From: Candidatus Omnitrophota bacterium
GTDB taxonomy: Bacteria > Omnitrophota > Gorgyraeia > JABMRJ01
Reading direction: 5' to 3'
Length of the DNA: 58,999 nucleotides
NCBI GenBank assembly: GCA_016783555.1
Contig: JADHWH010000003.1
Location: 1-58,999, forward strand
The translations under genes and the position numbers were made by a program. Under the pieces are notes generated by a model. The model did not search any database, had not been told where the DNA came from, and worked only from the letters and a program-made list of their open reading frames with translations. Positions 1 to 58,999 of the stretch are shown here, in pieces; within the stretch, counting starts at the first letter, position 1; every line of letters starts with the position of its first letter.

Positions 1-1355
1 ATGAGGCTCACCATAAAGTTAAATATTTAGACGGTGCCTTAGAGGCGGCCGCAAAATTGTCGGCTAGATATATAAGCGGGAGATTCCTGCCTGATAAGGC
101 AATTGATCTGATAGATGAAGCCGGCTCGCGATCTAAGCTTTCCACTATGATAGCGCCTCCGGACCTAAAAAGGTTAGAGGAGAATGTAGACAGGATTAAA
201 CGCGAAAAGGAAGCCGCGGTAAAGAGCCAGGATTTCGAAAAGGCGGCGAATTTTAGAGACGACGAAAGAAAGGCTAAAGAGGAACTTAAAGGTGCGCAAA
301 AGAAATGGCGGGAGTCGAGGAGCAAAAAAGAGATAGTTGTAACCGAAGAGGAGATCGCTAACATAGTCTCTAATTGGACCGGTATCCCGCTTTTAAGATT
401 AGAAGAGAAGGAGTCAGCGAAATTTTTGAAGATGGAAGAGAGGATTCATGATAAGGTCATAGGCCAGGACGAGGCCATAAGGGCCATAGCCAAGGCGGTA
501 AGGCGTTCCCGCGCGGGCATAAAAGATCCGAAGCGGCCGATAGGCTCGTTTATATTTTTAGGGCCTACAGGAGTGGGGAAGACCCTGCTTGGCCGCGCAC
601 TCGCCGAATTTATGTTCGGCGGTGAAAATGCTATTATACAGCTTGATATGTCTGAGTATATGGAGAAGTTCAACGTCTCAAGACTTGTAGGGGCCCCTCC
701 GGGATATGTAGGCTATGAAGAAGGCGGCCAGCTTACGGAGAAGGTGAGAAGGAGACCTTACTCTGTGGTGCTTCTGGATGAGATAGAAAAAGCCCATCCG
801 GATGTCTTCAATATACTTCTTCAGGTCTTTGAAGAGGGGAGACTGACAGATTCGTTCGGGAGGAGAGTCGACTTCAGGAACACCATCGTTATTATGACTT
901 CGAACATCGGCGCGCAGATGTTAAAAAAACATGGCGCTCTCGGTTTTAAAACAGCAGATGAAGAGGCGAACTACGCTCAGATGAAGACAAGGCTCCTTGA
1001 TGAGGTAAAGAAGACCTTCAAGCCCGAATTTTTAAACAGGGTAGATGATATCATAGTCTTTAGAAAACTCACCAAAGAAGATTTGCAGAAGATTGTGGAT
1101 CTTGAGATAGGCGAGGTTCAGAAGAGGCTGCAGGACCGGAAGATAATTCTTAAACTCAGCAAGATGGCAAAAGATTTTTTGATAGAGAAGGGATTTGATC
1201 CCATATTCGGCGCAAGGCCGCTTAAGAGGACCATTCAGAGATTTGTAGAGGACCCCCTCTCTGAAGAGATAATAGCGGGCAAACTCAAGAAGGGCGGCGT
1301 TCTAAGCGTAGATGCCAAGGCCGACCGTTTAATCTTCGAAGCAAGCAGGAAATAA
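1..1355 (+). CDS. clpC: ATP-dependent Clp protease ATP-binding subunit ClpC (5'-truncated by window edge; frame opens at nt 3)
   Basis: Frame stays open back to nt 3 (EAHHKVKYLDGALEAAAKLSARYISGRFLPDKAIDLIDEAG). It has a UVR-like linker (QDFEKAANFRDDE), a second AAA+ module with Walker A GPTGVGKT, and the sensor motif GARPLKR. Confidence 0.93.
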   Translation, partial: EAHHKVKYLDGALEAAAKLSARYISGRFLPDKAIDLIDEAGSRSKLSTMIAPPDLKRLEENVDRIKREKEAAVKSQDFEKAANFRDDERKAKEELKGAQKKWRESRSKKEIVVTEEEIANIVSNWTGIPLLRLEEKESAKFLKMEERIHDKVIGQDEAIRAIAKAVRRSRAGIKDPKRPIGSFIFLGPTGVGKTLLGRALAEFMFGGENAIIQLDMSEYMEKFNVSRLVGAPPGYVGYEEGGQLTEKVRRRPYSVVLLDEIEKAHPDVFNILLQVFEEGRLTDSFGRRVDFRNTIVIMTSNIGAQMLKKHGALGFKTADEEANYAQMKTRLLDEVKKTFKPEFLNRVDDIIVFRKLTKEDLQKIVDLEIGEVQKRLQDRKIILKLSKMAKDFLIEKGFDPIFGARPLKRTIQRFVEDPLSEEIIAGKLKKGGVLSVDAKADRLIFEASRK

Positions 1356-1365
1356 CTATTTAAAA

Positions 1366-2154
1366 ATGAGAAGATATATAGAAAATCTAGGCGAGAGATT
1401 CTTAAATCTCATCTATTACATGGGCGGCACGACTCTTTTGTTCATACGGACGCTGGCGTGGATACCGGTACCCCCTATCAAAAGACAGTACATAATGAGC
1501 CAGATGAAAAGAATAGGGGTAGACAGCCTTCCGATAGTCTTCTTGACGAGCTTCTTTACCGGCATGGTTCTCGCGCTTCAAAGCGCTTATCAGATGCAGA
1601 AGTTGCAGGCGGAGATGTATATAGCGTCTCTCGTGGCTTTATCTATGACAAGAGAATTAGGCCCGGTCCTTACGGCCTTGATAGTAGCGGGCAGAGTCGG
1701 CGCCTCGATTACGGCAGAGTTAGGCACTATGAGAGTGACCGAACAGATAGACGCCTTGGAGACACTCGCCACTAACCCGGTAAAGTACCTTGTAGTGCCG
1801 AGGTTTCTTGCGCTTTTATTAATGCTTCCTATATTGACATTATACGCAGATATAATAGGCATAGCCGGGGGTTATGTAGTAGGCGTTGGAAGACTGGGGG
1901 TATCCAGCAGCATGTATCTTAAGATGACATGGGACCCCCTTGTTTATAAAGATATATTTACAGGGTTAGCAAAAGCGATATGTTTTGCCATAATCATATG
2001 TATCGTTGCCTGTTATGAGGGCATGAATACAAAAGAGGGCGCCGAGGGCGTCGGAAAATCTACAACCCTTGCAGTCGTAACCTCGTTCATATTGATTATC
2101 GCCGCAGACTGCCTCATAACGGCTTTGTTCTATTTCGCGTTTCAAGTGAGGTAA
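1366..2154 (+). CDS. mlaE: MlaE-family lipid ABC transporter permease
   Basis: Multi-TM protein with the typical MlaE/Ttg2B core (LTRELGPVLTALIVAGRVGASITAELGTMRVTEQIDAL). It is followed by the ATPase and MCE genes. Confidence 0.9.
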   Translation: MRRYIENLGERFLNLIYYMGGTTLLFIRTLAWIPVPPIKRQYIMSQMKRIGVDSLPIVFLTSFFTGMVLALQSAYQMQKLQAEMYIASLVALSMTRELGPVLTALIVAGRVGASITAELGTMRVTEQIDALETLATNPVKYLVVPRFLALLLMLPILTLYADIIGIAGGYVVGVGRLGVSSSMYLKMTWDPLVYKDIFTGLAKAICFAIIICIVACYEGMNTKEGAEGVGKSTTLAVVTSFILIIAADCLITALFYFAFQVR

Positions 2155-2173
2155 TAAAGCAGAAAGTTAATAT

Positions 2174-2929
2174 ATGATAGAGATAATAAATTTATGTAAA
2201 TCTTTCGGTGACCACAAGGTACTCGACAACTTGAGTTTCAATATTCAGAGCGGAGAGACCACCGTCGTAATAGGCAGGTCCGGATGTGGAAAGAGCGTTC
2301 TCTTGAAACACATCGTGGGCATCTTAAAACCGGATATGGGCCAGGTTATAATAGACGGTGTAGATATAACGAAACTCTCCAGCAGAGAACTGAATAGATT
2401 CCGCATGAAATTCGGGATGCTCTTCCAGGGGGCGGCGCTATTCGATTCTTTAACTATAGGCGAAAATGTAGGATTCGCGCTTTATGAGCACAGCGACATG
2501 AACAAGAGCGCTATAAGGAAGCGGGTGAAGGAATGTCTTGCGATGGTGGGATTAAGCGATATCGAGCGCCTCAAACCCGCTGAGCTTTCCGGCGGCATGA
2601 GAAAGAGGGTCGGCCTTGCCCGCGCCGTATGCGTAAACCCCGAAATAGTATTATATGACGAGCCTACTACGGGGGTCGACCCGATAATGGGTGACGCTAT
2701 TAATAACCTGATAAAAGAGCTGCACGATAAACTGAAGATTACGGCCATCGCCGTTACGCACGACATGGTAAGCGCATACAAGATAGCCGATAGGATAGCC
2801 ATGCTTTATAACGGAAAGATAATATTTGCCGGGACGCCGGATGAGATTAAGAATACAAAAGATCCTGTTGTGCATCAGTTTATAACCGGCGCATCCGAAG
2901 GCCCTATAACGGAAAATTCTAACCAATAA
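2174..2929 (+). CDS. mlaF: MlaF-like ABC transporter ATP-binding protein
   Basis: Walker A GRSGCGKS, ABC signature LSGGMRKRVGLARA, Walker B VLYDEPT. Confidence 0.92.
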   Translation: MIEIINLCKSFGDHKVLDNLSFNIQSGETTVVIGRSGCGKSVLLKHIVGILKPDMGQVIIDGVDITKLSSRELNRFRMKFGMLFQGAALFDSLTIGENVGFALYEHSDMNKSAIRKRVKECLAMVGLSDIERLKPAELSGGMRKRVGLARAVCVNPEIVLYDEPTTGVDPIMGDAINNLIKELHDKLKITAIAVTHDMVSAYKIADRIAMLYNGKIIFAGTPDEIKNTKDPVVHQFITGASEGPITENSNQ

Positions 2930-2948
2930 TTAAACCTGGAGGATAGAT

Positions 2949-3575
2949 ATGGAAGATAGGAGTTTTGAATTAAAGGTAGGCATATTTGTTTTTATAGGGA
3001 TACTTATATTATTTCTAATTGTATTCTCGATAGGCAGGATCTATATCTTTCAACCGGGCTATAATATTAAGGTTATATTTAACTTTGCCGGAGGACTTAC
3101 GGAGGCGGCCCCAGTGAGATTGGCGGGAGTGGATACAGGCGAGGTAGAGAAGATCACAATCTTTTATGACAGAGAGATAAAGAGGACCAGGGTAGAGGCG
3201 CTGGTCTGGATAAAAAAGAAAGTAATGATAGAAAAAGACTCCACAGTCCGCGTCAACACCTTAGGGATGCTCGGCGAGAAGTATCTTGAGATAATCCCCG
3301 GGACGAGTGAGGCCGGATTTCTTGAGGAAGACGGCGTACTTATAGGACAGGATCCTGTAATGCTGGACGAATTGGCGGAAGACATAAAGGATATGGCGGA
3401 TTCGGCAGGCGTTGTTATGGGCAGGCTGGAGAGGGGCGAAGGGACTATCGGCAAATTTTTAACGGATGAGAGCGTTTATAATAATGTAGAAGAATTTACA
3501 GGCGATATAAAAAGAAATCCCTGGAAATTACTTAGAAAAACAACCGGTAAAAAGAAGAAGAAAAAAGAAAGATGA
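2949..3575 (+). CDS. mlaD: MlaD-like MCE-domain outer-membrane lipid asymmetry protein
   Basis: N-terminal TM helix plus an MCE-domain pattern (APVRLAGVDTGEVEKI). Its position after mlaEF fits; the C-terminus is a Lys-rich tail. Confidence 0.85.
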   Translation: MEDRSFELKVGIFVFIGILILFLIVFSIGRIYIFQPGYNIKVIFNFAGGLTEAAPVRLAGVDTGEVEKITIFYDREIKRTRVEALVWIKKKVMIEKDSTVRVNTLGMLGEKYLEIIPGTSEAGFLEEDGVLIGQDPVMLDELAEDIKDMADSAGVVMGRLERGEGTIGKFLTDESVYNNVEEFTGDIKRNPWKLLRKTTGKKKKKKER

Positions 3576-3591
3576 TTAATAGGAGGTAATA

Positions 3592-4623
3592 ATGACGCTT
3601 TTATACATAAGGGTATTTTTTACCATACTATCCACGGTAGTCGGATACTATATAGGGGTGCTGCTCAAGCCTTTTCTCCCGTACAACGCTGAGATCTTCG
3701 GCATAACGCTTGGATTTGGCGGCGCGCTTATTGTTATCTTTCTTGAAACAGCGTTAAGGCGGGCGTCTATAAGGAACCTTTCGGCGGCGGTCTTCGGGCT
3801 GGTGTTCGGGTTCTTTATGGCATGGCTTCTTACAAATGTTTTAAGGCTTATCCCCATGGATCCGAGGGTATTCATGTCTCTGCAAATGGGACTTATATTA
3901 GTCTTCAGCTATCTCGGCATGGTTATAGCGATGCGCGGAAAGGACGAGTTTAATCTTATCGTTCCGTATGTGAAATTTACAAGGCAGGATAAGAGGGAGG
4001 ATATAATAATACTGGATACCTCAGTAATTATAGACGGCAGAATCGCGGATATAGCACAGACAAAATTCCTGGAAGGAAGGTTTGTTGTCCCCAGATTCGT
4101 TTTAAAGGAACTGCAGCAGATAGCCGATTCCCAGGATTCGCTGAAGCGAAACCGCGGAAGAAGGGGCCTGGATGTGCTCCATAAGATACAGAAGGATACG
4201 CATATAGACGTGATGATTCAGGAGGAGGATTTTCAGGAGATTCAGGAAGTCGACGCTAAGCTCGTAAAACTGGCAAAGCTATTGAGCGCCAAGGTGCTTA
4301 CGAATGATTTCAATTTAAACAAGATCGCTTCCCTTCAGGGGGTGCAGGTGCTTAATCTCAACGACCTCGCATCCGCATTGAAGCCGGTCGTCCTTCCCGG
4401 TGAGGAATTGACGGTGAGAATTACCAAGGAAGGCAAGGAATATAATCAAGGTGTCGCATATCTTGACGACGGTACCATGATAGTCGTCGATAATACACGC
4501 CATTTGATAGGCCAGACCATCAAGGTGTTGATTACCAGCGTACTCCAGACCTCCGCCGGCCGCATGATATTCGCGAAGCTGGAGGAACCGGAAAAGTACC
4601 CCATGTCCAAGGGAAAGCGATGA
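3592..4623 (+). CDS. Membrane-anchored PIN/TRAM domain protein (YacL-like)
   Basis: N-terminal TM helices, a PIN-like segment (IILDTSVIIDGRI) and a C-terminal TRAM-like beta domain. It sits upstream of ispD-ispF, as yacL does in Bacillus. Confidence 0.8.
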   Translation: MTLLYIRVFFTILSTVVGYYIGVLLKPFLPYNAEIFGITLGFGGALIVIFLETALRRASIRNLSAAVFGLVFGFFMAWLLTNVLRLIPMDPRVFMSLQMGLILVFSYLGMVIAMRGKDEFNLIVPYVKFTRQDKREDIIILDTSVIIDGRIADIAQTKFLEGRFVVPRFVLKELQQIADSQDSLKRNRGRRGLDVLHKIQKDTHIDVMIQEEDFQEIQEVDAKLVKLAKLLSAKVLTNDFNLNKIASLQGVQVLNLNDLASALKPVVLPGEELTVRITKEGKEYNQGVAYLDDGTMIVVDNTRHLIGQTIKVLITSVLQTSAGRMIFAKLEEPEKYPMSKGKR

Positions 4624-4636
4624 AAAGCAGATCAAA

Positions 4637-5347
4637 ATGAGAGTGACGGCGATAGTTCCTGCGGCGGGCGCAGGATCGAGGATTGCGATTAAAAAGGGCA
4701 GAAGAAAGCCCTTTTTAATTGTCAATGACAAACCCATCCTGATCCATACGCTTATTGCGCTTGAGCGTTCCGGAGTAATAGACGATATTATTGTAGTTGT
4801 CCACAGGGATGATGTGGCAAGGTGTATCACCGCCTTAAGAAGATACGGCTTAAGAAAGATAACGAGGGTAATCGCAGGGGGAAAGACAAGGTTTGAATCT
4901 GTCAGAAAGGGCCTCTTCTCTGTAAAAGGTAATCCCGATGCAGTCATTGTCCACGACGGTGTAAGGCCTATTATAGATAAGGACATAATATCGAAGTCCA
5001 TTAAGGCCTGCAGGAGATTTGGAGCGGCTGTCTGCGGCGTGCCCGCCACATCAACGCATAAGCTTGTAAGAAACGATTTGACCGTAAAGGCTACTGCTGA
5101 CAGAAGAAGGCTTTATAGTATTCAGACGCCGCAGGTCTTTAAGAAAGATATTATTTTAAAGGCCTATAAGAGATACGCAAGATGTAAGCAGTCGGATGGG
5201 ATCACGGACGATTCCGTGCTGGTTGAGAAGCTGGGCTATAAGGTCAAGGTGGTGCCCGGCTCTTATGAGAATATCAAGATTACGACACCGCAGGATTTAA
5301 TCCTGGCAAAGATGCTGCTAAAGAGAGATAGATTCAAGGCATTATGA
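4637..5347 (+). CDS. ispD: 2-C-methyl-D-erythritol 4-phosphate cytidylyltransferase
   Basis: N-terminal AIVPAAGAGSRI motif, IspD-like length, and a 4-nt ATGA overlap with ispF. Confidence 0.93.
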   Translation: MRVTAIVPAAGAGSRIAIKKGRRKPFLIVNDKPILIHTLIALERSGVIDDIIVVVHRDDVARCITALRRYGLRKITRVIAGGKTRFESVRKGLFSVKGNPDAVIVHDGVRPIIDKDIISKSIKACRRFGAAVCGVPATSTHKLVRNDLTVKATADRRRLYSIQTPQVFKKDIILKAYKRYARCKQSDGITDDSVLVEKLGYKVKVVPGSYENIKITTPQDLILAKMLLKRDRFKAL

Positions 5348-5883
5348 GAATAGGTATAGGTTACGACATTCATAGGACTGCGCAAGGGCGGAAGCTCGTT
5401 CTCGGCGGGGTAGAGATTCCCTATGTGAGAGGCTTAGAGGGCCATTCGGATGCGGACGCGCTCCTTCATGCGATCTGCGATGCTATGCTGGGGGCCCTGG
5501 GCGAAGGCGACATAGGAATGTTCTTTCCTGACACAGATCCGCAGTATGAAAACGTATCGAGCCTTGTTCTCTTAAAACGTGTTTGGGAGATAGTATCTAA
5601 GAGAAAATGCAAGGTATATAATGTAGATACGGTATTGATTGCGGATGAACCCAAGATAGGGCCCTTTAAGGATGCGATGAAGGAGAACATCTCGAGGATT
5701 TTAAAGGTCTCCAGGGATAAGATCAACATAAAGGCCACAACGAGCGAAGGCGTCGGCACTATAGGCCGAGGCGAGGCGATAGCCGCCCAGGCAGTAGTAT
5801 TGTTGGAGGAAATCAAGAGGCGTAAATCCGAAGCACGAAATCCGAAATTCGAAACAAATTCGAATTACCAAAATCGCGAATGA
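5344..5883 (+). CDS. ispF: 2-C-methyl-D-erythritol 2,4-cyclodiphosphate synthase, with a ~20-aa C-terminal tail encoded by a repeat element
   Basis: RIGIGYDIHR and GHSDADALLHA motifs. The canonical end (..AVVLLEEIK) is followed by RRKSEARNPKFETNSNYQNRE, which is translated from palindromic element copy A. Confidence 0.92.
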   Translation: MRIGIGYDIHRTAQGRKLVLGGVEIPYVRGLEGHSDADALLHAICDAMLGALGEGDIGMFFPDTDPQYENVSSLVLLKRVWEIVSKRKCKVYNVDTVLIADEPKIGPFKDAMKENISRILKVSRDKINIKATTSEGVGTIGRGEAIAAQAVVLLEEIKRRKSEARNPKFETNSNYQNRE

Positions 5884-5962
5884 CCAAAACCAAATGTTTC
5901 GAACATTTGAAAATTCGGATTTCTAATTTGTTTCGGATTTCGATATTCGGATTTCGAATTTT
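5823..5962. repeat. ~140-bp heptad-periodic palindromic intergenic element, copy A (ispF 3' end to gltX)
   Basis: TAAATCCGAAGCACGAAATCCGAAATTCGAAACAAATT ... core GAATGACCAAAACCAAATGTTTCGAACATTTG ... TTTGTTTCGGATTTCGATATTCGGATTTCGAATTT. Confidence 0.9.
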
Positions 5963-5968
5963 TCACTT

Positions 5969-7417
5969 ATGGTAAGAGTAAGATTTGCCCCAAGCCCAAC
6001 AGGTTACTTGCATATAGGCAATGCGCGCACAGCGCTTTTTAACTGGCTCTTTGCGCGCGCAAACAGAGGCTCTTTTATATTAAGGATAGAGGATACGGAC
6101 ATCGAGCGTTCCAAGGAGAACTATGTCGGTAGTATAATGTCAGACTTAAGGTGGCTTGAGCTTGACTGGGACGAGGGTCCGGATAAGGGAGGGCCGTTTG
6201 CGCCGTATAGGCAGTCCGAGAGATTAAGGGTTTATGAGAAGTTCGCCGAAAAGCTGTTAAAAGAAGAGAAGGCCTATTATTGTTACTGCAGCGACGAAGA
6301 GTTAAAGATGAGAAGGTCCGCGGCGCTGAAAGCGGGGCAGACTCCAAAATATGACAATCGCTGCAGAGACCTTCAAGAAGAAGAGATAGAAGAGTTTAAA
6401 AAGAAAAAGAAGAAGCCCGCTTTAAGATTTAAAGTGCCCGATAAGAGAGTAATAATAGATGACATTGTAAGGGGCAGGGTAGAATTCGATACGTCGTTAA
6501 TAGGGGACTTCGTTATCATGAAGTCTACCGAGACGCCCTCTTTTAATTTCGCGGTTGTCTGCGACGATATAACCATGGAAATTTCCCATATAATACGCGG
6601 CGAAGACCACCTTTCTAACGCGCCGAAACACGCGCTTCTCTTCGAAGCGCTCGGTTTTAAGGCGCCTCAGTTCGCGCATATGTCGCTTACCACTGCGCCC
6701 GGCGGCGACAGGCTGTCTAAGAGGACGGGCGCGACCAGCATCGCATACTACAGGGAGACCGGTTATCTGCCTGAGGCTATGGTAAATTACCTTACCCTGC
6801 TCGGGTGGTCTCCGGGCGACGACAGGGAGATTTTATCACGAGAGGAGATAATAAAAGAGTTTAAGCTCGAGAGGCTCTCGAGATCAAGTGAGGCGCTTGA
6901 TCCGAATAAGCTTGATTGGTTGAGCGGTATCTATATAAGAAAGACGGGCCTAGACAGGCTGACGAGGCTTTGTATTCCCTATTTGAAGAAGGCTAAATTT
7001 ATAAAGAAAGACGCGCCCGAGGCAGATGAATTTGATAAGTTGAGAGAGATGGTGGCGGCCGTGCGGGACCATCTATCCAACATCTCGCAGATAAAGGACC
7101 ACGTAGACGTCTTCTTTAAGGATAAGTTCGCCATAAAAGATAAAGAAGCGCAGGATATATTAAAGAGCGCAGCATCCAAAAATGTCTTAAAGGCATTTTT
7201 GGAAAGAGTCGAGGGCTCAAACGCGATAGACGAAGATCTTTTTAATAATTTAGTAAAGGATATTCAAACAAAGACAGGTGTTAAGGGAAGGCTCTTATAT
7301 CAGCCCATAAGGATAGCCATAACCGGCCGGATCCACGGCCCTGAGTTGAAATTGATAATTCCGATAATCGGCAAAGAGAGCTGTGTAAGAAGGGTGAAAC
7401 GAGCGTTAAACAGCTAG
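5969..7417 (+). CDS. gltX: Glutamate--tRNA ligase
   Basis: VRVRFAPSPTGYLHIGNARTA (HIGH region) and RLSKR (KMSKS-like) motifs. Confidence 0.95.
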   Translation: MVRVRFAPSPTGYLHIGNARTALFNWLFARANRGSFILRIEDTDIERSKENYVGSIMSDLRWLELDWDEGPDKGGPFAPYRQSERLRVYEKFAEKLLKEEKAYYCYCSDEELKMRRSAALKAGQTPKYDNRCRDLQEEEIEEFKKKKKKPALRFKVPDKRVIIDDIVRGRVEFDTSLIGDFVIMKSTETPSFNFAVVCDDITMEISHIIRGEDHLSNAPKHALLFEALGFKAPQFAHMSLTTAPGGDRLSKRTGATSIAYYRETGYLPEAMVNYLTLLGWSPGDDREILSREEIIKEFKLERLSRSSEALDPNKLDWLSGIYIRKTGLDRLTRLCIPYLKKAKFIKKDAPEADEFDKLREMVAAVRDHLSNISQIKDHVDVFFKDKFAIKDKEAQDILKSAASKNVLKAFLERVEGSNAIDEDLFNNLVKDIQTKTGVKGRLLYQPIRIAITGRIHGPELKLIIPIIGKESCVRRVKRALNS

Positions 7418-7438
7418 CCACAATAGAAGAGGTGATAT

Positions 7439-8155
7439 ATGATCTGCCTGAATACGGTATTGATAATTTTAGGTGTAATAGCGCTTCACTTTTTAATCAT
7501 CGGCGTCGTCTTCAGAAAAGAGGTAAAGGCATGTTTTGAGAGGGACCCCGCTGCGGTAAATTTTATAGAGGTGCTTCTTACCTATTCGGGGCTGCATGCG
7601 ATAATATCGCACCGCATAGCCCATAGGCTGCGTAAGATGAAGATACCGTTTATACCCAGGCTTATATCGCAAATAAACCGCTTTATAACCGGCATAGAGA
7701 TACACCCAGGCGCGGAGATAGGAAGAGGGCTCTTTATCGACCATGGCATGGGCGTAGTGATAGGAGAGACCTCTGTAATCGGCGATAACGTTACCATATT
7801 TCAGGGCGCAACATTGGGCGGGACAGGCAAAGAGAGGGGAAAGAGACATCCGACCATAGGCAATAACGTTGTCATAGGCGCCGGCGCGAAGATACTGGGC
7901 AACATAACCATAGGCGATAGCGTTCAGATAGGCGCAAATGCCGTGGTTGTAAGGGATATCCCCCAGAATTCAACGGTGGTGGGTGTGCCCGGAAGGATTG
8001 CAAGAAGGGAAGGAAAGAGATTCCCGGGCGTAAGCCTCGAACATACAAAACTGCCCGACCCCCTGGCCCAGGCACTGCAGAAACTACAACACGAAATCGA
8101 TATTATCGAGTCAAAGATGAGAGATTGGCACAAAGAGCAGGAGAAGAAGAGCTAA
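7439..8155 (+). CDS. cysE: Serine O-acetyltransferase
   Basis: ERDPAA...HRIAHRL and hexapeptide repeats ([38 protein letters not shown]). Confidence 0.9.
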
Positions 8156-8162
8156 CTTAAAG

Positions 8163-9602
8163 ATGTCATTACAGATATACAACACACTGAGGCGCAGGAA
8201 AGAGGAATTTTGCCCTGCTAAGAAGAGCAGGATGGGGATCTATGTATGCGGCCCCACTGTATATGATGAGCCGCATATCGGGCACGCAAGGAGCGCCTAC
8301 ATCTTTGACGTTATCGTCAAATACCTTAGATTCAGATTCAAAGAGAAGAAGGTTATATTTGTAAGGAATGTCACTGATATCGATGACAAGATTATAGATA
8401 GAGCGCGCCAGGAACCGGGTAGTGAAGAATTAAAGGAAAAAGCCAAGCTAATAGCGGAAAAATATTTAGCGAGCTATCATGAGGATATGAACGCCCTCGG
8501 GCTGGAGAAGCCCGATATAGAGCCGAAGGCGACAGAGACAATCAGGGATATGATCGTTTTTATAAAGACCCTGATGAAAAAGAAATATGCCTATGAGAGT
8601 TCCGGGAATGTCTATTTCAGTGTGAGAAAGTTCAAAGAGTACGGCTCTCTTTCAGGACAGAGCCTGGAAAGTATGCTGGAAGGCGCGCGCGTCGCCGTGG
8701 GTAAAGAAAAGAGGGACCCTCTCGATTTCGCTTTATGGAAGATCTCAAAGAGCGATGAGCCGTATTGGGAAAGCCCATGGGGAAAAGGTAGGCCTGGTTG
8801 GCACATAGAGTGTTCGGTAATGAGCACGAAGTATTTAAAAAGAGACTTCTTAATCCACGGAGGCGGTTTAGATCTGATATTTCCCCATCACGAAAATGAG
8901 ATTGCCCAGACCGTATGCGCCGGCAAGAAGAGCGCTGACTATTGGATTCATAACGGGCTCCTGACTATTGACGGCCAGAAGATGTCAAAGTCCCTCGGGA
9001 ACTTCGTCTCTATAAAGGATATCTTAAAGAGGTATCATCCGGAAGTGCTTAAACTCTTCTTTTTATCCGGCCATTACCGCTCGCCGATCGATTTTACATA
9101 TGAGAAGATGGAGGAGGCCAAGAAGGCCCGGGAGAGGTTCTATATATTGTTTGATAGAATCGACCGCGCTGGAGCCGGAGATGTAAAAGGATGCAGAAAA
9201 CAGAAGACAGAGGACAGAACGGGAGAGATAGAGGAGTTTAAGAGAAAATTCGAAGAGGCGATGGACGATGATTTTAATACACCACTTGCGTTAGGATGCC
9301 TTTATGAGATTGTTAGTATCACAAATAAGATTGCAGATGAGAATCCGCAAAGAGAGCTGTTGCGATATTCCAGGGTCATAGTGCTGAATCTGGGCGGCAT
9401 ATTCGGATTATTTAAGGATAAGAAAGAATTTAAAAAGAGAAAGGACGTCGAAGGCCGCGTACTCGAGGCGATTAAAGAGAGAAAGATCGCGCGTAAACGC
9501 GGCGACTACAAAACGGCAGACAGGATAAGGCAAGGGCTTCTTAAAGAGGGGATCTTACTTGAAGATACAAAGGAAGGGACTGCATGGCGAAGAAAGGTCT
9601 AA
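8163..9602 (+). CDS. cysS: Cysteine--tRNA ligase
   Basis: HIGH motif (PHIGHARS), KMSKS motif, and WHIECS zinc/cysteine-site motif. Confidence 0.95.
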   Translation: MSLQIYNTLRRRKEEFCPAKKSRMGIYVCGPTVYDEPHIGHARSAYIFDVIVKYLRFRFKEKKVIFVRNVTDIDDKIIDRARQEPGSEELKEKAKLIAEKYLASYHEDMNALGLEKPDIEPKATETIRDMIVFIKTLMKKKYAYESSGNVYFSVRKFKEYGSLSGQSLESMLEGARVAVGKEKRDPLDFALWKISKSDEPYWESPWGKGRPGWHIECSVMSTKYLKRDFLIHGGGLDLIFPHHENEIAQTVCAGKKSADYWIHNGLLTIDGQKMSKSLGNFVSIKDILKRYHPEVLKLFFLSGHYRSPIDFTYEKMEEAKKARERFYILFDRIDRAGAGDVKGCRKQKTEDRTGEIEEFKRKFEEAMDDDFNTPLALGCLYEIVSITNKIADENPQRELLRYSRVIVLNLGGIFGLFKDKKEFKKRKDVEGRVLEAIKERKIARKRGDYKTADRIRQGLLKEGILLEDTKEGTAWRRKV

Positions 9603-10243
9603 AGAGAGGCGTATTCATTACCTTTGAGGGTGTTGAGGGGTGCGGGAAGAGCACGCATGCAAAGCTTCTCTACGGGTATCTTGAGCGTAATATGAAATTG
9701 CCCTGCCTCTATACGGTAGAACCCGGCGGTACCAAGACAGGCGATAAGATTAGACGGATATTGCTAAATCCGAAAAATACCTCTTTAAGCAGTATTACGG
9801 AATTATTTTTGTTTGAGGCGAGCCGCTCGCAATTGGTCAAAGAGGTCATAAGGCCCGCCTTGAAAAAGAAGAGTATAGTAATATGCGATAGGTTCTATGA
9901 CGCTACCACGGCATACCAGGGGTGCGCAGGCGCCCTGGGCGTGAGCCTAACGAAGAGGATAAGCCATCTTGCGACGGGCGGATTAAAGCCGGACTTGACC
10001 ATTATTCTGGATATAGATACAAGGAAGGGCCTGCGCCGGGCAGCGCGCCGCCGGGGCAAGGACCGCATGGAAAAAAAGGACCTTTCTTATCATAATCGCG
10101 TAAGGAGGGGCTATATAGAGATCGCAAAGAGAGAACCGCGCCGGGTAAAGCTTATACAGACAAAAAAAGCTATATCCGAGACGCAAGAGTTGATAAGGCG
10201 GGAAGTGCTGAATGTCGTTCAAAGATATAAGACTGCAGGATAA
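9584..10243 (+). CDS. tmk: dTMP kinase
   Basis: FITFEGVEGCGKST P-loop, DRF.. motif, and typical length. Confidence 0.93.
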   Translation: MAKKGLKRGVFITFEGVEGCGKSTHAKLLYGYLERNMKLPCLYTVEPGGTKTGDKIRRILLNPKNTSLSSITELFLFEASRSQLVKEVIRPALKKKSIVICDRFYDATTAYQGCAGALGVSLTKRISHLATGGLKPDLTIILDIDTRKGLRRAARRRGKDRMEKKDLSYHNRVRRGYIEIAKREPRRVKLIQTKKAISETQELIRREVLNVVQRYKTAG

Positions 10244-11180
10244 GGCCGTCGAATTTTTAAAAAGATCTATAGAGACAGAGAGGCTGCCCCATAGCCTTCT
10301 ATTCTTCGGTCCCGAGGCTGTCGGAAAGAAGCTTGCCGCCTTGAATCTTGCAAAGACGCTTAACTGCGAGATGAAAAAGCCGCTTGATTGCTGCGACAGC
10401 TGCCTGAGCTGCAGCAAGATAAATAATTTAAACCACCCCGATGTGACGTGGATAGAACCGGAAGGATCCGGCAATAAGATAAAGATAGAGAAGATCCGGG
10501 CCATGAAGGAAGCGATAGCGCTTAAGCCGTTAGAGGGAAGGGTTAAATTCTTTATTATAGAGAGGGCCCATCTTCTGGCGGATGAGGCGGCGAACAGCAT
10601 GCTGAAGACATTGGAGGAGCCGCCGAAGGACTCTATCATAATACTGATTACAGACGATATCAACAGGATCTTTCCTACGTTGAGATCCCGTTGTCAATGG
10701 GTCTTGTTTTCTGCCTCGAGGCCCGCGGATATCAGGAGATTCCTTATAGATAAGTATAATCTACCCCAGAAAGACGCAAATTTCCTATCGCATTTTTCTG
10801 GAGGAAGGATCGGCAGGGCCATAGCGATGAGAGACGAAGGAAGCCTCCAGTGGAAGAATGAAGTCTTGGACAGATTTTCTAAAGAGGCGATAATATTTGA
10901 CGAGGACCCGTTCTTCTTTAAAAATAAGAGAGAAAAAATCCTGAATATGATGGATGTAATAGCGAGCTGGTATAGGGATCTCTTTATCCTGAAAAATGAA
11001 GGCGATACGTCTCTTCTGGTCAATGCCGACAGGATGGAGGATTTAATCGCGAAGGCAGATTCACTATCTTTGGAAGAGACGAGGGAGATCTTGAATGAAA
11101 CCTTGAAGGCGCGTTACTATGTAGAGCGCAACGTTAATCCGAAATTGGTACTGAGCAATTTAGCGGGGAGGATGAGATAG
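10212..11180 (+). CDS. holB: DNA polymerase III subunit delta'
   Basis: HSLLFFGPEAVGKK P-loop-like motif, a Cys cluster (CCDSCLSCSKI), LKTLEEPP, and position after tmk. Confidence 0.88.
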   Translation: MSFKDIRLQDKAVEFLKRSIETERLPHSLLFFGPEAVGKKLAALNLAKTLNCEMKKPLDCCDSCLSCSKINNLNHPDVTWIEPEGSGNKIKIEKIRAMKEAIALKPLEGRVKFFIIERAHLLADEAANSMLKTLEEPPKDSIIILITDDINRIFPTLRSRCQWVLFSASRPADIRRFLIDKYNLPQKDANFLSHFSGGRIGRAIAMRDEGSLQWKNEVLDRFSKEAIIFDEDPFFFKNKREKILNMMDVIASWYRDLFILKNEGDTSLLVNADRMEDLIAKADSLSLEETREILNETLKARYYVERNVNPKLVLSNLAGRMR

Positions 11181-11990
11181 ATGTTTGAGGTAGTGCAGAT
11201 AAAATTAAGAGAGGCCGGCAATATGAGTTATTATTCAACATCAGGGATAAAGTGCAGTGTCGGTGATTGCGTAATCGTAGAGGCGGACAGAGGCCTCGAA
11301 TACGGCGAGGTTGTTTCTGAACAGGAGCTTGTGCTGGATAAAGATATTACCAAGCCCCTCCTTAAGATAATAAGGAAGGCGACTTCGGGGGACCTTTATC
11401 AGATAGAGAAGAACAGAAAAAGAATAGAAGATATTATGAATACCTGCGAGAAGAAGATCAAAGAACGTAAGCTCGATATGAAGCTGATCGACGCTGAATA
11501 TTCATTTGATAGGTCCAAGATAATATTTTACTTTACCGCCGAAGACAGGATAGATTTCCGGGAGCTTGTAAAAGACCTGGCCAAGATCTTTAAAGCCAGG
11601 ATAGAGCTTAAGCAGATCGGGGTAAGAGACGAGGCCAAGCTTTTGGGCGGATACGGGCCGTGCGGAAGGGTATTGTGCTGCGCGCGATTCTTAAAGAGCT
11701 TCGAGCCGGTCACAATAAAGATGGCGAAGGAGCAAAATCTGTCGCTCAATCCTACGAAGATATCCGGTTGCTGCGGAAGGCTTATGTGCTGCCTGGGGTA
11801 CGAATATAAGACCTACAAAGATCTGATGAAGGGCATGCCGAAGGAAGGGGACATCGTTAAGACCAGACAGGGCAAGGGGAGGGTCGTATCTGTAAATGCT
11901 CTCCGCCGGGAGGCCATGCTGGAATTAGATGACGGCCGGCAGATAAAGATTTCATATGAACCCAGCCCTTCCAAGGAGACAACATTATGA
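11181..11990 (+). CDS. PSP1 C-terminal domain protein (RicT/YaaT-like)
   Basis: PSP1-type sequence with a C-terminal Cys cluster (CGRVLCCARF..GCCGRLMCC). It follows holB, as yaaT does in Bacillus. Confidence 0.85.
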   Translation: MFEVVQIKLREAGNMSYYSTSGIKCSVGDCVIVEADRGLEYGEVVSEQELVLDKDITKPLLKIIRKATSGDLYQIEKNRKRIEDIMNTCEKKIKERKLDMKLIDAEYSFDRSKIIFYFTAEDRIDFRELVKDLAKIFKARIELKQIGVRDEAKLLGGYGPCGRVLCCARFLKSFEPVTIKMAKEQNLSLNPTKISGCCGRLMCCLGYEYKTYKDLMKGMPKEGDIVKTRQGKGRVVSVNALRREAMLELDDGRQIKISYEPSPSKETTL

Positions 11991-12003
11991 AAGGAAGGGC
12001 TGG

Positions 12004-13545
12004 GTGAAAACAAAAAGTAAATTTTATATTACTACGCCCTTATATTATGTGAATGCATCGCCGCATATCGGCCATTCCTACACACAGATCGCCGTCGATA
12101 CCATTTCCAGATTTCACAGAATCTTAGGTGATGACGTATTCTTTATGACAGGCACTGATGAGCATGGCGAGAAGATTGAAAAGGCGGCGCTTGAAGACGG
12201 CTTTAAAGAAGGCGAAGAAAAGAGATTTACAGATAAGATCGTGCCCAATTTTAAGAGGCTCTGGAAGGATTTGAATATCGAATACGACTTTTTCATAAGG
12301 ACCACGGATAGCTATCACGAGAAGACCGTAAAATATATATTGGACATTCTCCATAAGAATAAGGATATCTATAAAGGTGAATATGACGGCTGGTTCTGCG
12401 TACCATGCGAGACCTTCTGGACGCATACACAGGTTGCCGGCGATATCTGTCCCGATTGCAAAAGGCCTCTCGATAAGATAAAGGAAGCCAATTACTTCTT
12501 TAAGATGTCCAAATATCAAAAATGGCTTATTGCGCATATCGAGAAAAATCCGAACTTTATAATGCCTGATTACAGAAAGAATGAGGTGTTGTCATTTCTT
12601 AAGAATCATAGGCTAAATGACCTTTGCGTATCAAGGTCAAAGTCGCGCTTTAAATGGGGGATAGAGCTCCCCTTCGACAAGGAGTATGTAACATATGTGT
12701 GGGTGGATGCGTTGATTAATTATGTAAGCGGCCCGGGACTCCTGAGAGACAAAGGAAAGTTTGAAAGATATTGGCCGGCAGATCTTCATATCATAGGCAA
12801 GGATATACTGCGCCACCACGCCGTATACTGGCCTATTCTGCTCTACGCGGCAGGCATAGAGCCGCCGCGCGCCATATTTGCCCACGGATGGTGGACGACT
12901 AAAGGCGAGAAGATCTCCAAATCGAAAAGGAATATAGTCGACCCATATTATATTATTGAAAAATACGGTGTGGATGCGTATAGGTATTTTCTGTTAAGGG
13001 ATATCCCTTTCGGGCTAGACGGAAACTTCAGCGAGGAGGCCGTCGTGAACCGCTTCAACTCAGACCTCGCGAATGACTTAGGGAACCTGCTCAACAGGAC
13101 GCTGACGATGGTGGAGAAGTATTTTGGGGGAAAGGCTCCAGAGCACAGAGAACAGAGTACAGAATACAGAAAAAAAGTGGAGATGTTGGCAGGAAAAATA
13201 AGAGAGTCTATGGCAGCCTTGAATTTTAGTGATACATTGAATGCGATTTGGGAATTTATAAATAGGGCAAATAAGTCCATAGAAGAGACGGCCCCCTGGA
13301 AGCTCGCTAAGGAGAAAAAGACAACGGAGCTTGCCCAATTTATTTATGGATTGTTGGACATCTTAAGGATTGTTGCGATATCGATATATCCCTTTATGCC
13401 GGGATCGGCGGAAAATATGTGGGGCCAATTGGGGCTTAAGGGTTTTAAAAATATAAAGTTCAAAGATGTGAGAGACGTAGGGGCCATAGCTTTAGGCACG
13501 CGGATTAAAAAAAGCGCACCGTTATTTCCCCGCATTAAAAGATGA
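12004..13545 (+). CDS. metG: Methionine--tRNA ligase (short form)
   Basis: KFYITTPLYYVNASPHIGH (HIGH), a zinc knuckle (CVPCE..CPDC) and KISKSKRN. I prefer the GTG start at 12004, preceded by AGGAAGG, over the in-frame ATG at 11956, which would overlap the upstream gene by 35 nt. Confidence 0.9.
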   Translation: MKTKSKFYITTPLYYVNASPHIGHSYTQIAVDTISRFHRILGDDVFFMTGTDEHGEKIEKAALEDGFKEGEEKRFTDKIVPNFKRLWKDLNIEYDFFIRTTDSYHEKTVKYILDILHKNKDIYKGEYDGWFCVPCETFWTHTQVAGDICPDCKRPLDKIKEANYFFKMSKYQKWLIAHIEKNPNFIMPDYRKNEVLSFLKNHRLNDLCVSRSKSRFKWGIELPFDKEYVTYVWVDALINYVSGPGLLRDKGKFERYWPADLHIIGKDILRHHAVYWPILLYAAGIEPPRAIFAHGWWTTKGEKISKSKRNIVDPYYIIEKYGVDAYRYFLLRDIPFGLDGNFSEEAVVNRFNSDLANDLGNLLNRTLTMVEKYFGGKAPEHREQSTEYRKKVEMLAGKIRESMAALNFSDTLNAIWEFINRANKSIEETAPWKLAKEKKTTELAQFIYGLLDILRIVAISIYPFMPGSAENMWGQLGLKGFKNIKFKDVRDVGAIALGTRIKKSAPLFPRIKR

Positions 13546-14915
13546 TGCTAATAGATACCCACTGCCATTTAGACTTTCCCGAATTTAATCAGGATAGAAA
13601 AGAAGTAATAGAGAGGGCCGCTGAGGCAGGGGTTGCCTACATCGTAAATATTGGAAGCTCCATTGAAGGAAGCCGCCGTTCTGTGGAGCTTGCGAGAGAC
13701 TACCCCTTCATCTACGCCACGTTGGGCATCCATCCGCACTATGCCAAGGATGTAGAGGGAAGGGTCCCGGAAGAGCTAAGGCGTTTGGCAAAAGAAGAGA
13801 AGGTTGCGGCGATCGGCGAGGTTGGGCTGGATTATTACAGAAACCTATCGCCGAAGGATCTTCAAAAAAGCCTCTTTTTAGATTTCATAAATTTGGCAAA
13901 AGAAAAAAATCTGCCCATAGTCATACATTCAAGAGAGGCGCACAAAGAGACATTGGAGATACTTAAAAAAGAGTTTAAGAGTGGTATCAGAGGCGTTATG
14001 CACTGCTTCTCTGCCGACGAGGAGTACTTAAAAGAGTGTCTGGACATGGGGCTTTATCTATCTTTTACGTGCAATTTAACATTTAAGAATGCCAAGGGCC
14101 TGAGGGCCTTGGCGCGGAAGGTGCCCGTAGAGAGGCTGCTTCTTGAGACGGACGCGCCCTTTCTGGCGCCTCAGGAATTCAGGGGCAGACGAAACGAACC
14201 GGCCTATTTGACCTACCTTGTCAAAGAGCATGCCCGGATTCATGGATTGTCTCAAGGTGACATCGCGAGAATAACCACGCATAACGCAGGAGCGCTTTTC
14301 GGTCTGCCTCTTAAGGAGGAGCCGAAGATTGCTTATGCCATCAGGGACTCTTTGTACCTTAATATAACTAATAGATGCACCAACGACTGCGATTTTTGCA
14401 CGAGAAATAAGGGTGATTTTGTAAAGGGCCATAACTTAAGGCTGGAGAGAGAGCCTGCCGTTGGGGATATTATGAAGGCAGTCGGAGACCCGCTGGATTT
14501 TAAGGAGATTGTCTTTTGCGGTTACGGAGAGCCTCTTTTGAGGTTAGACGTTGTCAAAGAAGTCGCCGGGAGATTGAAGAAGAAGGGCGCGCGTATCAGG
14601 ATGGTTACAAACGGAGAAGGTAACGTCATCCATAAAAGGTCCATAGTCAAAGAACTAACCGGCCTTATCGATAGGGTCTCTATCAGCCTGAATGTGGATA
14701 CAGAAAAGACTTATGATAAAGTCTGCAGGAGCAGGTTCGGATCGGGCGTATTTAATAAGATTAAGGAATTTACAAAAGAGTGCAGAGATGCTGGGATGGA
14801 AGTCGAATTGACATTTCTGGATCTTGACGGCGTGGATCTAGCAAGGTGTGAAGAGATAGCAAAGAAGGAACTAGGGGTAAATTGCAGGATAAGAAGGTAT
14901 AACGTAGTCGGCTAA
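13542..14915 (+). CDS. TatD-family hydrolase fused to a TatD-associated radical SAM domain
   Basis: The N-terminal ~255 aa are TatD-like (LIDTHCHLDF ... ETDAPFLAP). The C-terminal ~190 aa carry a CX3CX2C radical-SAM cluster (NRCTNDCDFCTR). Confidence 0.85.
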   Translation: MMLIDTHCHLDFPEFNQDRKEVIERAAEAGVAYIVNIGSSIEGSRRSVELARDYPFIYATLGIHPHYAKDVEGRVPEELRRLAKEEKVAAIGEVGLDYYRNLSPKDLQKSLFLDFINLAKEKNLPIVIHSREAHKETLEILKKEFKSGIRGVMHCFSADEEYLKECLDMGLYLSFTCNLTFKNAKGLRALARKVPVERLLLETDAPFLAPQEFRGRRNEPAYLTYLVKEHARIHGLSQGDIARITTHNAGALFGLPLKEEPKIAYAIRDSLYLNITNRCTNDCDFCTRNKGDFVKGHNLRLEREPAVGDIMKAVGDPLDFKEIVFCGYGEPLLRLDVVKEVAGRLKKKGARIRMVTNGEGNVIHKRSIVKELTGLIDRVSISLNVDTEKTYDKVCRSRFGSGVFNKIKEFTKECRDAGMEVELTFLDLDGVDLARCEEIAKKELGVNCRIRRYNVVG

Positions 14916-14917
14916 AT

Positions 14918-15985
14918 ATGGAAAGACTTAAATGGTTTATTAAAGGCTTAAGGAGATTTGCGACGAGCGAACCGCTGTACGTCTGGATGGTCGTTTTTGT
15001 AATCATGGTCAACCTGATAGTCTTTATAGCCAATTATGGAAGAACGCCCGAACCGCAGGAATTAGGAGACCCCACGTCTAAGGCGCAGATGCTCATTGAG
15101 GGTAAAGAAGAGCTGGAAAGCATAATAGGGGAAGACAAGAACGCCGCCTTTACGCTTTCTTTAGTTGCGATAGGGATGATCTTATTCTTATTTCTTGGGA
15201 TTATCCTGGATCTTATCATACTTATCCGCAGGAATGCGTCAAAAGACCTGTTGGAAAGGACTCTTTTTTTCGGCAGCGTTAATTGGAGCGTGTGGGATGC
15301 GCTGAAGGTCATGATACTCTTCGTCTTTTTTGGATATGTGATTGCGATAACGGAGACCTTTATTATAACGCCGCTTTTTCCCTGCGTTAAGGCAAATAAA
15401 GGAATAGCCTCTATCGTAAATGCAACGATCCTTGACATTATAGCCGTAAGCGCCGTACTATATTTTGTTTTACGCTGTAAAAATAAGATAGGGGATCTGG
15501 GTCTGTCGTTAAAGAATTTTTTCAAAAATATATACTACGGAATCGCGGGATATATCTCTGTGATACCCGTTTTATTTATGGCGCTCCTTCTGACTATAAT
15601 CCTTGTGAATATATTCAAATATAAACCCGCGCCCCAGCCTGTAATGGAGGTATTCTTAGAAGAGGAAAAGACGGCCGTATTGACTTATATGACCTTCTTC
15701 GTTGCTGTTTTGGGGCCTGTTATGGAAGAGATATTTTTCAGGGGTTTTTTGTATAACGCCATTAAGAAGGAGGCAGGCATAAAATCGGCGGTCTTTATAA
15801 GCGCCGTACTCTTCTCTTTCTTACACGCGCACGCAGTCGGGTTTCTGCCTATCCTGGTCTTAGGGGTTTTCTTGGCGTATCTGTATGAGAAGACGGGGAG
15901 TCTTGTTCCGTCTATAACGGTCCATGTTGCGCACAACCTGATTATGGTATTTTTCGTCTTCCTGATAAAAGGTATAAATGTCTAG
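14918..15985 (+). CDS. CPBP-family intramembrane glutamic endopeptidase (CAAX protease-like)
   Basis: Polytopic membrane protein with EEIFFRGF, FSFLHA and HVAHNL motifs. Confidence 0.8.
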   Translation: MERLKWFIKGLRRFATSEPLYVWMVVFVIMVNLIVFIANYGRTPEPQELGDPTSKAQMLIEGKEELESIIGEDKNAAFTLSLVAIGMILFLFLGIILDLIILIRRNASKDLLERTLFFGSVNWSVWDALKVMILFVFFGYVIAITETFIITPLFPCVKANKGIASIVNATILDIIAVSAVLYFVLRCKNKIGDLGLSLKNFFKNIYYGIAGYISVIPVLFMALLLTIILVNIFKYKPAPQPVMEVFLEEEKTAVLTYMTFFVAVLGPVMEEIFFRGFLYNAIKKEAGIKSAVFISAVLFSFLHAHAVGFLPILVLGVFLAYLYEKTGSLVPSITVHVAHNLIMVFFVFLIKGINV

Positions 15986-17102
15986 TCTCGTGAAGCCGAA
16001 GGTTTCTATTGTAAGATGCGATGGCTATGAGGGCACCCGATTAAGGAGCGCTTTAAGGGAGTCTTTGGACCTTATAGGGGGCTTAGGCGCATTTGTGAAG
16101 AGATCAAGCAGGGTCCTGATTAAACCCAATCTCTTGTCCGCCAGGATACCCGATGAGGCCGTAGACACGCATCCGGGATTCGTAAGGGAAGTAGCGGCCC
16201 TTGTAAAAGAGGCAGGGGGTCTGCCCGCGATAGGTGATTCGCCCGGAAGCTTTTTTACCATAAAATCCATTGACGAGGTTTACGAAAAGAGCGGTATTAA
16301 AAGAGTCGCAGACGAGATAGGCGCAGAGCTTGTGAGATTTGACAGGATAGTCCATATAGACGGCTATCCGATAGCGGAGGTGTTTGATAAGTATGATCTT
16401 GTGATAAACTTGCCGAAGCTAAAGACACATTCGCTCGCTATGCTTACAGGCGCCATAAAGAACACGTTCGGATTTGTGCCGGGCTTGAGCAAGGTGCAGT
16501 GCCATAAGAAGGCGCCTCATATAAATGAATTTTCCAAGATATTGGCGGATATATTTTCTATTACAAAACCCGGCCTCTCTATCATGGATGGTATAATAGG
16601 GATGGACGGGGACGGCCCTGCGGCGGGCCGGGCGAGAGAGTTCGGCCTTATATTGGCAAGCCCCGACGCGGCAAGCCTCGACGCCGTATTCTCGCATATC
16701 GCGGGCCTGCCGTATTCCAGGAATATCGTTCTTAAGGAAGTTACTGAAAGAAATCTGGGATGCGGTCGGTTGGGTGATATAGAGGTGGTTGGAGAGAACC
16801 TCGATTCTGTTAGAATAAGAGATTTTAGACTGCCAAAAACGGAATTGATTTACAGACTGCCCAGCTGGCTTTCCGGGCCGATTGCGCGGCTCATAGGATT
16901 TAGTCCGGTTATAAATGAGGTCTCTTGCAAAAAATGTAATATCTGCAAAGAGGCCTGTCCCGTAGGCGCTCTTACTATAGACGAGCATATCTCAAAAATA
17001 GATAAGGCAAAATGCATAAAGTGCTTCTGCTGCCATGAGGTCTGCCCGCACGATGCTATTAATATAAAGAGAAATCTATTTGCTAAGATGATATGGCAGT
17101 AG
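15978..17102 (+). CDS. DUF362 domain protein with C-terminal 2x[4Fe-4S] ferredoxin domain
   Basis: DUF362-like N-terminus (VLIKPNLL..) and two CxxCxxCxxxCP motifs (CKKCNICKEACP, CIKCFCCHEVCP). Confidence 0.75.
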   Translation: MSSLVKPKVSIVRCDGYEGTRLRSALRESLDLIGGLGAFVKRSSRVLIKPNLLSARIPDEAVDTHPGFVREVAALVKEAGGLPAIGDSPGSFFTIKSIDEVYEKSGIKRVADEIGAELVRFDRIVHIDGYPIAEVFDKYDLVINLPKLKTHSLAMLTGAIKNTFGFVPGLSKVQCHKKAPHINEFSKILADIFSITKPGLSIMDGIIGMDGDGPAAGRAREFGLILASPDAASLDAVFSHIAGLPYSRNIVLKEVTERNLGCGRLGDIEVVGENLDSVRIRDFRLPKTELIYRLPSWLSGPIARLIGFSPVINEVSCKKCNICKEACPVGALTIDEHISKIDKAKCIKCFCCHEVCPHDAINIKRNLFAKMIWQ

Positions 17103-17117
17103 CGAAAGCGAGGTAAT

Positions 17118-18167
17118 ATGCCGATCCCGACTATCGAATGGAAAGACGGAAAGATAAAACTGGTTGATCAAACGAGACTACCGGCAGATTTCAGGTATAT
17201 CTATTGCGGCGACTTGAGATCTCTCTGGCAGGCTATAAAGAAACTGAAGGTCAGAGGCGCTCCGGCAATCGGAATAGCCGGCGCGTTGGGCGTTCTCTTG
17301 GTTTCCGAAAAATCAAAGAGAAAGAATTTCAAAAGTTACAAGAGAGAGGTCCTTAGCTCTATAAGATATCTTGCCTCGAGCAGGCCCACCGCAAGAAATC
17401 TCTTCTGGGCTCTCGAAAGAATGGAAAGAGCGCTTTTATCGAATAAGAAGAGAGACGTGGCGGATATCAAGACGATCTTAAAAAAAGAGGCATTCGGGGT
17501 GATAAGAGAAGATAAAGAGATATGCCGAAGGATGGCAGGACATGGGGCTGCTTTAGTTAGAAAGAGAGACCGGATACTTACGCATTGCAATGCCGGAGGG
17601 CTCGCCACCGCAGATTACGGAACGGCCTTAGGGGTTTTATTCGAGGCAAAAAGGCTTAAAAAAGAGATCACTGTTTATGTAGATGAGACAAGGCCGCTTT
17701 TACAGGGGGCGCGGCTTACGAGCTGGGAACTTAAAAAGGCCGGTATAAAGACTATCCTCATCTGCGATAACATGGCTGCGTCATTAATGGCTGAAGGAAG
17801 AATAGATAAAATTTTTGTCGGGGCCGACAGGATTGCCCGTAACGGCGACACCGCAAATAAGATAGGGACATACAGCCTTGCGGTATTGGCAAGATATCAT
17901 AGGGTGCCCTTCTACGTCGTGGCGCCTACTTCGACATTCGACTTAAATCTAACAAACGGCAAGAAGATTCCCATAGAAAAGCGCGATAAAAAAGAGGTAC
18001 TGGAGTTTGGCGGTAAGAGGATCGCCCCAGCCGGCATAGATGCATATAATCCCGCATTCGATGTAACGCCGCATAAACTCATAACAGCCATCGTTACCGA
18101 AGAAGGGGTCTTAAGGCCGCCTTATAATAAGAGTATCAAATACGATGAGACTAAAAGATATAGGTGA
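17118..18167 (+). CDS. mtnA: S-methyl-5-thioribose-1-phosphate isomerase (eIF-2B alpha/beta/delta family)
   Basis: IEWKDGKIKLVDQTRLP, LKVRGAPAIG, THCNAG and GADRIARNGDTANKIGTY motifs. Confidence 0.88.
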   Translation: MPIPTIEWKDGKIKLVDQTRLPADFRYIYCGDLRSLWQAIKKLKVRGAPAIGIAGALGVLLVSEKSKRKNFKSYKREVLSSIRYLASSRPTARNLFWALERMERALLSNKKRDVADIKTILKKEAFGVIREDKEICRRMAGHGAALVRKRDRILTHCNAGGLATADYGTALGVLFEAKRLKKEITVYVDETRPLLQGARLTSWELKKAGIKTILICDNMAASLMAEGRIDKIFVGADRIARNGDTANKIGTYSLAVLARYHRVPFYVVAPTSTFDLNLTNGKKIPIEKRDKKEVLEFGGKRIAPAGIDAYNPAFDVTPHKLITAIVTEEGVLRPPYNKSIKYDETKRYR

Positions 18168-19053
18168 ATCCGGATTGATCGATAGGATTTCGAAAAGAAT
18201 CAAAGTCGATAAGACAGTAATAAAGGGCATCGGCGATGACGCGGCTGTTATCAGATGGAAAAAAGATAAATATCTGCTCTTTGCTCAAGACATGGTAATA
18301 GAAGGGGTACACTTTAAAAGAACCGATTCGCCTTTCGGCATCGGGCACAAGGCGCTGAGTGCAAATATCAGCGACATAGCTGCTATGGGAGGACTGCCCC
18401 GATACGCGTCTCTCTCTTTAGGAGTGCCTAAGAATCTTAGCTTAAGGTATGTTGACGATATTTACAGAGGTATTAAGGCGATAGCCAAGAGATTCGGTGT
18501 GAACATAATCGGCGGCGATACCAGCTTATCAGAGAAGATAATTATCGACATCGCGGTGATCGGAGAGGTAAAGAGGAATGAGTTGGTTCTGCGTTCCGGC
18601 GCAAGGCCCGGTGATTTTGTAATAATTACAGGCGCGCTCGGCGGTTCCATAAAGGGAAGGCACTTGAGTTTTATACCCAGGGTTGATGAATCACTCTTTT
18701 TAGTCCGCAATTTCAGGATAAATTCCATGATAGATATATCAGACTCACTCTCCAGCGACCTTAATCAGATCTGCAGGCATAGCCGCGTAGGGGCAAGGAT
18801 CTATGAAAGCCTGATACCGCTCTCAAGGGAGAGCAATTCCGTAAAGGACGCCTTATGCGACGGCGAGGACTTTGAACTCTTGTTTACAGTACAAAGAAAA
18901 GATTTTAAAGATTTATTAAGGAAATTCAGAAATAGATTTAATATCCCTCTTACCGTGATAGGTGAAGTAAGAGAGAGAAGATATGGTATAGAGATAGTAA
19001 GCCGGTCAGGAAAGGCCTCTCTATTAAAGCCGGCTGGCTTCGCTCACTTTTAA
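18145..19053 (+). CDS. thiL: Thiamine-monophosphate kinase
   Basis: GESGLIDRI..IGDDAAVI N-terminus and an AIR-synthase-like fold pattern (GGDTS). Confidence 0.88.
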   Translation: MRLKDIGESGLIDRISKRIKVDKTVIKGIGDDAAVIRWKKDKYLLFAQDMVIEGVHFKRTDSPFGIGHKALSANISDIAAMGGLPRYASLSLGVPKNLSLRYVDDIYRGIKAIAKRFGVNIIGGDTSLSEKIIIDIAVIGEVKRNELVLRSGARPGDFVIITGALGGSIKGRHLSFIPRVDESLFLVRNFRINSMIDISDSLSSDLNQICRHSRVGARIYESLIPLSRESNSVKDALCDGEDFELLFTVQRKDFKDLLRKFRNRFNIPLTVIGEVRERRYGIEIVSRSGKASLLKPAGFAHF

Positions 19054-19073
19054 GGGACGGTCTTTAGTTTTAT

Positions 19074-19535
19074 ATGAAAGCGATTATTTCAAAAGGTATA
19101 GACGGGACTGTAGGGATTGGCGCAAAACTGGGCAGACTGCTTAAGGGCGGCGATGTCGTTGCTTTGGTCGGAGAGCTTGGTTCGGGCAAGACAACCCTTG
19201 TAAAAGGGATAGCAGAGGGACTCGGCGTCAAGGACTCAAGATATGTAAACAGCCCTTCATTTGTGATAATCAAGGAATATAGAGGTAATCTTCCCCTCTA
19301 CCATTTCGACATATATAGATTGGATAGTCCTTCTGACATGGAGACCGTCGGGTATAGGGAGTATTTCTACGCAGACGGGGTGAGCGTCATAGAATGGGCA
19401 GACAAGATTAAAGAGCTCCTGCCGGATGAATATTTAAATATAGAGCTCTCCATAAAAGGCAAAAGCGAAAGAGAGATAAAGATTATTCCCAAGGGGACTC
19501 GATACGACGACCTCTTAAGGAGATTGAAGTTATGA
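19074..19535 (+). CDS. tsaE: tRNA t6A37 biosynthesis ATPase TsaE
   Basis: GELGSGKTTLVKGI P-loop, SPSF.. and YHFDIYRL motifs, ~150 aa. Confidence 0.92.
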   Translation: MKAIISKGIDGTVGIGAKLGRLLKGGDVVALVGELGSGKTTLVKGIAEGLGVKDSRYVNSPSFVIIKEYRGNLPLYHFDIYRLDSPSDMETVGYREYFYADGVSVIEWADKIKELLPDEYLNIELSIKGKSEREIKIIPKGTRYDDLLRRLKL

Positions 19536-19652
19536 ACCCCGTTAGACCTCTAAGAGGTACTGATAGGGTTGACGCTCAGGATTTGTAGGGCAGGTTTAAA
19601 CCTGCCCTACAAATCAGGCAGAAATATAATTGAAAGGAGGTCTAACGGGGTG
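19533..19652 (+). repeat. Stop-to-start palindromic element, copy 1 (tsaE>tsaB); arms separated by an inserted 34-bp perfect palindrome
   Basis: TGA-ACCCCGTTAGACCTC (19533-19550) ... GAGGTCTAACGGGG-TG (19637-19652). A partial proximal partner is CCTC-TAA-GAGG. Confidence 0.85.
19581..19614. repeat. 34-bp perfect palindrome of GTAGGGCA type
   Basis: ATTTGTAGGGCAGGTTT|AAACCTGCCCTACAAAT; every base is self-complementary. Confidence 0.9.
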
Positions 19653-20342
19653 AAGATATTAGCTATCGAGACGTCGACCAGGAATTTAAGCATCGCAGTA
19701 GCGGATGAAAATTCTATATTGGCCGAATATAAGGGTGACTCGGTATTAAGACATTCACAGGACCTCATTCCTAATATAGAGATACTGCTAAAGAAGACCG
19801 GCTTAGGTCTGGCCGATATAGACTGTTTCGCAGTAAGTATAGGACCGGGTTCTTTTACCGGTTTAAGGGTGGGTGTCTCCATTATAAAAGGGCTTAACAT
19901 GGTTACGAATATACCCATAGTTACGGTTCCCACGCTGGATGTCATTGCCTGCAATGTCTTAGATACCCCTACCCCTATATGCGTCATATTGGACGCAAAA
20001 AAGAAAAATATATATAGTTCTTTATACAGAGTTAAAGACGGTGATATAATAAGAACGTGGGATTACCTCCTCGTCCCGCCCGATGAATTAATTGAGAGAA
20101 TAGACGATAAAGACGAAGAGATCTTATTCCTGGGAGACGCCATATCTTTTTACGGAGACCTTATTAGAGAAAGGCTTAAGAACGCAAAATTGGCCGATAG
20201 GAAATACTGGTTTCCGGATGCAAAGAGAGTGGCGCGCCTGGGAAGGAACAAATTTAAGAGAAGAGAGTTCGAAGACGCAGATGGTTTGGTGCCTATGTAT
20301 ATGTATTCAAGAGAATGCAACGTGAGGGGTATCGACAGATGA
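19650..20342 (+). CDS. tsaB: tRNA t6A37 biosynthesis protein TsaB
   Basis: ILAIETSTRNLSIAV...GPGSFTGLRVG. I prefer the GTG start at 19650, directly after GGAGGTCTAACGGG. The TTG at 19569 in the ORF track would translate the intergenic repeat. Confidence 0.88.
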   Translation: MKILAIETSTRNLSIAVADENSILAEYKGDSVLRHSQDLIPNIEILLKKTGLGLADIDCFAVSIGPGSFTGLRVGVSIIKGLNMVTNIPIVTVPTLDVIACNVLDTPTPICVILDAKKKNIYSSLYRVKDGDIIRTWDYLLVPPDELIERIDDKDEEILFLGDAISFYGDLIRERLKNAKLADRKYWFPDAKRVARLGRNKFKRREFEDADGLVPMYMYSRECNVRGIDR

Positions 20343-21463
20343 CAAAGACCTTTAGGCCGACGTGGGCAGAAGTCAATCTCGGCGCGCTCAAGTACAACTA
20401 TAACCAAATCCAGCGGCTGGTAGGCAGGGATGTAAAGCTTATGGTGGTAGTAAAGGCAAACGCTTACGGCCACGGTTTGGTAGAGGTCTCAAAGGCGTTG
20501 GCAAAGATGGGCGTGGATTATCTAGGCGTGGCCACCGTCGACGAGGCGCTTCTTTTAAGAAAGAGGCGCTTAAGAAAGCCCATATTGGTCCTGGGCTCCA
20601 TCCTTCCGGATGAAGTAGGCGCCGCATTGAAGAATAACATATCGCTTACCCTTGCCAATAACGAGCTTCTAAACATTATAGAGAAGAAGGCCGACTCCTT
20701 AAAGACCACCTGCAGGGTCCACATAAAGATAGATACCGGCATGGGAAGAATCGGCGCTTGGCACGAAGACGAAGCGGAACTCCTCATAGATAAGACGATC
20801 TCTTCGAAATCTATAGATGTGGAGGGTGTCTATACGCATTTCTCCTCGGCCGCAAGGGACAAGGTATACACCTCTTATCAGATAGAATCTTTTGAAAACC
20901 TCATAGGTAAATTGCTTAACAGAAATTTCAACATCCCTTACAGACATGCCGCAAACAGCATAGCCACCGTTAACCTTAAAAGATCACACCTGAATTTAGT
21001 GAGACCAGGCCTTATCGTATACGGCATGTATCCAAAGAAGGGTTTTAAGAGGTTTATAAATTTAAAACCGGTCTTATCATTAAAGACAAAGATAGTCTAC
21101 TTAAAGAATGTCCCGCCGGGAAGGTCGATAAGTTACGGCAGGACCTATCTTACACAAGAGCATACCAGGATTGCCACACTCCCAATCGGCTATGCGGACG
21201 GATATGGAAGGATCTTATCCAATAAGGCCGAAGTCCTTGTGAAGGGCGAAAAGGCGCCGGTCGTGGGCAAGGTTACAATGGACCAGACCATGATAGATGT
21301 CGGCCACATAGAAGATGTGAAGATCGGAGATGAGGTTGTATTAATCGGAAGACAGGGGAAGAATGAGATAACCACAGAAAGACTCGCAAGATTGGCAGGA
21401 ACCATACCTTACGAGATAGTATGCTCCATAACCGACCGCGTCCCGCGTATATATAAACGATAG
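20339..21463 (+). CDS. alr: Alanine racemase
   Basis: RPTWAEVNL...VVKANAYGHG (PLP lysine). The ATG at 20339 forms an ATGA overlap with the tsaB stop. Confidence 0.93.
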   Translation: MTKTFRPTWAEVNLGALKYNYNQIQRLVGRDVKLMVVVKANAYGHGLVEVSKALAKMGVDYLGVATVDEALLLRKRRLRKPILVLGSILPDEVGAALKNNISLTLANNELLNIIEKKADSLKTTCRVHIKIDTGMGRIGAWHEDEAELLIDKTISSKSIDVEGVYTHFSSAARDKVYTSYQIESFENLIGKLLNRNFNIPYRHAANSIATVNLKRSHLNLVRPGLIVYGMYPKKGFKRFINLKPVLSLKTKIVYLKNVPPGRSISYGRTYLTQEHTRIATLPIGYADGYGRILSNKAEVLVKGEKAPVVGKVTMDQTMIDVGHIEDVKIGDEVVLIGRQGKNEITTERLARLAGTIPYEIVCSITDRVPRIYKR

Positions 21464-21479
21464 CCGAGATTTACCAAAG

Positions 21480-23336
21480 ATGTCACCGGACAAAAAGACT
21501 CTATTAATATCCGCTATTCTAATAATAGTCTTAAGCCTCGCCATCTACGCCAATTCCTTAAACTGCAGATTCATCTGGGATGATGAGCTCTTGATAGAAG
21601 GGAGCCCCCGCATAAAAGACTGGCGCAACACGCCAAAGATATTTACTGAATCCATGGTAGAGGGGTCCGGATTAAGAGGTATATATTACCGCCCGCTTCA
21701 GATGTTTACCCATATGATAGATTATTACCTCTGGGGACTGGATGCAAGGGGCTACCATCTTGTAAGCATACTCTTCCATGCCATGGTAGCCTTGTCTCTA
21801 TACTGGCTCATCAACGTCATCTTCGAAGACAAATTATTATCCCTGTTCGCAAGTATACTCTTTTTAGTCCACCCTATCCAGACAGAGGCGGTAACATACA
21901 TCTCGGGCCGTTCAGACCTCTTGTCCGCGCTCTTTATGCTTCTATGTTTTATACTTTATATAAAAGGGCTTCGCTCTGAAAATATAGTAAGGCACCTTCT
22001 TATGATATCATGCTACATACTGGCGCTCCTATCAAAGGAGAATAGTATCATACTGCCTCTCCTCTTTATGATTTATCACTATGTATCAAAAGAGAGATTT
22101 AAAATAGCCGTATTTACGCCGATAGCCGGATGCGCCGTTATATATCTTATCTTAAGATCAAACGCTGCCTTATGCAGCACACCATGGATTAATACGATCC
22201 CCGAGAGGGTTCCGGGATTCTTTGCGGCCGTTGTAACTTATATAAGACTCATGATCTTGCCCTTCAATCTCCACGTCGACTATGGAGGCATACTCTTTAG
22301 CTTTAAAGACCCCATAGTAATAACAGGATTCTTTATAACAATCTCTCTTTTATCTCTATCCTTTATAAAAAGAAAGAAGAATAGGCTCGTCTCTTTTTCT
22401 ATTCTTTGGTTTTTCATCGCCCTCATACCCGTCTCCGGTATTTATCCGCTGCCATTCTACATGGCGGAGCACTTTCTCTATTTTCCCATAATAGGGTTTG
22501 TCTTAGTCATGGCAGGCGCAATAACGCGCCTATACAGGACAAAGAAGTTTCATCTCCCCGCGCTCCTTTTTATAATCGCCATATCTTCAATACATTCGTA
22601 TCTTACATTAAGACAGAATAGTTACTGGAGAGAACCTATAGCCTTTTACGAGAGGACATTGAGACTCTCGCCGGAAAGCCTGATGATGCGCATCAATCTC
22701 GCCGGCATATACGAAAGAAAAAATGATAAGAAGAAGGCAATATCCTTATATAAAGAGATAGTAGAACTCGACCGGAACCATACAGCGACGTATTATAACA
22801 TCGGGAGGATATACTTAGGTCTCGAAAATTATAGAGAGGCTATAAGGTTCTTCAAAAAAGCGGTAGAGGTCAATCCGGATTACGCAAGAGGATATAACGG
22901 CCTGGGGCTGGCATATGCGAAAAGGGGCGACTGCGAAAAGGCGATGCCCTTTTTCAAAAAGGCCATCGAATCCAACCCTTATTATGCGGCTGCGTATAAT
23001 AACGCGGGGAGTATCTGCCTGGCTATCGGCGAGAATAAAGAGGCCATGGAATTTTTTAATAAGGCCGTAGAGATAAACCCCCGTTACGCAGCCGGATATA
23101 ACAGCCTCGGCAATTTATCTCTTGCCTCCGGCAGGAATAAGGAAGCTATAAAATTCTTTAGCGAGGCCGTAAAGATAAAGCCGGGTTTAGCCAAGGCGCA
23201 CACAGGTCTGGCAAGGGCGTATTATTGCGATGGAGAGCATGAGGAGGCCCTTATGCATTATGATAAAGCAGCCGAACTCGGATGTGAAACAAACCCGGAA
23301 TTAAGAAGCCTTTTAGAACCGCATCGGAGAGAATAA
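21480..23336 (+). CDS. Polytopic GT-C-like membrane protein with C-terminal TPR repeats (TMTC/PMT-like)
   Basis: ~11 TM segments with WDDELL and YYRPL motifs, followed by ~6 TPR repeats (..AYYNIGRIYLGLENYREAIRFFKKAVEVNPDYA..). Confidence 0.7.
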   Translation: MSPDKKTLLISAILIIVLSLAIYANSLNCRFIWDDELLIEGSPRIKDWRNTPKIFTESMVEGSGLRGIYYRPLQMFTHMIDYYLWGLDARGYHLVSILFHAMVALSLYWLINVIFEDKLLSLFASILFLVHPIQTEAVTYISGRSDLLSALFMLLCFILYIKGLRSENIVRHLLMISCYILALLSKENSIILPLLFMIYHYVSKERFKIAVFTPIAGCAVIYLILRSNAALCSTPWINTIPERVPGFFAAVVTYIRLMILPFNLHVDYGGILFSFKDPIVITGFFITISLLSLSFIKRKKNRLVSFSILWFFIALIPVSGIYPLPFYMAEHFLYFPIIGFVLVMAGAITRLYRTKKFHLPALLFIIAISSIHSYLTLRQNSYWREPIAFYERTLRLSPESLMMRINLAGIYERKNDKKKAISLYKEIVELDRNHTATYYNIGRIYLGLENYREAIRFFKKAVEVNPDYARGYNGLGLAYAKRGDCEKAMPFFKKAIESNPYYAAAYNNAGSICLAIGENKEAMEFFNKAVEINPRYAAGYNSLGNLSLASGRNKEAIKFFSEAVKIKPGLAKAHTGLARAYYCDGEHEEALMHYDKAAELGCETNPELRSLLEPHRRE

Positions 23337-23341
23337 GGAGA

Positions 23342-24919
23342 ATGGAAAAGATCACCGCTTTAATCGAGAAGAGGTTCAAGGTCATAGTCTGCCTCTTTTT
23401 TGTGGTCTACTTTCTCGTCGGATTAACCGTCTTTAAGGATTACGGTGTTTCATGCGACGAATCCCTTTCGAGGACAAGAGGGATATTGGCGTTTAACTAT
23501 GTCTTTAAACACGACAAAGCGCTTCTTAGTTATGTTTACAGATACCATGGAACCGCTTTTGAGATACTTTTGGCGGCTATTGAGAAGACTTTGAATATGA
23601 CAGAGAATATTAGAACCGTATATTTCATGAGACATCTGGCTACATTTCTTCTATTTTTTACCGGAGTAATCTTTTTTTATTTTTTATGTAAGTATAGATT
23701 CCAAAGCTGGAAGGTAGGCCTTTTGGGGAGTCTATTTCTTATCTTAAGCCCGAGGATATTTGCCCATTCATTCTATAATCCGAAGGATATCCCGTTTACC
23801 GCGGTTTTTATAATAAGCATATATACATTAATCGGGTATTTGAATAAGAAGACCCTGTCTGGGGCCGCTCTTCATGCGGGGGCTTGCGCCGTCTTATTCA
23901 ACATACGCCTAGCCGGAATCATCGTCCCTCTCTTCACCGCCAGCTTTATCATCGCTGATTTGTCGATAGCAAGACGGACGATGAGAAGAAGGATAATCGG
24001 TAACTTTTCGGCTTATCTAATTCTACTGACCTTTCTTATCGTGCTTCTATGGCCGGTTCTTTGGGAAGGCCCGCTCTCTCATTTTAAGGATATATTAAGG
24101 CTTATGCAATGCTATAATTGGACAGGCGACGTTTTATACTTTGGAAATTACATACATAACACAGAATTGCCTTGGCATTACATTCCCGTATGGATAGCTA
24201 TATCGACGCCGCTACTCTATACAATTTTATTTTTTATCGGGTCATCTTTTTCTATAAGCGCGTTATTAAAAAACCGGACGGAGTTTTATATTAAAAGAAG
24301 AGATGACCTTATATTTTTAATGTGGTTCTTTCTTCCTTTAGCGGCTGTCATTATGCCCAGGTCCGGTCTATACGATGCATGGCGGCATCTCTTTTTTATC
24401 TATCCGGCACTTTTGATATTTTCCTTAATAGGATTGACGCTTATCGTTGAATTTATAAAACCAAGATTGCGGGGCTTGAGATATACGGCCTTCAAAGTAA
24501 TCCTTATTTTGATTACGGTATCGAGTCTTCTTAATGCCGCAATATTTATGATAAGGTATCACCCCTACCAAAACCTCTTCTTTAACGTATTGGCCGGCAG
24601 AGATATGGAAGCGGTGAAGGATAGCTTTGAATTGGATTACTGGGGCCTCTCATACAGAAAGGCCCTTGAGCATATTTTAAAAAACGACAAAAAAGATACG
24701 ATAAAGATCTATCCGCGCAATCTGCCGGTAGAGAACAATCTTCTTATGCTCCCCCTTAAGGATAAGGAGAGGGTGGTTCTTGTAGAGGACCCCAAGAAAG
24801 CAGGATATTTCTTAACCAATTACAGATGGCACAAGAGTGAGTATCCTTTCAAAGACGAGCATTATACGGTAAAGATAGGAGATACGAAGATTATAGCCGT
24901 ATATAAGCTTAGCAGGTAA
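23342..24919 (+). CDS. GT-C fold (GT39/ArnT-like) membrane glycosyltransferase
   Basis: Polytopic membrane protein with an acidic first-loop motif (CDESL) and overall ArnT/PMT-like topology. It is adjacent to a paralogous-type gene. Confidence 0.55.
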   Translation: MEKITALIEKRFKVIVCLFFVVYFLVGLTVFKDYGVSCDESLSRTRGILAFNYVFKHDKALLSYVYRYHGTAFEILLAAIEKTLNMTENIRTVYFMRHLATFLLFFTGVIFFYFLCKYRFQSWKVGLLGSLFLILSPRIFAHSFYNPKDIPFTAVFIISIYTLIGYLNKKTLSGAALHAGACAVLFNIRLAGIIVPLFTASFIIADLSIARRTMRRRIIGNFSAYLILLTFLIVLLWPVLWEGPLSHFKDILRLMQCYNWTGDVLYFGNYIHNTELPWHYIPVWIAISTPLLYTILFFIGSSFSISALLKNRTEFYIKRRDDLIFLMWFFLPLAAVIMPRSGLYDAWRHLFFIYPALLIFSLIGLTLIVEFIKPRLRGLRYTAFKVILILITVSSLLNAAIFMIRYHPYQNLFFNVLAGRDMEAVKDSFELDYWGLSYRKALEHILKNDKKDTIKIYPRNLPVENNLLMLPLKDKERVVLVEDPKKAGYFLTNYRWHKSEYPFKDEHYTVKIGDTKIIAVYKLSR

Positions 24920-24945
24920 CTCTTTTATAACTCCCTTATTTTCCT

Positions 24946-24973
24946 TTGACAGTTCCCGCCTATGTGTTATAAT
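24946..24973 (+). promoter_or_regulatory. Near-consensus sigma70-type promoter for the ilv-leu operon
   Basis: TTGACA (24946-24951), a 16-nt spacer, TGT-TATAAT (extended -10, 24965-24973), ~80 nt upstream of the ilvD ATG. Confidence 0.75.
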
Positions 24974-25006
24974 ATATGCTTAATATCATAAGGGATGAAA
25001 TTATGT

Positions 25007-25038
25007 GCCGTAGGGCACACTTAAGTGTGCCCTACGGC
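25007..25038. promoter_or_regulatory. 32-bp perfect palindrome (GTAGGGCA type) in the ilvD leader; either an operator or a 5'-UTR hairpin
   Basis: GCCGTAGGGCACAC-TTAA-GTGTGCCCTACGGC lies between the predicted -10 box (24968-24973) and the SD AAGGAG (25043-25048). Confidence 0.7.
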
Positions 25039-25055
25039 TAACAAGGAGAAGGGAT

Positions 25056-26711
25056 ATGAGGAGTGACAAGATCAAGAAAGGCATAGAGAGGGCGGGAAAT
25101 AGGTCCCTTTTATACGCTACGGGACTATCTAAGAAAGAGCTGAATAAGCCTTTTATAGCCGTTATTTCAAGTTTTAGCGATATAATCCCGGGCCACGTGG
25201 GGATGAGGCGCTTGGAAAGGTTTATAGAGAGGGGTGTCTGCGCAGGCGGGGGTGTGCCGTTTATGATGGGCGTTCCTGGAGTATGTGACGGTATAGCTAT
25301 GGGTCATGAAGGGATGAAATATTCGCTCGCTTCCCGAGAGGCCATAGCGGATATGATAGAGACGGTTGTGCGGGCCCACGCTTTCGACGGCATGGTCTGC
25401 CTGACAAACTGCGATAAGATTACACCCGGCATGCTCATGGCTATAGCCAGGGTTAACATACCTTCGATTGTTGTTACTGCCGGTCCTATGCTTTCAGGGA
25501 GAATCGGCAAGAGACGGCTCTCTTTGGTAAGAGATACATTCGAGGCGGTCGGGCGGCTCAATAAAGGCGTTATTACACAACATGAATTCAATCAGCTGGA
25601 AGAGTGTGCATGCCCCGGTTTCGGCTCATGCCAGGGGCTATACACGGCAAACTCAATGTCATGTATTACAGAGGCTATCGGTATCTCTCTGCCCGGATGC
25701 GGTTCGTCTCTGGCAGTTTCGGCGAAGAAGGAACGCATAGCCTTTGAAAGCGGCGAGAGGGTTGTGAATCTGACAAGAAGGAATGTGACTCCGTCGAGCA
25801 TTCTCAACAGGAAATCTCTCGAGAACGGGATAACTGTCGATATGGCATTGGGCGGTTCCACAAATACCATTCTACACCTGCTGGCGCTGGCGCATGAGGC
25901 GGGCGTAAATATCCCCTTAGAGAAATTTGACCATATAAGCGAGTCTATCTCACACATAGTGAATATAAGGCCCGGCGGCGAATATTTCATGGAAGACCTT
26001 GAATTCGCGGGCGGGATTCCGGCTGTGCAAAAGAGGCTCCGCAATAAGATAAACGACTGCATGACGGTAAGCGGAAAATTGGTGAGTCAGATAGCGCGCG
26101 AGGCCAAGATATTCGATGAAGAGGTTATAAGGACATTGAATAAACCTTTCCATCCCCAGGGAGGTATCACGGTCTTGAAGGGAAACCTTGCCCCCGAAGG
26201 CGCGGTCATAAAGAGGACCGCTGTGTCATCCAAGATGATGCGCTTTAAAGGCAGGGCCGTCTGCTTTAATTCCGAAGAGGAAGCGATGAAGTCTATACTA
26301 GCCGGCAGGATAAAGAAGGGTGACATCATCGTCATAAGGTACGAGGGGCCTAAAGGCGGTCCGGGGATGAGGGAGATGCTCTCTCCGACTTCAAGCGTTA
26401 TCGGAATGGGCATGGGCGAGGAAGTCGCCCTTATTACAGACGGCAGGTTCTCTGGCGGGACCAGGGGGCCGTGTATCGGCCATATTGCGCCGGAGGCCCA
26501 GATGGGCGGACCGCTCGCAATTGTTAAGGACGGCGATGAGATTTCTATAGATATACCGAAGAAGAAACTCAATCTTAATGTATCCCAGCGCGAGATTCAG
26601 AATAGGTTTGCGCAATGGGTTCCACCGCAGCCCAAAGTGAAGAAGGGGTACCTTGCCAGGTACGCAAGGTTCGTTACGTCAGCATCAAGAGGGGCGGTGT
26701 TTGAGATATGA
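25056..26711 (+). CDS. ilvD: Dihydroxy-acid dehydratase
   Basis: [27 protein letters not shown] and GGSTN motifs. Confidence 0.95.
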
Positions 26712-26801
26712 TGGGTTCGACGCGCCCGCTTCGCGGGCTTGTGCTTCGACGTTGCTCAGCATCGTTCGAAGCATCGTGAGCTTGTCGAACGACTCACCAT
26801 C
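26709..26801 (+). other. GC-rich, multi-stem structured spacer between ilvD and ilvB (possible cis-regulatory RNA or repeat)
   Basis: A closing helix TGATGG-GTTCGAC ... GTCGAAC-GACTCA-CCATCA encloses hairpins GCCCGC-TTC-GCGGGC and GCTTCGA..TCGAAGC. By eye its composition is much more GC-rich than the other spacers. Confidence 0.45.
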
Positions 26802-26829
26802 ATACTAAGCGACCGAAAGGAATCAAAGT

Positions 26830-28503
26830 ATGACAAAACTATCAGGCGCAAAGATATTAATAGAGTCATTAAAGAAAGAGAAAGTCGATATTATGTTCGG
26901 TTATCCGGGCGGTTCTGTCTTGCCCATATTTGACGTGCTTTACGATGCGCCGATAAAGTTTGTATTGACCAGGCACGAACAGGGCGCGGCCCATGCGGCT
27001 GACGGATACGCGCGCGTTACCGGCAGGCCCGGAGTCTGTATTGCTACATCAGGGCCGGGGGCGACAAATCTCGTTACGGGGATCGCTACCGCATATATGG
27101 ACTCTGTCCCCCTGGTTGCCATCACGGGACAGGTAAAGACATTTCTCATAGGAAACGACGCTTTTCAGGAAGCGGATGTTACCGGTATAACGAGGCCTAT
27201 TACAAAGCACAACTATCTTGTAAAAGACGTTAGAGACCTTGCCCGGATAATTAAGGAGGCATTCCATATAGCGTCAACCGGAAGGCCCGGGCCTGTTGTT
27301 ATAGATATACCCGTAGATGTCCAGCTTCATGAGACAGAGTTTCATTATCCTAAAGAGGCTGATATAAGGGGGTACAAGCCTACTTATGCCGGTCACATAG
27401 GACAGATTAAACGGGCGGCAAAGGCGATAAATGCAAGCAGGCGCCCTATCATCTACGCAGGGGGAGGTATAATTATCTCCGCCGCCTCTAATGAACTGTA
27501 TGAATTTGCGACAAAGGCAAATATACCTATTACAACGACGATGCTCGGCCTGGGAGGCTTTCCCGAGACGCACAAGTTATCTCTTGGTATGCTCGGTATG
27601 CATGGGACTGTCTACGCGAATCATGCCATAATGGATTCGGACCTCATAATCGCCGTCGGGGCAAGGTTCGATGACAGGGTAACGGGAAAGGTTGATGAAT
27701 TCGCTCCTCATGCAAAGGTTATACACATAGACATTGATCCGTCCAGCGTGAGTAAGAATATAAAGGTGCATATCCCTATAGTCGGTGACGCAAAGAGCGT
27801 CTTGCAGGAATTGAATAAACTGGTCGGTAAGGTCGATACCAAGGAATGGCTTGCAAAGATAGAGACCTGGAAGAAGAAAGGCCCGCTCACCTTTAAAGAT
27901 GACGATAAGTTAAGGCCTCAATATGTCGTAAAAGAGATTTACGAAGCGACAAAAGGCGAGGCCATAATCACGACAGAAGTGGGCCAGAACCAGATGTGGG
28001 CCGCTCAATTCTACACATACACAAAACCGAGGACGTTTCTCTCAAGCGGCGGCCTGGGGACTATGGGGTACGGTTTCCCCGCGGCCATAGGCGCGCAGAT
28101 GGGGATGCCGGACAAGATAGTCTTCGACATAGCCGGAGACGGAAGCATACAGATGAATATACAGGAGCTCGCTACGGCGGTTAATAATAAACTGCCTGTA
28201 AAGGTCGCCATTATGAGTAACTGTTACCTCGGCATGGTGAGACAGTGGCAGGAGCTCTTTTATAAAAGGAGATATTCATATACGCACCTTGAGGGGTGTC
28301 CTGATTTTGTGAAGATCGCCGAAAGTTACGGCGCCGCAGGCATAAGGGTTACAAAGAAGAAAGACGTAAGGCCTGCCATAGAGAAGGCATTGGCTATAAA
28401 TAAGCCGGTCTTTTTGGATTTCCGTGTGGAGGAAGAAGAGAACGTATTTCCTATGGTCCCTGCGGGACAGGCTATAAATAGAATGATCGGCGGCATGGCC
28501 TAA
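26830..28503 (+). CDS. ilvB: Acetolactate synthase large subunit
   Basis: [15 protein letters not shown] and the TPP-binding motif [25 protein letters not shown]. Confidence 0.94.
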
Positions 28504-28554
28504 GTCCTAACCTGGTAAGACCTAGCCGGGTAAAAATAAGGAGGGTTAGCGGAA

Positions 28555-29040
28555 GTGAAACGTGTAATCGGCGTGTTGGTTGAGAATAAATTCGGCGTCC
28601 TTGCGCATGTCTCTGGGCTCTTTAGCGCGCGCGGATTTAATATTGCATCGCTCGCAGTGGGCGAGACGGAAGATCCCACCGTGTCGCGCATAACCATCGT
28701 CGTTGAAGGCGATGAAAGGACACTGGAGCAGATAAAGAAGCAGCTAAACAAATTGATAGACGTAATAAAGATTTTTGACCTTACAAATAAAGACTTTATC
28801 GACCGCGAGCTTATCCTTATAAAGGTGAAGATTACCGCAAAGAATAGGCGCGATGTCATAAAGATAATAGAGACTGTCGGAGGGGTCGTTTCCAATGTGA
28901 ATTCGGAGACGCTTACCGTGGAAGCGGCCGGCGACCAGAATAAGATAAATACCCTCATAGAACTTTTAAGGCCCTTCGGCATAAAGGAGATAGTGAGGAC
29001 CGGAAGGATCGCTGTAGCAGTGGAAGGCAAGAAGAAATAA
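28555..29040 (+). CDS. ilvN: Acetolactate synthase small (regulatory) subunit
   Basis: ACT-domain N-terminus (VLVENKFGVLAHVSGLFSARGFNIASLAVGETED), GTG start with an AGGAGG-like SD, and position after ilvB. Confidence 0.92.
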   Translation: MKRVIGVLVENKFGVLAHVSGLFSARGFNIASLAVGETEDPTVSRITIVVEGDERTLEQIKKQLNKLIDVIKIFDLTNKDFIDRELILIKVKITAKNRRDVIKIIETVGGVVSNVNSETLTVEAAGDQNKINTLIELLRPFGIKEIVRTGRIAVAVEGKKK

Positions 29041-29055
29041 GACGGAGGAACCAAG

Positions 29056-30048
29056 ATGGCTAAGATATATTATGACAAAGACGCAGATTTAAATATTCTG
29101 AAGGAGAAGAATGTTGCGATTATCGGATACGGCATACAAGGGCGCGGCCAGAGCCTCAATTTAAGAGATAGCGGGCTCAATGTCATTGTATCAGAACTTG
29201 AAGGCACCGCAAATTACCAGACCGCCCAAAAAGACGGATTTAAGCCTGTCCCGGCTGATAAGGCCGCAAAAGAGGCCGACGTAATACAGATACTTACTCA
29301 GGATCACGTGCAGGCAAAGGTCTATAAAGGTTCTATCGCGCCGAATCTTAAGCCGGGTAAGGCGATTCTCTTTTCACACGGATTCAATATACATTTTGGC
29401 CAGATAGTTCCCCCTAAGGATATCGATGTAATAATGGTAGCGCCCAAAGGTCCGGGCGCCCTTGTGAGAAAGATGTATGAGGAGAAAAAAGGCGTGCCCT
29501 GCCTCATCGCCATATTTCAGGAGTATACGGGAAAGGCATTGCAGATAGGCCTTGCTTATGCGAAGGCTATAGGGGGTACTATGGCCGGAGTTATAGAGAC
29601 TACATTTAAGGAAGAGACCGAGACGGATCTATTCGGCGAGCAGACGGTATTATGCGGAGGCGTTACAGAACTAATCAAGGCCGGTTTCGACACATTGGTT
29701 GAGGCGGGTTACCAGCCGGAGATCGCATATTTCGAATGCCTGCATGAGTTGAAGCTTATCACGGACTTAATCTATCAAGTGGGTATTCAAGGGATGAGAA
29801 AGAGAGTCTCCGATACGGCGGAATACGGCGATTTGACCCGAGGCAGGCGCATCATAAGCGACCAGACGCGAAAGGAGATGAAGAAGATTTTGGATGAAAT
29901 ACAGACAGGGAAGTTTGCCAAGGAATGGATCGAAGAGAATAATTCCGGAAGGCCTGTATTTAATTCACTCTCAAAGAAAGACGACGCGCTCTTGGTAGAG
30001 AGAATCGGAAGAGAATTGCGTGCCATGATGCCCTGGATAGGAAAATAG
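29056..30048 (+). CDS. ilvC: Ketol-acid reductoisomerase (class I)
   Basis: [28 protein letters not shown], 330 aa. Confidence 0.95.
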
Positions 30049-30049
30049 T

Positions 30050-31558
30050 ATGGATAGAATAACGATATTTGATACCACATTGAGAGACGGAGAGCAATCT
30101 CCCGGCGCAAGCTTGAACTCAAAAGAGAAACTTGAGATAGCCTGGCAGCTCAAACGCCTGGGCGTAAATGTCATAGAAGCAGGATTTCCCATAGCCTCCC
30201 CCGGTGATTTTGCGTCGGTAAAAGAGGTGGCTTCAAAGATCAAGGGGCCGGTTATATGCGGGCTTGCGCGCTCGAAGAAGGCGGATATAGACGCGGCCTT
30301 CAAGGCGGTGAAATATTCGTCAAGGCCCAGGATCCATCTCTTCCTGGCTACATCCAGGATACATATGAAGTATAAGCTTAAGAAGGCCGAGGATGAGATA
30401 TTGAGACTCGCGGTATGGGCCGTAAGGTACGCGCGGTCTAAAGTTAAGGATGTCGAGTTTTCTCCGGAAGATGCCTCAAGGACCGACAGGCGCTTTCTCT
30501 ATCGTGTGCTGGAAGCCGTGATAGATGCAGAGGCGACTACCGTGAACATCCCGGATACGGTGGGATATGCCGTGCCTTTTGAATTCGGCGATCTCATAGC
30601 ATCGATAAAAGCGAACGTCCCCAACATAGAAAAGGCGGTGATAAGCGTCCACTGCCACAATGATCTTGGATTAGGGGTGAGTAATTCCCTTGAGGCGGTA
30701 AAGAACGGCGCCGGGCAGATCGAGTGCACTATAAACGGACTCGGCGAGCGGGCCGGCAATGCGTCATTGGAAGAGATAGTAATGGCATTGGACACGAGAA
30801 AGGACCTCTTTGGGAAGAAGACCTCGATAAATAAGAAAGAGCTTTATAAGACGAGCCGCCTCGTCAGCAAGCTTACGGGTATACCGGTACAGCCGAATAA
30901 AGCTATAGTGGGTAAGAATGCGTTCAGCCACGAAGCCGGCATACACCAGGATGGCATATTAAAGAAGCGCAAGACCTATGAGATAATGAGGTCGGAGGAT
31001 GTCGGTTTCGGAAAGACTAAACTGGTTCTCGGCAAACATTCAGGCAGGCACGCTTTCAGCGAAAGACTTAAAGAGCTTGGCTTCCATCTTTACGGAAAGG
31101 AATTGGACAGGGCCTTTAAGATATTTAAAGAACTCGCGGATAAGAAGAAAGAGATTTACGACGAGGATCTAGAGACGATAGTCGAGGATGAATTAAGCGC
31201 CATACCGCAGATCTACAAACTCCAGAACCTGCGTTTTACAAGCGGGACAGATATCACGCCGAACGCAGAGGTGGCTATTAAGGTAGGGCGAAAGACCATC
31301 AAGAAGTCCTCAACCGGGGACGGTCCTGTTGATGCCTGCTACAAGGCGATTGATATAATAACGGGCATAAAAGGACGGCTCTTGGATTATTCTATTAAGG
31401 CCGTGACAAGCGGCAAAGACGCCTTGGGAGAGGTAACCATAAGGTTGAAGGCAGCGGCCAAAGAGGTGAGCGGCAGGGGTTCCAGCACGGATATTGTTGA
31501 GGCCAGCGCCAAGGCTTATCTAGACGCTGTAAATAAGGTAGCGCATAGGAAGAGATAG
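30050..31558 (+). CDS. leuA: 2-isopropylmalate synthase (a citramalate synthase specificity cannot be excluded)
   Basis: IFDTTLRDGEQSPG, HCHNDLGL, and a C-terminal LeuA-dimer regulatory domain. Confidence 0.88.
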   Translation: MDRITIFDTTLRDGEQSPGASLNSKEKLEIAWQLKRLGVNVIEAGFPIASPGDFASVKEVASKIKGPVICGLARSKKADIDAAFKAVKYSSRPRIHLFLATSRIHMKYKLKKAEDEILRLAVWAVRYARSKVKDVEFSPEDASRTDRRFLYRVLEAVIDAEATTVNIPDTVGYAVPFEFGDLIASIKANVPNIEKAVISVHCHNDLGLGVSNSLEAVKNGAGQIECTINGLGERAGNASLEEIVMALDTRKDLFGKKTSINKKELYKTSRLVSKLTGIPVQPNKAIVGKNAFSHEAGIHQDGILKKRKTYEIMRSEDVGFGKTKLVLGKHSGRHAFSERLKELGFHLYGKELDRAFKIFKELADKKKEIYDEDLETIVEDELSAIPQIYKLQNLRFTSGTDITPNAEVAIKVGRKTIKKSSTGDGPVDACYKAIDIITGIKGRLLDYSIKAVTSGKDALGEVTIRLKAAAKEVSGRGSSTDIVEASAKAYLDAVNKVAHRKR

Positions 31559-31562
31559 AATG

Positions 31563-31701
31563 TTAAATCCGAAGTCCGAAATCCGAAATCCGAAAAAAAT
31601 TCGAAATCCGAATTTTCAAAATTCTGAAGTGTTTTTTTGACCATTTAAATTTTGGTCATTCGATATTGTTTCGAATTTCGATATTCGTATTTCGGATTTA
31701 A
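31563..31701. repeat. Heptad-periodic palindromic element, copy B (leuA to aroE)
   Basis: It has perfect 11-bp termini, TTAAATCCGAA at the left end and TTCGGATTTAA at the right. The arms show 7-nt periodicity (AAATCCG AAGTCCG AAATCCG AAATCCG ...). Confidence 0.9.
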
Positions 31702-31715
31702 CACATCTTATTGAC

Positions 31716-32537
31716 ATGAAACAAACATACGGTTTAATAGGTTATCCTGTAAAACACAGCTTATCTGCGAGGATGCATAACGCGGCATTTAAGCACCTAG
31801 AGATAGATGCCGAGTATGAGCTCTTTGAGATAAAACCCGGAGAGCTTAATGATTTTTTCTCATCATTTAAAGAGAGGCTTTCAGGCATAAATATAACCAT
31901 TCCGCATAAGGAGGCATCCATTAAATATGTGGATGCGGTAGATAAAATTTCTGATGCGATAGGAGCTATCAATACCGTAGTTTTAGAGAATGACAGACTT
32001 CACGGTTACAATACGGATGTAATAGGTTTTTTAAAATCTCTTAAGGAAGATTTAAAGTTTAAACCTGCTGGTAAAAGAGCGGTTGTATTTGGGGCTGGCG
32101 GAGCAGCGAGGGCAGTTACCTTTGCCCTTCTTTTCGAAGAAATTGAGCAGATTGTATTAGTGGATATAGATACCAAGAAAGCGGCATTACTGGCGGATGA
32201 GTTACAAAAAGATGGGTGCAATGCAATTGCTGTTGAGAAGGACCCGATGGCGATAAAAGAACTATTGCTTAATTCAGATCTGGTGGTTAATGCAACGCCC
32301 TGCGGGATGAAGAAGGGCGACCCAGAACTCTTAGATCCGAACTTTTTACATGATAAATTAGCCGTTTTTGATTTGATCTATAACCCTCTAGAGACAAGAT
32401 TGATTAAGGAAGCAAAAGAGAAGGGCTGTAATGCCGTAAACGGCCTCGGTATGCTTTTATATCAAGGCGCAGCCGCATTTCGATTATGGACAAAAAAGCC
32501 CGCGCCGATCGGAATTATGAAGGAGGCCTTGGAGTGA
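31716..32537 (+). CDS. aroE: Shikimate dehydrogenase
   Basis: YGLIGYPVKHSLSARMHN, NITIPHK, NTD and GAGGAARA motifs. Confidence 0.93.
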   Translation: MKQTYGLIGYPVKHSLSARMHNAAFKHLEIDAEYELFEIKPGELNDFFSSFKERLSGINITIPHKEASIKYVDAVDKISDAIGAINTVVLENDRLHGYNTDVIGFLKSLKEDLKFKPAGKRAVVFGAGGAARAVTFALLFEEIEQIVLVDIDTKKAALLADELQKDGCNAIAVEKDPMAIKELLLNSDLVVNATPCGMKKGDPELLDPNFLHDKLAVFDLIYNPLETRLIKEAKEKGCNAVNGLGMLLYQGAAAFRLWTKKPAPIGIMKEALE

Positions 32538-33304
32538 TAGGGGCAATCGTATTTATTTTCGGCTTAGTGGTAGGGAGTTTTCTTAACGTATGCGTATACC
32601 GCCTGCCCAAGAATGAGTCTATAATTACACCGAGATCACATTGTGTATCATGCGGGAAGACCATCCCGTGGTACGACAACCTGCCGCTTGTAAGTTTTCT
32701 CCTTTTACGCGGGAGATGCCGTTTCTGTAAAAAGCGCATATCAATTCTGTATTTTGTCATTGAACTTTTGACGGCCCTTATCTTTTTGGCGTTATTTACG
32801 CATTTCGGGCTGTCGATTGAAACCGTGATCTTTGCCGCGCTTGCAAGCGCGCTTGTAGTCGTAAGCTTCATAGATTTGAAGATTCAGGAAATCCCTGATG
32901 AGATTACGCTGCCCGGTATCGGTGTCGGAATCATATTATGTTTTGTTTTTCCCGGTGTAATATCGCAGGATACGCATCTATCCGGTCTTTTGCATTCGGC
33001 ATTAGGGGCGCTTGTAGGAGGCGCGGTTATATATTTAATGGGAGTGCTTGGAGAATTGCTTTTCAAGAAAGAGGCCATGGGCGGAGGGGATGTAAAGCTT
33101 ATGGCGATGATGGGCGCGTTCTTAGGCTGGAAGCTTATTTTGTTGACGTTCTTTCTTGCGCCGTTTTTTGGTTCGGTTGTTGGAATCATCCTTAAGATAA
33201 AGAATAAGCAAGATGTAATCCCCTATGGGCCGCACCTTTCTATTGCGGGCATAGCTTGCCTCTTTTGGGGGGAGAAGATCCTTAACACTATATTGTTTTA
33301 TTGA
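32534..33304 (+). CDS. Prepilin (type IV) leader peptidase, A24 family
   Basis: N-terminal Cys-pair domain (CVSCGK..CRFCKK) and a polytopic peptidase A24 body with GGGDVKL. I prefer the GTG at 32534 (GTGA overlap with the aroE stop, AAGGAGG 8 nt upstream). Confidence 0.85.
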   Translation: MIGAIVFIFGLVVGSFLNVCVYRLPKNESIITPRSHCVSCGKTIPWYDNLPLVSFLLLRGRCRFCKKRISILYFVIELLTALIFLALFTHFGLSIETVIFAALASALVVVSFIDLKIQEIPDEITLPGIGVGIILCFVFPGVISQDTHLSGLLHSALGALVGGAVIYLMGVLGELLFKKEAMGGGDVKLMAMMGAFLGWKLILLTFFLAPFFGSVVGIILKIKNKQDVIPYGPHLSIAGIACLFWGEKILNTILFY

Positions 33305-33477
33305 ATGAGGCCCGGACTTACGGAGCGTAAGCGAACGTAAGTCCGTTGGCCGAATTCAACCCTTGACATTTTGTCTATGAATTTGATAGGGCAAAATGTC
33401 AAGGGTTCAATTCGCACGTTCATAGAAGAGTTTCAAGGGAGATGTATTTACGAAAAATCAAAGATTTTTCGTAAATC
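33305..33477 (+). repeat. ~170-bp three-hairpin composite element, copy 1 (upstream of aroC)
   Basis: The first hairpin is GGACTTACG..CGTAAGTCC. The second is a 64-nt block, GGCCGAATTCAACCCTTGACATTTTGTCTATGAATTTGATAGGGCAAAATGTCAAGGGTTCAAT. The third has a perfect 14-bp stem, ATTTACGAAAAATC-AAA-GATTTTTCGTAAAT. Confidence 0.85.
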
Positions 33478-33501
33478 CAGTACTCATTGAAGGAGGAAAC
33501 C

Positions 33502-34626
33502 ATGTTAAAATATTTGACCGCAGGCGAATCCCACGGTGAGGCCATTATAGCGATACTGGAGGGCATGGTCTCTGGATTAAAGGTAAGTTCAAGCGTCATA
33601 AACAGAGAGCTTAAGAGGCGTATGCAGGGTTATGGGAGAGGCGAGAGGATGGGGCTTGAGAAAGACGCTGTAAATATCATATCCGGCTTAAAGAACGGCG
33701 CTACGCTGGGAAGCCCGATAGCGATGGTCGTCAACAACAAAGATTTTTCCATAAGCAGCCTTAATGCCTTAAGCAGTCCAAGGCCGGGCCATGCGGACTT
33801 GGCAGGCGCGCTTAAGTACGGCCATAAAGATTTGAGAAATATCCTGGAGAGGGCGAGCGCCAGAGAGACCGTGGCGCGCGTCTCTGTAGGAACTGTATGT
33901 AAAATATTGCTTATGGAGTTCGGCATAGATATCTTAAGCCACGTCGTTATGATAGGCGGCGTAGAGGCCCATACAAAAGATCTCACTTTCGATGAATTGC
34001 GCACGTTAGCCGAGAAGTCCCCCGCAAGGTGCGCCGATGAGGCCGCCACAAAGCTTATGTGCGAGGAGATAGATAACGCGAAGGATGCCGGTGATACATT
34101 GGGCGGCGCTTTCGAGATTTTAGTAAAGAACGTACCGCCGGGGCTGGGCAGCCATGTGCAGTGGGACCGCAAGCTCGACGGAAATTTAGCCAGATCGCTC
34201 ATGTCTATCCAGGCCATTAAAGGCGTTTCTGTCGGCCTCGGCGCCATAGCGGCGCGGAGGAGAGGCAGCCAGTGCCATGATGAGATAATCTATATAAGGG
34301 AGAGGGGTTTTTCGAGAAAGACCAACAATGCCGGCGGTATAGAAGGCGGCATCTCTAACGGAGAAGAGATAGTGTTGCGGGCATATATGAAGCCCATAGC
34401 CACTCTCAAGCGCCCCTTAAGGAGCGTGGATATAAAGACAAAGAAGCAGGCAAAGGCGGAGGTAGAGAGAGCGGATATTACCGCCGTGCCTGCGGCAGGC
34501 GTAATAGGCGAGGCCGTAACGGCCTTTGAGATCGCCAACGCCATGTGCGTGAAGTTCGGCGGTGATTCACTTAGTGAGATGAAGAGGAATTTTGAAGGAT
34601 ATTTGGAACAGGTAAAGGAGTTTTAA
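33502..34626 (+). CDS. aroC: Chorismate synthase
   Basis: LTAGESHGEAI, RPGHADL and ERASARET motifs. The ATG at 33502 is preceded by AGGAGG. Confidence 0.94.
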   Translation: MLKYLTAGESHGEAIIAILEGMVSGLKVSSSVINRELKRRMQGYGRGERMGLEKDAVNIISGLKNGATLGSPIAMVVNNKDFSISSLNALSSPRPGHADLAGALKYGHKDLRNILERASARETVARVSVGTVCKILLMEFGIDILSHVVMIGGVEAHTKDLTFDELRTLAEKSPARCADEAATKLMCEEIDNAKDAGDTLGGAFEILVKNVPPGLGSHVQWDRKLDGNLARSLMSIQAIKGVSVGLGAIAARRRGSQCHDEIIYIRERGFSRKTNNAGGIEGGISNGEEIVLRAYMKPIATLKRPLRSVDIKTKKQAKAEVERADITAVPAAGVIGEAVTAFEIANAMCVKFGGDSLSEMKRNFEGYLEQVKEF

Positions 34627-34639
34627 AGTATAACAATTG

Positions 34640-34774
34640 TTAAATCCGAAGCACGAAATCCGAAATTCGAAACAAATTCAAATTTTTAAATGTCTAAAAC
34701 GCTCAGTTTTGGTCATTTGGATTTTGGCAATTTGAAAATTGTTTCGGATTTCGATATTCGAATTTCGAATTTAA
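34640..34774. repeat. Heptad-periodic palindromic element, copy C (aroC to aroK)
   Basis: The left arm is identical to that of copy A (TTAAATCCGAAGCACGAAATCCGAAATTCGAAACAAATT) and the right arm is TTGTTTCGGATTTCGATATTCGAATTTCGAATTTAA. Confidence 0.9.
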
Positions 34775-34788
34775 AGATTAGATATCTT

Positions 34789-35295
34789 ATGAAAAACATA
34801 GTGCTGGTTGGATTTATGGGGACGGGCAAAACCGTGATTGCAAAGAGCCTTGCCCGCAGATTGAAGATGAGGTATGTAAGCACAGACGATATTATTGAAC
34901 AGAGAGAGAAGAGGCCCATTAGTGATATATTCGCAAAAGACGGAGAGTCTTACTTTAGAAGAGTAGAGAAAAGAATAGTTAAGGAAGTCTCTCTTATGAA
35001 TAATATAGTAGTGGCGGCGGGCGGCGGCGTGGTTATCGATGAAGAAAACTTAAAGGACCTAAAAAAGAGAGGCGTTGTTATATGCTTGAACGCAAGCGCA
35101 GAAGATATACTGGAGAGGACAAAGACTTACGCGCACAGGCCGCTTTTAAATGTTCCCGACCCGCTGGGCAAGATCAGGGAATTACTGAGAGCGAGAGAGG
35201 CTTATTACAAGAGGGCGGATTACCAGATTAACACATCCGGCAGGACCAGAGATGTCGTGATCGACGAAATAGTCAGATTGTTAGAGAGGTTATGA
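34789..35295 (+). CDS. aroK: Shikimate kinase
   Basis: MKNIVLVGFMGTGKT P-loop, ~168 aa. The upstream 33 codons in the ORF track are a translation of palindromic element copy C. Confidence 0.9.
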   Translation: MKNIVLVGFMGTGKTVIAKSLARRLKMRYVSTDDIIEQREKRPISDIFAKDGESYFRRVEKRIVKEVSLMNNIVVAAGGGVVIDEENLKDLKKRGVVICLNASAEDILERTKTYAHRPLLNVPDPLGKIRELLRAREAYYKRADYQINTSGRTRDVVIDEIVRLLERL

Positions 35296-35345
35296 ATCCC
35301 GTTAGACCATTCTAACGGGATTCCATAAAGAGGTCTAACGGGATG
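35293..35345 (+). repeat. Stop-to-start palindromic element, copy 2 (aroK>dprA), T/A variant
   Basis: TGA-ATCCCGTTAGACC-AT-TCTAACGGGAT-TCCATAAA-GAGGTCTAACGGG-ATG. Confidence 0.88.
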
Positions 35346-36455
35346 AAATATAATATCGATGATTTGATACTGCTTAATATGGCGGGCATAGGCTCTGTAA
35401 GGCTGAATAAGCTCATCAGTTTTTTTGGAAGCATAGAGAATACCCTCAAGGCAAGCCAGGCAGATTTAGAGAGGCTTAATGATATCGGTCCTAAGCTGGC
35501 CCGGAAGATATCCAGGATAAGATATAAGGAGGGCCTAAAAAAAGAAGAGGGGCTTATAGGAAAAAACAGAGCCGCGGTCTTGGCTCTCTTTGATGACGCA
35601 TATCCTGAGAACTTAAAAAATATATACGACCCGCCTTTGCTTCTTTATGTGAAGGGCGATATATTGCCGGAGGATAAGATAGCCGTCTCAATTGTCGGCT
35701 CAAGGAAGGCGAGTCTATACGGCATAAATATATGTCAGGAGATTTCACAACAGCTTGCGGGTTTCGGTGTCGCGGTAATAAGCGGCCTTGCAAGGGGAAT
35801 AGACAGCGCCGCTCATAGAGGCGCGCTAAAGTCAGGCGGACGGACTTTGGCCGTATTGGGAAACGGCCTTGATTCTTTATATCCGCGCGAAAATAGAAGG
35901 CTGGCTGAAGAGATCGCCCGCTCCGGCGCTCTCATATCAGAGTTCCCTATGGAGATGCCGCCCATGCGGCAGAATTTTCCTATACGCAATAGGATTATAA
36001 GCGGCCTAAGCCTGGGCGTAGTCGTAGTTGAGGCGGCAAGAAAGAGCGGTGCGCTTATAACCGCCGCCTGCGCGCTCGATCAGGGAAGAGAGGTCTTCGC
36101 TGTGCCGGGCAAGGCCGGCACAGCAACAGCTATGGGTACGCACGGACTGATAAAAGAAGGGGCAAGACTTGCCGAAAGCGCGGATGACATAATAGACGAA
36201 CTGAATCTAGCGCCGATTGGTTTAGACAACACAAGGAGAACTACAAGCGGTAGAGGTATGGGGGATAATATAAACAGAAGAAGCCTGACTAATCCCCAAA
36301 AAAAGATTTATAATATCTTGTCCGATGAGCCTATACATGTCGATGATCTTATAGACAAAAGCACTTTTCCGGCTGTAGAGGTGACAAGGTTACTTTTGGA
36401 ATTAGAGATTAAGAAATTAGTTAGAGAATTACCGGGGAAGAATTTCGTCAAATGA
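35343..36455 (+). CDS. dprA: DNA-processing protein DprA
   Basis: Rossmann-like DprA core (VSGLARGIDSAAHRGAL ... FPIRNRIISGLS) and a C-terminal winged-helix domain. Confidence 0.92.
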   Translation: MKYNIDDLILLNMAGIGSVRLNKLISFFGSIENTLKASQADLERLNDIGPKLARKISRIRYKEGLKKEEGLIGKNRAAVLALFDDAYPENLKNIYDPPLLLYVKGDILPEDKIAVSIVGSRKASLYGINICQEISQQLAGFGVAVISGLARGIDSAAHRGALKSGGRTLAVLGNGLDSLYPRENRRLAEEIARSGALISEFPMEMPPMRQNFPIRNRIISGLSLGVVVVEAARKSGALITAACALDQGREVFAVPGKAGTATAMGTHGLIKEGARLAESADDIIDELNLAPIGLDNTRRTTSGRGMGDNINRRSLTNPQKKIYNILSDEPIHVDDLIDKSTFPAVEVTRLLLELEIKKLVRELPGKNFVK

Positions 36456-36626
36456 GGCCATGATTTACGAAAATCGAAGATTTTCATAAATCATATGGCC
36501 GAATTTGACCCTTGACATTTTGCCTATGAATTTGATAGGGCAAAATGTCAAGGGTTTAATGCAACCCTTCAAAGAAGAGAAAAGGAGGAGATAGACTTAC
36601 GAAAAATCTCCGATTTTTCGTAAGTC
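36456..36626 (+). repeat. ~170-bp three-hairpin composite element, copy 2 (dprA to topA)
   Basis: The first hairpin is GGCCATGATTTACGAAAATC..GATTTTCATAAATCATATGGCC. The 64-nt block is near-identical to copy 1, with about 4 differences. The last hairpin has a perfect 15-bp stem, GACTTACGAAAAATC-TCC-GATTTTTCGTAAGTC. Confidence 0.85.
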
Positions 36627-36641
36627 TAGGTCTTATTAAAT

Positions 36642-38666
36642 ATGGCAAAAAAATTAGTTATAGTCGAATCACCGGCCAAATCAAAGACTATAAACAAGTT
36701 CTTAGGGAAGGAGTACGTAGTCACATCAAGCATGGGCCATATAGTCGATCTTCCTAAGGGGCGCATGGGCATAGAGATAAAGAACGATTTCAAGCCGGAG
36801 TATGTCGTAATACCCGACCGCAAGAAGTATCTTACGAAGTTAAAGAAAGAGATTGAGGGCAAAACCGAGCTTTATCTTGCGCCTGACCCTGATAGAGAAG
36901 GAGAAGCAATAAGCTGGCACCTTTCCAATCTCTTAGGTAAGAAGAGAAAGGTATTCCGCGTCTCATTCAATGAGATAACCAAAGACGCGGTGTGCAGGGC
37001 ATTTAAGAATCCGAACCCCAGCATAGATATGAATAAGGTGCATGCCCAGCAGGCAAGGAGGCTTCTGGATCGTATAGTCGGTTATACATTGAGCCCCTTA
37101 TTGTGGAAGAAAGTGACCCGAGGCCTTAGCGCCGGCCGGGTACAATCGGTAGCGGTAAGGTTGATAGTTGAGAGGGAAAGGGCAATAAGGGCATTTGTGC
37201 CGCAGGAGTATTGGGAGATCGCGGCGCTCTTAAAGAAGGAAGAAGACGAGAGGCGGGCATTTACGGCAAAGCTGGAAAAGATTGACGATAAAAAGCCGGA
37301 AATTAAGACGGAAGATACCGCCAATAAGTTAGTAAGGGAAATAGAAAAAGAAGAATTCGTAGTATCCGATATAAAGGACTCGAAGAAGAAGAAGAAGGCT
37401 TCGCCGCCTTTTACTACGAGTGTCCTGCAGCAGGACGCGTTTAATAAGCTTCGCTTTCCTGTCAATAAGACTATGAGGATGGCGCAGCAGCTTTACGAGG
37501 GCATAGATTTAGAGAAGGATGAAAGCGTGGGTTTGATAACTTACATGAGGACTGATTCCGTGAGGATATCGGCTGACGGCCAGAAGGCGACACGCGAATA
37601 CATCCTTAAGAAGTACGGAAAAGAGTATTATCCCGCCAATCCTAATGTATATAAATCTAAAAAGAGCGCACAGGAGGCCCATGAGGCCATAAGGCCTACA
37701 CTGCCCCTAAGAGAACCCGAGAGCGTAAAGGGATTCTTAACAAGCGACCAATTTAGGCTTTATGAATTGATATGGAACAGATTCCTGGCAAGCCAGATGA
37801 GCCCTGCGCTTCTTTCTCTTACGCAGATAGACATCAAGGCCGGGAGATCTACATTTAGATCCAGCGGCACGAAAGTCATCTTCAAGGGTTTTATGGTTAT
37901 TTATAAAGCAGAGCCGAAAAAAGATACGGATGACCGCCGCAAGGATATATGGAAGATACCGGTTCTGGAAGTCGGCGAAAAACTCAACCTGATAAAGCTC
38001 ATGCCGAGCCAGCACTTTACAAAACCCCCGCCCAGGTATTCGGATGCGTCCTTGGTAAAGGACCTGGAGGAGAAGGGCATTGGAAGACCCTCCACATATG
38101 CCCCCATCATCTATACTATAATAATGAGAAACTACATGAAACGGGAGAAAGGATATCTTTACCCCACAGAATTGGGAGTGATAGTTAATGACCTTTTGAT
38201 AGCGCACTTTCCCAAGGTCCTTAATATAAAATTTACGGCTACTATGGAAGAGGAGCTCGACGATGTAGAGAACGGCCAGATTAAATGGACAAAGGTCTTA
38301 AAGGATTTTTATGAGCCGTTTTCCAAAAATTTAGAACTCGCAAAAACGGCCATGGAGTCCGTAAAGAAGAAAGCGATAAAGACCGATGAGGTATGCAAAG
38401 AGTGCGGCAGGCCCATGGTTATAAAATGGGGCAGGCGCGGAAAATTCTTAAGCTGCTCAGGATTTCCCGAGTGCAGGTATTCACGCTCCATAACTACGGG
38501 CGTTAAGTGTCTGAATGAAGGCTGCGACGGGGAGTTGATAGAGAGGCGGTCAAAAAAGAGGGGAATGCGCTTCTATGGCTGCAGCAATTACCCCAAGTGC
38601 ACCTATACGGCGAATAGACTGCCGGAAGAAAAAGATAAATCTCAAGGCCAGGATAGCCCGAAATAA
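36642..38666 (+). CDS. topA: DNA topoisomerase I
   Basis: Toprim N-terminus (LVIVESPAKSKTI), catalytic region (ITYMRTDS) and C-terminal Cys4 zinc ribbons. Confidence 0.96.
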   Translation: MAKKLVIVESPAKSKTINKFLGKEYVVTSSMGHIVDLPKGRMGIEIKNDFKPEYVVIPDRKKYLTKLKKEIEGKTELYLAPDPDREGEAISWHLSNLLGKKRKVFRVSFNEITKDAVCRAFKNPNPSIDMNKVHAQQARRLLDRIVGYTLSPLLWKKVTRGLSAGRVQSVAVRLIVERERAIRAFVPQEYWEIAALLKKEEDERRAFTAKLEKIDDKKPEIKTEDTANKLVREIEKEEFVVSDIKDSKKKKKASPPFTTSVLQQDAFNKLRFPVNKTMRMAQQLYEGIDLEKDESVGLITYMRTDSVRISADGQKATREYILKKYGKEYYPANPNVYKSKKSAQEAHEAIRPTLPLREPESVKGFLTSDQFRLYELIWNRFLASQMSPALLSLTQIDIKAGRSTFRSSGTKVIFKGFMVIYKAEPKKDTDDRRKDIWKIPVLEVGEKLNLIKLMPSQHFTKPPPRYSDASLVKDLEEKGIGRPSTYAPIIYTIIMRNYMKREKGYLYPTELGVIVNDLLIAHFPKVLNIKFTATMEEELDDVENGQIKWTKVLKDFYEPFSKNLELAKTAMESVKKKAIKTDEVCKECGRPMVIKWGRRGKFLSCSGFPECRYSRSITTGVKCLNEGCDGELIERRSKKRGMRFYGCSNYPKCTYTANRLPEEKDKSQGQDSPK

Positions 38667-38683
38667 ACCTGCCCTACAGGTTT
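38665..38683 (+). repeat. Half-copy of the GTAGGGCA-type palindrome, forming a small hairpin after topA
   Basis: AAACCTGCCCTACA (38665-38678) is identical to 19598-19611. Locally it folds as AAACCTG-CCCTA-CAGGTTT followed by T, so it could be a weak terminator. Confidence 0.5.
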
Positions 38684-38707
38684 TCAGCTGATAGCAGAAA
38701 GCTAATT

Positions 38708-39571
38708 ATGATGGATAGATATGTAGAAAAATTCATGAATTACCTAAAGATAGAAAAGGATGCCTCGCGGCATACAATAGTGAATTACACAGAGGATCTG
38801 AAGGGTTTTTCACATTTTTTGCAAAAAGTACCCCTGGAGGAGGTAGACTATTTAACCATAAGGAAGTTCCTTGCGACTCTGCGTTCAAAAGAATATGATA
38901 AGAGGACAATAGCCAGGAAGCTGTCGACATTAAGGTCTTTTTTTAAATTCTTATATAGAGAAGGCTATTTAAAGGTTAACCCCATGTCTACGGTATCTAC
39001 GCCGAAGATAGACAAAAAACTCCCCCGCTTTTTAGATGTGGCCAACGTTGTAAAACTTATTGAATCGCCTGATATGAAGGATAGTTGCGGATTGAGAGAC
39101 CGCGCCATAATGGAAATACTTTATAGTTCCGGAATGAGGGTAAGCGAGCTAGTCGGGCTCGATTGCGATGACGTCGATTTTATAGGCGGAGTGGCAAAGG
39201 TGATGGGTAAAGGCAAGAAAGAGCGCATCTGCCCCATCGGCGAAAAAGCGACAGGCGCTTTGAGAAATTACTTAAATAAGAAGACCGGGCATAATAGGGC
39301 ATTATTTTTGAATAAGTCCGGTGGTCGTCTCAGCGACAGGAGTGTCAGGCGTATAATCGATAAGCACATACGTAAGATCAGCTTAAGAGATAAGATATCT
39401 CCTCATACACTGCGCCATTCATTTGCGACGCATCTTTTAGATAGAGGAGCGGATCTGAGGAGTGTCCAGGAGCTTTTGGGCCACAAGAATCTTTCGACCA
39501 CCCAGATTTATACGCACATCACTCCCGAGAGACTAAAGTCCGTTTACGACAAGACACACCCGAGAGCATAA
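38708..39571 (+). CDS. xerC: Tyrosine recombinase XerC/XerD
   Basis: Phage-integrase SAM-like N-terminal domain and the catalytic RHSFATHLL...LGH...TQIYTH signature, 287 aa. Confidence 0.9.
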   Translation: MMDRYVEKFMNYLKIEKDASRHTIVNYTEDLKGFSHFLQKVPLEEVDYLTIRKFLATLRSKEYDKRTIARKLSTLRSFFKFLYREGYLKVNPMSTVSTPKIDKKLPRFLDVANVVKLIESPDMKDSCGLRDRAIMEILYSSGMRVSELVGLDCDDVDFIGGVAKVMGKGKKERICPIGEKATGALRNYLNKKTGHNRALFLNKSGGRLSDRSVRRIIDKHIRKISLRDKISPHTLRHSFATHLLDRGADLRSVQELLGHKNLSTTQIYTHITPERLKSVYDKTHPRA

Positions 39572-39587
39572 GCGTAGAAAAGGGTGC

Positions 39588-39720
39588 TAAACCCGAAGCA
39601 CGAAGCCCGAAATTCGAAACAAATTCGAAATTCGAATTTTCAAAACTTTTTGTTTTGGTCATTCGCGATTTCGGTAATTCGTATTTGTTTCGGATTTCGA
39701 TATTCGGATTTCGAATTTTA
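39588..39720. repeat. Heptad-periodic palindromic element, copy D (xerC to waaA)
   Basis: The termini are oriented as in copy A, but the core GTTTTGGTCATTCGCGATTTCGGTAATTCG is the reverse complement of the copy A core. Confidence 0.9.
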
Positions 39721-39722
39721 CT

Positions 39723-41015
39723 ATGACAATATTATACGATTTAATATTCGCGTTGTTCGCGATAGCATATCTTCCATATCTGGTCTTTACGGGAAGATGC
39801 CATAGGGACATTTTGCAGAGGTTCGGCCTATACCCCAAAGATATTATAGAGAATCTAAAGTGGAGAAAGGTAATCTGGGTCCATGCCGTAAGTGTTGGGG
39901 AGGTTATGGCCGCGCGGTGTTTCTGCGAGACCCTTCTTGAAAGGTACCCGCGGAAGAGATTGGTCATTTCAACTATTACGAAGACAGGGAACGATATAGC
40001 GAAGAAATTCTTCAGGGAGAGGGCAACCATTCTATATCTTCCCGTTGATATAAGCTTTGTCCTAAATAAGGTCTTTGGCAATATAGGACTTGAGTCTTTT
40101 ATTATCATTGAGACCGAACTCTGGCCTAATCTTATAACGGCGCTCGATAGAAAGGGCGTTCCGATAACGCTTATAAACGGAAGGATCTCCCCTAAGTCTT
40201 ACAGGCGGTACAGAAGAGTCAGGTTTTTGATAGAGGGATTGCTCCGAAAGATTACGCTCTTTTGCATGCAAAACGACGAGTACAAAGAGAGGATAATCGA
40301 TATGGGGGCACCCCATGAGAGGGTATCTGTTACGGGAAACATGAAGTTTGATACAGCCGGCCCGCCGGGCATAGTAGAAAAATTGAATATCGAAGCCCTA
40401 AGGGGCGATTTAGGCCTTGCCGAAGATGCGGAACTCTTTATCGCGGGTTCTACGCACAGACCCGAGGAGGAGATGATTATAAGGATTTACAAAGACTTAC
40501 TGGTCTCCTATCCCAGACTGAAGCTTTTGATCGCCCCACGTCATATAGAACGCGCTTCGGAGATAGAAGGGTTGATACGCAAATTTGATTTTAATCCGGT
40601 AAAGATGTCAAATATAACCAATGGCAGAAATTTAGCGGTAAGCGGCACAAAGGAGATCCTCGTTTTAGATATGATGGGCCGCCTAAGTCAGCTCTTTAGT
40701 CTGGCCACGTTGGTATTTATGGGCGGCAGTCTTATCGGCAGGGGCGGCCAGAATATACTGGAGCCCGCTGTATTCTCGAAACCGATCATATTCGGCCCAT
40801 ACATGTTTAATTTTAAGGATATTGCGGAATCTTTTCTGAAAGAGGATGCGGCCTGTATGGTAAGAGATGAAGATGAGCTCTTAAAGCTCTCCAGGCGCCT
40901 CTTGGAAGACTCCGGGAGACAAGCGGAGCTTGGCTTTCATGCGAGATCGCTCATCGAAAAGAATAGAGGGGCAACTAAAAGGAATATAGAAAGCATAGCT
41001 AATATATTGACATGA
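39723..41015 (+). CDS. waaA: 3-deoxy-D-manno-octulosonic acid (Kdo) transferase
   Basis: IWVHAVSVGEV motif, ~430 aa GT30 architecture, followed by lpxK. Confidence 0.92.
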   Translation: MTILYDLIFALFAIAYLPYLVFTGRCHRDILQRFGLYPKDIIENLKWRKVIWVHAVSVGEVMAARCFCETLLERYPRKRLVISTITKTGNDIAKKFFRERATILYLPVDISFVLNKVFGNIGLESFIIIETELWPNLITALDRKGVPITLINGRISPKSYRRYRRVRFLIEGLLRKITLFCMQNDEYKERIIDMGAPHERVSVTGNMKFDTAGPPGIVEKLNIEALRGDLGLAEDAELFIAGSTHRPEEEMIIRIYKDLLVSYPRLKLLIAPRHIERASEIEGLIRKFDFNPVKMSNITNGRNLAVSGTKEILVLDMMGRLSQLFSLATLVFMGGSLIGRGGQNILEPAVFSKPIIFGPYMFNFKDIAESFLKEDAACMVRDEDELLKLSRRLLEDSGRQAELGFHARSLIEKNRGATKRNIESIANILT

Positions 41016-42046
41016 GAGAATACATATATTCATTAATGACTGATAGAAGAGAAGGTCTCATCGCCGCCCTGATGAAAGTGCTGCTTTCCATAGCCTCGCT
41101 CTTTTACGGCCTTTCTGTCAGATTTATTCGTTTTATAAATAGGCGGACCGCAAAGAGTCTGCCTTGCAAGGTAGTGAGTATAGGCAATCTTACATTGGGC
41201 GGAACAGGCAAGACTCCTACCGCCTGCATGGTGGCAAAATTTTTAAAGAGTGAAGGGAAGAACCCCTGCGTGCTTATAAGGGGATACGGTGAGGATGAAT
41301 GGAAGATGCTTGAATCACTATTGGGAGATATACCTGTTGTGGTGGGAAGGGACAGGGTATCAAGCGGCAGTAAGGCATGTTCTGAATATAATGCCGATAC
41401 GGTGGTTCTGGATGACGGATTCCAGCACTGGCGCCTGAAGAGGGACCTTAACATAGTATTGGTAGATTCGACTAACCCCTTTGGGAATAGACGGCTCTTT
41501 CCGAGGGGTCTCTTGAGAGAAGAGATAGACGGTTTGAGAAGAGCTGATATTATAATGCTGACAAAGACAGATATGGGCAGTCGAAATCTCGGATATATAA
41601 AAGAGGAATTAAAGAAGAGAACTCCCGATATATCCATTTTGGAATCGGTCCATAGCCCTACAGAGATTTATAATCTATATGGCAGAAAGGCGTTGGGGCT
41701 ATCCGCCCTGAAGGAGAGAGATATATGCGTCCTATCCAGCATTGTTAATACCGAATACTTTGAGTATACGTTAAAGAATTTAGGGGCAAATATATCCGCG
41801 AGATTCCATTACCCCGATCATTACGATTACAAAAAGAGCGATTTGGAAGATATAATAAAGGAATGTAAAAAATCCGGCATAAATACGATTGTAACGACTG
41901 AAAAGGACGCTGTAAAACTATACGCTAAACGCTATATGCTGAACGCTAAACACGAGATGCAAATACTTGTATTACACATAGAAACAAAGGTGACGAATGG
42001 CGCAGACGCGCTTTACAAAAGATTACGCAGTCTATATCGGAGTTAG
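41012..42046 (+). CDS. lpxK: Tetraacyldisaccharide 4'-kinase
   Basis: VVSIGNLTLGGTGKTP P-loop and LDDGFQH motif. Confidence 0.93.
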   Translation: MREYIYSLMTDRREGLIAALMKVLLSIASLFYGLSVRFIRFINRRTAKSLPCKVVSIGNLTLGGTGKTPTACMVAKFLKSEGKNPCVLIRGYGEDEWKMLESLLGDIPVVVGRDRVSSGSKACSEYNADTVVLDDGFQHWRLKRDLNIVLVDSTNPFGNRRLFPRGLLREEIDGLRRADIIMLTKTDMGSRNLGYIKEELKKRTPDISILESVHSPTEIYNLYGRKALGLSALKERDICVLSSIVNTEYFEYTLKNLGANISARFHYPDHYDYKKSDLEDIIKECKKSGINTIVTTEKDAVKLYAKRYMLNAKHEMQILVLHIETKVTNGADALYKRLRSLYRS

Positions 42047-43955
42047 GATAGTAAGTTTCATCGTATCCTCTCTGCCGTTAAGTCTTGCGCTGTGGACAGG
42101 AAGGGTGTTAGGCCTTTTTATGTACCACTTCCACCCTAAGCGAAAGAGAATCGCGTATGCCAATCTCAAGGCCGCCTTCTCCAAAGAGAAAGAACCTTGT
42201 GAATTAAAATCTATACTCAGGCGCACCTACCAGAATTACGGGCAGAATATTATAGAGATGTTAAGGATACCCAGGGTCGACAGCGATTACCTGAAGAGAT
42301 TTATTACACTCGCAGGCCGCGCGAATTTCGACGAGGCAGAGGCCAAAAAAAGAGGCATAATCCTTCTTACGAGCCACTTCGGAAACTGGGAACTCGCAAG
42401 CCTTAAGAGCGCCGTGGAGGGCTATCCTATTTATGTCTTGGCCAGGCCCCAGAATTTAGAGAGGTTAAATAATCTCCTTAACAGCTATAGAGAGAAGCTG
42501 GGGTGTAGGGTGATAAACAGGGGGATGCCCTCAAGAGAGATGATAAGGGCCTTGAGGGATAATAAGATAGTCGGGATACTGGCCGACCAGGATGTAGGAA
42601 AATCCGGCATATTTATAAATCTTCTGGGAAGGCCTGCGTCACATGCGATAGGCCCGGCGAGACTGGCCAGGGATACAAATGCTTTAATATTGCCTATCTT
42701 CATAGTGAGGGAAAAAGGGCCAAAGCATCTTCTCTATATTGAGGAGCCTTTCGCCGTTTCGAATACGCCCGACCGCAACGCCGATATCAAGGAGGCGTTA
42801 GAGAAGCACGCTGGGACATTGGAGTCCTATATTAAGCGCTACCCGGATCAGTGGATGTGGGTATATACGAGATGGAAATCGACTCCCAAAAGGAGAATAG
42901 TAATATTAAGCGACGGAAAGCCCGGCCATTTGAATCAGTCATTGGCGGCGTTTAATATTATTAAAAGATGCAGGCGGGATTCGGGATGTAGAGACGAGGA
43001 TACGTCTCTTGAGATAATAGATGTTAAGTTTAAGAACCGTATATCGAGAATCGCCCTTTGGGTCTCTTCGCTCTTTGCCTCGCACGCCTGCCAGGGGTGC
43101 GCCATGCGCTTTAAGTTTGCCATGAGGGAAGATTCCTACAATCGCCTTACTAAGACTTATGCGGATATCGTAATATCCTGCGGCTCATCGCTTGGCGCCG
43201 TAAATATATTCCTATCGAAAGAGAATAACGCGAAGAATGTTATCATAATGAAGCCCGGTATCGGGACCTTAAAAGATTTTGATGTAGCTATAATACCGGC
43301 ACATGACAGGCCGAAGGAGGCCGATAACGTCGTAGTCACCGAAGGTTCCCCCACGCTTATAGATTCAAAGACGATGGAAGACGGCGCAAGAAATATCCGC
43401 CATGTCGCGAATCTTACAGAAAGAAAAAGACTCGGACTTCTCATAGGAGGGGATAACCCGGAGTATAGCCTCAGCGCCTGGTTAGCGGGCGAACTTATAA
43501 AACAAGTCACGGGTTTGATTGAGGAAAGAGATATGGAGCTTCTTGTGACCACTTCGAGGCGTACGCCGAAGAAGATCGAGGAGATGCTAAAGACCGGCTT
43601 AAGGCGCAACCCCCGCTGCAAACTCTTGATAATAGCCAATGAAAAGAATATAGATAACGCCGTAGGGGGCATATTAAATTTGAGCGAGATTGTATTGGTA
43701 TCTGCGGAGAGCATCTCTATGGTATCGGAGGCGGCATCATCAGGCAAAAAGACTATAGTCTTCGACCTCGAGACAAAGAGGCCTTCTTTTAAGCACGATT
43801 ATGCCATAGAGAGGCTCGCTTCGGAGAATTATATAACGCGAACCCCTGTCAGTAGGATTAGGAATACAGTTTTGGATTTATCAAACAAGGGAGATTCTGT
43901 AAAGAGACTCGATAATACCGAAAGGATGTATAAGAAATTATATAGGATTATTTAG
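41997..43955 (+). CDS. Fusion: lipid A late acyltransferase (LpxL/HtrB family) plus ELM1/DUF1022 (GtrOC1-like, GT-B-like) domain
   Basis: The N-terminal ~300 aa carry SHFGNWEL and ILADQD acyltransferase motifs. The C-terminal ~350 aa start with RIVILSDGKPGHLNQSLAA, typical of ELM1/DUF1022 proteins. Confidence 0.78.
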   Translation: MAQTRFTKDYAVYIGVRIVSFIVSSLPLSLALWTGRVLGLFMYHFHPKRKRIAYANLKAAFSKEKEPCELKSILRRTYQNYGQNIIEMLRIPRVDSDYLKRFITLAGRANFDEAEAKKRGIILLTSHFGNWELASLKSAVEGYPIYVLARPQNLERLNNLLNSYREKLGCRVINRGMPSREMIRALRDNKIVGILADQDVGKSGIFINLLGRPASHAIGPARLARDTNALILPIFIVREKGPKHLLYIEEPFAVSNTPDRNADIKEALEKHAGTLESYIKRYPDQWMWVYTRWKSTPKRRIVILSDGKPGHLNQSLAAFNIIKRCRRDSGCRDEDTSLEIIDVKFKNRISRIALWVSSLFASHACQGCAMRFKFAMREDSYNRLTKTYADIVISCGSSLGAVNIFLSKENNAKNVIIMKPGIGTLKDFDVAIIPAHDRPKEADNVVVTEGSPTLIDSKTMEDGARNIRHVANLTERKRLGLLIGGDNPEYSLSAWLAGELIKQVTGLIEERDMELLVTTSRRTPKKIEEMLKTGLRRNPRCKLLIIANEKNIDNAVGGILNLSEIVLVSAESISMVSEAASSGKKTIVFDLETKRPSFKHDYAIERLASENYITRTPVSRIRNTVLDLSNKGDSVKRLDNTERMYKKLYRII

Positions 43956-44005
43956 TCGTTAATATTCGCCCAGACGAAACTAACGACTAAATACTAACGA
44001 CTAAA
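43951..44005. repeat. TAGTCGTTA / TAACGACTA palindromic repeat, locus 1
   Basis: TTTAGTCGTTA-ATATTCGCCCAGACGAAAC-TAACGACTAAA-TAC-TAACGACTAAAC. Confidence 0.8.
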
Positions 44006-44006
44006 C

Positions 44007-46145
44007 ATGAACGTACTGCAGATCTTACCGGAATTAAATATCGGCGGAGTAGAAAGGGGCACAGTAGACCTCGCAAGATACCTTATGGCCAATGATCATA
44101 AGGCGGTGGTGGTCTCCGGCGGCGGCAGGCTTGTCAGGGAGCTGGATATGATAGGCGCAAGACACTATCGCCTGCCGGTAGGCAAGAAGTCCCTTATTAC
44201 CATGGCTGGAATGGTCGGCAAGCTCTGCGAGATAATAAAGAGGGAGAACATAGATATCGTTCATGCCCGCAGCAGGGTACCCGGCTGGATAGCCTTCTTT
44301 GCCTGTAAGATTACAAAGAGGCCTTTTATTACGACCGCGCACGGATACTATAAGAATATCTTCACAAGCCAGGTGATGGGCTGGTCCAAATTCGTTATCG
44401 CCGCCTCACACGTAATAGCAAGGCATATGATAGACGGTTTTAAGATTCCCCGCTCAAAGATAAAGTTTATACCGCGCGGTGTGGATCTCAATCGATTCGA
44501 GTTTGGCGAACCGAAAGAAAAAAGGATTAAAAAGAGGGATCTGCCGGGCCTTGCGAGGGACGGCGGCTTTACCGTCGGAGTCATATCGAGATTAACCCCG
44601 ATAAAAGGGCATATATACTTAATAAAGGCGTTGTCTGTAGTATCGAGGATGGTGCCCAAACTTAAATTGCTTATAGTAGGCGAGCCTTCCCCGGGAAAAG
44701 AAGGGTATAAGAGGGAGCTCGAGCTTTTGGTAAGGAGGTTAGGGCTTTCCCAGGTTGTAGAGTTTACGGGATGGAAAGAAGACATACCGGAAGTAATGTC
44801 ACAATTGGATCTCTTGGTACTGCCCAGTGTAACACAGGAGGCGTTCGGCAGAGTCATTATTGAGGCCCAGGCCTGCGGCGTACCTGTTGTAGCGACAAGG
44901 ATAGGCGGCATAGTCGATCTTATAGAGGACGGCGTAAATGGCCTGCTTGTAACGCCTGAAGATATACAGGCGCTTACAGAGTCGATGTTGAAGATCTATA
45001 AAGATCCCGAGTCTGCCCAGAGATTGGCCGTTGAGGCAAGGAGGAATGTCGAAGAGAAATTTTCATTAGATAAGATGGCGCAGAGGACAGTTGATTTGTA
45101 TAAAGAGACAATCGAGTCTCGTAATATACTGGTAATAAAAGTGAGCGCCTTAGGCGATGTAATACTCTCCATGCCTTCGCTTGGCGCTATAAGGTCTAAA
45201 TACCCCAATGCCACAATAAAGGTATTGGTAGGATTGGAATCGCGCCAGGTCTTTAAAGGATGCCCGTATATTGATGAGGTAATAGTCTGCGATTTTAAAG
45301 GCAGGGATAGATCTATGAAGAGTCTTTGGAGATTGGGGGCCCTGTTGAGGAATTCAAACTTTGATATGGTGATAGACCTTCAGAATAACCGGAGGAGCCA
45401 CATACTCGCATTCTTAAGTCTCGCCCCGCTCAGGTTCGGTTACTCAAACGGCAAGCTTTCATTTTTATTGAATAAAAAGGTTGAAGGCCCGAAGGACTAT
45501 ATCGATCCGGTCAGCCATCAGTTCAGGACTTTAAATTTAGCGGGGATAAAGTCAGATAATAAGAGACTAAAGCTATGGCCTCAGGAAGAGGAAGAAGAAT
45601 GGGCCGAGGGTTTTATAAAGGCCAATTGGGTAAATTTATCCAAACAGCGCCTTATCGGCATAAGCCCCAGGGCGAGCAGGCGCTGGTCGAGCAAGAATTG
45701 GCCGGTTCAGAATGTCGCTCTTCTATGCGATGAGCTTGCCCGGAGATTCAATACAAGGGTTGTTATAACCGGCACCAAAGATGACATAAGAGAGGCCCAT
45801 TCTATAAGGTCTATGGCAAAGAGTAAACCTATAATAGCGGCAGGGAAGACCGATATATTGCAATTAGCGGCCTTAATAAAGAGGTGTTCGATATTTATCA
45901 CAACCGACAGCGCTGCTATGCATATAGCGTCCTGCGTAAAGACGCCTTTTATAGCGCTATTCGGGCCTACAGAGCACGAGAGGCACGCGCCTGTATCTGC
46001 GGAGTATACTGTAATCGCCAAGGAACTGAAGTGCAGGCCGTGTTATCGGCCGACGTGCGGCAAGGGCTATAAATGTATGAAGAAGATCAGTGTTGAAGAC
46101 GTCATGAACGCTGTTGAGAGGTATCTGGGATATGAACCCCGTTAG
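44007..46145 (+). CDS. Fusion: GT4 glycosyltransferase plus GT9 (heptosyltransferase-family) domain, copy 1
   Basis: The N-terminal half has the GT4 E-x7-E region (EAFGRVIIEAQACGVPVVATRIGG). The C-terminal half has the GT9 signatures ILVIKVSALGDV and DSAAMHIA...LFGPT. Confidence 0.85.
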   Translation: MNVLQILPELNIGGVERGTVDLARYLMANDHKAVVVSGGGRLVRELDMIGARHYRLPVGKKSLITMAGMVGKLCEIIKRENIDIVHARSRVPGWIAFFACKITKRPFITTAHGYYKNIFTSQVMGWSKFVIAASHVIARHMIDGFKIPRSKIKFIPRGVDLNRFEFGEPKEKRIKKRDLPGLARDGGFTVGVISRLTPIKGHIYLIKALSVVSRMVPKLKLLIVGEPSPGKEGYKRELELLVRRLGLSQVVEFTGWKEDIPEVMSQLDLLVLPSVTQEAFGRVIIEAQACGVPVVATRIGGIVDLIEDGVNGLLVTPEDIQALTESMLKIYKDPESAQRLAVEARRNVEEKFSLDKMAQRTVDLYKETIESRNILVIKVSALGDVILSMPSLGAIRSKYPNATIKVLVGLESRQVFKGCPYIDEVIVCDFKGRDRSMKSLWRLGALLRNSNFDMVIDLQNNRRSHILAFLSLAPLRFGYSNGKLSFLLNKKVEGPKDYIDPVSHQFRTLNLAGIKSDNKRLKLWPQEEEEEWAEGFIKANWVNLSKQRLIGISPRASRRWSSKNWPVQNVALLCDELARRFNTRVVITGTKDDIREAHSIRSMAKSKPIIAAGKTDILQLAALIKRCSIFITTDSAAMHIASCVKTPFIALFGPTEHERHAPVSAEYTVIAKELKCRPCYRPTCGKGYKCMKKISVEDVMNAVERYLGYEPR

Positions 46146-46186
46146 ACCTTATAGGTCTAACGGGGATGAGGAGGTCTAACGAGGTG
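46133..46186 (+). repeat. Stop-to-start palindromic element, copy 3 (GT4::GT9 #1 > #2)
   Basis: TGAACCCCGTTAGACC-TTATA-GGTCTAACGGGG-ATGAG-GAGGTCTAACGAGG-TG. The upstream ORF here stops at the internal TAG (46143-46145). Confidence 0.88.
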
Positions 46187-48343
46187 AACATATTACTGCT
46201 GACCACACATCTTAATATCGGCGGGATTGCCTCTTACATAGTAAACCTGGCCAAGCGCCTGAAAAGAAAAGGCCATAAGGTGGTAGTCTCTTCAAGCGGC
46301 GGCGATATGGTCGATGAATTAACGAAAGAAGACATTCCTCACGTCTATATCAATATAAGGACAAAGTCGGAGCTTAGCCCCAAGCTTTTAATTTCGATGC
46401 CCAAGGTCCTGTCATTGATTAAAGACGAAAAGATAGATGTTATCCACGCCCATACGCGCGTAACGCAGGTATTGGCGTCGGCCGTATCTCGATTGCTTGC
46501 TATTCCGTATATTGCCACGTGCCACGGCTTCTTCAGGCCGCACTTCTCGAGAAGGATATTTAAGTGCTGGGGCGACAAGACGATAGCGATAAGCGATGCC
46601 GTCAAGGCCCATCTTATAGATGATTTTTATCTCAAGCCCGATAATATAGCCCTGATCTATAACGGTGTAGATTTAGAGAAATTTAGAAAAGATATAGAGA
46701 ACAGCCGGAAGGAGTCTCTTAGAAAAAATCTGGGTTTAACAGATAAAGAGAGAGTGGTTATAGGCGCCATAGGCAGATTATCTCCTGTAAAAGGTTATAG
46801 GTATCTAATCGAGGCCTTTAAGAGGCTTATGGACAAAGATAGCGGAGCCTTGCGGCTTTTGATAGTAGGAGACGGCCCTGAAAGAGAATCACTCAAAGCG
46901 CAATGCCTGAGGCTTGGTGTAGATGAGTATGTTAAATTCGCATCACCTAATCCCGATACACCGCTTCTCTTTTCAATTATTGATATATTCGTGTCAAGCT
47001 CCGTGCAGGAAGGGCTGGGGCTCTCTTTAATAGAGGCGCTTGCTTCAGGAAGCCCCGTTGTTGCTACAGACGTAGGCGGTATTAAGAGTGTGGTAAAGGA
47101 TAAAGAGACCGGTATGTTAGTAAGGCCGAAAGAGGCAGGGGCGCTTGCAGAGGGCATCTCGCAACTATTGAAAAGTGCGGATTTGAGAAATAAGTTATCA
47201 AATGAAGGGCGTAAGTATGCGGAAGAAAAATTTGATATAAAGAATATGGCTGATGAAGTCGAAAGGGTATATAAAGAGGTAACGAAAAGAGATCCCCGCC
47301 CCGTAAGACCCGTAGGGTCTAACGGGGCCCGCATACTCATAGTAAATGTTAACTGGCTGGGCGATGTCTTATTTACGACACCCTTTATAAAGGCGATAAG
47401 AAGAAGGTTCCCTGCGAGTTACATGGCTTGTATGGTGGTGCCTCGCTGCAAGGAGATACTGGAGGATAATCCGCGGATCGATGAGATTATAATCTACGAT
47501 GAAAAAGGCAAACACAGAAGCATTATGGGAAAGCTCAAGTTCATTATAACTTTAAAAAGAAAGAACTTCAGCACCGCTTATATACTCCATAGATCCTTTA
47601 CAAAGGCCCTTATGGTATATTTAAGCGGCATAAAGAGAAGGATAGGTTATAATACAAAAAGAAGAGGCCCTCTTCTTACTAAGGCTATCGACGAAACAGA
47701 TCCTGGTATTCATAAAGTAGAATATTTTTTGAAGATAGCGGCTAGCTGCGGCGCGGAAACGGGCGATAAAGATTATGAGTTTTTTGTCAAGAGGCCGCAG
47801 AGAGATAAGATAGACAAGCTTCTCAGAGATAGAGACATAAGGGGGACAGATATTATCGTTGCCTTAAACCCCGGGGGAAACTGGCCTCCTAAGAGGTGGC
47901 CGAAAGAACACTTTGCCGAGCTTGCGGACAGGCTTTCAAGGGAGCTTAATGTCAAGGCGATTATAACAGGCGCGCCTAAAGATTTAAAGCTTGCGCAAGA
48001 TATCATAGATTTATCACAGACCAGGCCGGCAAGTGCCTGCGGTCAGACATCAATAAAAGAGCTGGCCGCCCTTTTGGAAAGATCAAACCTTGTCATATCG
48101 TCGGACTCAGGGCCTATGCACATAGCCTTGAGCGTAAAGACAAAGGTGATTACGTTATTCGGCCCGACATCAGAGGAGATAACCGGCCCGTATGGGAGGG
48201 GTAATTATCTCGTTATCAAAAAAGACGTCGGCTGTCCGGTCCCGTGTTATAATTTTGACTGCAGGGATTATAAGTGCATGAAGGCGGTAACCGTTGACGA
48301 GGTCTTCAATAAAGCGCGGGAGATATTATTTGGCTCTGAATGA
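46166..48343 (+). CDS. Fusion: GT4 glycosyltransferase plus GT9 domain, copy 2 (alternative GTG start at 46184)
   Basis: GT4 region (EGLGLSLIEALASGSPVVATDVGG), then the linker RDPRPVRPVGSNGA encoded by a repeat relic, then GT9 (RILIVNVNWLGDV ... DSGPMHIA..LFGPT). Confidence 0.82.
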   Translation: MRRSNEVNILLLTTHLNIGGIASYIVNLAKRLKRKGHKVVVSSSGGDMVDELTKEDIPHVYINIRTKSELSPKLLISMPKVLSLIKDEKIDVIHAHTRVTQVLASAVSRLLAIPYIATCHGFFRPHFSRRIFKCWGDKTIAISDAVKAHLIDDFYLKPDNIALIYNGVDLEKFRKDIENSRKESLRKNLGLTDKERVVIGAIGRLSPVKGYRYLIEAFKRLMDKDSGALRLLIVGDGPERESLKAQCLRLGVDEYVKFASPNPDTPLLFSIIDIFVSSSVQEGLGLSLIEALASGSPVVATDVGGIKSVVKDKETGMLVRPKEAGALAEGISQLLKSADLRNKLSNEGRKYAEEKFDIKNMADEVERVYKEVTKRDPRPVRPVGSNGARILIVNVNWLGDVLFTTPFIKAIRRRFPASYMACMVVPRCKEILEDNPRIDEIIIYDEKGKHRSIMGKLKFIITLKRKNFSTAYILHRSFTKALMVYLSGIKRRIGYNTKRRGPLLTKAIDETDPGIHKVEYFLKIAASCGAETGDKDYEFFVKRPQRDKIDKLLRDRDIRGTDIIVALNPGGNWPPKRWPKEHFAELADRLSRELNVKAIITGAPKDLKLAQDIIDLSQTRPASACGQTSIKELAALLERSNLVISSDSGPMHIALSVKTKVITLFGPTSEEITGPYGRGNYLVIKKDVGCPVPCYNFDCRDYKCMKAVTVDEVFNKAREILFGSE
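47299..47327 (+). repeat. In-frame relic of the stop-to-start element inside the GT4::GT9 #2 linker
   Basis: CCCCGTAAGACC-CGTA-GGGTCTAACGGGG is translated as PVRPVGSNG, exactly at the GT4/GT9 domain boundary. Confidence 0.75.
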
Positions 48344-48398
48344 TGAACCCCGTTAGACCTCATAAGAGGTCAGCGGGGCGAGGAGGTCTAACGGGGTG
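48341..48398 (+). repeat. Stop-to-start palindromic element, copy 4 (GT4::GT9 #2 > GT9)
   Basis: TGA-TGAACCCCGTTAGACCTC-ATAA-GAGGTCAGCGGGG-CGAG-GAGGTCTAACGGGG-TG. Confidence 0.9.
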
Positions 48399-49376
48399 AA
48401 GATAGATAAAAAAGATATAAAACGAATATTGTTGATTACCCTTACCAATGTAGGCGATATAATCTTGACCACGCCTATTATTGCCGCGCTCGACAAAGCC
48501 TTTCCAGATGCGCGGCTCGATGTCATGGTGGGGCCTCTCGGAAAGAATATATTTATTAATCATCCCGGGGTTTTTAAGGTAATAATCTATGACAAGCATG
48601 TCTCTATTGGCGAGAAGAAACGGCTGGTGCAGAAATTGAAACATATGAAATATGATTTGGTAATAGACCTTAAGAATTCTATGTTTCCCATGCTTATAGG
48701 GTCAAGATACAGAACGAGCCCCTTGCAGACAGTCCCTAAGGATGTCATCCATAAGAGAGATTTTCACTTATGGAAATTAAAATATTTTGATATAGATACG
48801 CGGGATGTTCCGTTTTCCATCCATGTGAGCAGAAAGGACGAGGATTATATAGATTATTTGCTTCGTGACATGCCGAATAAGGATAAGCTGGTTGCTGTAA
48901 GCCCTACGGCGAAGAGCCTGATAAAGAGGTGGAAGAAAAATGGCTTTGCAGAAGTTTGCGACAAGCTTAAGAAGGAACTGGGAGCGACGGTGGCTATGGT
49001 CGGTGATCGATCCGACAGAGAGAGCATTGATGAAATAGCGCGTGACATGAAATCCGACACCGTTAATCTTGCCGGTATGACAACCATACCCCAGCTTGCG
49101 CATCTCATAAAGAATTCCAGGCTCCTTATCTCCAATGACAGCGCACCCATGCATATAGCCAGCGCGGTCGGCACAAAGGTCCTCGCGATCTTCGGGCCGA
49201 CGGACCCGAATAAATACGGGCCCTTGGGCAAAGGCGACAAGGTTATAAAAAAAGAGTTACATTGTTCTCCCTGCGAGATAGCGCAGTGTAAGTTTAAACA
49301 CGAGTGCATGAAACTGATTACGGTTGATGAGGTGTATGAGACAGCAAGGAAGATGTTGGAAGAGACCAGAGGCTAG
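48396..49376 (+). CDS. GT9-family glycosyltransferase (heptosyltransferase-like)
   Basis: RILLITLTNVGDII and NDSAPMHIA..IFGPT motifs, with a GTG start immediately after GGAGGTCTAACGGG. Confidence 0.88.
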   Translation: MKIDKKDIKRILLITLTNVGDIILTTPIIAALDKAFPDARLDVMVGPLGKNIFINHPGVFKVIIYDKHVSIGEKKRLVQKLKHMKYDLVIDLKNSMFPMLIGSRYRTSPLQTVPKDVIHKRDFHLWKLKYFDIDTRDVPFSIHVSRKDEDYIDYLLRDMPNKDKLVAVSPTAKSLIKRWKKNGFAEVCDKLKKELGATVAMVGDRSDRESIDEIARDMKSDTVNLAGMTTIPQLAHLIKNSRLLISNDSAPMHIASAVGTKVLAIFGPTDPNKYGPLGKGDKVIKKELHCSPCEIAQCKFKHECMKLITVDEVYETARKMLEETRG

Positions 49377-49380
49377 ATTG

Positions 49381-50430
49381 ATGTTGAATGCAAAGAGGAT
49401 ATTGATAACGCGGACTGATAGATTAGGCGATGTTATCCTTTCAACGCCGGTGTTGAGGGCTGTAAGAGAGGTATATCCGGATAGTTTCATAGCTATGATG
49501 GTAAGGCCGTACACAAAAGAATGTGTCGAAGGCAACCCATATATTAATGAGGTCATACTGTATGATAAATACGGGATAGATAAGAGTATATCGAGTTCAT
49601 TTAGGTTTGCGCTGGAGTTGCGAAAGAGGAGGTTCGACCTTGCGCTGATCCTGCATCCGACAAACAGGATGAATTTAATGATCTTTTTGGCCGGTATCCC
49701 CAGGAGGGTAGGTTTTAATAAAAAACTGGGATTTTTATTGACAAAAAGGCTGCCGCACACGAAACATTTAGGCGAAAAACATGAAGTCGATTATACTCTG
49801 GATATAGTAAGGGCCATAGGGATAATACCCAAACATAGGTCTTTATACATGCCGATAAAAAAATCGGTCCAAAAGAGCGTAGGCGAAACCCTTTTAAGGC
49901 ATGGAGTCTTTGAGAGCGATAGACTGGTAGCGCTGCATCCGTCTGCAAGCTGCCTTTCTAAAAAGTGGCCGTCAAAGAAATTCGCCATACTGGCCGATAG
50001 GCTGATAGACAAATACAATGTAAAGATTGCGCTTATAGACGGATCCGACGGCAAGGCGGATGCGGATGAGACTAGACGGAATATGAGGCGTGATGTAATT
50101 GATCTTTCCGGAAAGACCGGCATCTCTGAACTCGCGTCATTGCTTAAAAGATGCGTCCTTTTCATCTCGAATGATTCCGGCCCGGTGCATCTCTCATCAG
50201 CGGTCGGAACCCCCGTGATAAGCATATTCGGCAGAAAAGATCCCGGCCTGGGTCCTATTCGCTGGGGTCCAACGGGAAGATATGATATAATGTTACATAA
50301 AGACGTAGAGTGCGAACGCTGCCTTGCGCACAATTGCGATAAGGATTTTTTATGTCTTAATGCTATAAAGGAAGACGAGGTGTTAGAAAAAGCTGAAGCC
50401 ATTTTAAAAAGGAATCGGAGGCTGCCATGA
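49381..50430 (+). CDS. GT9-family glycosyltransferase (heptosyltransferase-like)
   Basis: RILITRTDRLGDV and NDSGPVHL..IFG motifs. I prefer the ATG at 49381, 5 nt after the upstream stop, over the ORF-track start at 49324. Confidence 0.86.
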   Translation: MLNAKRILITRTDRLGDVILSTPVLRAVREVYPDSFIAMMVRPYTKECVEGNPYINEVILYDKYGIDKSISSSFRFALELRKRRFDLALILHPTNRMNLMIFLAGIPRRVGFNKKLGFLLTKRLPHTKHLGEKHEVDYTLDIVRAIGIIPKHRSLYMPIKKSVQKSVGETLLRHGVFESDRLVALHPSASCLSKKWPSKKFAILADRLIDKYNVKIALIDGSDGKADADETRRNMRRDVIDLSGKTGISELASLLKRCVLFISNDSGPVHLSSAVGTPVISIFGRKDPGLGPIRWGPTGRYDIMLHKDVECERCLAHNCDKDFLCLNAIKEDEVLEKAEAILKRNRRLP

Positions 50431-51395
50431 TGAAAGCAATGTTATGCAAGGGTAAGAAAGAGATAATAAGCTCTTTTAAGTATAGCGAAATAAAGGACGC
50501 ATTGAAGAGAGACGACAACCTTATATGGGTTGAGCTCGAGAACCCGACAAAGGATGAACTGGCTCTGATAAAGGACGACTTTAACCTGCATCCCCTTACT
50601 GTTGAAGACTGCGTTAATACAAATGCGCGTCCCAAGATAGACCAGTTTCCGACATATCTATTTCTGATTTTACATGCGGCGGGATATAATGAGTCGACCT
50701 TCAAGGTTAAGACGCTTGAATTAAATATATGCGTCGGGAAAAATTTCCTGTTGACCATCCACATGGATTCCATACCTTCTCTTAGGAATGCCTGGAATAG
50801 GGCGGAAAAGAATATAAGCCTCATGTCCGGCGGCTCCGATAACCTGCTCTATCAGGTAATCGATTCATTGGTCGATAACTATTTTCCTGTAATCGATATG
50901 CTGGATACAAGGATAGACAAAATAGAGAACGAAGTCTTTTCGAAACCTCAAGAGCCAACGCTTAAGCAGATATTTTCCGTAAAGAACGACGTCCTTTTCT
51001 TAAGAAGGTTTATGGCGCCCCAGAGAGAGACAATAAATCTCCTGGCAAAAGGAGGCCATTCTTTTATAAATCCGTCGACCGGTATATATTTCCGCGATAT
51101 CAGTGATAACCTCATATTCATCCTCGATACTATTGATACCTACAGAGACACTTTGGCGAGCGCGCTGGACGCATATCTGTCGAACATAGGCCAAAAGACA
51201 AACGAGATTATGAAGACATTAACGATTATCGCGACTATAATGATGCCCCTTACCCTTATCACGGGTATATACGGCATGAACTTTAGGCATATGCCGGAGA
51301 TTGGCTGGCGGTTCGGTTATTTAGGTTTCTACATACTTGTGGCCTTAGTTGCTGGCGGCATGCTCGTATATTTTAAGAAGAACAAATGGTTCTAA
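50427..51395 (+). CDS. corA: Magnesium/cobalt transporter CorA
   Basis: Two C-terminal TM helices with a YGMNF motif and CorA-like length. Confidence 0.92.
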   Translation: MMKAMLCKGKKEIISSFKYSEIKDALKRDDNLIWVELENPTKDELALIKDDFNLHPLTVEDCVNTNARPKIDQFPTYLFLILHAAGYNESTFKVKTLELNICVGKNFLLTIHMDSIPSLRNAWNRAEKNISLMSGGSDNLLYQVIDSLVDNYFPVIDMLDTRIDKIENEVFSKPQEPTLKQIFSVKNDVLFLRRFMAPQRETINLLAKGGHSFINPSTGIYFRDISDNLIFILDTIDTYRDTLASALDAYLSNIGQKTNEIMKTLTIIATIMMPLTLITGIYGMNFRHMPEIGWRFGYLGFYILVALVAGGMLVYFKKNKWF

Positions 51396-51400
51396 TTGAA

Positions 51401-51541
51401 TAAATTCGAAATCCGAATATCGAAATCCGAAACAATTCCGAATTTTCAAAATTGTGAATGACCAAAACCAAATGTTTCGAACATTTGAAAATTCGAGTTT
51501 AGAATTTGTTTCGAATTTCGGATTTCGTGCTTCGGATTTAT
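51401..51541. repeat. Heptad-periodic palindromic element, copy E (corA to CNNM1), termini inverted relative to copy A
   Basis: The right end is the exact reverse complement of the copy A left arm (TAAATCCGAAGCACGAAATCCGAAATTCGAAACAAA). The core is in the same orientation as in copy A. Confidence 0.9.
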
Positions 51542-51555
51542 TAAGAGAGTGTTAA

Positions 51556-52542
51556 ATGGCGATTTCCTTCACACTTATAATATTGCTTTTAGGCTCGGCC
51601 TTCTTTTCCGGTTCTGAGACCGCTCTATTCAGTTTAAGCAAGATCAGGGTAAAACGCCTTCAATTAGAAAATACGAAGAATTCAGGACTGCTCGCCCAAC
51701 TCTTAAACAGACCCCGCAGACTTATAATATCCATCCTTATCGGCAATATGCTCGCGAATATCATGGCGTCGACCACCGCTTCGTCTTTTAGTATGAGAAT
51801 GTTCGGGGATAAGGGTATAGGCATCTCCATTGTTTGTATGACTCTTCTGATTTTAATAGTCGGCGAGATAACTCCCAAGGTCATAGCAATACGGAATTCA
51901 GAGAAGATATCGCTTGCCGTTATCCCGTATGTACACTTAGCGTCTAAATTATTTTTTCCGATAAAAAAGATACTCCATCTTATAGTAAATATGCTTACGC
52001 CGCTTTTCGCAGGAAGGATCAAGGCCCAGAGGCTGCGTCTTACCGAAGAAGAGCTTAGGAAGGCCGTTGAGCTCGGAAGAAGAGAGGGCGTCTTGGGCGT
52101 TAGGGAAGAGGAGATGATAAAGGGGGTTTTTAAATTCGGGGATAAGACGGCAAAAGATGTAATAATCCCGCCCAGAAGAATAGTTGCGGTTGATATATCT
52201 ACCCCTTTAAGCACTATCAGATCGATAATCACTAAGAAAGAATTGTCCCGCATGCCTGTCTTTGAGGAAAGGCTGCATAATATAGTCGGCGTACTATACG
52301 CAAAGGATTTAATCATCGCCAGCCAAAAAGGCCCGTTTTCGTTAAGAGAGATACTGAGAGAGCCGTTTTACGTCGATGAGAATATAAAGCTGGACGAGCT
52401 CCTTAAGAAATTCAGGACGCATAGGGTACATATGGCGCTTGTAAAGAACTCTAAGGGCAAACTTTTAGGTTTGGTTACACTGCAGGATCTGCTGGAGGAG
52501 ATAATGGGCCAGATACGGGATATCAAGGAAGGGATTACATGA
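51556..52542 (+). CDS. CNNM/DUF21 plus CBS-pair membrane protein (CorB/CorC-related, lacking the CorC_HlyC C-terminal domain)
   Basis: DUF21 N-terminus (FFSGSETALFSLS), then a CBS pair (..VDENIKLDELLKKFRTHRVHMALV). Confidence 0.85.
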   Translation: MAISFTLIILLLGSAFFSGSETALFSLSKIRVKRLQLENTKNSGLLAQLLNRPRRLIISILIGNMLANIMASTTASSFSMRMFGDKGIGISIVCMTLLILIVGEITPKVIAIRNSEKISLAVIPYVHLASKLFFPIKKILHLIVNMLTPLFAGRIKAQRLRLTEEELRKAVELGRREGVLGVREEEMIKGVFKFGDKTAKDVIIPPRRIVAVDISTPLSTIRSIITKKELSRMPVFEERLHNIVGVLYAKDLIIASQKGPFSLREILREPFYVDENIKLDELLKKFRTHRVHMALVKNSKGKLLGLVTLQDLLEEIMGQIRDIKEGIT

Positions 52543-52594
52543 ACCCCGTTAGACCTCATAGGAGATCAGCGGGGAGGGGAGGTCTAACGGGGTG
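52540..52594 (+). repeat. Stop-to-start palindromic element, copy 5 (CNNM1>CNNM2)
   Basis: TGA-ACCCCGTTAGACCTC-ATAG-GAGATCAGCGGGG-AGGG-GAGGTCTAACGGGG-TG. Confidence 0.9.
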
Positions 52595-53590
52595 AATATA
52601 ATCTTAGGGATTCTTATAATCCTTCTCTGCGTTATATTCGAGGGCTTCTTTGCCGGTTCAGAGATCGGCATCATATCCTGCAACCGCATAAGGATGAGTA
52701 ATCTTGCCGACAGGAAGAATAAAAGAGCGAAGATCATTATCTCTTTTCTGGAAAACCCCGAGGATTTCTTAAGCACTACTCTAGTGGGCGTTAATCTTTC
52801 GGTAATAATAGGCTCTTCTGTGGCGACCGCTTTAGTATCAAGATATGTAAGGCACGCAGGCCATGAGGCTATTATAGCCACAGCGATAATCCTGCCGTTA
52901 GTCCTTATATTCGGCGAAATAGTACCAAAGATTATATATCAGCAGCATTCAGATACGCTGGCGCTTCTCTCCGCGTATCCTTTAAAGATGGCCTCTTTTG
53001 TACTCTTTCCTTTTACCTTCTTTGCCACAAGGATATCGCATTTAGTTTCAAAGATATTTACCAAAGGCAGCGCTAAGAAGAATCCTTATGTCTCGAGAGA
53101 AGAGATACGCCTGCTCTTACTTGAGGCCGCAAAAGACGGCCTGCTGGACAAGGCCGAGATAGACATGACAAGCGAGATATTCGATTTCGGAAGGACAAGC
53201 GTCCAATCTGTCATGGTCCCTCTTAATAAGGTAGTATCCGCCTCTATTCTTTCGAGTACAAAAGATATTATAGAACTCATATCGCAAAGCGGTTTTTCGC
53301 GCATACCTATTTGCAAGGAGAGAGAGGATAATATCATAGGGACAATAGAGATGAGCGATCTGGTTAATAAAGATATAGAAAAGAGAGATCTAAAAAAGCT
53401 GATACTTCCGCCGTACAAAGTAACAGAGGACAGATTGTTAGAGGATATGCTAAAGGATTTTCAGGTTAATGAAGAGAATATGGCCGTAGTAGTCGATAAG
53501 AAAGGCAACGCCATCGGCATTGCCACTATAGAAGATATCATAGAAGAGATCTTTGGTGAAATAGAAGACGAGTATGACGTGAGGAGATAG
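52592..53590 (+). CDS. CNNM/DUF21 plus CBS-pair membrane protein, paralogue 2
   Basis: FFAGSEIGIIS DUF21 motif and a CBS pair, with a GTG start immediately after GGAGGTCTAACGGG. Confidence 0.85.
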   Translation: MNIILGILIILLCVIFEGFFAGSEIGIISCNRIRMSNLADRKNKRAKIIISFLENPEDFLSTTLVGVNLSVIIGSSVATALVSRYVRHAGHEAIIATAIILPLVLIFGEIVPKIIYQQHSDTLALLSAYPLKMASFVLFPFTFFATRISHLVSKIFTKGSAKKNPYVSREEIRLLLLEAAKDGLLDKAEIDMTSEIFDFGRTSVQSVMVPLNKVVSASILSSTKDIIELISQSGFSRIPICKEREDNIIGTIEMSDLVNKDIEKRDLKKLILPPYKVTEDRLLEDMLKDFQVNEENMAVVVDKKGNAIGIATIEDIIEEIFGEIEDEYDVRR

Positions 53591-53606
53591 TAATTACCTG
53601 CTTTAC

Positions 53607-53635
53607 TTGAATATATACCATTATAGTGATATAAT
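53607..53635 (+). promoter_or_regulatory. Near-consensus sigma70-type promoter upstream of the orphan gene at 53660
   Basis: TTGAAT (53607-53612), a 17-nt spacer, TGA-TATAAT (extended -10, 53627-53635), with SD AAAGGAG before the ATG at 53660. Confidence 0.7.
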
Positions 53636-53659
53636 ATAGAGCCAAAAAGGAGCGAAGGG

Positions 53660-54592
53660 ATGAAGCTTGATTTTGGGAAGGTAAAGACATATCCGCTAAA
53701 GAAGAGGCGCTCAAAGGTGCACAAAGAAGACCTCGCGGCTTTAGGTAGGAAGGGCGTGAAATTCAGGGAGTTCTATAAGGGGCTTCCAAATATATTGGCC
53801 GCAAAGGATATTAGAAAGATAAGCGACAATATCGTAACGGCGCATAAGAAAAAGAGAGCCGTGATATTCATGCTTGGGGCGCATGTAATAAAGTGCGGGC
53901 TTTCGCCGGTAATAATAGATCTTATGAAGAAAAAGGTAGTAAGCGCCGTGGCGCTAAACGGAGCCGGCATAATACACGATACAGAACTGGCTCTCACCGG
54001 AAGGACCAGCGAAGACGTGGGCGCCGCACTTAAGAAAGGCCTCTTCGGTATGGCGAAAGAGACAGCTGAATTTATAAACGGCGCCATAAATAGAGGCGTT
54101 GAAGAAGGCATGGGTATAGGCATATCCGTTGGAGAGAGGATATTAAAAGAGAGGCTTCCCCTTTCAAATATAAGCATATTAGCAAGCGCCGCAAAATATA
54201 ATATTCCCGTTACGGTCCACGTCGCTATCGGGACCGATATAATCCATCAGCATCCTTCATGCAACGGCGCCGCGGTAGGGGAGGGTTCGCTCATAGATTT
54301 TAGAAATTTAATATACAGCGTGATAAGATTAAACAGAGGCGGAATCTGCATAAATTTCGGATCGGCTATTATATTACCAGAGGTATTTCTCAAGGCGCTT
54401 AATATCGCAAGAAACCTGGGCCACAGCGTCAAGAATTTTACGACAGCGAATTTCGATATGATAACCCACTATAGGCCTGAAATGAACGTTCTTAAGAGGC
54501 CTACAACAGGCGGCGGCCGGGGATATAACATAATAGGGCATCATGAGATTATGATGCCGCTTCTTTATCAGATGATAATTGAGAAACTATAG
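53660..54592 (+). CDS. Conserved uncharacterised soluble protein (I weakly recall a deoxyhypusine-synthase-like / NAD-binding-fold family; unverified)
   Basis: 310-aa ORF with its own near-consensus promoter and SD. Motifs are GAHVIKCG, NGAGIIHDTELALTGRTSEDV and VHVAIGTDIIHQHP. I cannot name a confident family. Confidence 0.6.
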   Translation: MKLDFGKVKTYPLKKRRSKVHKEDLAALGRKGVKFREFYKGLPNILAAKDIRKISDNIVTAHKKKRAVIFMLGAHVIKCGLSPVIIDLMKKKVVSAVALNGAGIIHDTELALTGRTSEDVGAALKKGLFGMAKETAEFINGAINRGVEEGMGIGISVGERILKERLPLSNISILASAAKYNIPVTVHVAIGTDIIHQHPSCNGAAVGEGSLIDFRNLIYSVIRLNRGGICINFGSAIILPEVFLKALNIARNLGHSVKNFTTANFDMITHYRPEMNVLKRPTTGGGRGYNIIGHHEIMMPLLYQMIIEKL

Positions 54593-54602
54593 AGAACCAT
54601 TG

Positions 54603-54686
54603 ATTAGTCGTTAGTATTTAGTCGTTAGTATTTAGTCGTTAGTTTTTAGTTTCGTCTAGACGATTACTAACGACTAACGACTAATT
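54603..54686. repeat. TAGTCGTTAGT tandem/palindromic repeat, locus 2 (centre inverted relative to locus 1)
   Basis: Three tandem 14-mers TAGTCGTTAGT(A/T)TT (54605-54646), then the centre TAGTTTCGTCTAGACG, then TAACGACTAACGACTAA. Confidence 0.82.
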
Positions 54687-54700
54687 GCCAGGAGTTAAAA

Positions 54701-55714
54701 ATGAAACAACAAAGTTTTTCCAGGCTTAAGAAGATTATATCAAACTTTGAAAAGACCAAGGTCTTGGTCATAGGCGATTTGATACTGGATGAATTTATAT
54801 GGGGAAGCGTTGAACGGATATCTCCGGAGGCGCCGGTGCCGGTAGTCTGGGTAGACAAGGAGAGTTATATGCCGGGGGGCGCTTGCAACGTCGCTAATAA
54901 TATTGCAACACTGGGGGGAAAGGCGGAGCTTGTAGGCGTGGTAGGGAATGATGAAAGAGGAAGATTATTAAAGAGCGAGCTGGTAAAGAAAGGTGTTGCC
55001 ATAGACGGCATTGTAGTAGATGATACAAGGCCGACTGTGCTCAAATCGCGCGTGATAGCCCATAAACAGCAAGTGGTCCGCATTGATAAAGAGGTAAGAG
55101 ATTCCATATCTAAAGAGATATTGACCGAGGTCGTAAATTACGTAAGAGAGAGGATTAAAGATATAGATATTCTGATAATAGAAGATTACGGAAAGGGCAT
55201 GATAACCTCTCAGCTTTTAAAACGTATAGTCCCCCTCGCCAAAAGGCACAGAAAGATAATAGCCGTAGACCCTAAAGAAGAGCATCTTTCTTTATATAAA
55301 GGCGCAACGCTCATAACCCCAAACGCCGATGAAACATTCAGGGCCACCGGCATTAAATTAAAGGACGAAAAGTCTATAGCGGAGGCCGGAAAGAAACTGC
55401 TCGGCAAATTAGGATGCAAGATGGCCTTGATTACGCTGGGCGAGAAGGGTATGGCGCTTTTTAAAGAGGGCAGGAAGCGGCTTTGCATACCTACTGTTGC
55501 GCGGGAGGTATATGATGTTTCCGGAGCGGGCGATACGGTTATAGGCGCGTTTTGCCTTGCGCTTGCAAGCGGTGCGAGTGATGTGGAAGCGGCGTATATA
55601 GCTAACTACGCGGCAGGGATAGTCGTAAGTAAGATTGGTATAGCGGTTGTCGAAAGAGAAGAACTCATAGGGAGAATAAAAGAGGAGCTTGCTAGGACGA
55701 AATGGAAGCGATAG
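54701..55714 (+). CDS. hldA: D-glycero-beta-D-manno-heptose-7-phosphate kinase (RfaE domain I only)
   Basis: VLVIGDLILDEFIWG..RISPEAPVPV and a PfkB-type C-terminal motif (DVSGAGDTV). The adenylyltransferase domain II is absent from this ORF. Confidence 0.88.
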   Translation: MKQQSFSRLKKIISNFEKTKVLVIGDLILDEFIWGSVERISPEAPVPVVWVDKESYMPGGACNVANNIATLGGKAELVGVVGNDERGRLLKSELVKKGVAIDGIVVDDTRPTVLKSRVIAHKQQVVRIDKEVRDSISKEILTEVVNYVRERIKDIDILIIEDYGKGMITSQLLKRIVPLAKRHRKIIAVDPKEEHLSLYKGATLITPNADETFRATGIKLKDEKSIAEAGKKLLGKLGCKMALITLGEKGMALFKEGRKRLCIPTVAREVYDVSGAGDTVIGAFCLALASGASDVEAAYIANYAAGIVVSKIGIAVVEREELIGRIKEELARTKWKR

Positions 55715-56442
55715 GAATAATACCGGCCAGATATGGGTCAACGAGATTCGAAGGAAAGGTCCTCGCCGACCTCATGGGCAAACCCGTTATTCAGCACGTC
55801 TATGAAATGGCAAAGAAGGCCAAGACGCTCGATGATCTCATTATCGCCACGGACGACGAGAGGATATATAAGTGTGTCGAGGGCTTCGGCGGCAAGGCCG
55901 TCCTTACTTCCATAGACCAGCCGACGGGGACCGACAGGCTTACGGAAGTCGTAAATCCTATTGATGTTAAGATAATAGTAAATGTGCAGGGCGATGAGCC
56001 CTTGGTGCACTATACCATGATAGATGAATTGGTCAGGACCATGCTGGAAGACGACTCAATAAATATGGCCACAGCAATAAAGAGGGTGGAAGACAAAGAT
56101 GAAATAATGGACCCTAATATAGTAAAGGCGGTCATAGATAAACAGGGTTTTGCTTTATACTTTTCAAGAAGCCCCATACCATTTGAGAGGGGGGCTCAAT
56201 CAAAGAACTTCTATAAGCATTTAGGCATATATGCCTATACAAAAGATTTCCTGTTTACATTTACCAATTTGCCTAAGAGTGACCTGGAAGGTATCGAATG
56301 CCTCGAACAGTTAAGGGCCTTAGAAAACGGATACAAGATTAAAGCCGTGGAGACAAGGTATAACACTATAGGCATAGATACGCCGGAGGACTTAGAGAAG
56401 GCAAGGGAGTTACTCTTAAAGAGAGAAGAGGCTAAAAAGTGA
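55702..56442 (+). CDS. kdsB: 3-deoxy-manno-octulosonate cytidylyltransferase
   Basis: IGIIPARYGSTRFEGKVL and VNVQGDEP motifs. Confidence 0.94.
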   Translation: MEAIGIIPARYGSTRFEGKVLADLMGKPVIQHVYEMAKKAKTLDDLIIATDDERIYKCVEGFGGKAVLTSIDQPTGTDRLTEVVNPIDVKIIVNVQGDEPLVHYTMIDELVRTMLEDDSINMATAIKRVEDKDEIMDPNIVKAVIDKQGFALYFSRSPIPFERGAQSKNFYKHLGIYAYTKDFLFTFTNLPKSDLEGIECLEQLRALENGYKIKAVETRYNTIGIDTPEDLEKARELLLKREEAKK

Positions 56443-56516
56443 ATCCCGTTAGACCTTTTCTAACGGGTTCTGGAAGATGACGAAAAGACAAGATAGCGGG
56501 GAGGTCTAACGGGATG
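56440..56516 (+). repeat. Stop-to-start palindromic element, copy 6 (kdsB>kdsA), T/A variant
   Basis: TGA-ATCCCGTTAGACC-TTT-TCTAACGGGTT ... GAGGTCTAACGGG-ATG. Confidence 0.88.
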
Positions 56517-57338
56517 AAGACAAGGGATGTTAAAGTAGGCAGCATAAAGATAGGCGGAGATAACCCCGTTGTTTTAATCGCAGGCCCCTGCGTAATCGAG
56601 TCAGAGGCCAGCGCCCTGCGCCACGCAAAACGCATAAAGAATATAGCAAAGAAGTTTAAAGTACCTTTCATATATAAGAGCAGCTTTGACAAGGCAAATC
56701 GCACGTCCGTTCACTCTTACAGGGGACCCGGCATAGATAAGGGGCTTAAGATTTTGGGTAGAATAAAGAAGGAATTAAAGATCCCGATCCTTAGCGACGT
56801 ACACTGCCGGCAGGATGTGAAGAAGGCATCAGGCGTAATAGATATAATACAGATACCCGCGTTTCTGTCGAGACAGACAGACCTCATAATAGATGCGGCG
56901 CGGACCGGAATGACAATAAATATAAAGAAGGGGCAGTTCTTGGCGCCCTGGGATGTGGGAAATATCATAGAGAAGGTTGAGGCAGGCGGCAGCAAAAAGA
57001 TCCTCATTACCGAACGCGGCACAAGTTTTGGTTATAATACATTAATAAGCGATTTTCGCTCGATTCCGATTATGAAAAGGTTCGGTTATCCTGTGGTATT
57101 CGATGCAACGCATTCCATTCAAGCGCCCGGCGGTATGGGTAACAGGAGCGGAGGCGATAGAGAGTTTGTAGAGCCGTTAGCTATGGCGTCTGTAGTATGC
57201 GGCGCGGATGCGGTCTTTATAGAGGTTCACGAGGATCCGGATAATGCGTTAAGTGACGGTCCCAATATGCTGTCGTTAAAGAGCCTCGAGAGTTTTTTAA
57301 AAAAGTTAAAGAGACTCGAAGAGATCGCTGTAAGGTGA
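56514..57338 (+). CDS. kdsA: 3-deoxy-8-phosphooctulonate (Kdo-8-P) synthase
   Basis: LIAGPCVIES, KSSFDKANR, IPAFL.RQTDL and DATHS motifs. Confidence 0.95.
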   Translation: MKTRDVKVGSIKIGGDNPVVLIAGPCVIESEASALRHAKRIKNIAKKFKVPFIYKSSFDKANRTSVHSYRGPGIDKGLKILGRIKKELKIPILSDVHCRQDVKKASGVIDIIQIPAFLSRQTDLIIDAARTGMTINIKKGQFLAPWDVGNIIEKVEAGGSKKILITERGTSFGYNTLISDFRSIPIMKRFGYPVVFDATHSIQAPGGMGNRSGGDREFVEPLAMASVVCGADAVFIEVHEDPDNALSDGPNMLSLKSLESFLKKLKRLEEIAVR

Positions 57339-58303
57339 TAGATATGACAAGAAATAGGGCAAGGGAAGTTTTAGATATAGAGGCAAAGGCGGTTTCGAAC
57401 TTAAAGAAAAGAATAAACAAAAATTTCGAAAGGGTTGTGGACTATATTTGTAAGATCAAAGGAAAGGTCATAGTCACCGGCATGGGAAAACCCGGATTTA
57501 TTGCCCAGAAAATCTCTGCCACCCTCTCCTCTACAGGCACACCGTCTTTATACCTGCATCCCGCCGAAGCGCTCCACGGAGATTTAGGCAGGGTGACTAA
57601 AGACGACTGCATTATAGCGTTCTCCAATTCGGGCGAGACCGAAGAGATGTTGAAGCTTCTTCCTATTATAAAGAAGATCGGCGTTAAGCTTATATGTTTT
57701 TGCGGAAATAAAAAATCTTCCCTTGCTAAAAACAGCGATTTTGTCGTAGATACATCGGTCGATAAAGAGGCATGCTCTCTGGGGCTGGCGCCCACCGCTT
57801 CTACTACGGCGATGCTGGCCATGGGCGATGCGCTCGCTGTAGCCCTCCTTGAGAAGAAAGGTTTTCGCGAGAAGGATTTCGCCTTTTATCATCCCGGCGG
57901 AATACTGGGCAAGAGGCTGCTTTTAAAGGTCGAGGATATAATGAGAAGGGGAAGAGAAAACCCCATTGTTAAAGAAGAGACAAAGGTAAAGAAGGCCCTT
58001 TTAGCCATAACGCGCGCGCGCGCCGGAAGCGCAAGCATTATAGATAAGAGGGGAAGACTGACAGGCATATTTACCGACGGAGATCTTAGGCGCCATATCG
58101 ATAAAGACCCTCATATTACCAACAGAAAAATTAAAGACGTAATGACAAAAAATCCGACCTCAATAAAGAAAGATAGACTCGCCGCTGAAGCCTTCCAGAT
58201 ACTTAAACAGAAAAAGATCGACGAAGTTCCCGTTGTCGATGCGAAAAACCGCCCTATCGGCCTTCTCGACGTTCAGGACCTCCTCAAGGCAGGATTGGTA
58301 TAA
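57335..58303 (+). CDS. kdsD: Arabinose-5-phosphate isomerase (SIS plus CBS pair)
   Basis: SIS motif VTGMGKPGFIAQKISATLSSTGTPS and a C-terminal CBS pair. An alternative ATG start lies at 57344. Confidence 0.92.
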   Translation: MIDMTRNRAREVLDIEAKAVSNLKKRINKNFERVVDYICKIKGKVIVTGMGKPGFIAQKISATLSSTGTPSLYLHPAEALHGDLGRVTKDDCIIAFSNSGETEEMLKLLPIIKKIGVKLICFCGNKKSSLAKNSDFVVDTSVDKEACSLGLAPTASTTAMLAMGDALAVALLEKKGFREKDFAFYHPGGILGKRLLLKVEDIMRRGRENPIVKEETKVKKALLAITRARAGSASIIDKRGRLTGIFTDGDLRRHIDKDPHITNRKIKDVMTKNPTSIKKDRLAAEAFQILKQKKIDEVPVVDAKNRPIGLLDVQDLLKAGLV

Positions 58304-58833
58304 TGGAGCATCTTGAGCTCGAAGAGAGAATGAAAAGAATAAGACTTCTAATCCTGGATATCGACGGCATTCTGACAGACGGCAGGATAATATATGATAA
58401 CAGAGGAAACGAATTGAAATTTTTTGATGTGCAAGACGGTTTCGGCATAGTCCTATTGAAGAGGGCCGGGATAGAGGCGGTTATCATGACTGCAAAGAAA
58501 TCGAAGGTTGTCTCCAGGAGGGCAAAGGACTTTAATGTAAGACATGTCTACCAGAACTGTTTTGATAAGTTGAAGGTATTCGAAGAGATAGTAAAGAGAT
58601 TTAACCTCGCGCCGGACGAAATCTGTTTTATGGGAGACGATCTTATCGATATCCCTGTCTTAAAGAGAGTAGGCTTCGCGGTAAGTGTTCCTAACGCGGT
58701 GGAAGAGTCGAGAAATGCCGCCCACTATATTACAACGAGACACGGCGGGCGCGGCGCTGTCCGGGAGATATGCGACCTCATTCTTAAAACACAAAAAAGA
58801 TGGCATGATGTAACGGCCCGCTACACCCGCTAA
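58303..58833 (+). CDS. kdsC: Kdo-8-phosphate phosphatase (HAD superfamily)
   Basis: LILDIDGILTDGRIIY (DxD HAD motif I) and GDDLIDIP (motif IV), ~176 aa, located after kdsD. Confidence 0.92.
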   Translation: MEHLELEERMKRIRLLILDIDGILTDGRIIYDNRGNELKFFDVQDGFGIVLLKRAGIEAVIMTAKKSKVVSRRAKDFNVRHVYQNCFDKLKVFEEIVKRFNLAPDEICFMGDDLIDIPVLKRVGFAVSVPNAVEESRNAAHYITTRHGGRGAVREICDLILKTQKRWHDVTARYTR

Positions 58834-58999
58834 CCCGCAAGTCCCTTCATTTAACTCTCATTTCCAGCCATTGCCCGCTCGACTTAATTTTACGCCAGTG
58901 TCCTCCTTCGCCCATAAAAGAATTTCATAGATGTTTTGGGCTTCGGAGGACTATCCTTCGAAGCTAAATACGTAAGTACTTAGCGAAGTAGGATGCCTT

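Follow-up and report, generated by a model that had tools for sequence, protein, structure and literature searches.

Comparison of their arms and loops showed that the five palindromic elements in the window (the whole 58,999-nucleotide stretch of DNA that was analyzed) are miniature, ORF-less members of a family of palindromic cassettes, the full form of which has a PF05635 (S23p) gene between two inverted arms, each an array of about five AAATYCG heptads. Judged by sequence, this family belongs to the intervening-sequence (IVS) class known from 23S rRNA genes. The explanation that we consider fairly probable as a whole is that the elements are miniature IVS-type cassettes, which were amplified in this genome, act as passive hairpins, and spread by means of a trans-acting factor.

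The five copies were imperfect palindromes of about 135 bp with 7-nt-periodic arms, and their coordinates agreed within 1 nt with those of the initial annotation. All copies lay between protein-coding genes, and none held an ORF. The strand of each copy was called from its arms, which placed copies A to D on the + strand and copy E on the − strand. The earlier description of a dispersed, non-coding family with terminal inverted repeats, found in both orientations and with copy E inverted, was borne out. Copy A (5823..5961, +) occupied the ispF/gltX junction. Its left heptad arm (5823..5857, +) read AAATCCG AAGCACG AAATCCG AAATTCG AAACAA, and its right heptad arm (5928..5961, +) read TTGTTTCG GATTTCG ATATTCG GATTTCG AATTT and contained the CGATATT heptad. 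The outer arms of copy A were in the + orientation, and its core reads like that of copy E because its inner segment is flipped relative to copies B to D; the ATGACCAAAA within it (5880..5889, +) was read as a start-region remnant of a lost four-helix-bundle gene. Copy B (31564..31700, +) was at the leuA-like/aroE junction, with its start-codon remnant at 31650..31659 on the − strand (TTTTGGTCAT as read on the + strand), and the orthologous junction was empty in genomes G001 and G006. Copy C (34641..34773, +; remnant at 34707..34716, −) was at the aroC/aroK junction, which was empty in G002, G004, and G006, and copy D (39588..39719, +; remnant at 39653..39662, −) was at the xerC/D-like/kdtA junction, which was empty in G001, G002, and G004. 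Copy E (51402..51540, −) was a wholly inverted element at the corA/CNNM-CBS junction, empty in G004, with its remnant at 51458..51467 on the + strand (ATGACCAAAA as read on that strand).

Apart from copy A, which begins inside the ispF frame, the window copies started 5-16 nt past the upstream stop codon, and all ended 3-15 nt short of the start codon that follows, in agreement with the earlier account that they fill whole spacers. The ispF frame entered copy A for 61 nt, giving a 20-residue tail beyond the YgbB domain, and naive ORF calls placed a false aroK start at 34690, whereas the true start is the ATG at 34789. The arms were thus found to contaminate ORF predictions, as had been suspected; for annotation, such elements add false gene tails and starts and cause assembly breaks at repeats.

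At lag 7, the 45-nt arms gave an autocorrelation of 0.53-0.68, compared with 0.25 ± 0.08 in a background of 1311 windows of equal length from the 59-kb stretch, which supported the heptad periodicity first noticed in the letters. The lag-14 autocorrelation of the arms was likewise above background. The number of heptads per arm was 2-5 by a tract measure that breaks up on degenerate heptads. A conserved asymmetry was seen in the outer arms, one of which had the AAGCACG heptad and the other CGATATT; relative to the cargo gene this asymmetry had no fixed polarity, both orientations being present. The palindrome frequently reached out to TGT|TAAAT...ATTTA|ACA. The arms paired over about 55-60 bp in an imperfect hairpin, close to the 60 bp first proposed, and the RNA minimum free energy of the copies was −37 to −53 kcal/mol, in comparison with about −20 ± 3 kcal/mol for shuffled sequences. 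Fold energy showed no strand bias (−44.9 for the transcribed strand and −44.4 for the opposite strand), and this equal stability of the hairpin on the two strands is no positive evidence for selection on the RNA. Among 162 elements, positions 1-4, 6, and 7 of the heptad remained paired between the arms, and in one dialect a G-to-T change was compensated. In a cassette comparison the arms were 74% identical and the proteins 67%, while fourfold-degenerate sites were saturated at 29%; by this measure of conservation, purifying selection acts on the arm sequence. The initial annotation had also left room for a structured-RNA gene family, and no Rfam family matched in the window at the gathering threshold. 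A literature search with strings of the element sequence returned unrelated primers only.

The genome also contained a full-length form: at C66:1601-2075, arms of identical type enclosed a 115-aa ORF (C66:1670-2017), which matched PF05635 (23S_rRNA_IVP) at E = 1.2e-16, with PDB 2RLD as a relative; ATGACCAAAAC lay immediately 5' of its start and TTTTGAAAATTCG came after its stop. A search for a cognate transposase with matching ends had been suggested, but the partner with the same ends carried only this four-helix-bundle gene. The loop of the miniature copies retained ATGACCAAAA(C) together with a stretch that is found 3' of the stop codon of the cargo gene. The motif GACCAAAAC, originally described in the core, does not stand alone but falls within ATGACCAAAA, directly 5' of the cargo gene, and in two relatives (L235 and L106) the four-helix-bundle ORF itself starts with ATGACCAAAA. 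Partial-deletion forms still contained an N-terminal ORF remnant, and the distance between the arms was bimodal, either 50-150 nt or 350-600 nt. We read the miniatures, from what their loops retain, as internal-deletion derivatives of the full cassette, of which this genome held one copy (contig C66) beside about 20 miniatures. A second four-helix-bundle gene of this genome lay between arms of a different heptad, AAAGCGN, and at least 13 ORF-less palindromes matched these arms. Avd, the accessory protein of diversity-generating retroelements, is related to the PF05635 (S23p) family. To our knowledge, no function has been assigned to the S23p/IVS protein family in the roughly 30 years that it has been known, and we know of no DNA-moving biochemical activity of PF05635 proteins.

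About 22 loci of the element family were found in the 1.77-Mb Omnitrophota genome, so the copies in the window are not a matter of local duplication only, a point on which the initial annotation had asked for a genome-wide search. Nearly all loci filled stop-to-start junctions between housekeeping genes on the same strand, and their orientation was the same as that of the genes in 11 cases and opposite in 9. The identity of copies to each other was 0.75 on average (maximum 0.94), compared with a mean of 0.60 between own and foreign copies, and the four copies whose inner segment is flipped formed a tight group. These identities showed that the family was amplified inside this genome, the copies being each other's closest relatives. 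In sister genera, the orthologous junctions were empty or occupied by unrelated palindromes, and heptad arrays of many unrelated sequences were present at neighbouring junctions and in relatives. No presence/absence polymorphism and no insertion event was seen, as the other assemblies encoding the flanking proteins, the only further ones of this organism, were 100% identical and all carried the element, and no exact empty site was found in a close relative, all relatives being from other genera and too diverged for exact junctions. The 23S rRNA gene of this genome contained no heptad repeat. The idea of an ancestral element rewritten in each genome, prompted by differing heptad palindromes at one orthologous junction of sister genera, was also considered and rejected: the synteny table showed that 30-50% of junctions carry inserts in several genomes, and at this occupancy independent insertion suffices.

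The same arms occurred in more than 100 genomes from about ten phyla, with or without the gene, and a PF05635 gene lay between them in five phyla. Arms together with four-helix-bundle genes of about 60% identity were found in Deltaproteobacteria MAGs, in an Alcaligenaceae-labelled MAG, in a Berkelbacteria (CPR) MAG, and in the cultured Wenzhouxiangella sp. 15190, and the arms flanked four-helix-bundle genes in most of 76 metagenome loci. In other phyla, elements were also seen inside rRNA genes and protein-coding genes. A Saccharibacteria MAG (L016) had four copies within its 23S rRNA (LSU) gene, two of which mapped to terminal helix loops; outside the window, a transketolase gene of another phylum held one in-frame copy, and an NRPS adenylation domain, also from another phylum, probably holds a further one. 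Direct repeats of 2-6 nt flanking 106 elements were no commoner than in shuffled pairings. The data showed that insertion occurs without target-site duplication and mostly into transcribed DNA, namely operon junctions, the tips of 23S helices, and, in frame, genes. Viral contigs searched with a 34-nt arm pattern gave no match, and a phage vector is unsupported.

The family was then compared with the IVSs described in the 23S rRNA genes of Leptospira, Coxiella burnetii, Brucella, and Xanthomonas. In both, the terminal inverted repeats pair as a long stem, the loop of the full form contains a PF05635 gene, tandem heptamers adjoin the ORF, and no good ribosome-binding site precedes the ORF (PMC4990558). 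In the Coxiella IVS, the loop carries an S23p ORF, RNase III cleaves the stem, and tandem heptamers (GACAGAT x3) vary in copy number (PMC4990558). Saccharibacteria copies of the present family sit in 23S helix loops just as IVSs do. In contrast, the window copies are in mRNA spacers, have lost the ORF, and are multicopy (about 22), and they occur in a host in which RNase III, whose cleavage defines the excision of IVSs, was not detected.

Once transcribed, the arms would pair into a hairpin of about 55-60 bp that sequesters the insert, so that an insertion would do almost no harm. RNase III, in hosts that have it, would cleave the stem as it does those of classical IVSs. An RNase III gene was detected neither in the host genome nor in six relatives of the same order. 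Because the enzyme is undetectable in this lineage, classical excision is unlikely in this host, and the operon mRNA probably retains the hairpin (about −45 kcal/mol); there it would most likely persist as a passive structure in the polycistronic message, serving at most as a barrier to 3'-exonucleases or as a spacer between cistrons. A lineage without detectable RNase III that tolerates dozens of long operon hairpins bears on how double-stranded RNA is handled. An anti-correlation between four-helix-bundle genes and RNase III was considered and rejected, as 4 of 7 RNase III-bearing genomes had bundle genes, compared with 17 of 24 genomes lacking the enzyme. Spread of the cassettes probably needs a trans-acting reader of the heptad arms, which is the weakest step of the proposed course, and the best candidate for this factor would be the four-helix-bundle protein of the cassette itself.

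Another possible source of mobility is a host Y1 (HUH, IS200/RAYT-type) transposase, which would move the elements in trans as REP/REPIN-like hairpins, with the four-helix-bundle gene as a passenger. Y1 transposases use single-stranded DNA hairpins as substrates and do not duplicate the target site, and mobilisation of this kind would suit both the 106 elements lacking such duplications and an element that is a long hairpin on either strand. The host genome, moreover, had eight matches to PF01797 (Y1_Tnp, RAYT-like). However, none of the seven Y1 genes examined had AAATCCG arms beside it; they carried other inverted repeats instead, e.g. GGGACAGACACCTATTTT and ACACCCCGTAGGTGTAA, and on account of these flanks, unlike heptad arms, Y1 transposases were rejected as cognate partners. 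The sole gene-bearing element with matching arms encodes a four-helix bundle, and the link between bundle gene and heptad arms holds over phyla and dozens of dialects, which is unexpected of a passenger. We therefore regard Y1 mobilisation as unlikely. The REP-like label originally offered was not sustained either. The family resembles REP/REPIN-RAYT systems in its intergenic hairpin repeats without target-site duplication and in having a single-copy gene flanked by its associated repeats, but the gene is not of the Y1 type, the host's RAYT-like genes bear different repeats, and the arms are 3-4 times longer, AT-rich, and heptad-periodic. Nor are the elements classical, DDE-transposase-dependent MITEs, to which they had also been likened. 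MITEs and the Correia/NEMIS elements of Neisseria are similar in being non-coding, 100-160 bp long, with terminal inverted repeats, in both orientations, in forming intergenic co-transcribed hairpins, and in their origin from a longer form through internal deletion; here, however, target-site duplication was absent in the 106 elements, the longer form carries no transposase, and the arms are made up of 7-nt units. The palindromic elements of Rickettsia (RPEs) are comparable in size and can likewise occur in frame within coding genes, but they have no sequence relation to the present family, whose in-frame cases belong to other phyla. We know of no cargo-bearing form of RPEs.

The exact fit of the copies between the stop codon of one co-transcribed housekeeping gene and the start codon of the next, their strong hairpins, the purifying selection on their arms, and the T-run that ends several of them would also be expected of a host-domesticated regulatory RNA (an ERIC/REP-like mRNA stabiliser, partial terminator, or translational coupler) that is kept for tuning operons. 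We hold this to be quite improbable, however: orientation relative to the genes was random (11 same and 9 opposite), the fold energy lacked a bias toward the transcribed strand, and the corresponding junctions of sister genera were empty or carried unrelated palindromes. Members were also present in rRNA loops and ORFs, which fits opportunistic insertion. A local origin, in which replication slippage builds the heptad arrays in place and similarity comes from convergence or gene conversion, is very improbable indeed, since, for all the unrelated heptad arrays at nearby junctions and in relatives and the differing heptamer number among Coxiella strains (PMC4990558), the copies share non-periodic inner sequence, length, start-codon remnant, and arm asymmetry, which largely refutes it, many phyla share the complete sequence, and slippage may explain the growth or shrinkage of arrays but not the dispersal of a family.

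The IVS-type cassettes proposed here extend beyond one arm sequence. Four-helix-bundle genes sampled in three bacterial groups were usually bracketed by inverted heptanucleotide arrays of varied sequences, and in 156 flanks lag 7 exceeded lags 5, 6, 8, and 9. The 7-nt periodicity, which had been called unusual, is common to many four-helix-bundle/IVS-type cassettes. Inverted heptad arrays were linked here to four-helix-bundle cassettes, of which they form the arms whether or not the gene is there. In the Xanthomonadales sample, GGGAATC and GGGACCG arrays flanked four-helix-bundle genes. Heptanucleotide repeats already catalogued (cyanobacterial STRR; GGGAATC of Xanthomonas, PMC4692102; and GGGACCG of Geobacter metallireducens, PMC2700814) are similar to the present arms in their 7-nt period, mostly intergenic position, and frequent convergent inverted pairs. 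The passages retrieved on them treat the GGGAATC and GGGACCG repeats as simple-sequence, G-quadruplex, or regulatory motifs and contain no link of them to PF05635 genes or IVSs (PMC4692102, PMC2700814). The link found here offers a testable handle both on the S23p/IVS family and on these catalogued but unexplained repeats.

We propose tentatively, as a possibility that we would rate below even chances, that PF05635 proteins read their own heptad arrays in a sequence-specific manner and are the trans factor of a distinct type of palindromic cassette without target-site duplication, each lineage having its own dialect and its own ORF-less swarm. If true, one mechanism would account for the origin of rRNA IVSs, the function of S23p, and the over-representation of heptanucleotides such as STRR, GGGAATC, and GGGACCG. 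As speculation, one heptad might be bound per subunit of a pentameric ring. Separately, it was observed that the match between protein clade and heptad dialect is explicable by co-inheritance alone. The same cassette dialect, together with miniature copies, was present in the cultured Wenzhouxiangella sp. 15190, a carrier that makes experiments feasible.

Direct sequence inspection and a repeat finder confirmed five heptad-periodic imperfect palindromes of about 133-140 bp in the window, of which copies A to D lie on the plus strand and copy E is inverted. Copy A was located at 5823-5961 in the ispF/gltX junction, copy B at 31564-31700 (leuA-like/aroE), copy C at 34641-34773 (aroC/aroK), copy D at 39588-39719 (xerC/D-like/kdtA), and copy E at 51402-51540 (corA/CNNM-CBS). 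The lag-7 autocorrelation of the arms was 0.53-0.68 in comparison with 0.25 ± 0.08 in 45-nt windows taken from this DNA. Each copy was predicted to fold into a single long hairpin, with an energy between -37 and -53 kcal/mol, in comparison with about -20 ± 3 kcal/mol for shuffled sequence. The genes on either side were housekeeping genes on a shared strand, and each copy nearly filled the stop-to-start spacer. The ispF frame continued 20 codons into copy A, past the end of the Pfam domain, and a naive ORF call placed the aroK start within copy C.

The host genome (1.77 Mb, 78 contigs, 45% G+C; the window is contig C48) was searched with a profile made from copies A-E. About 22 loci of the family were found, so the dispersal beyond the window expected in the initial annotation was borne out. 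Nearly all loci were between same-strand genes, 11 in the same and 9 in the opposite orientation to their neighbours. A difference between the arms was conserved, one having AAGCACG as a heptad and the other CGATATT, whereas the inner segment could face either way with respect to them. The family has been amplified inside this genome. The mean identity among its own copies was 0.75 (maximum 0.94), in comparison with 0.60 for copies of other genomes, and the closest relatives of its copies were other copies of the same genome. Four copies with a flipped inner segment, including copy A, formed a single tight group. This variant therefore had a single origin followed by copying, which is evidence that the gene-less form itself was propagated.

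A full-length form was present on another contig, at C66:1601-2075, where both arms were found 345 bp apart. The interval between them was a 115-aa ORF matching the four-helix-bundle family PF05635 (23S_rRNA_IVP; E = 1.2e-16), and the protein also matched the pentameric structure 2RLD. The sequence AATGACCAAAAC was directly upstream of the ORF start and TTTTGAAAATTCG directly after its stop, and the centre of the short copies was built from these two sequences. The core described in the initial annotation corresponds to the start region of the gene, since in two relatives (L235 and L106) the ORF itself starts ATGACCAAAA. Intermediate forms retaining part of the gene's N-terminus were also found, and the inter-arm distances fell into two size classes, 50-150 nt and 350-600 nt. 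The copies derive from a four-helix-bundle cassette of the 23S rRNA intervening sequence (IVS) type, and because of the full form at C66, the N-terminal intermediates, and the bimodal sizes, we read the short copies as its internal-deletion derivatives. The earlier MITE-like or REP-like reading was right in spirit but not in class: the element is a variant within IVS-type cassettes. The alternative of a known RNA family received no support, as no Rfam family matched in the window.

Arm conservation was measured over 162 distinct elements. Heptad positions 1-4, 6, and 7 were nearly invariant and paired, and a G-to-T variant of the heptad (a dialect) was fully compensated in pairing, while position 5 (C/T) varied on each arm independently of the other. 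At one heptad level a mismatch was almost always present, with AATATCG opposite AAATCCG or AAGCACG, an asymmetry that was partly imposed by the search pattern but was also present in loci found through the protein. Between cassettes, the arms were 74% and the proteins 67% identical, in comparison with 29% (saturated) at the fourfold-degenerate sites of the gene. Purifying selection therefore acts on both the gene and the arm sequence, with a constraint on the arms that exceeds base pairing.

Most insertions are in transcribed DNA, and target-site duplications, suggested earlier as a check, were absent across 106 elements. Window genes g24-g45 were syntenic with six same-order genomes, all of other genera, in which the baseline junctions of this region were -8 to +16 nt. 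For copies B, C, D, and E, one to three of the six genomes had an empty junction, and other relatives had unrelated palindromes there, many of them heptad-periodic with different units (ATAGCGN, GGACAGT, GAGTCCG, GGGTCAG, GGTTTGC, CTGAAAG). Some insert was present at 30-50% of the region's junctions in several genomes, so shared occupancy of one junction requires no special explanation. No presence/absence polymorphism was found: other assemblies encoding the flanking proteins were 100% identical, and all had the element. At the xerD-like/kdtA junction of relative G006 (L139), a 180-nt palindromic insert was followed by a duplicate of about 27 nt of the upstream gene's 3' end, stop codon included, which looks like a different insertion mode in which the gene end was rebuilt.

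Outside the host genome, at least 119 stretches with the 34-nt arm pattern were found in a collection of species-representative genomes. The matches listed include CPR/Patescibacteria, Desulfobacterota, Planctomycetota, Verrucomicrobiota, Aminicenantes/Acidobacteriota, Binatia, Calditrichota, and Gammaproteobacteria, with Wenzhouxiangella sp. 15190 as a cultured carrier, and the majority of them were complete gene-less elements. Viral contigs gave no match to the arm pattern. Five loci in different phylum-level groups had the four-helix-bundle gene between the same AAATYCG-type arms, and their proteins shared about 60% identity with that of C66. A metagenome search gave at least 566 relatives of this protein, and most of the 76 loci with usable flanks had AAATCCG- or AAATCCT-type arrays in the upstream arm of the gene. 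Among 60 flanked copies outside the host genome, 41 were between same-strand genes and 11 inside long ORFs; one copy split a Transketolase_N domain in frame, and another lay, apparently in frame, inside an AMP-binding domain match of an NRPS. A Saccharibacteria MAG had four copies within an apparently incompletely assembled 23S rRNA gene, two of which mapped to helix terminal loops (model positions about 152-178 and 275-297). In a Paceibacterota MAG (L090:1711-2741), two family arms were 963 bp apart around a 135-aa ORF, by appearance a candidate PemK/MazF-type toxin; the locus may be a cassette with alternative cargo, or the arms may belong to two elements.

The hairpin would isolate the insert within the transcript, which would make insertion tolerable, and in classical hosts RNase III would remove it. 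Searches of the host genome (93% complete) with PF14622, a regular expression for the signature, and tblastn with a relative's rnc detected no RNase III, and none was detectable in the six same-order genomes; in the class it was present in 7 of 31 genomes and not detectable in 24. The hairpin therefore probably persists in host mRNA. An anti-correlation between RNase III and the four-helix-bundle gene was considered and rejected, as RNase III presence does not anti-correlate.

As the least secure step, we prefer as candidate mobiliser the four-helix-bundle protein, which would act on the heptad dialect of its own cassette, on account of two dialect-matched master/miniature pairs in one genome and the selection on arm sequence. 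However, dialect matching could be produced by co-inheritance alone. To our knowledge, members of this protein family have no known enzymatic activity. Alternatively, the elements might be moved by Y1 transposases, for which the genome has eight Y1_Tnp (IS200/RAYT-like) matches (C50:1745-2416, C68:68367-69062, C70:758-1429, and on C60, C46, C42 (two), and C64), but the seven genes examined were flanked by other repeats. Several had short inverted repeats of their own on either side, e.g., GGGACAGACACCTATTTT and ACACCCCGTAGGTGTAA, which suggests that separate REP/RAYT-type systems coexist in the same small genome. Instead of a cognate transposase with matching ends, the arms at C66 bracket the PF05635 gene.

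A second four-helix-bundle cassette of this genome, at C20:5019-5458, had a gene 37% identical to the first and AAAGCGN/AAAACTA heptad arms. Gene-less palindromes of about 100 bp that match these arms were found at 13 or more paired sites genome-wide, e.g., C23:20436-20539, C27:3715-3818, C56:4121-4219, and C76:29540-29643. In Omnitrophota relatives, 9 of 12 distinct four-helix-bundle loci had inverted heptad arrays on both sides, with a unit that differed per locus. All four genes inspected in Wenzhouxiangella sp. 15190 had a heptad array, and in three of them both flanks had one. In its order (61 sampled genomes), 15 of 19 loci passed a lag-7 threshold on one side or both. In this order, the genes at L276 and L258/L284 were flanked by GGGAATC and GGGACCG arrays. 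The same units have been published as unexplained repeats, GGGAATC as inverted pairs in Xanthomonas (PMC4692102) and GGGACCG as elements in Geobacter metallireducens (PMC2700814). In the IVS of Coxiella burnetii, RNase III cleaves the stem, the loop encodes S23p, and GACAGAT heptamers are repeated in tandem upstream of this ORF (PMC4990558). The association of four-helix-bundle genes with inverted heptanucleotide arrays is thus a broader regularity, possibly an unreported one; our literature search found no paper joining heptanucleotide repeats, S23p/four-helix-bundle genes, and IVS.

The host 23S rRNA gene (C72:38056-41722; L120 257-3923) contained no heptad element. It exceeded the Rfam model by about 740 nt, and a 165-aa ORF within it (L120 1243-1740, minus strand) had the LAGLIDADG-like motif LSGYADGEGCF, so a group I intron encoding a homing endonuclease is probably present in the gene.

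Other repeats were also observed in the window. Arrays of another heptad dialect, ACTAACG/ACTAAAT, occupied two spacers (43952-44013 and 54601-54677), the first at a junction of only 4-8 nt in relatives. A second family, GAACCCCGTTAGACC...GGTCTAACGGGGTGAA, formed stop-to-start palindromes at six other gene junctions (19526-19656, 35286-35347, 46126-46190, 48337-48404, 52533-52600, and 56433-56520). Two 85%-identical composite palindromes, each with the parts GACCCTTGACATTTTG...CAAAATGTCAAGGGTT and TTACGAAAAATC...GATTTTTCGTAA, filled the junctions before aroC (33338-33491) and g34 (36487-36640), which are tight in most relatives. A 118-nt GC-rich insert at the g24/g25 junction (26712-26829) was absent in three relatives, and a fourth had a 64-nt GTCCCGTTAGACC-type element there.

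Follow-up and report, generated by a model that had tools for sequence, protein, structure and literature searches.

A probable MITE-like element family carrying its own ribosome-binding site at start codons in Omnitrophota

A repeat module at six gene junctions

The window (the whole stretch of 58,999 nucleotides analysed here, from a Candidatus Omnitrophota bacterium) carries the module TGAA-YCCCGTTAGACC…GGAGGTCTAACGGGR-TGAA at six co-directional gene junctions, always on the forward strand. The sequence CCCGTTAGACC, with at most one mismatch, is found 16 times on both strands of the window against 0.68 matches expected by chance, a number reached in none of 100 shuffles. All six modules run in the order left TGAA, YCCCGTTAGACC…GGTCTAACGGGR, right TGAA; in every one the element ends on the base that opens the GTG or ATG of the next gene, and a Shine-Dalgarno (SD) sequence (GGAGG or GAGG) lies 9 nt upstream of that base. 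The first-pass annotation had described this geometry at the same junctions, which is confirmed, and its names for the flanking genes agree with Pfam, but its fixed layout missed the flanking direct repeat TGAA…TGAA, treated below as a target-site duplication (TSD).

Copy 1, between tsaE and tsaB (19533-19654), consists of the left TGAA (19533-19536), an element of 114 nt (19537-19650) and the right TGAA (19651-19654), with the new start GTG at 19650; a perfect palindrome nested inside it (19580-19615) is unrelated to the element, and the copy folds with a dG of -63.6 (z -8.9). Copy 2, between aroK and dprA (35293-35347), has an element of 47 nt (35297-35343) with TGAA on each side, and provides an ATG at 35343. 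Copy 3, between two genes for GT4::GT9 fusion proteins (#1 and #2; 46133-46188), has an element of 48 nt (46137-46184) with its GTG at 46184; its proximal arm is intact and its distal arm carries one mutation (CGAGG). Copy 4, between GT4::GT9 #2 and a GT9 gene (48344-48400), has an element of 49 nt (48348-48396) and a GTG at 48396. Copy 5, between the genes for CNNM1 and CNNM2 (52540-52596), also has an element of 49 nt (52544-52592) with a GTG at 52592, and folds with a dG of -33.4 (z -6.0). Copy 6, between kdsB and kdsA (56440-56518), has an element of 71 nt (56444-56514) and an ATG at 56514. The earlier observation that a TGA precedes the left arm (arm A) holds for all six, but translation of the upstream gene does not necessarily terminate there: for copy 3 the preceding ORF runs into a TAG within arm A (46143-46145), and the gene before copy 4 has its true stop at an in-frame TGA (48341-48343), with the TSD's TGAA directly after it.

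All six copies claimed previously were found, together with others. A seventh full copy (L142 4726-4781) belongs to the same genome and is located a short distance before the start of the window, giving seven three-arm copies in approximately 77 kb of this genome. A two-arm copy on the forward strand (47295-47331; hairpin 47299-47327, CCCCGTAAGACCC-GTA-GGGTCTAACGGGG, with CCCG on both flanks) lies in frame within GT4::GT9 #2, where its translation, PVRPVGSNG, forms part of the linker joining the GT4 domain to the GT9 domain; it is shared with the relative L049, and the linker of another relative, L051, is 7 amino acids shorter and has no arms. A second two-arm copy within an ORF is located at L142 497-525, and both of these encode PVRPVGSN. 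The spacer between ilvB and ilvN contains, on the forward strand, a probable decayed copy (28504-28554, …AACCTGGTAAGACCT…GGAGGGTTAGCGGAA-GTGAA), which scores 32 when aligned to the consensus, a value equalled by none of 300 shuffles (20.9±3.6), and whose fold is not better than that of shuffled sequence; the same junction is -4 to +1 in many relatives. It may be regarded, with moderate confidence only, as an ancient copy of the element. A lone arm-like 11-mer on the reverse strand (50266-50276, GGTCCAACGGG as read on the forward strand), which lies towards the 3' end of the GT9 ORF and is conserved in L049, could be either a relic or a chance match. A separate family of GTAGGGCA palindromes is also present in the window.

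The 27 copies at start codons, which include those of other genomes, share a common anatomy. The element is typically 42-55 nt long, and longer if it holds extra internal sequence or a nested insertion. Its terminal inverted repeats (TIRs) are approximately 13-15 bp long (left, YCCCGTTAGACCT(C); right, (G)AGGTCTAACGGGR) and form a helix of 12-17 bp in 26 of 27 copies, with a matched terminal pair in all 27. The right repeat usually has a further internal copy, a third and weaker arm, just after the left repeat, and this "A a a" arrangement, with the third arm on the upstream side, is found in all 23 copies that have a third arm. The end bases define two subfamilies, C…G (20 copies) and T…A (seven copies, among them copies 2 and 6), with no mixed copies, and both subfamilies occur within single genomes. 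The left repeat also adds a TAG in a second frame after insertion.

Empty sites and target duplication

Approximately 16 MAGs, counted at species level, carry copies of the element, and their sources are groundwater, the Black Sea, Lake Tanganyika, Guaymas and marine samples; 894 kb from 80 IlvB-anchored relatives contained none. Syntenic relatives have a single TGAA at an RTGA stop/start overlap, an empty site, for all six junctions. Among IlvB-anchored loci, the tsaE>tsaB junction is empty in L063 (GGACATGAAACTT), L072 and L074 (AATAATTGAARAT) and L101 (CGATGAAACTT), and the aroK>dprA junction in L083 (AAACATGAACGAT) and L074 (TTATTATGACAG). L051 has empty sites at GT4::GT9 #1>#2 (TAGGTGAACATATTACTGCT), GT4::GT9 #2>GT9 (CAAGATGAAAATCAAT) and CNNM1>CNNM2 (ATTGTGAATATAAT). 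At GT4::GT9 #2>GT9, L049 has a different repeat in the spacer before a single ATGAAG. The kdsB>kdsA junction is empty in L049 and L050 (CCAATGAAGACAAGGGATGT), L051, L059 and L060, and the KdsA of L049 is 89% identical to that of the window. No filled/empty polymorphism was seen within the population, copy 6 being present in all five contigs of the same organism examined; the sole difference between L142 and L143 is a run of N.

The 4-bp flanks are identical in 22 of the 27 start-codon copies, and where they differ from TGAA the left and right flanks vary together (TGCG/TGCG, TGAG/TGAG, TAAA/TAAA, TTTA/TTTA, and CCCG/CCCG for the in-ORF copy at 47299-47327). The "stop-to-start clamp" of the first-pass annotation is therefore made up of the transposon's inverted repeats and the duplicated target, and the module very probably represents a non-autonomous, MITE-like family of mobile elements of Omnitrophota that lands on start codons and brings its own SD and start base. 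Its distribution is that of a mobile element. In approximately 1.4 Mb of fetched DNA there was no autonomous element with these repeats, no transposase adjoining any copy, no distant pair of arms around a transposase and no solo end beside one; the window encodes only a XerC-like recombinase, in a dprA-topA-xerC context.

It is very unlikely that the element is instead a relic of single-strand (HUH/Y1) transposition, of the IS200/IS605-PATE or REP/RAYT type, which would have inserted 3' of TGAA with a TGAA of its own at the right end, and not a MITE of the DDE type with a genuine duplication. The hairpin-forming ends and the tetranucleotide at the left boundary are as such a relic would have them, and for the TGAA copies alone both models give identical sequence, but the right tetranucleotide changes with the left one (TGCG, TGAG, TAAA/TTTA, CCCG) and is therefore host sequence rather than a fixed element end. 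Two copies on one contig (L014), 5.4 kb apart, are in opposite orientations, each following its gene, which also speaks against this model. PATEs derived from IS200/IS605 have subterminal hairpins, lack TIRs and TSDs, and insert on the 3' side of one particular tetra- or pentanucleotide, their right end being invariant; the repeats described here are terminal. REP and REPIN sequences have a GTAG head 5' of an imperfect palindrome, cause no target duplication, and accompany a RAYT gene flanked by REPs, whereas here the arm has GTTAG rather than GTAG, a 4-bp duplication is present, and no Y1 transposase gene was found nearby.

Target choice and predicted translational coupling

Immediately before the left TGAA stands an A in 23 of 27 copies and a G in three, and a purine run occupies positions -7 to -13. 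This RTGAA is kept on the left even where the stop of the preceding ORF lies at -8 to -16 or is a TAG at +5, contrary to the proposed tie between arm A and the upstream stop: it is the former start codon, and the "stop" register is a by-product. On insertion 4 bp of target, overwhelmingly TGAA, are duplicated. In surviving copies this TGAA makes up bases 2-5 of the start (RTGAA) of a gene whose junction with the co-directional gene before it is tight, typically a former RTGA stop/start overlap. The left TGAA still gives, or comes after, the upstream stop, and the left flank retains the old ribosome-binding site and start codon. The right repeat brings GGAGG, with the terminal G or A and the duplicated TG making a new GTG or ATG 9 nt downstream. 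Having its own ribosome-binding site and start codon, the element would allow both neighbouring genes to survive its insertion.

Occupancy of potential targets is uneven. TGAA makes up 82 of the 217 RTGA overlaps of element-free relatives; the window has six filled TGAA overlaps and no TGAA among the nine overlaps that remain, and its TGAG, TGAT and TGAC overlaps are all empty. Also empty are 43 other non-coding TGAA/TTCA sites, eight RTGAA starts that lack a tight junction with an upstream gene (the spacer is at least 20 nt in seven, and one has a doubtful -35-nt overlap), and the near-tight RTGAA starts at 19074 and 50430 of the same genome. A co-directional stop lies upstream within approximately 21 nt of 25 of the 27 copies, but enrichment at tight junctions is only moderate, because such junctions already make up approximately 69% of the background in the window's genome. 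The linked gene pairs include aroK>dprA and ABC ATPase>aminotransferase, and, in other MAGs, rpmH>rnpA and secY>adk; the argument that the pairs are stoichiometric partners is unnecessary, their common factor being a former RTGAA overlap rather than gene function. Random insertion at TGAA followed by purging does not obviously account for the complete disuse of approximately 35 other non-coding TGAA/TTCA sites, and the pattern might reflect either active targeting of start sites or positive selection.

In both minimum-free-energy and centroid folds of all six copies, arm A pairs with the distal arm and buries the SD and start, with helix dG ranging from -26 to -64 kcal/mol. When arm A was blocked in silico, the mean probability of being unpaired, from SD through start, rose from 0.18 to 0.53; for the flipped element the rise was only from 0.25 to 0.36. 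The predicted layout is that of coupling by RNA unfolding, in which the end of one cistron base-pairs with the SD and start of the next. In a polycistronic mRNA, the left repeat may pair with the right and mask the new SD and start, and a ribosome ending the upstream gene, or translating from the old start, may open the left repeat and expose them; such masking and unwinding would explain why insertions are tolerated only at coupled junctions and in one orientation. Because the SD and start are buried in six of six folds, the junctions are tight, the third arm is upstream in 23 of 23 copies and blocking of arm A frees the SD, translational coupling likely acts as a tolerance filter for insertions. 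A need for the terminating ribosome to melt arm A before the downstream gene can be expressed would be consistent with the tight junctions, the "A a a" order and the effect of blocking arm A.

The first-pass annotation found the geometry to fit an RNA switch enforcing coupling, and equally a processing or protein-binding site. The part of the switch proposal that concerns burial and release of the SD and start agrees with the predicted folds, whereas an evolved, junction-specific switch does not agree with the empty sites at the six junctions. An evolved or domesticated cis-regulatory RNA, with selection keeping the helix for coupling or stoichiometry and the proximal arm serving as a tuning decoy, is improbable. 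It would account for sequestration in all six minimum-free-energy folds, for the strict sense orientation and arm order, for an accessibility gain that is larger in the observed than in the flipped orientation, and for the high occupancy of tight RTGAA sites. Close relatives, however, use a plain -4 overlap at the very same junctions, whole related lineages lack the element (0 copies in the 894 kb), the flanking tetranucleotides vary together, and the linked gene pairs share nothing beyond the RTGAA junction. The terminal pair co-varies in 27 of 27 copies, and G·U-compatible T:G pairs lengthen the helix at positions 14-15, but co-variation is expected equally from two transposon subfamilies. 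The sole orthologous pair available, the CNNM copy of L049 and that of the window, displays decay and not selective conservation of structure: both arms in L049 are mutated without compensation, and its fold does not surpass that of shuffled sequence (z of -0.2 versus -6.0 in the window).

Alternatively, the same mobile element could act on RNA mainly through processing, with RNase III or another double-strand-specific enzyme splitting the operon mRNA at the junction, or with the arms binding a protein. The long (13-16 bp), perfect, GC-rich helices with their dG of -26 to -64 kcal/mol, the conservation of the arms across distant genomes and the analogy with the processing described for Correia and ERIC repeats (PMC3184786) are compatible with such a role, but it leaves the orientation bias and the restriction to tight junctions unexplained. 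Cleavage in the helix would also leave the downstream cistron without its SD or start, an outcome that fits poorly with kdsA, tsaB and adk being essential; processing as the main effect is accordingly unlikely.

Comparison with known repeat families

The remark that the consensus is not recognisable as any described repeat family stands, insofar as neither Rfam nor any named repeat family tested matched it. None of the 4227 Rfam families matched the window at the gathering threshold, and the only sub-threshold matches were PK-repZ (30.7 versus 44 bits) and CopA (31.1 versus 60). In integron attC sites, which terminate mobile gene cassettes on the 3' side, R'' (RYYYAAC) precedes R' (GTTRRRY). 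The GTTAGAC and GTCTAAC of the element fit these degenerate cores, but their order is inverted (GTT… first, on both strands), and the flanking genes are housekeeping genes in conserved synteny.

The element resembles Rickettsia palindromic elements in that it can sit in frame inside coding genes, but the latter are 100-150 bp long and unrelated in sequence, and in-ORF copies are a minority form of the Omnitrophota element. REP2 of Neisseria has no TIRs, supplies a promoter and a complete ATG, and is located upstream of transcription units; compared with REP2 and the Borrelia IR, the Omnitrophota element has TIRs and a TSD, has no promoter, and has its start codon completed by host bases.

In its TIRs, its 4-bp TSD at filled and empty sites, and its small, non-coding, multi-copy and patchily distributed form, the element corresponds to a MITE. 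Like the bacterial MITEs Correia/NEMIS of Neisseria, Nezha of cyanobacteria and ERIC, it is short and non-coding with TIRs and a target duplication of fixed length, has many copies per genome and filled and empty sites between relatives, and would form stable hairpins when co-transcribed. Unlike them, it is among the smallest (42-55 nt), it inserts into TGAA at start codons and not into TA or intergenic DNA, and its terminal repeat encodes an SD, the terminal purine of a start codon, and stop codons.

Structure-mediated coupling, in which ribosomes open a helix masking the downstream SD and start, is described for rpmI-rplT, MS2 coat-lysis, f1 VII-IX and repY-repZ (PMC12548453). The predicted folds of the Omnitrophota element have the same layout, but the rpmI-rplT type of structure is single, locus-specific, vertically conserved and experimentally validated, whereas here a portable repeat with predicted folds is absent in close relatives.

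The closest analogue is the mycobacterial MIRU, a repeat of 40-100 bp in polycistronic operons (Supply et al. 1997, as summarised in PMC3184786 and PMC12548453) that is described as inserting at start codons while the gene it hits is kept expressed via translational coupling (PMC12548453, PMC3184786). Both families have empty and filled sites, imperfect TIRs and GC-rich internal inverted repeats, and insertion at start codons in operons with tetranucleotide direct repeats was found for the Omnitrophota element as well. There is no sequence relationship, the hosts belong to different phyla, and tandem (VNTR) arrays were not seen here, all copies being single. MIRU couples through an internal ORF that overlaps the downstream start by -4, whereas a relay frame exists in only three of the 27 copies of the present element, and mini-ORFs reach its distal arm in 18 of 27, about the chance expectation. 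In the Omnitrophota element, unlike MIRU, the terminal repeat itself contains an SD and the opening base of the new start codon.

Structure of the element in the window

The repeated element is a MITE-like family that has not been described previously; it is more than a chance recurrence and is not a categorically new RNA switch. The arm sequence CCCGTTAGACC, with at most one mismatch, matches the window 16 times against 0.68 expected, a number reached by 0 of 100 dinucleotide-preserving shuffles, so that the six recurrent modules claimed in the first-pass annotation are real. At all six sites (copies 1 to 6: tsaE>tsaB, aroK>dprA, GT4::GT9 #1>#2, GT4::GT9 #2>GT9, CNNM1>CNNM2 and kdsB>kdsA) the layout is TGAA, Y-CCCGTTAGACC (arm A), a short loop, a weaker complementary arm, a spacer, (G)GAGGTCTAACGGG-R and TGAA, with YCCCGTTAGACCT…AGGTCTAACGGGR as the pair of element ends. 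[quoted passage not shown] The right repeat includes (G)GAGG, and in the six window copies the GTG or ATG of the following gene begins with R, the final element base. Among 27 copies, window included, that end exactly on RTG and a long ORF, the terminal purine of the right repeat and the duplicated TG make GTG (C…G subfamily, n = 20) or ATG (T…A subfamily, n = 7), and the element ends are mismatched in none. The left end supplies stops in two frames, TGA and the TAG within GTTAGAC.

The gene pairs had been named correctly, Pfam domains agreeing at the six junctions (TsaE/TsaB, AroK/DprA, two GT4::GT9 fusions and a GT9, two CNNM/CBS proteins, KdsB/KdsA); the remaining window genes are housekeeping genes, and the sole recombinase is XerC-like, in a dprA-topA-xerC context. 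The TGA before arm A had been taken for the upstream stop throughout, which fails at copy 3, where the upstream ORF stops at the TAG within arm A (46143-46145), and at copy 4, where it stops one TGA earlier than the TGA adjoining the arm. The GT region (44007-48343) comprises two tandem paralogous GT4::GT9 fusions (712 and 719 aa), then two stand-alone GT9 genes. For the second fusion the ORF caller chose ATG 46166, a position within the element, and the real start is likely GTG 46184; gene callers mis-place starts at element junctions in this way, and may also misread in-frame copies, or fuse or extend ORFs.

Two in-frame two-arm copies share a GTA loop and encode PVRPVGSN(G/R): window 47299-47327, in the linker between the GT4 and GT9 domains, and 497-525 of L142 (a contig of the same genome just upstream of the window), in a TPR protein. 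The arms of the latter differ by a compensatory pair of substitutions, C>T / G>A. REP-like perfect palindromes of 16-18 bp, with a GTAGGGCA…TGCCCTAC core and a GTAG head, are found at 19580-19615 and 25007-25038, and at locus L037 between the upstream stop and the element. The first of them is inserted into copy 1, which is therefore 114 nt long.

Empty sites, target choice and distribution

Syntenic contigs were reached via KdsA homologues, and IlvB-anchored metagenome loci were added. The kdsB>kdsA junction of the window reads …AAAAAGTGAA[element]TGAAGACAAGGGATGT, and that of the syntenic contig L049 (KdsA 89% identical) reads …GGCCAATGAAGACAAGGGATGT, an ATGA overlap with one TGAA. A second contig, L051 (KdsA 78%), has a plain overlap or an abutting stop and start at CNNM1>CNNM2 (ATTGTGAATATAAT), GT4::GT9 #2>GT9 (CAAGATGAAAATC), GT4::GT9 #1>#2 (TAGGTGAACATATTACTGCT) and kdsB>kdsA, and at IlvB-anchored loci the tsaE>tsaB and aroK>dprA junctions are empty, with a single RTGAA. 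Thus, there are empty counterparts for all six junctions. A clean empty site for the in-ORF copy was also sought in L051, where the linker is too diverged to call.

The 4-bp flanks are identical in 22 of the 27 copies, and flanks other than TGAA co-vary: TGCG/TGCG (L025), TGAG/TGAG (L047), TAAA/TAAA or TTTA/TTTA (a second class, the two-arm hairpins) and CCCG/CCCG (the in-ORF copy). Because left and right 4-mers change together, the duplication consists of 4 bp of host sequence, and the "target plus fixed right end" of IS200/IS605 is excluded; an IS200/IS605 or REP/RAYT origin was rejected on the co-varying right-hand 4-mer and the terminal repeats. The left TGAA is preceded by A in 23 and by G in 3 of the 27 copies, with an SD-like purine-rich run 7-13 nt upstream of it. 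The claimed fixed tie of arm A to the upstream stop does not hold, since in other MAGs RTGAA is kept with the true stop at -8, -9, -11, -12, -14 or -16 or at the arm-A TAG. The stop-codon register is no design feature, because the element lands on start codons that overlap or abut stops.

Among RTGA overlaps of element-free relatives, TGAA is the commonest type (82/217). In the window none of the 9 remaining overlaps is TGAA and 6 are filled, so that 6/15 is the expected proportion, all occupied; TGAG, TGAT and TGAC overlaps carry no element. The 6 occupied of the 14 RTGAA starts in the window are the tight junctions; of the other 8, all empty, seven have a spacer of at least 20 nt and one is a doubtful -35-nt overlap, and 43 further non-coding TGAA/TTCA sites are also empty. 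Occupancy is incomplete, with empty RTGAA starts in the same genome at tsaE 19074 (20-nt spacer) and the second ATG of corA (50430), and empty TGAA overlaps kept in other colonised MAGs. This pattern may reflect either a preference of the machinery for start sites or selective removal of insertions elsewhere.

An unanchored two-arm pattern with unconstrained flanks, scanned over one genome per GTDB species, gave 48 loci, about two thirds of them in roughly 16 Omnitrophota MAGs from groundwater, the Black Sea, Lake Tanganyika, Guaymas and marine samples; a few element-bearing bins are Planctomycetia or Nitrospiraceae by bin label only. About 15 of the 48 fall outside the family, being simple short-loop hairpins or terminators in Streptomyces, Arthrobacter, Paraferrimonas, cyanobacteria and other unrelated taxa. 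The Omnitrophota loci repeat the same architecture (ATGAAC-CCCGTTAGACC … GGAGGTCTAACGGG-GTGAA) on either contig strand, always co-oriented with the genes. Some hairpin-class copies directly follow a TAA stop (L001, L003, L007), and others lie in repeat-rich intergenic DNA. In one MAG, VGKK01 (L010, L020, L038, L043, L044), such copies have an inner CCCGGCC…GGTCGGG hairpin and are embedded in (ACATTACAC)n-like repeats, often at contig ends, which suggests a larger composite repeat in that genome.

The genome of the window has seven three-arm copies in about 77 kb, including L142 4726-4781, plus the two in-frame two-arm copies. L049 has one decayed orthologous copy, at CNNM1>CNNM2, and shares the in-ORF copy with the window; no copies were found in the 20.8 kb of L051 or in 80 IlvB-anchored loci (894 kb, 60-86% IlvB identity). 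A relaxed search (at most 2 mismatches per arm) of 338 kb of element-bearing DNA returned only parts of known elements and no further diverged copies. When strain-level presence/absence was sought, copy 6 was present in all of the organism's contigs examined, and an apparent 28-nt difference between contigs L142 and L143 was rejected as a polymorphism, being a scaffold gap of N. In the decayed L049 copy both arms are mutated, the start is now TTG, and the fold is indistinguishable from shuffles (z -0.2), versus z -6.0 for the window copy; the ilvB>ilvN spacer (28504-28554) has the look of a more ancient relic. Patchy presence, subfamilies within single genomes and decay without compensation mark a mobile element rather than a conserved regulator.

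Other repeats occur nearby. A second abundant intergenic class consists of long imperfect palindromes of short tandem units (AAATCCGAAAT… in the window's genome; 5824-5961, 31561-31712, 34642-34765, 39589-39718 and 51407-51540, as well as L049 1915-1975, L124 and many IlvB-anchored loci), and at ilvB>ilvN the analogous palindromes of relatives are built of units that differ by lineage (ACGTCC, AAGATTT, CCAAAT, AATGGAA and others). Small repeats seem to invade Omnitrophota gene junctions in general, and these bacteria are flagged as unusually rich in them. Two near-identical intergenic inverted repeats containing TTGACA (CAAAATGTCAAGGG / CCCTTGACATTTTG; 33351-33414 and 36503-36560) precede aroC and topA and may serve both genes as a common promoter or operator. 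Tandem and inverted TTAGTCGTTAGT / ACTAACGACTAA repeats (54603-54685 and 43955-44006) lie upstream of two ATGAA-starting genes. Within the 3' end of a GT9 ORF (50266-50276), 7 nt ahead of an ATG, stands a single arm-like 11-mer, GGTCCAACGGG; it is kept between the window's genome and L049 (3886-3896) and is either a relic or a coincidence.

RNA folding and translation across the element

In the predicted folds of the six junction RNAs arm A is paired with the distal arm, and the SD and first start base are buried (dG -26 to -64 kcal/mol, z -3.8 to -8.9). The third arm adjoins arm A in all 23 copies that have one, despite the near-symmetric terminal repeats. When a terminating ribosome was modelled by forbidding arm A to pair, the region from SD to start became more open, its mean unpaired probability going from 0.18 to 0.53 in the element's actual orientation, but only from 0.25 to 0.36 in the flipped one. 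The folds, the arm order, the effect of blocking arm A and the restriction to tight junctions fit, as modelled, the RNA-unfolding model of translational coupling (reviewed in PMC12548453). The orientation bias may alternatively be due to a stronger SD on the distal side, which has GGAGG versus GAGG or AAGG. Under the RNA-unfolding model, coupling would act as a filter that decides which insertions are tolerated. The translational coupling first proposed survives in silico as such a tolerance filter, but not as an evolved switch, given the empty sites, the decay and the patchy presence. At 48339-48472 the Rfam family PK-repZ (the leader-peptide-coupled pseudoknot of IncI plasmids) scores below threshold, with 30.7 bits versus a gathering score of 44 (E 0.0016). 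A hairpin plus SD of a generic kind probably accounts for the resemblance, but the mechanism is similar.

The peptide read from the retained old start always begins M-N-P-V-R-P. This reading ends at the distal-arm TAA, 4 nt before the new start ("…EV*"), in 11/27 copies, ends at a TGA overlapping the new start in 3/27, runs in frame into the downstream gene in 4/27, stops early in 8/27, and is unscored in one (L026) with a mis-registered left flank. The distal arm is reached in 18/27 readings, about the chance expectation, and no MIRU-like relay ORF is therefore claimed; a relay ORF of that style, present in 3/27 copies only, was rejected. In L004, L009, L023 and L046 the element length is ≡ 2 (mod 3), and no stop separates the old start from the downstream gene, whose frame it shares; thus, two alternative N-termini are possible. 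In L015 (875-925, minus strand) the old ATG seems to serve as the start of an RsmI-like ORF that continues across a two-arm copy whose new start is lost (GCA for GTG); the N-terminus is thereby about 16 residues longer.

A bolder and rather doubtful proposal is that the machinery actively selects RTGAA at coupled junctions, the terminal repeat having evolved as a frame-independent operon adaptor that has mostly replaced -4 TGAA overlaps in heavily colonised genomes, with possible later co-option for downstream/upstream expression ratios. Such an adaptor would bring TGA and TAG stops at its 5' end and an SD and the new start's first base at its 3' end; ribosomes reaching its distal arm would, depending on frame, meet a TAA 4 nt ahead of the new start, meet a TGA that overlaps this start, or read into the start in frame; and a structure-gated coupling module would take the place of most -4 TGAA overlaps in those genomes.

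The element is an example of a minimal transposon able to survive in small, gene-dense genomes, in which nearly all insertions are lethal: it hits stop/start overlaps and brings all that is needed to end one gene and restart the next. It also offers dozens of natural near-isogenic before/after junctions (a -4 overlap versus a 50-nt spacer with a clamped SD), which could test RNA-unfolding against re-initiation models of coupling, and the unit of about 49 nt is a ready-made insulated intercistronic cassette for synthetic biology. Its interest lies in the precise replacement of stop/start overlaps, in self-contained translational signals within so short a transposon, and in the question of active start-site targeting.

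Comparison with known systems

Searched against all Rfam families, the element had no match at gathering thresholds; in the literature the motif strings appear only as unrelated primers, and no earlier description of the motif or of Omnitrophota repeats was found, which upholds the initial impression that it belongs to no described repeat family. A viral vector was rejected, the single IMG/VR match being a different, longer hairpin. Integron attC sites were rejected as well: GTTRRRY/RYYYAAC accommodates the arm cores, yet these stand in inverted order, and the neighbours are housekeeping genes in synteny. SECIS/UGA recoding and translational bypassing (as in T4 gene 60 and mitochondrial byps) were dismissed, the flanking genes encoding separate conserved proteins, stops being present in the other frames and relatives having plain overlaps.

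The element has the structural features that define a MITE, save for a parent IS, which was not found: about 1.4 Mb of DNA contained no distant arm pairs around a transposase, and the neighbours of hairpin-class copies are ordinary genes. IS1380-like elements, with 4-5-bp duplications and ends starting CC, are a possible lead to the parent. The in-frame copies (PVRPVGSN) resemble Rickettsia RPEs in behaviour. Neisseria REP2 and Borrelia IR repeats likewise carry a ribosome-binding site and ATG, but without terminal inverted repeats (TIRs) or a target-site duplication. The closest counterpart is the mycobacterial MIRU. It too is small and lies within operons, with tetranucleotide direct repeats, imperfect TIRs and internal repeats rich in GC, and it reportedly inserts at start codons, so that expression is preserved by coupling. 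Unlike MIRU, which uses a -4 relay ORF, the element places the SD and start base inside its TIR and adds a hairpin; it differs further in sequence and phylum, and it forms no arrays.

Follow-up and report, generated by a model that had tools for sequence, protein, structure and literature searches.

The paired arms that frame GTG or ATG start codons at six operon junctions of a Candidatus Omnitrophota contig are best explained, with a probability that we put at about 0.82, as the inverted-repeat ends of a miniature mobile element that inserted at these junctions. An earlier sequence-only reading of the same 58,999-nt stretch of DNA, referred to here as the window, had described two variants of a stop-to-start 'clamp' that covary between the base following TGA-A (the stop+2 base) and the first base of the next start codon, and had taken the choice of initiator to be dictated by a helix under selection for pairing. 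It is very probable instead that a junction has a GTG or an ATG start depending on which element subfamily inserted there.

The motif TGAAYCCCG occurred six times in the window, always on the + strand, compared with 0.89 occurrences expected, and none of 100 shuffles reached six. All six junction copies lie between co-directional genes, as judged from the open reading frame (ORF) listing and Pfam. The earlier count of six copies was right for the junctions; a seventh, which consists of the hairpin only, is situated within an ORF. The copies are as follows.

19533-19654, + strand: copy 1, tsaE/tsaB junction; left TGAA 19533-19536 (the tsaE stop), element 19537-19650, right TGAA 19651-19654, GTG start 19650-19652.
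35293-35347, + strand: copy 2 (named in the sequence-only reading), aroK/dprA junction; left TGAA 35293-35296, element 35297-35343, right TGAA 35344-35347, ATG start 35343-35345.
46133-46188, + strand: copy 3, junction of two GT4-GT9 glycosyltransferase genes; TGAA 46133-46136, element 46137-46184, TGAA 46185-46188, GTG start 46184-46186.
47295-47331, + strand: in-ORF copy (the seventh), within the second GT4-GT9 gene; 29-nt hairpin-only element 47299-47327, CCCCGTAAGACCC GTA GGGTCTAACGGGG, with flanks CCCG/CCCG.
48344-48400, + strand: copy 4, GT4-GT9/heptosyltransferase junction; TGAA 48344-48347, element 48348-48396, TGAA 48397-48400, GTG start 48396-48398.
52540-52596, + strand: copy 5, junction of two CNNM/CBS transporter genes; TGAA 52540-52543, element 52544-52592, TGAA 52593-52596, GTG start 52592-52594.
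56440-56518, + strand: copy 6, of the T..A type, kdsB/kdsA junction; TGAA 56440-56443, element 56444-56514, TGAA 56515-56518, ATG start 56514-56516.

The copies at 19533, 46133, 48344 and 52540 have a C after TGA-A and end in CGGG-G-TG, giving GTG, whereas those at 35293 and 56440 have a T in that position and end in CGGG-A-TG, giving ATG. Copy 1 has arms ACCCCGTTAGACCTC and GAGGTCTAACGGGGT, and copy 2, also of the T..A type, has arm A TCCCGTTAGACC, internal arm TCTAACGGGA and right arm GAGGTCTAACGGGA. The upstream gene had been thought to stop at the TGA of each copy. This does not apply to copy 3, whose upstream ORF ends at a TAG within arm A (46143-46145), or to copy 4, where the stop is the TGA just before TGAA (48341-48343). 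The in-ORF copy adds 33 nt in frame, corresponding to the 11 residues PRPVRPVGSNG in the linker that joins the GT4 domain to the GT9 domain. Copy 1 also holds a nested and unrelated perfect 18+18 palindrome at 19580-19615.

The element is about 29-115 nt in length, non-coding and multicopy, with seven copies in the 59-kb window and further copies in at least 18 other MAGs (arm scan, one genome per species). Its ends are CCCCGTTAGACCTC on the left and GAGGTCTAACGGGG on the right. The left repeat, A, is CCCCGTTAGACCTY (also written CCCCGTTAGACC) and the right repeat, B', is GGTCTAACGGGG, such that copies have the general form TGAA-[C/T]CCCGTTAGACC(TC)...(GA)GGTCTAACGGG[G/A]-TGAA. The minimal form is a 29-nt hairpin alone. 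The usual three-arm form of ~47-50 nt consists of A, a short loop, an internal arm B, a spacer, GGAGG and B', where B is a copy of the right repeat that is often degenerate. GGAGG is a Shine-Dalgarno (SD) sequence that is carried by the right repeat 9 nt 5' of the start codon. The arms measure 13-15 nt. Five of the six junction copies have arms that are 100% complementary, and the right arm of copy 3 has one mismatch (CGAGG), a C·A. Across 39 distinct arm pairs 93.5% of cells were paired. Loops and spacers have diverged completely between copies, and the arms are near-perfect. The copies fall into two lineages, C..G and T..A, both of which are present in several of the genomes, and in most copies the third, internal arm has the base that matches its lineage.

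TGAA flanks all six junction copies on both sides. Taking out the element together with one TGAA yields the sequence found in the relatives and restores an (A/G)TGA or TGATG overlap at each of the six junctions, the mark left by a 4-bp target-site duplication. The corresponding loci were compared in relatives whose proteins are 73-92% identical to those of the window overall; the syntenic contigs were reached via protein homologues of CNNM (73-83% identity) and IlvB (85-88%). A metagenome scan with the CorA protein gave mostly distant homologues and one useful short contig, L048. Filled sites in the window and empty sites in the relatives (L numbers) were as follows.

tsaE/tsaB: window GTTA-TGAA-element-TGAA-GATATTAGC; empty in L140 (TAATAATGAAGATAC) and L141 (TTATGATGAAGATAC, also written TTATGATGAAGATACTGGCC), filled in L143.
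aroK/dprA: window GGTTA-TGAA-element-TGAA-ATATAATATCGATGAT; empty in L140 (TTATGAAATACAATATCGATGAT, also written AATTATGAAATACAATATCGATGAT), L141 (TTATGAAGTATGAT) and L143 (AGATGAAATACAAC); example form TTATGAAAT.
GT/GT (copy 3): window GGATA-TGAA-element-TGAA-CATATTACTGCTGA; empty in L136 (GGGATGAACATATTACTGCTGA), L137 and L138.
GT/heptosyltransferase: window TGA-TGAA-element-TGAA-GATAGATAAAA; empty in L137 (GGGATGAAGATAGATAAAAAAG) and L138 (CGATGAAAATAGATAAAAG).
CNNM1/CNNM2: window ACA-TGAA-element-TGAA-TATAATC; empty in L138 (CCATGAATATAATTT), L139 (ATTATGAATATATTC), L137 and L048.
kdsB/kdsA: window AAAAAG-TGAA-element-TGAA-GACAAGGGATG; empty in L136 (CCAATGAAGACAAGGGATG, 15 nt identical to the right flank in the window), L137 and L139.

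Thus, empty sites were found for 6/6 junctions, and also for the in-ORF copy, which the window and L136 share and L137, L138 and L139 lack. The empty sites hold one copy of the tetranucleotide. The downstream N-termini were the same in filled and empty genomes, confirming the start codons. Occupancy varied among close relatives: L137, L138 and L140-L142 had no copy, L143 had one (tsaE/tsaB) and L136 had two, the in-ORF copy and a decayed one at the CNNM junction. This orthologue of copy 5, at about 9948-10001 of L136, has decayed arms and a TTG start, and the gene persists. An exact-protein look-up of KdsB returned the same strain alone, with all copies filled and no strain-level polymorphism. 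The empty sites and the covarying flank duplications show that the whole block of 47-118 nt arrived as a single unit.

The covariation that was originally noticed was confirmed and acquired a different meaning. The stop+2 base was complementary to base 1 of the start codon in all six window junction copies (four C:G with GTG, two T:A with ATG). Among 55 distinct copies from the window and other genomes the terminal bases were C..G in 34, T..A in 12, C..A in one, T..G in one and other combinations in a few; the pair was complementary in 46 of the 55, and the association was strong (Fisher p = 2.4e-9). When the stop+2 base was cross-tabulated against the initiator at stop/start junctions, C occurred with GTG 21 times and with TTG once, T occurred with ATG six times, and the combinations C/ATG and T/GTG did not occur. 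The 39 distinct arm pairs comprised 25 CG, nine UA, one UG and four unpaired, a covariation score that was reached by no shuffle. These p-values describe association and not a number of evolutionary events; because the copies are not independent events, they overstate the evidence for compensatory evolution. The data show that the two positions involved in the C:G to T:A 'covariation' form the outermost pair of the inverted repeats, which differs between two element lineages. The pattern is therefore one of inheritance from these lineages rather than of a change compensated anew at every junction.

Judged against the empty sites, insertion changed the initiator from ATG to GTG at four junctions and from GTG to ATG at kdsA; dprA has ATG both before and after insertion. 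The proposal that the helix dictates GTG or ATG is correct for base 1, which is set by its helix partner, but the TG of the start is contributed by the target duplication. The A that follows the stop and the T of the start codon, which had been read as a further pair of the helix, are the last and first bases of the duplicated TGAA and lie outside the repeat.

Identical 4-nt flanks were found in 37 of the 55 distinct copies, and 18 had no exact duplication. After setting aside copies with TGAA/TTCA on both sides, 15 of 33 had matching flanks, a number that was reached in 0/10,000 permutations (p < 1e-4). The matching flanks other than TGAA included TGAG, TGCG, TAAA, CCCG, CTCG, CAGG and TCCA. 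Each of the eight duplication types fits Y-N-N-R, which explains the apparent extra 'A:T pair' beside the covarying pair (column 4/37 of the arm alignment). The duplication therefore has a fixed length of 4 bp and a variable sequence. Within the window, (A/G)TGAA overlaps were filled in 6/6 cases and other -4 overlaps in 0/7 (p = 6e-4), the unfilled ones being ATGAG (two), ATGAT (two), ATGAC and GTGAT (two). Duplicating TGAT or TGAG would restore the codons just as well, which points to a genuine TGAA preference of the integration machinery, in addition to selection against insertion elsewhere.

The same arms and three-arm architecture recur on either strand in Omnitrophota and Planctomycetia MAGs, always co-oriented with the genes. 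Our scan required both arms within 33 nt and exact 11-nt arms, with one genome per species. It returned 46 loci, a sample in which this exact-arm ascertainment hides decayed copies, from 12 Candidatus Omnitrophota MAGs, six of Planctomycetota lineage, one of Nitrospiraceae and one unclassified MAG, and some of the phylum labels may be binning errors. Matches in Streptomyces, Spirulina, a cyanobacterium, Acidobacteriaceae and Methylobacter had no duplication and had extended stems; these are probably chance hairpins or terminators and were left out of the arm alignment. The single match in a scan of viral contigs was a longer, unrelated hairpin. No Rfam 15 family matched the window at gathering score over its whole length, and literature text searches, including one with the arm sequence, returned no description of such an element and no relevant context for the arm sequence.

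Terminal inverted repeats, small size, lack of coding capacity, multiple copies, duplications of fixed length at variable sites and empty sites are the features that define a MITE, a non-autonomous DDE-type transposon, and the footprints have each of them. The exception is the parent element; mobility would thus follow from the footprints themselves. In the 1.23 Mb of retrieved loci, neither an autonomous element nor a transposase with such ends turned up; repeat pairs 0.25-5 kb apart enclosed host genes only and were separate small copies. As a lead we would take an IS1380/piggyBac-like transposase, which we presume to produce a 4-bp duplication and to act on ends beginning with CC. Substrates of 29-50 nt are unusually small for a transposase. 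The element is exceptionally small for one with inverted repeats, and its duplication and repeat together regenerate stop, SD and start at gene overlaps.

These features suggest how insertion could leave translation of both neighboring genes intact. In this Omnitrophota genome the element went, with a 4-bp duplication, into the TGAA of (A/G)TGAA overlaps that join the stop of one operon gene to the start of the next. The upstream stop is preserved by the left TGAA, and the right TGAA becomes the TG of a new start whose first base, G or A according to lineage, is the last base of the element; the right repeat supplies the SD sequence GGAGG. In the mRNA, the outer helix A:B' would hide the ribosome-binding site. 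A ribosome terminating at TGA would cover arm A, which starts 1 nt past the stop codon, and would thereby expose the ribosome-binding site. Coupling by reinitiation at the original overlap would thus give way to coupling by RNA unfolding.

Folding predictions were largely consistent with this scheme. In short context the outer helix A:B' was the MFE structure of all six copies, with a probability of 0.01-0.18 that the SD sequence is unpaired, so that in silico the helix sequesters both SD and start as in RNA-unfolding coupling. Copies 2 and 3, whose internal arm is intact, folded about equally into a local A:B hairpin when more context was included, and predicted sequestration of the ribosome-binding site is therefore not uniform across copies. 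We had also considered that B acts as a decoy that pairs with A and keeps the ribosome-binding site open; the predicted folds do not favor this as the dominant structure, A:B' being the MFE in short context and A:B becoming a competitor, once the context is longer, in copies 2 and 3 alone. When arm A was forced to be single-stranded, as if occluded, structure of -10 to -16 kcal/mol was left in copies 2-6; computationally flipped elements kept a hairpin of -20 to -28 kcal/mol over the start region. All 21 junction copies with a recognisable internal arm have the order A-B-B' in the sense orientation (p = 1e-6). Coupling by unfolding would be possible only if the internal arm lies on the 5' side, which would explain this uniformity, although oriented integration could alternatively account for the bias. 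It is plausible from these predictions that the RNA helix is additionally selected as a translational-coupling clamp. Arm mismatches gave no clear excess of G:U over A·C, the events being too few to decide. We give slightly less than even odds to the full proposal that these are 'operon-compatible' nano-transposons of Omnitrophota and Planctomycetota that evolved to colonise stop/start overlaps, in which the TGAA duplication restores the stop along with two of the three start bases, the terminal base completes the start, the inverted repeat doubles as the SD sequence, and the outer helix exchanges reinitiation for coupling opened by the ribosome. If so, the host operon would keep working while the element rewrites its initiator codon and coupling strength.

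Several other explanations were weighed against insertion of a mobile element. Had a regulatory clamp, in the form of an RNA or DNA hairpin, evolved locally at each junction, the change from C:G to T:A would be compensatory under selection for pairing. The frequent complementarity of the terminal pair and the predicted stable helix over the SD sequence and start codon agree with such local evolution, but all six junctions are empty in relatives, the whole block lies between duplicated TGAA sequences, unrelated junctions and other phyla share identical arms of 13-15 nt, and the co-occurrence of both variants within several genomes, each with a matching third arm, marks them as inherited lineages. 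The empty sites largely refute local evolution already, and we regard it as very unlikely. The earlier claim that pairing is selected junction by junction consequently gives way to insertion of one unit. That reading had allowed for pairing at the RNA or the DNA-hairpin level; the latter came near the truth, and the RNA helix is better seen as a predicted consequence of insertion. A palindromic site that is recognized by a DNA- or RNA-binding protein and was co-opted time and again at operon junctions would account for the conservation of a perfect 13-15-bp palindrome in many genomes; it leaves the duplications, empty sites, in-ORF copy and constant abutment on stop and start unexplained, we know of no candidate protein that binds the palindrome, and we find this explanation most improbable. 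The 29-nt perfect hairpin that forms the minimal unit has a size typical of REP sequences, and together with the dominant TGAA flank it could suggest an element of the REP/RAYT or IS200/IS605 (PATE) type that is mobilized as a single-stranded hairpin by a tyrosine HUH transposase, with the flanking tetranucleotide as cleavage site. HUH elements make no target duplication. Here the direct duplications vary between copies of the same arm type (eight types), the single tetranucleotide in empty sites is the signature of a staggered cut, there is no conserved GTAG head, and no RAYT or TnpA gene came to notice incidentally; we consider this type of element unlikely.

The remaining alternative is compatible with insertion and concerns what happened afterwards: the element transposed in, and its arms are now kept because the mRNA helix sets coupling or dosage. 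This is possible, with the odds leaning somewhat against it. The near-perfect arms alongside fully diverged loops and spacers are explained by selection acting on the arms where they sit no less well than by a recent burst. The uniform orientation (21/21) and a helix that begins within reach of a terminating ribosome and covers SD and start are also in its favor, as is the rpmI-rplT pair, in which RNA-unfolding coupling is known at a similar distance of +52 nt (PMC12548453). Against it, the gene persists in L136 behind decayed arms and a TTG start, copy 3 tolerates a C·A mismatch, and the few arm mismatches show no clear excess of G:U over A·C. Intact arms are moreover expected in any case, as only intact copies transpose and the search needed exact arms.

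Like Correia/NEMIS, RUP and MITEAba12, the element has terminal inverted repeats and a short target-site duplication, is non-coding, and occurs as many dispersed copies with presence/absence polymorphism and a hairpin in the transcript. Unlike them, it measures 29-50 nt rather than the usual 100-400, inserts almost exclusively at stop/start overlaps, recreates both codons by its duplication, carries an SD sequence in its repeat, and has a third internal arm and a strict orientation. The nearest conceptual precedent is provided by MIRUs, apparently mobile repeats that likewise sit at start codons between operon genes, where a -4 overlap preserves translation of the downstream gene (PMC12548453). 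MIRUs are direct tandem units with a small ORF overlapping the stop and start of the neighbors, and no inverted repeats or SD-sequestering helix are described for them, whereas each of our copies is one unit bounded by inverted repeats; the copy 2 ORF that begins at the stop-overlapping ATG closes after seven codons, short of the downstream start. The absence of GTAG and the presence of a direct 4-bp duplication set the element apart from REP/REPIN sequences. It also differs from IS200/IS605 derivatives, which use a fixed site without duplication, in that its flanking tetranucleotide is duplicated and varies between copies with identical arms. Repeats that bring along an RBS and an ATG are known from Neisseria (REP2) and Borrelia (IR) (PMC3184786); these provide a promoter and a complete ATG and lack terminal inverted repeats, and neither target duplications nor stop/start overlaps are described for them. 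Rickettsia palindromic elements (RPE) are tolerated as in-frame insertions in protein-coding genes (PMC10969869), as is the 33-nt copy at 47295-47331; RPE are about 100-150 bp long and mainly intragenic, whereas only one of the seven window copies lies in an ORF. With respect to coupling, the E. coli rpmI-rplT pair at +52 nt exhibits RNA-unfolding translational coupling (PMC12548453) and, as in phage MS2 coat/lysis, a helix hides the downstream ribosome-binding site until a ribosome completing the upstream gene opens it, as is predicted here at a comparable spacing of ~50 nt. The rpmI-rplT and MS2 helices are unique to their loci and evolved in place; here a ready-made helix would be delivered to many junctions by a mobile element.

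The results carry a caution for covariation-based discovery of RNA structures, as a strong and compensatory-looking pair arose from copied inverted ends and a target duplication. They also bear on the annotation of Omnitrophota MAGs with respect to start-codon calling, intergenic 'structured RNAs' and gene fusions. The use of GTG or ATG as initiator can be a historical accident of the lineage that inserted, as at the four of six junctions that changed from ATG to GTG. As a natural and portable cassette of ~50 nt, the element lends itself to the study and engineering of translational coupling. If the functional reading holds, a selfish element would survive in gene-dense genomes that have hardly any intergenic DNA by inserting at gene overlaps with its own stop, ribosome-binding site and start.

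A perfect palindrome of 18+18 nt (GATTTGTAGGGCAGGTTT/AAACCTGCCCTACAAATC, window 19580-19615) lies within copy 1, the element at the tsaE/tsaB junction, and is absent from the element at the same junction in L143, a syntenic locus of a relative. The palindrome has the appearance of another hairpin element, unrelated to the first, that inserted into it.

Several compensating changes were found in the arms of the TGAA element, a small inverted-repeat mobile element, at these loci of other genomes:

L029 7257-7323, arm variant
L002 4984-5084, arm variant
L031 5084-5110, arm variant

Complementarity was still full in these variants and the duplication matched. As listed, the first arm pair is CCCGTTACATCTC/GAGATGTAACGGG, the second CCCGTTAGAAAATTT/AAATTTTCTAACGGG and the third CCCGTTAGAAAC/GTTTCTAACGGG, with the GGAGG motif missing from the second and third. 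Other copies consist of the hairpin only and are flanked by CCCG:

L006 1975-2007, GC-rich Planctomycetota MAG
L016 978-1010, GC-rich Planctomycetota MAG
L030 573-599, GC-rich Planctomycetota MAG
Window 47295-47331, in-ORF copy

This flank, common to the Planctomycetota copies and the in-ORF copy, is similar to the element's own end (CCCG-C-CCCG...). It could reflect either a preference for self-like targets or ambiguity over where the element ends.

Two tandem paralogous genes of the window each encode a fusion of GT4 glycosyltransferase and GT9 heptosyltransferase domains, an arrangement kept in all four relatives (4/4):

Window 44007-46145, first GT4-GT9 gene (712 aa)
Window 46184-48343, second GT4-GT9 gene (719 aa)

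The linker of the second gene accommodates an 11-residue insert derived from the element. At the boundary between the two genes in the relative's locus L139 (3536-3735), a run of N lies between copies of a 17-nt direct repeat (AGCAGGGGCGGGATGAA), the left copy of which extends into the palindrome GCAGGGGCGGGA TGAA TCCCGCCCCTGC. This structure can be read as an artefact of a scaffold gap or else as a further insertion into the same TGAA.

In the Omnitrophota MAG VGKK01, the element was found inside a larger multi-copy unit in which TTACAC repeats are abundant:

L010 97-213
L036 3751-3867
L020
L042

Here the element has TTTA/TTTA flanks and the loop CCCAGAAAGCCCCGGCC.., and the repeated entity appears to be a composite of the element and the larger unit.

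In relatives, another palindromic repeat family sometimes sits at a junction where the window has the TGAA element. Such families occupy these operon junctions:

L136 5827-5891 and 6864-6916, GAAGTCCGACTTCC..GGAAGTCGGACTTC
L139 1199-1352, 6915-7009 and 15269-15442, GTCATTGCGAG...GATTGCTTCGCTCG
L138 6835-6940, AAAACGTAAAACCATA....

Two further intergenic spacers of the window consist of short repeats of different kinds, inverted or tandem:

Window 51396-51555
Window 54593-54700

In the order listed, the first repeat set is AAATCCGAA.../...TTCGGATTT, and the second comprises four copies of TTAGTCGTTAGTA opposed by TACTAACGACTAA. A shorter version of the latter is present in the same spacer of L136. 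Several families of palindromic repeat are found between the genes of these genomes.
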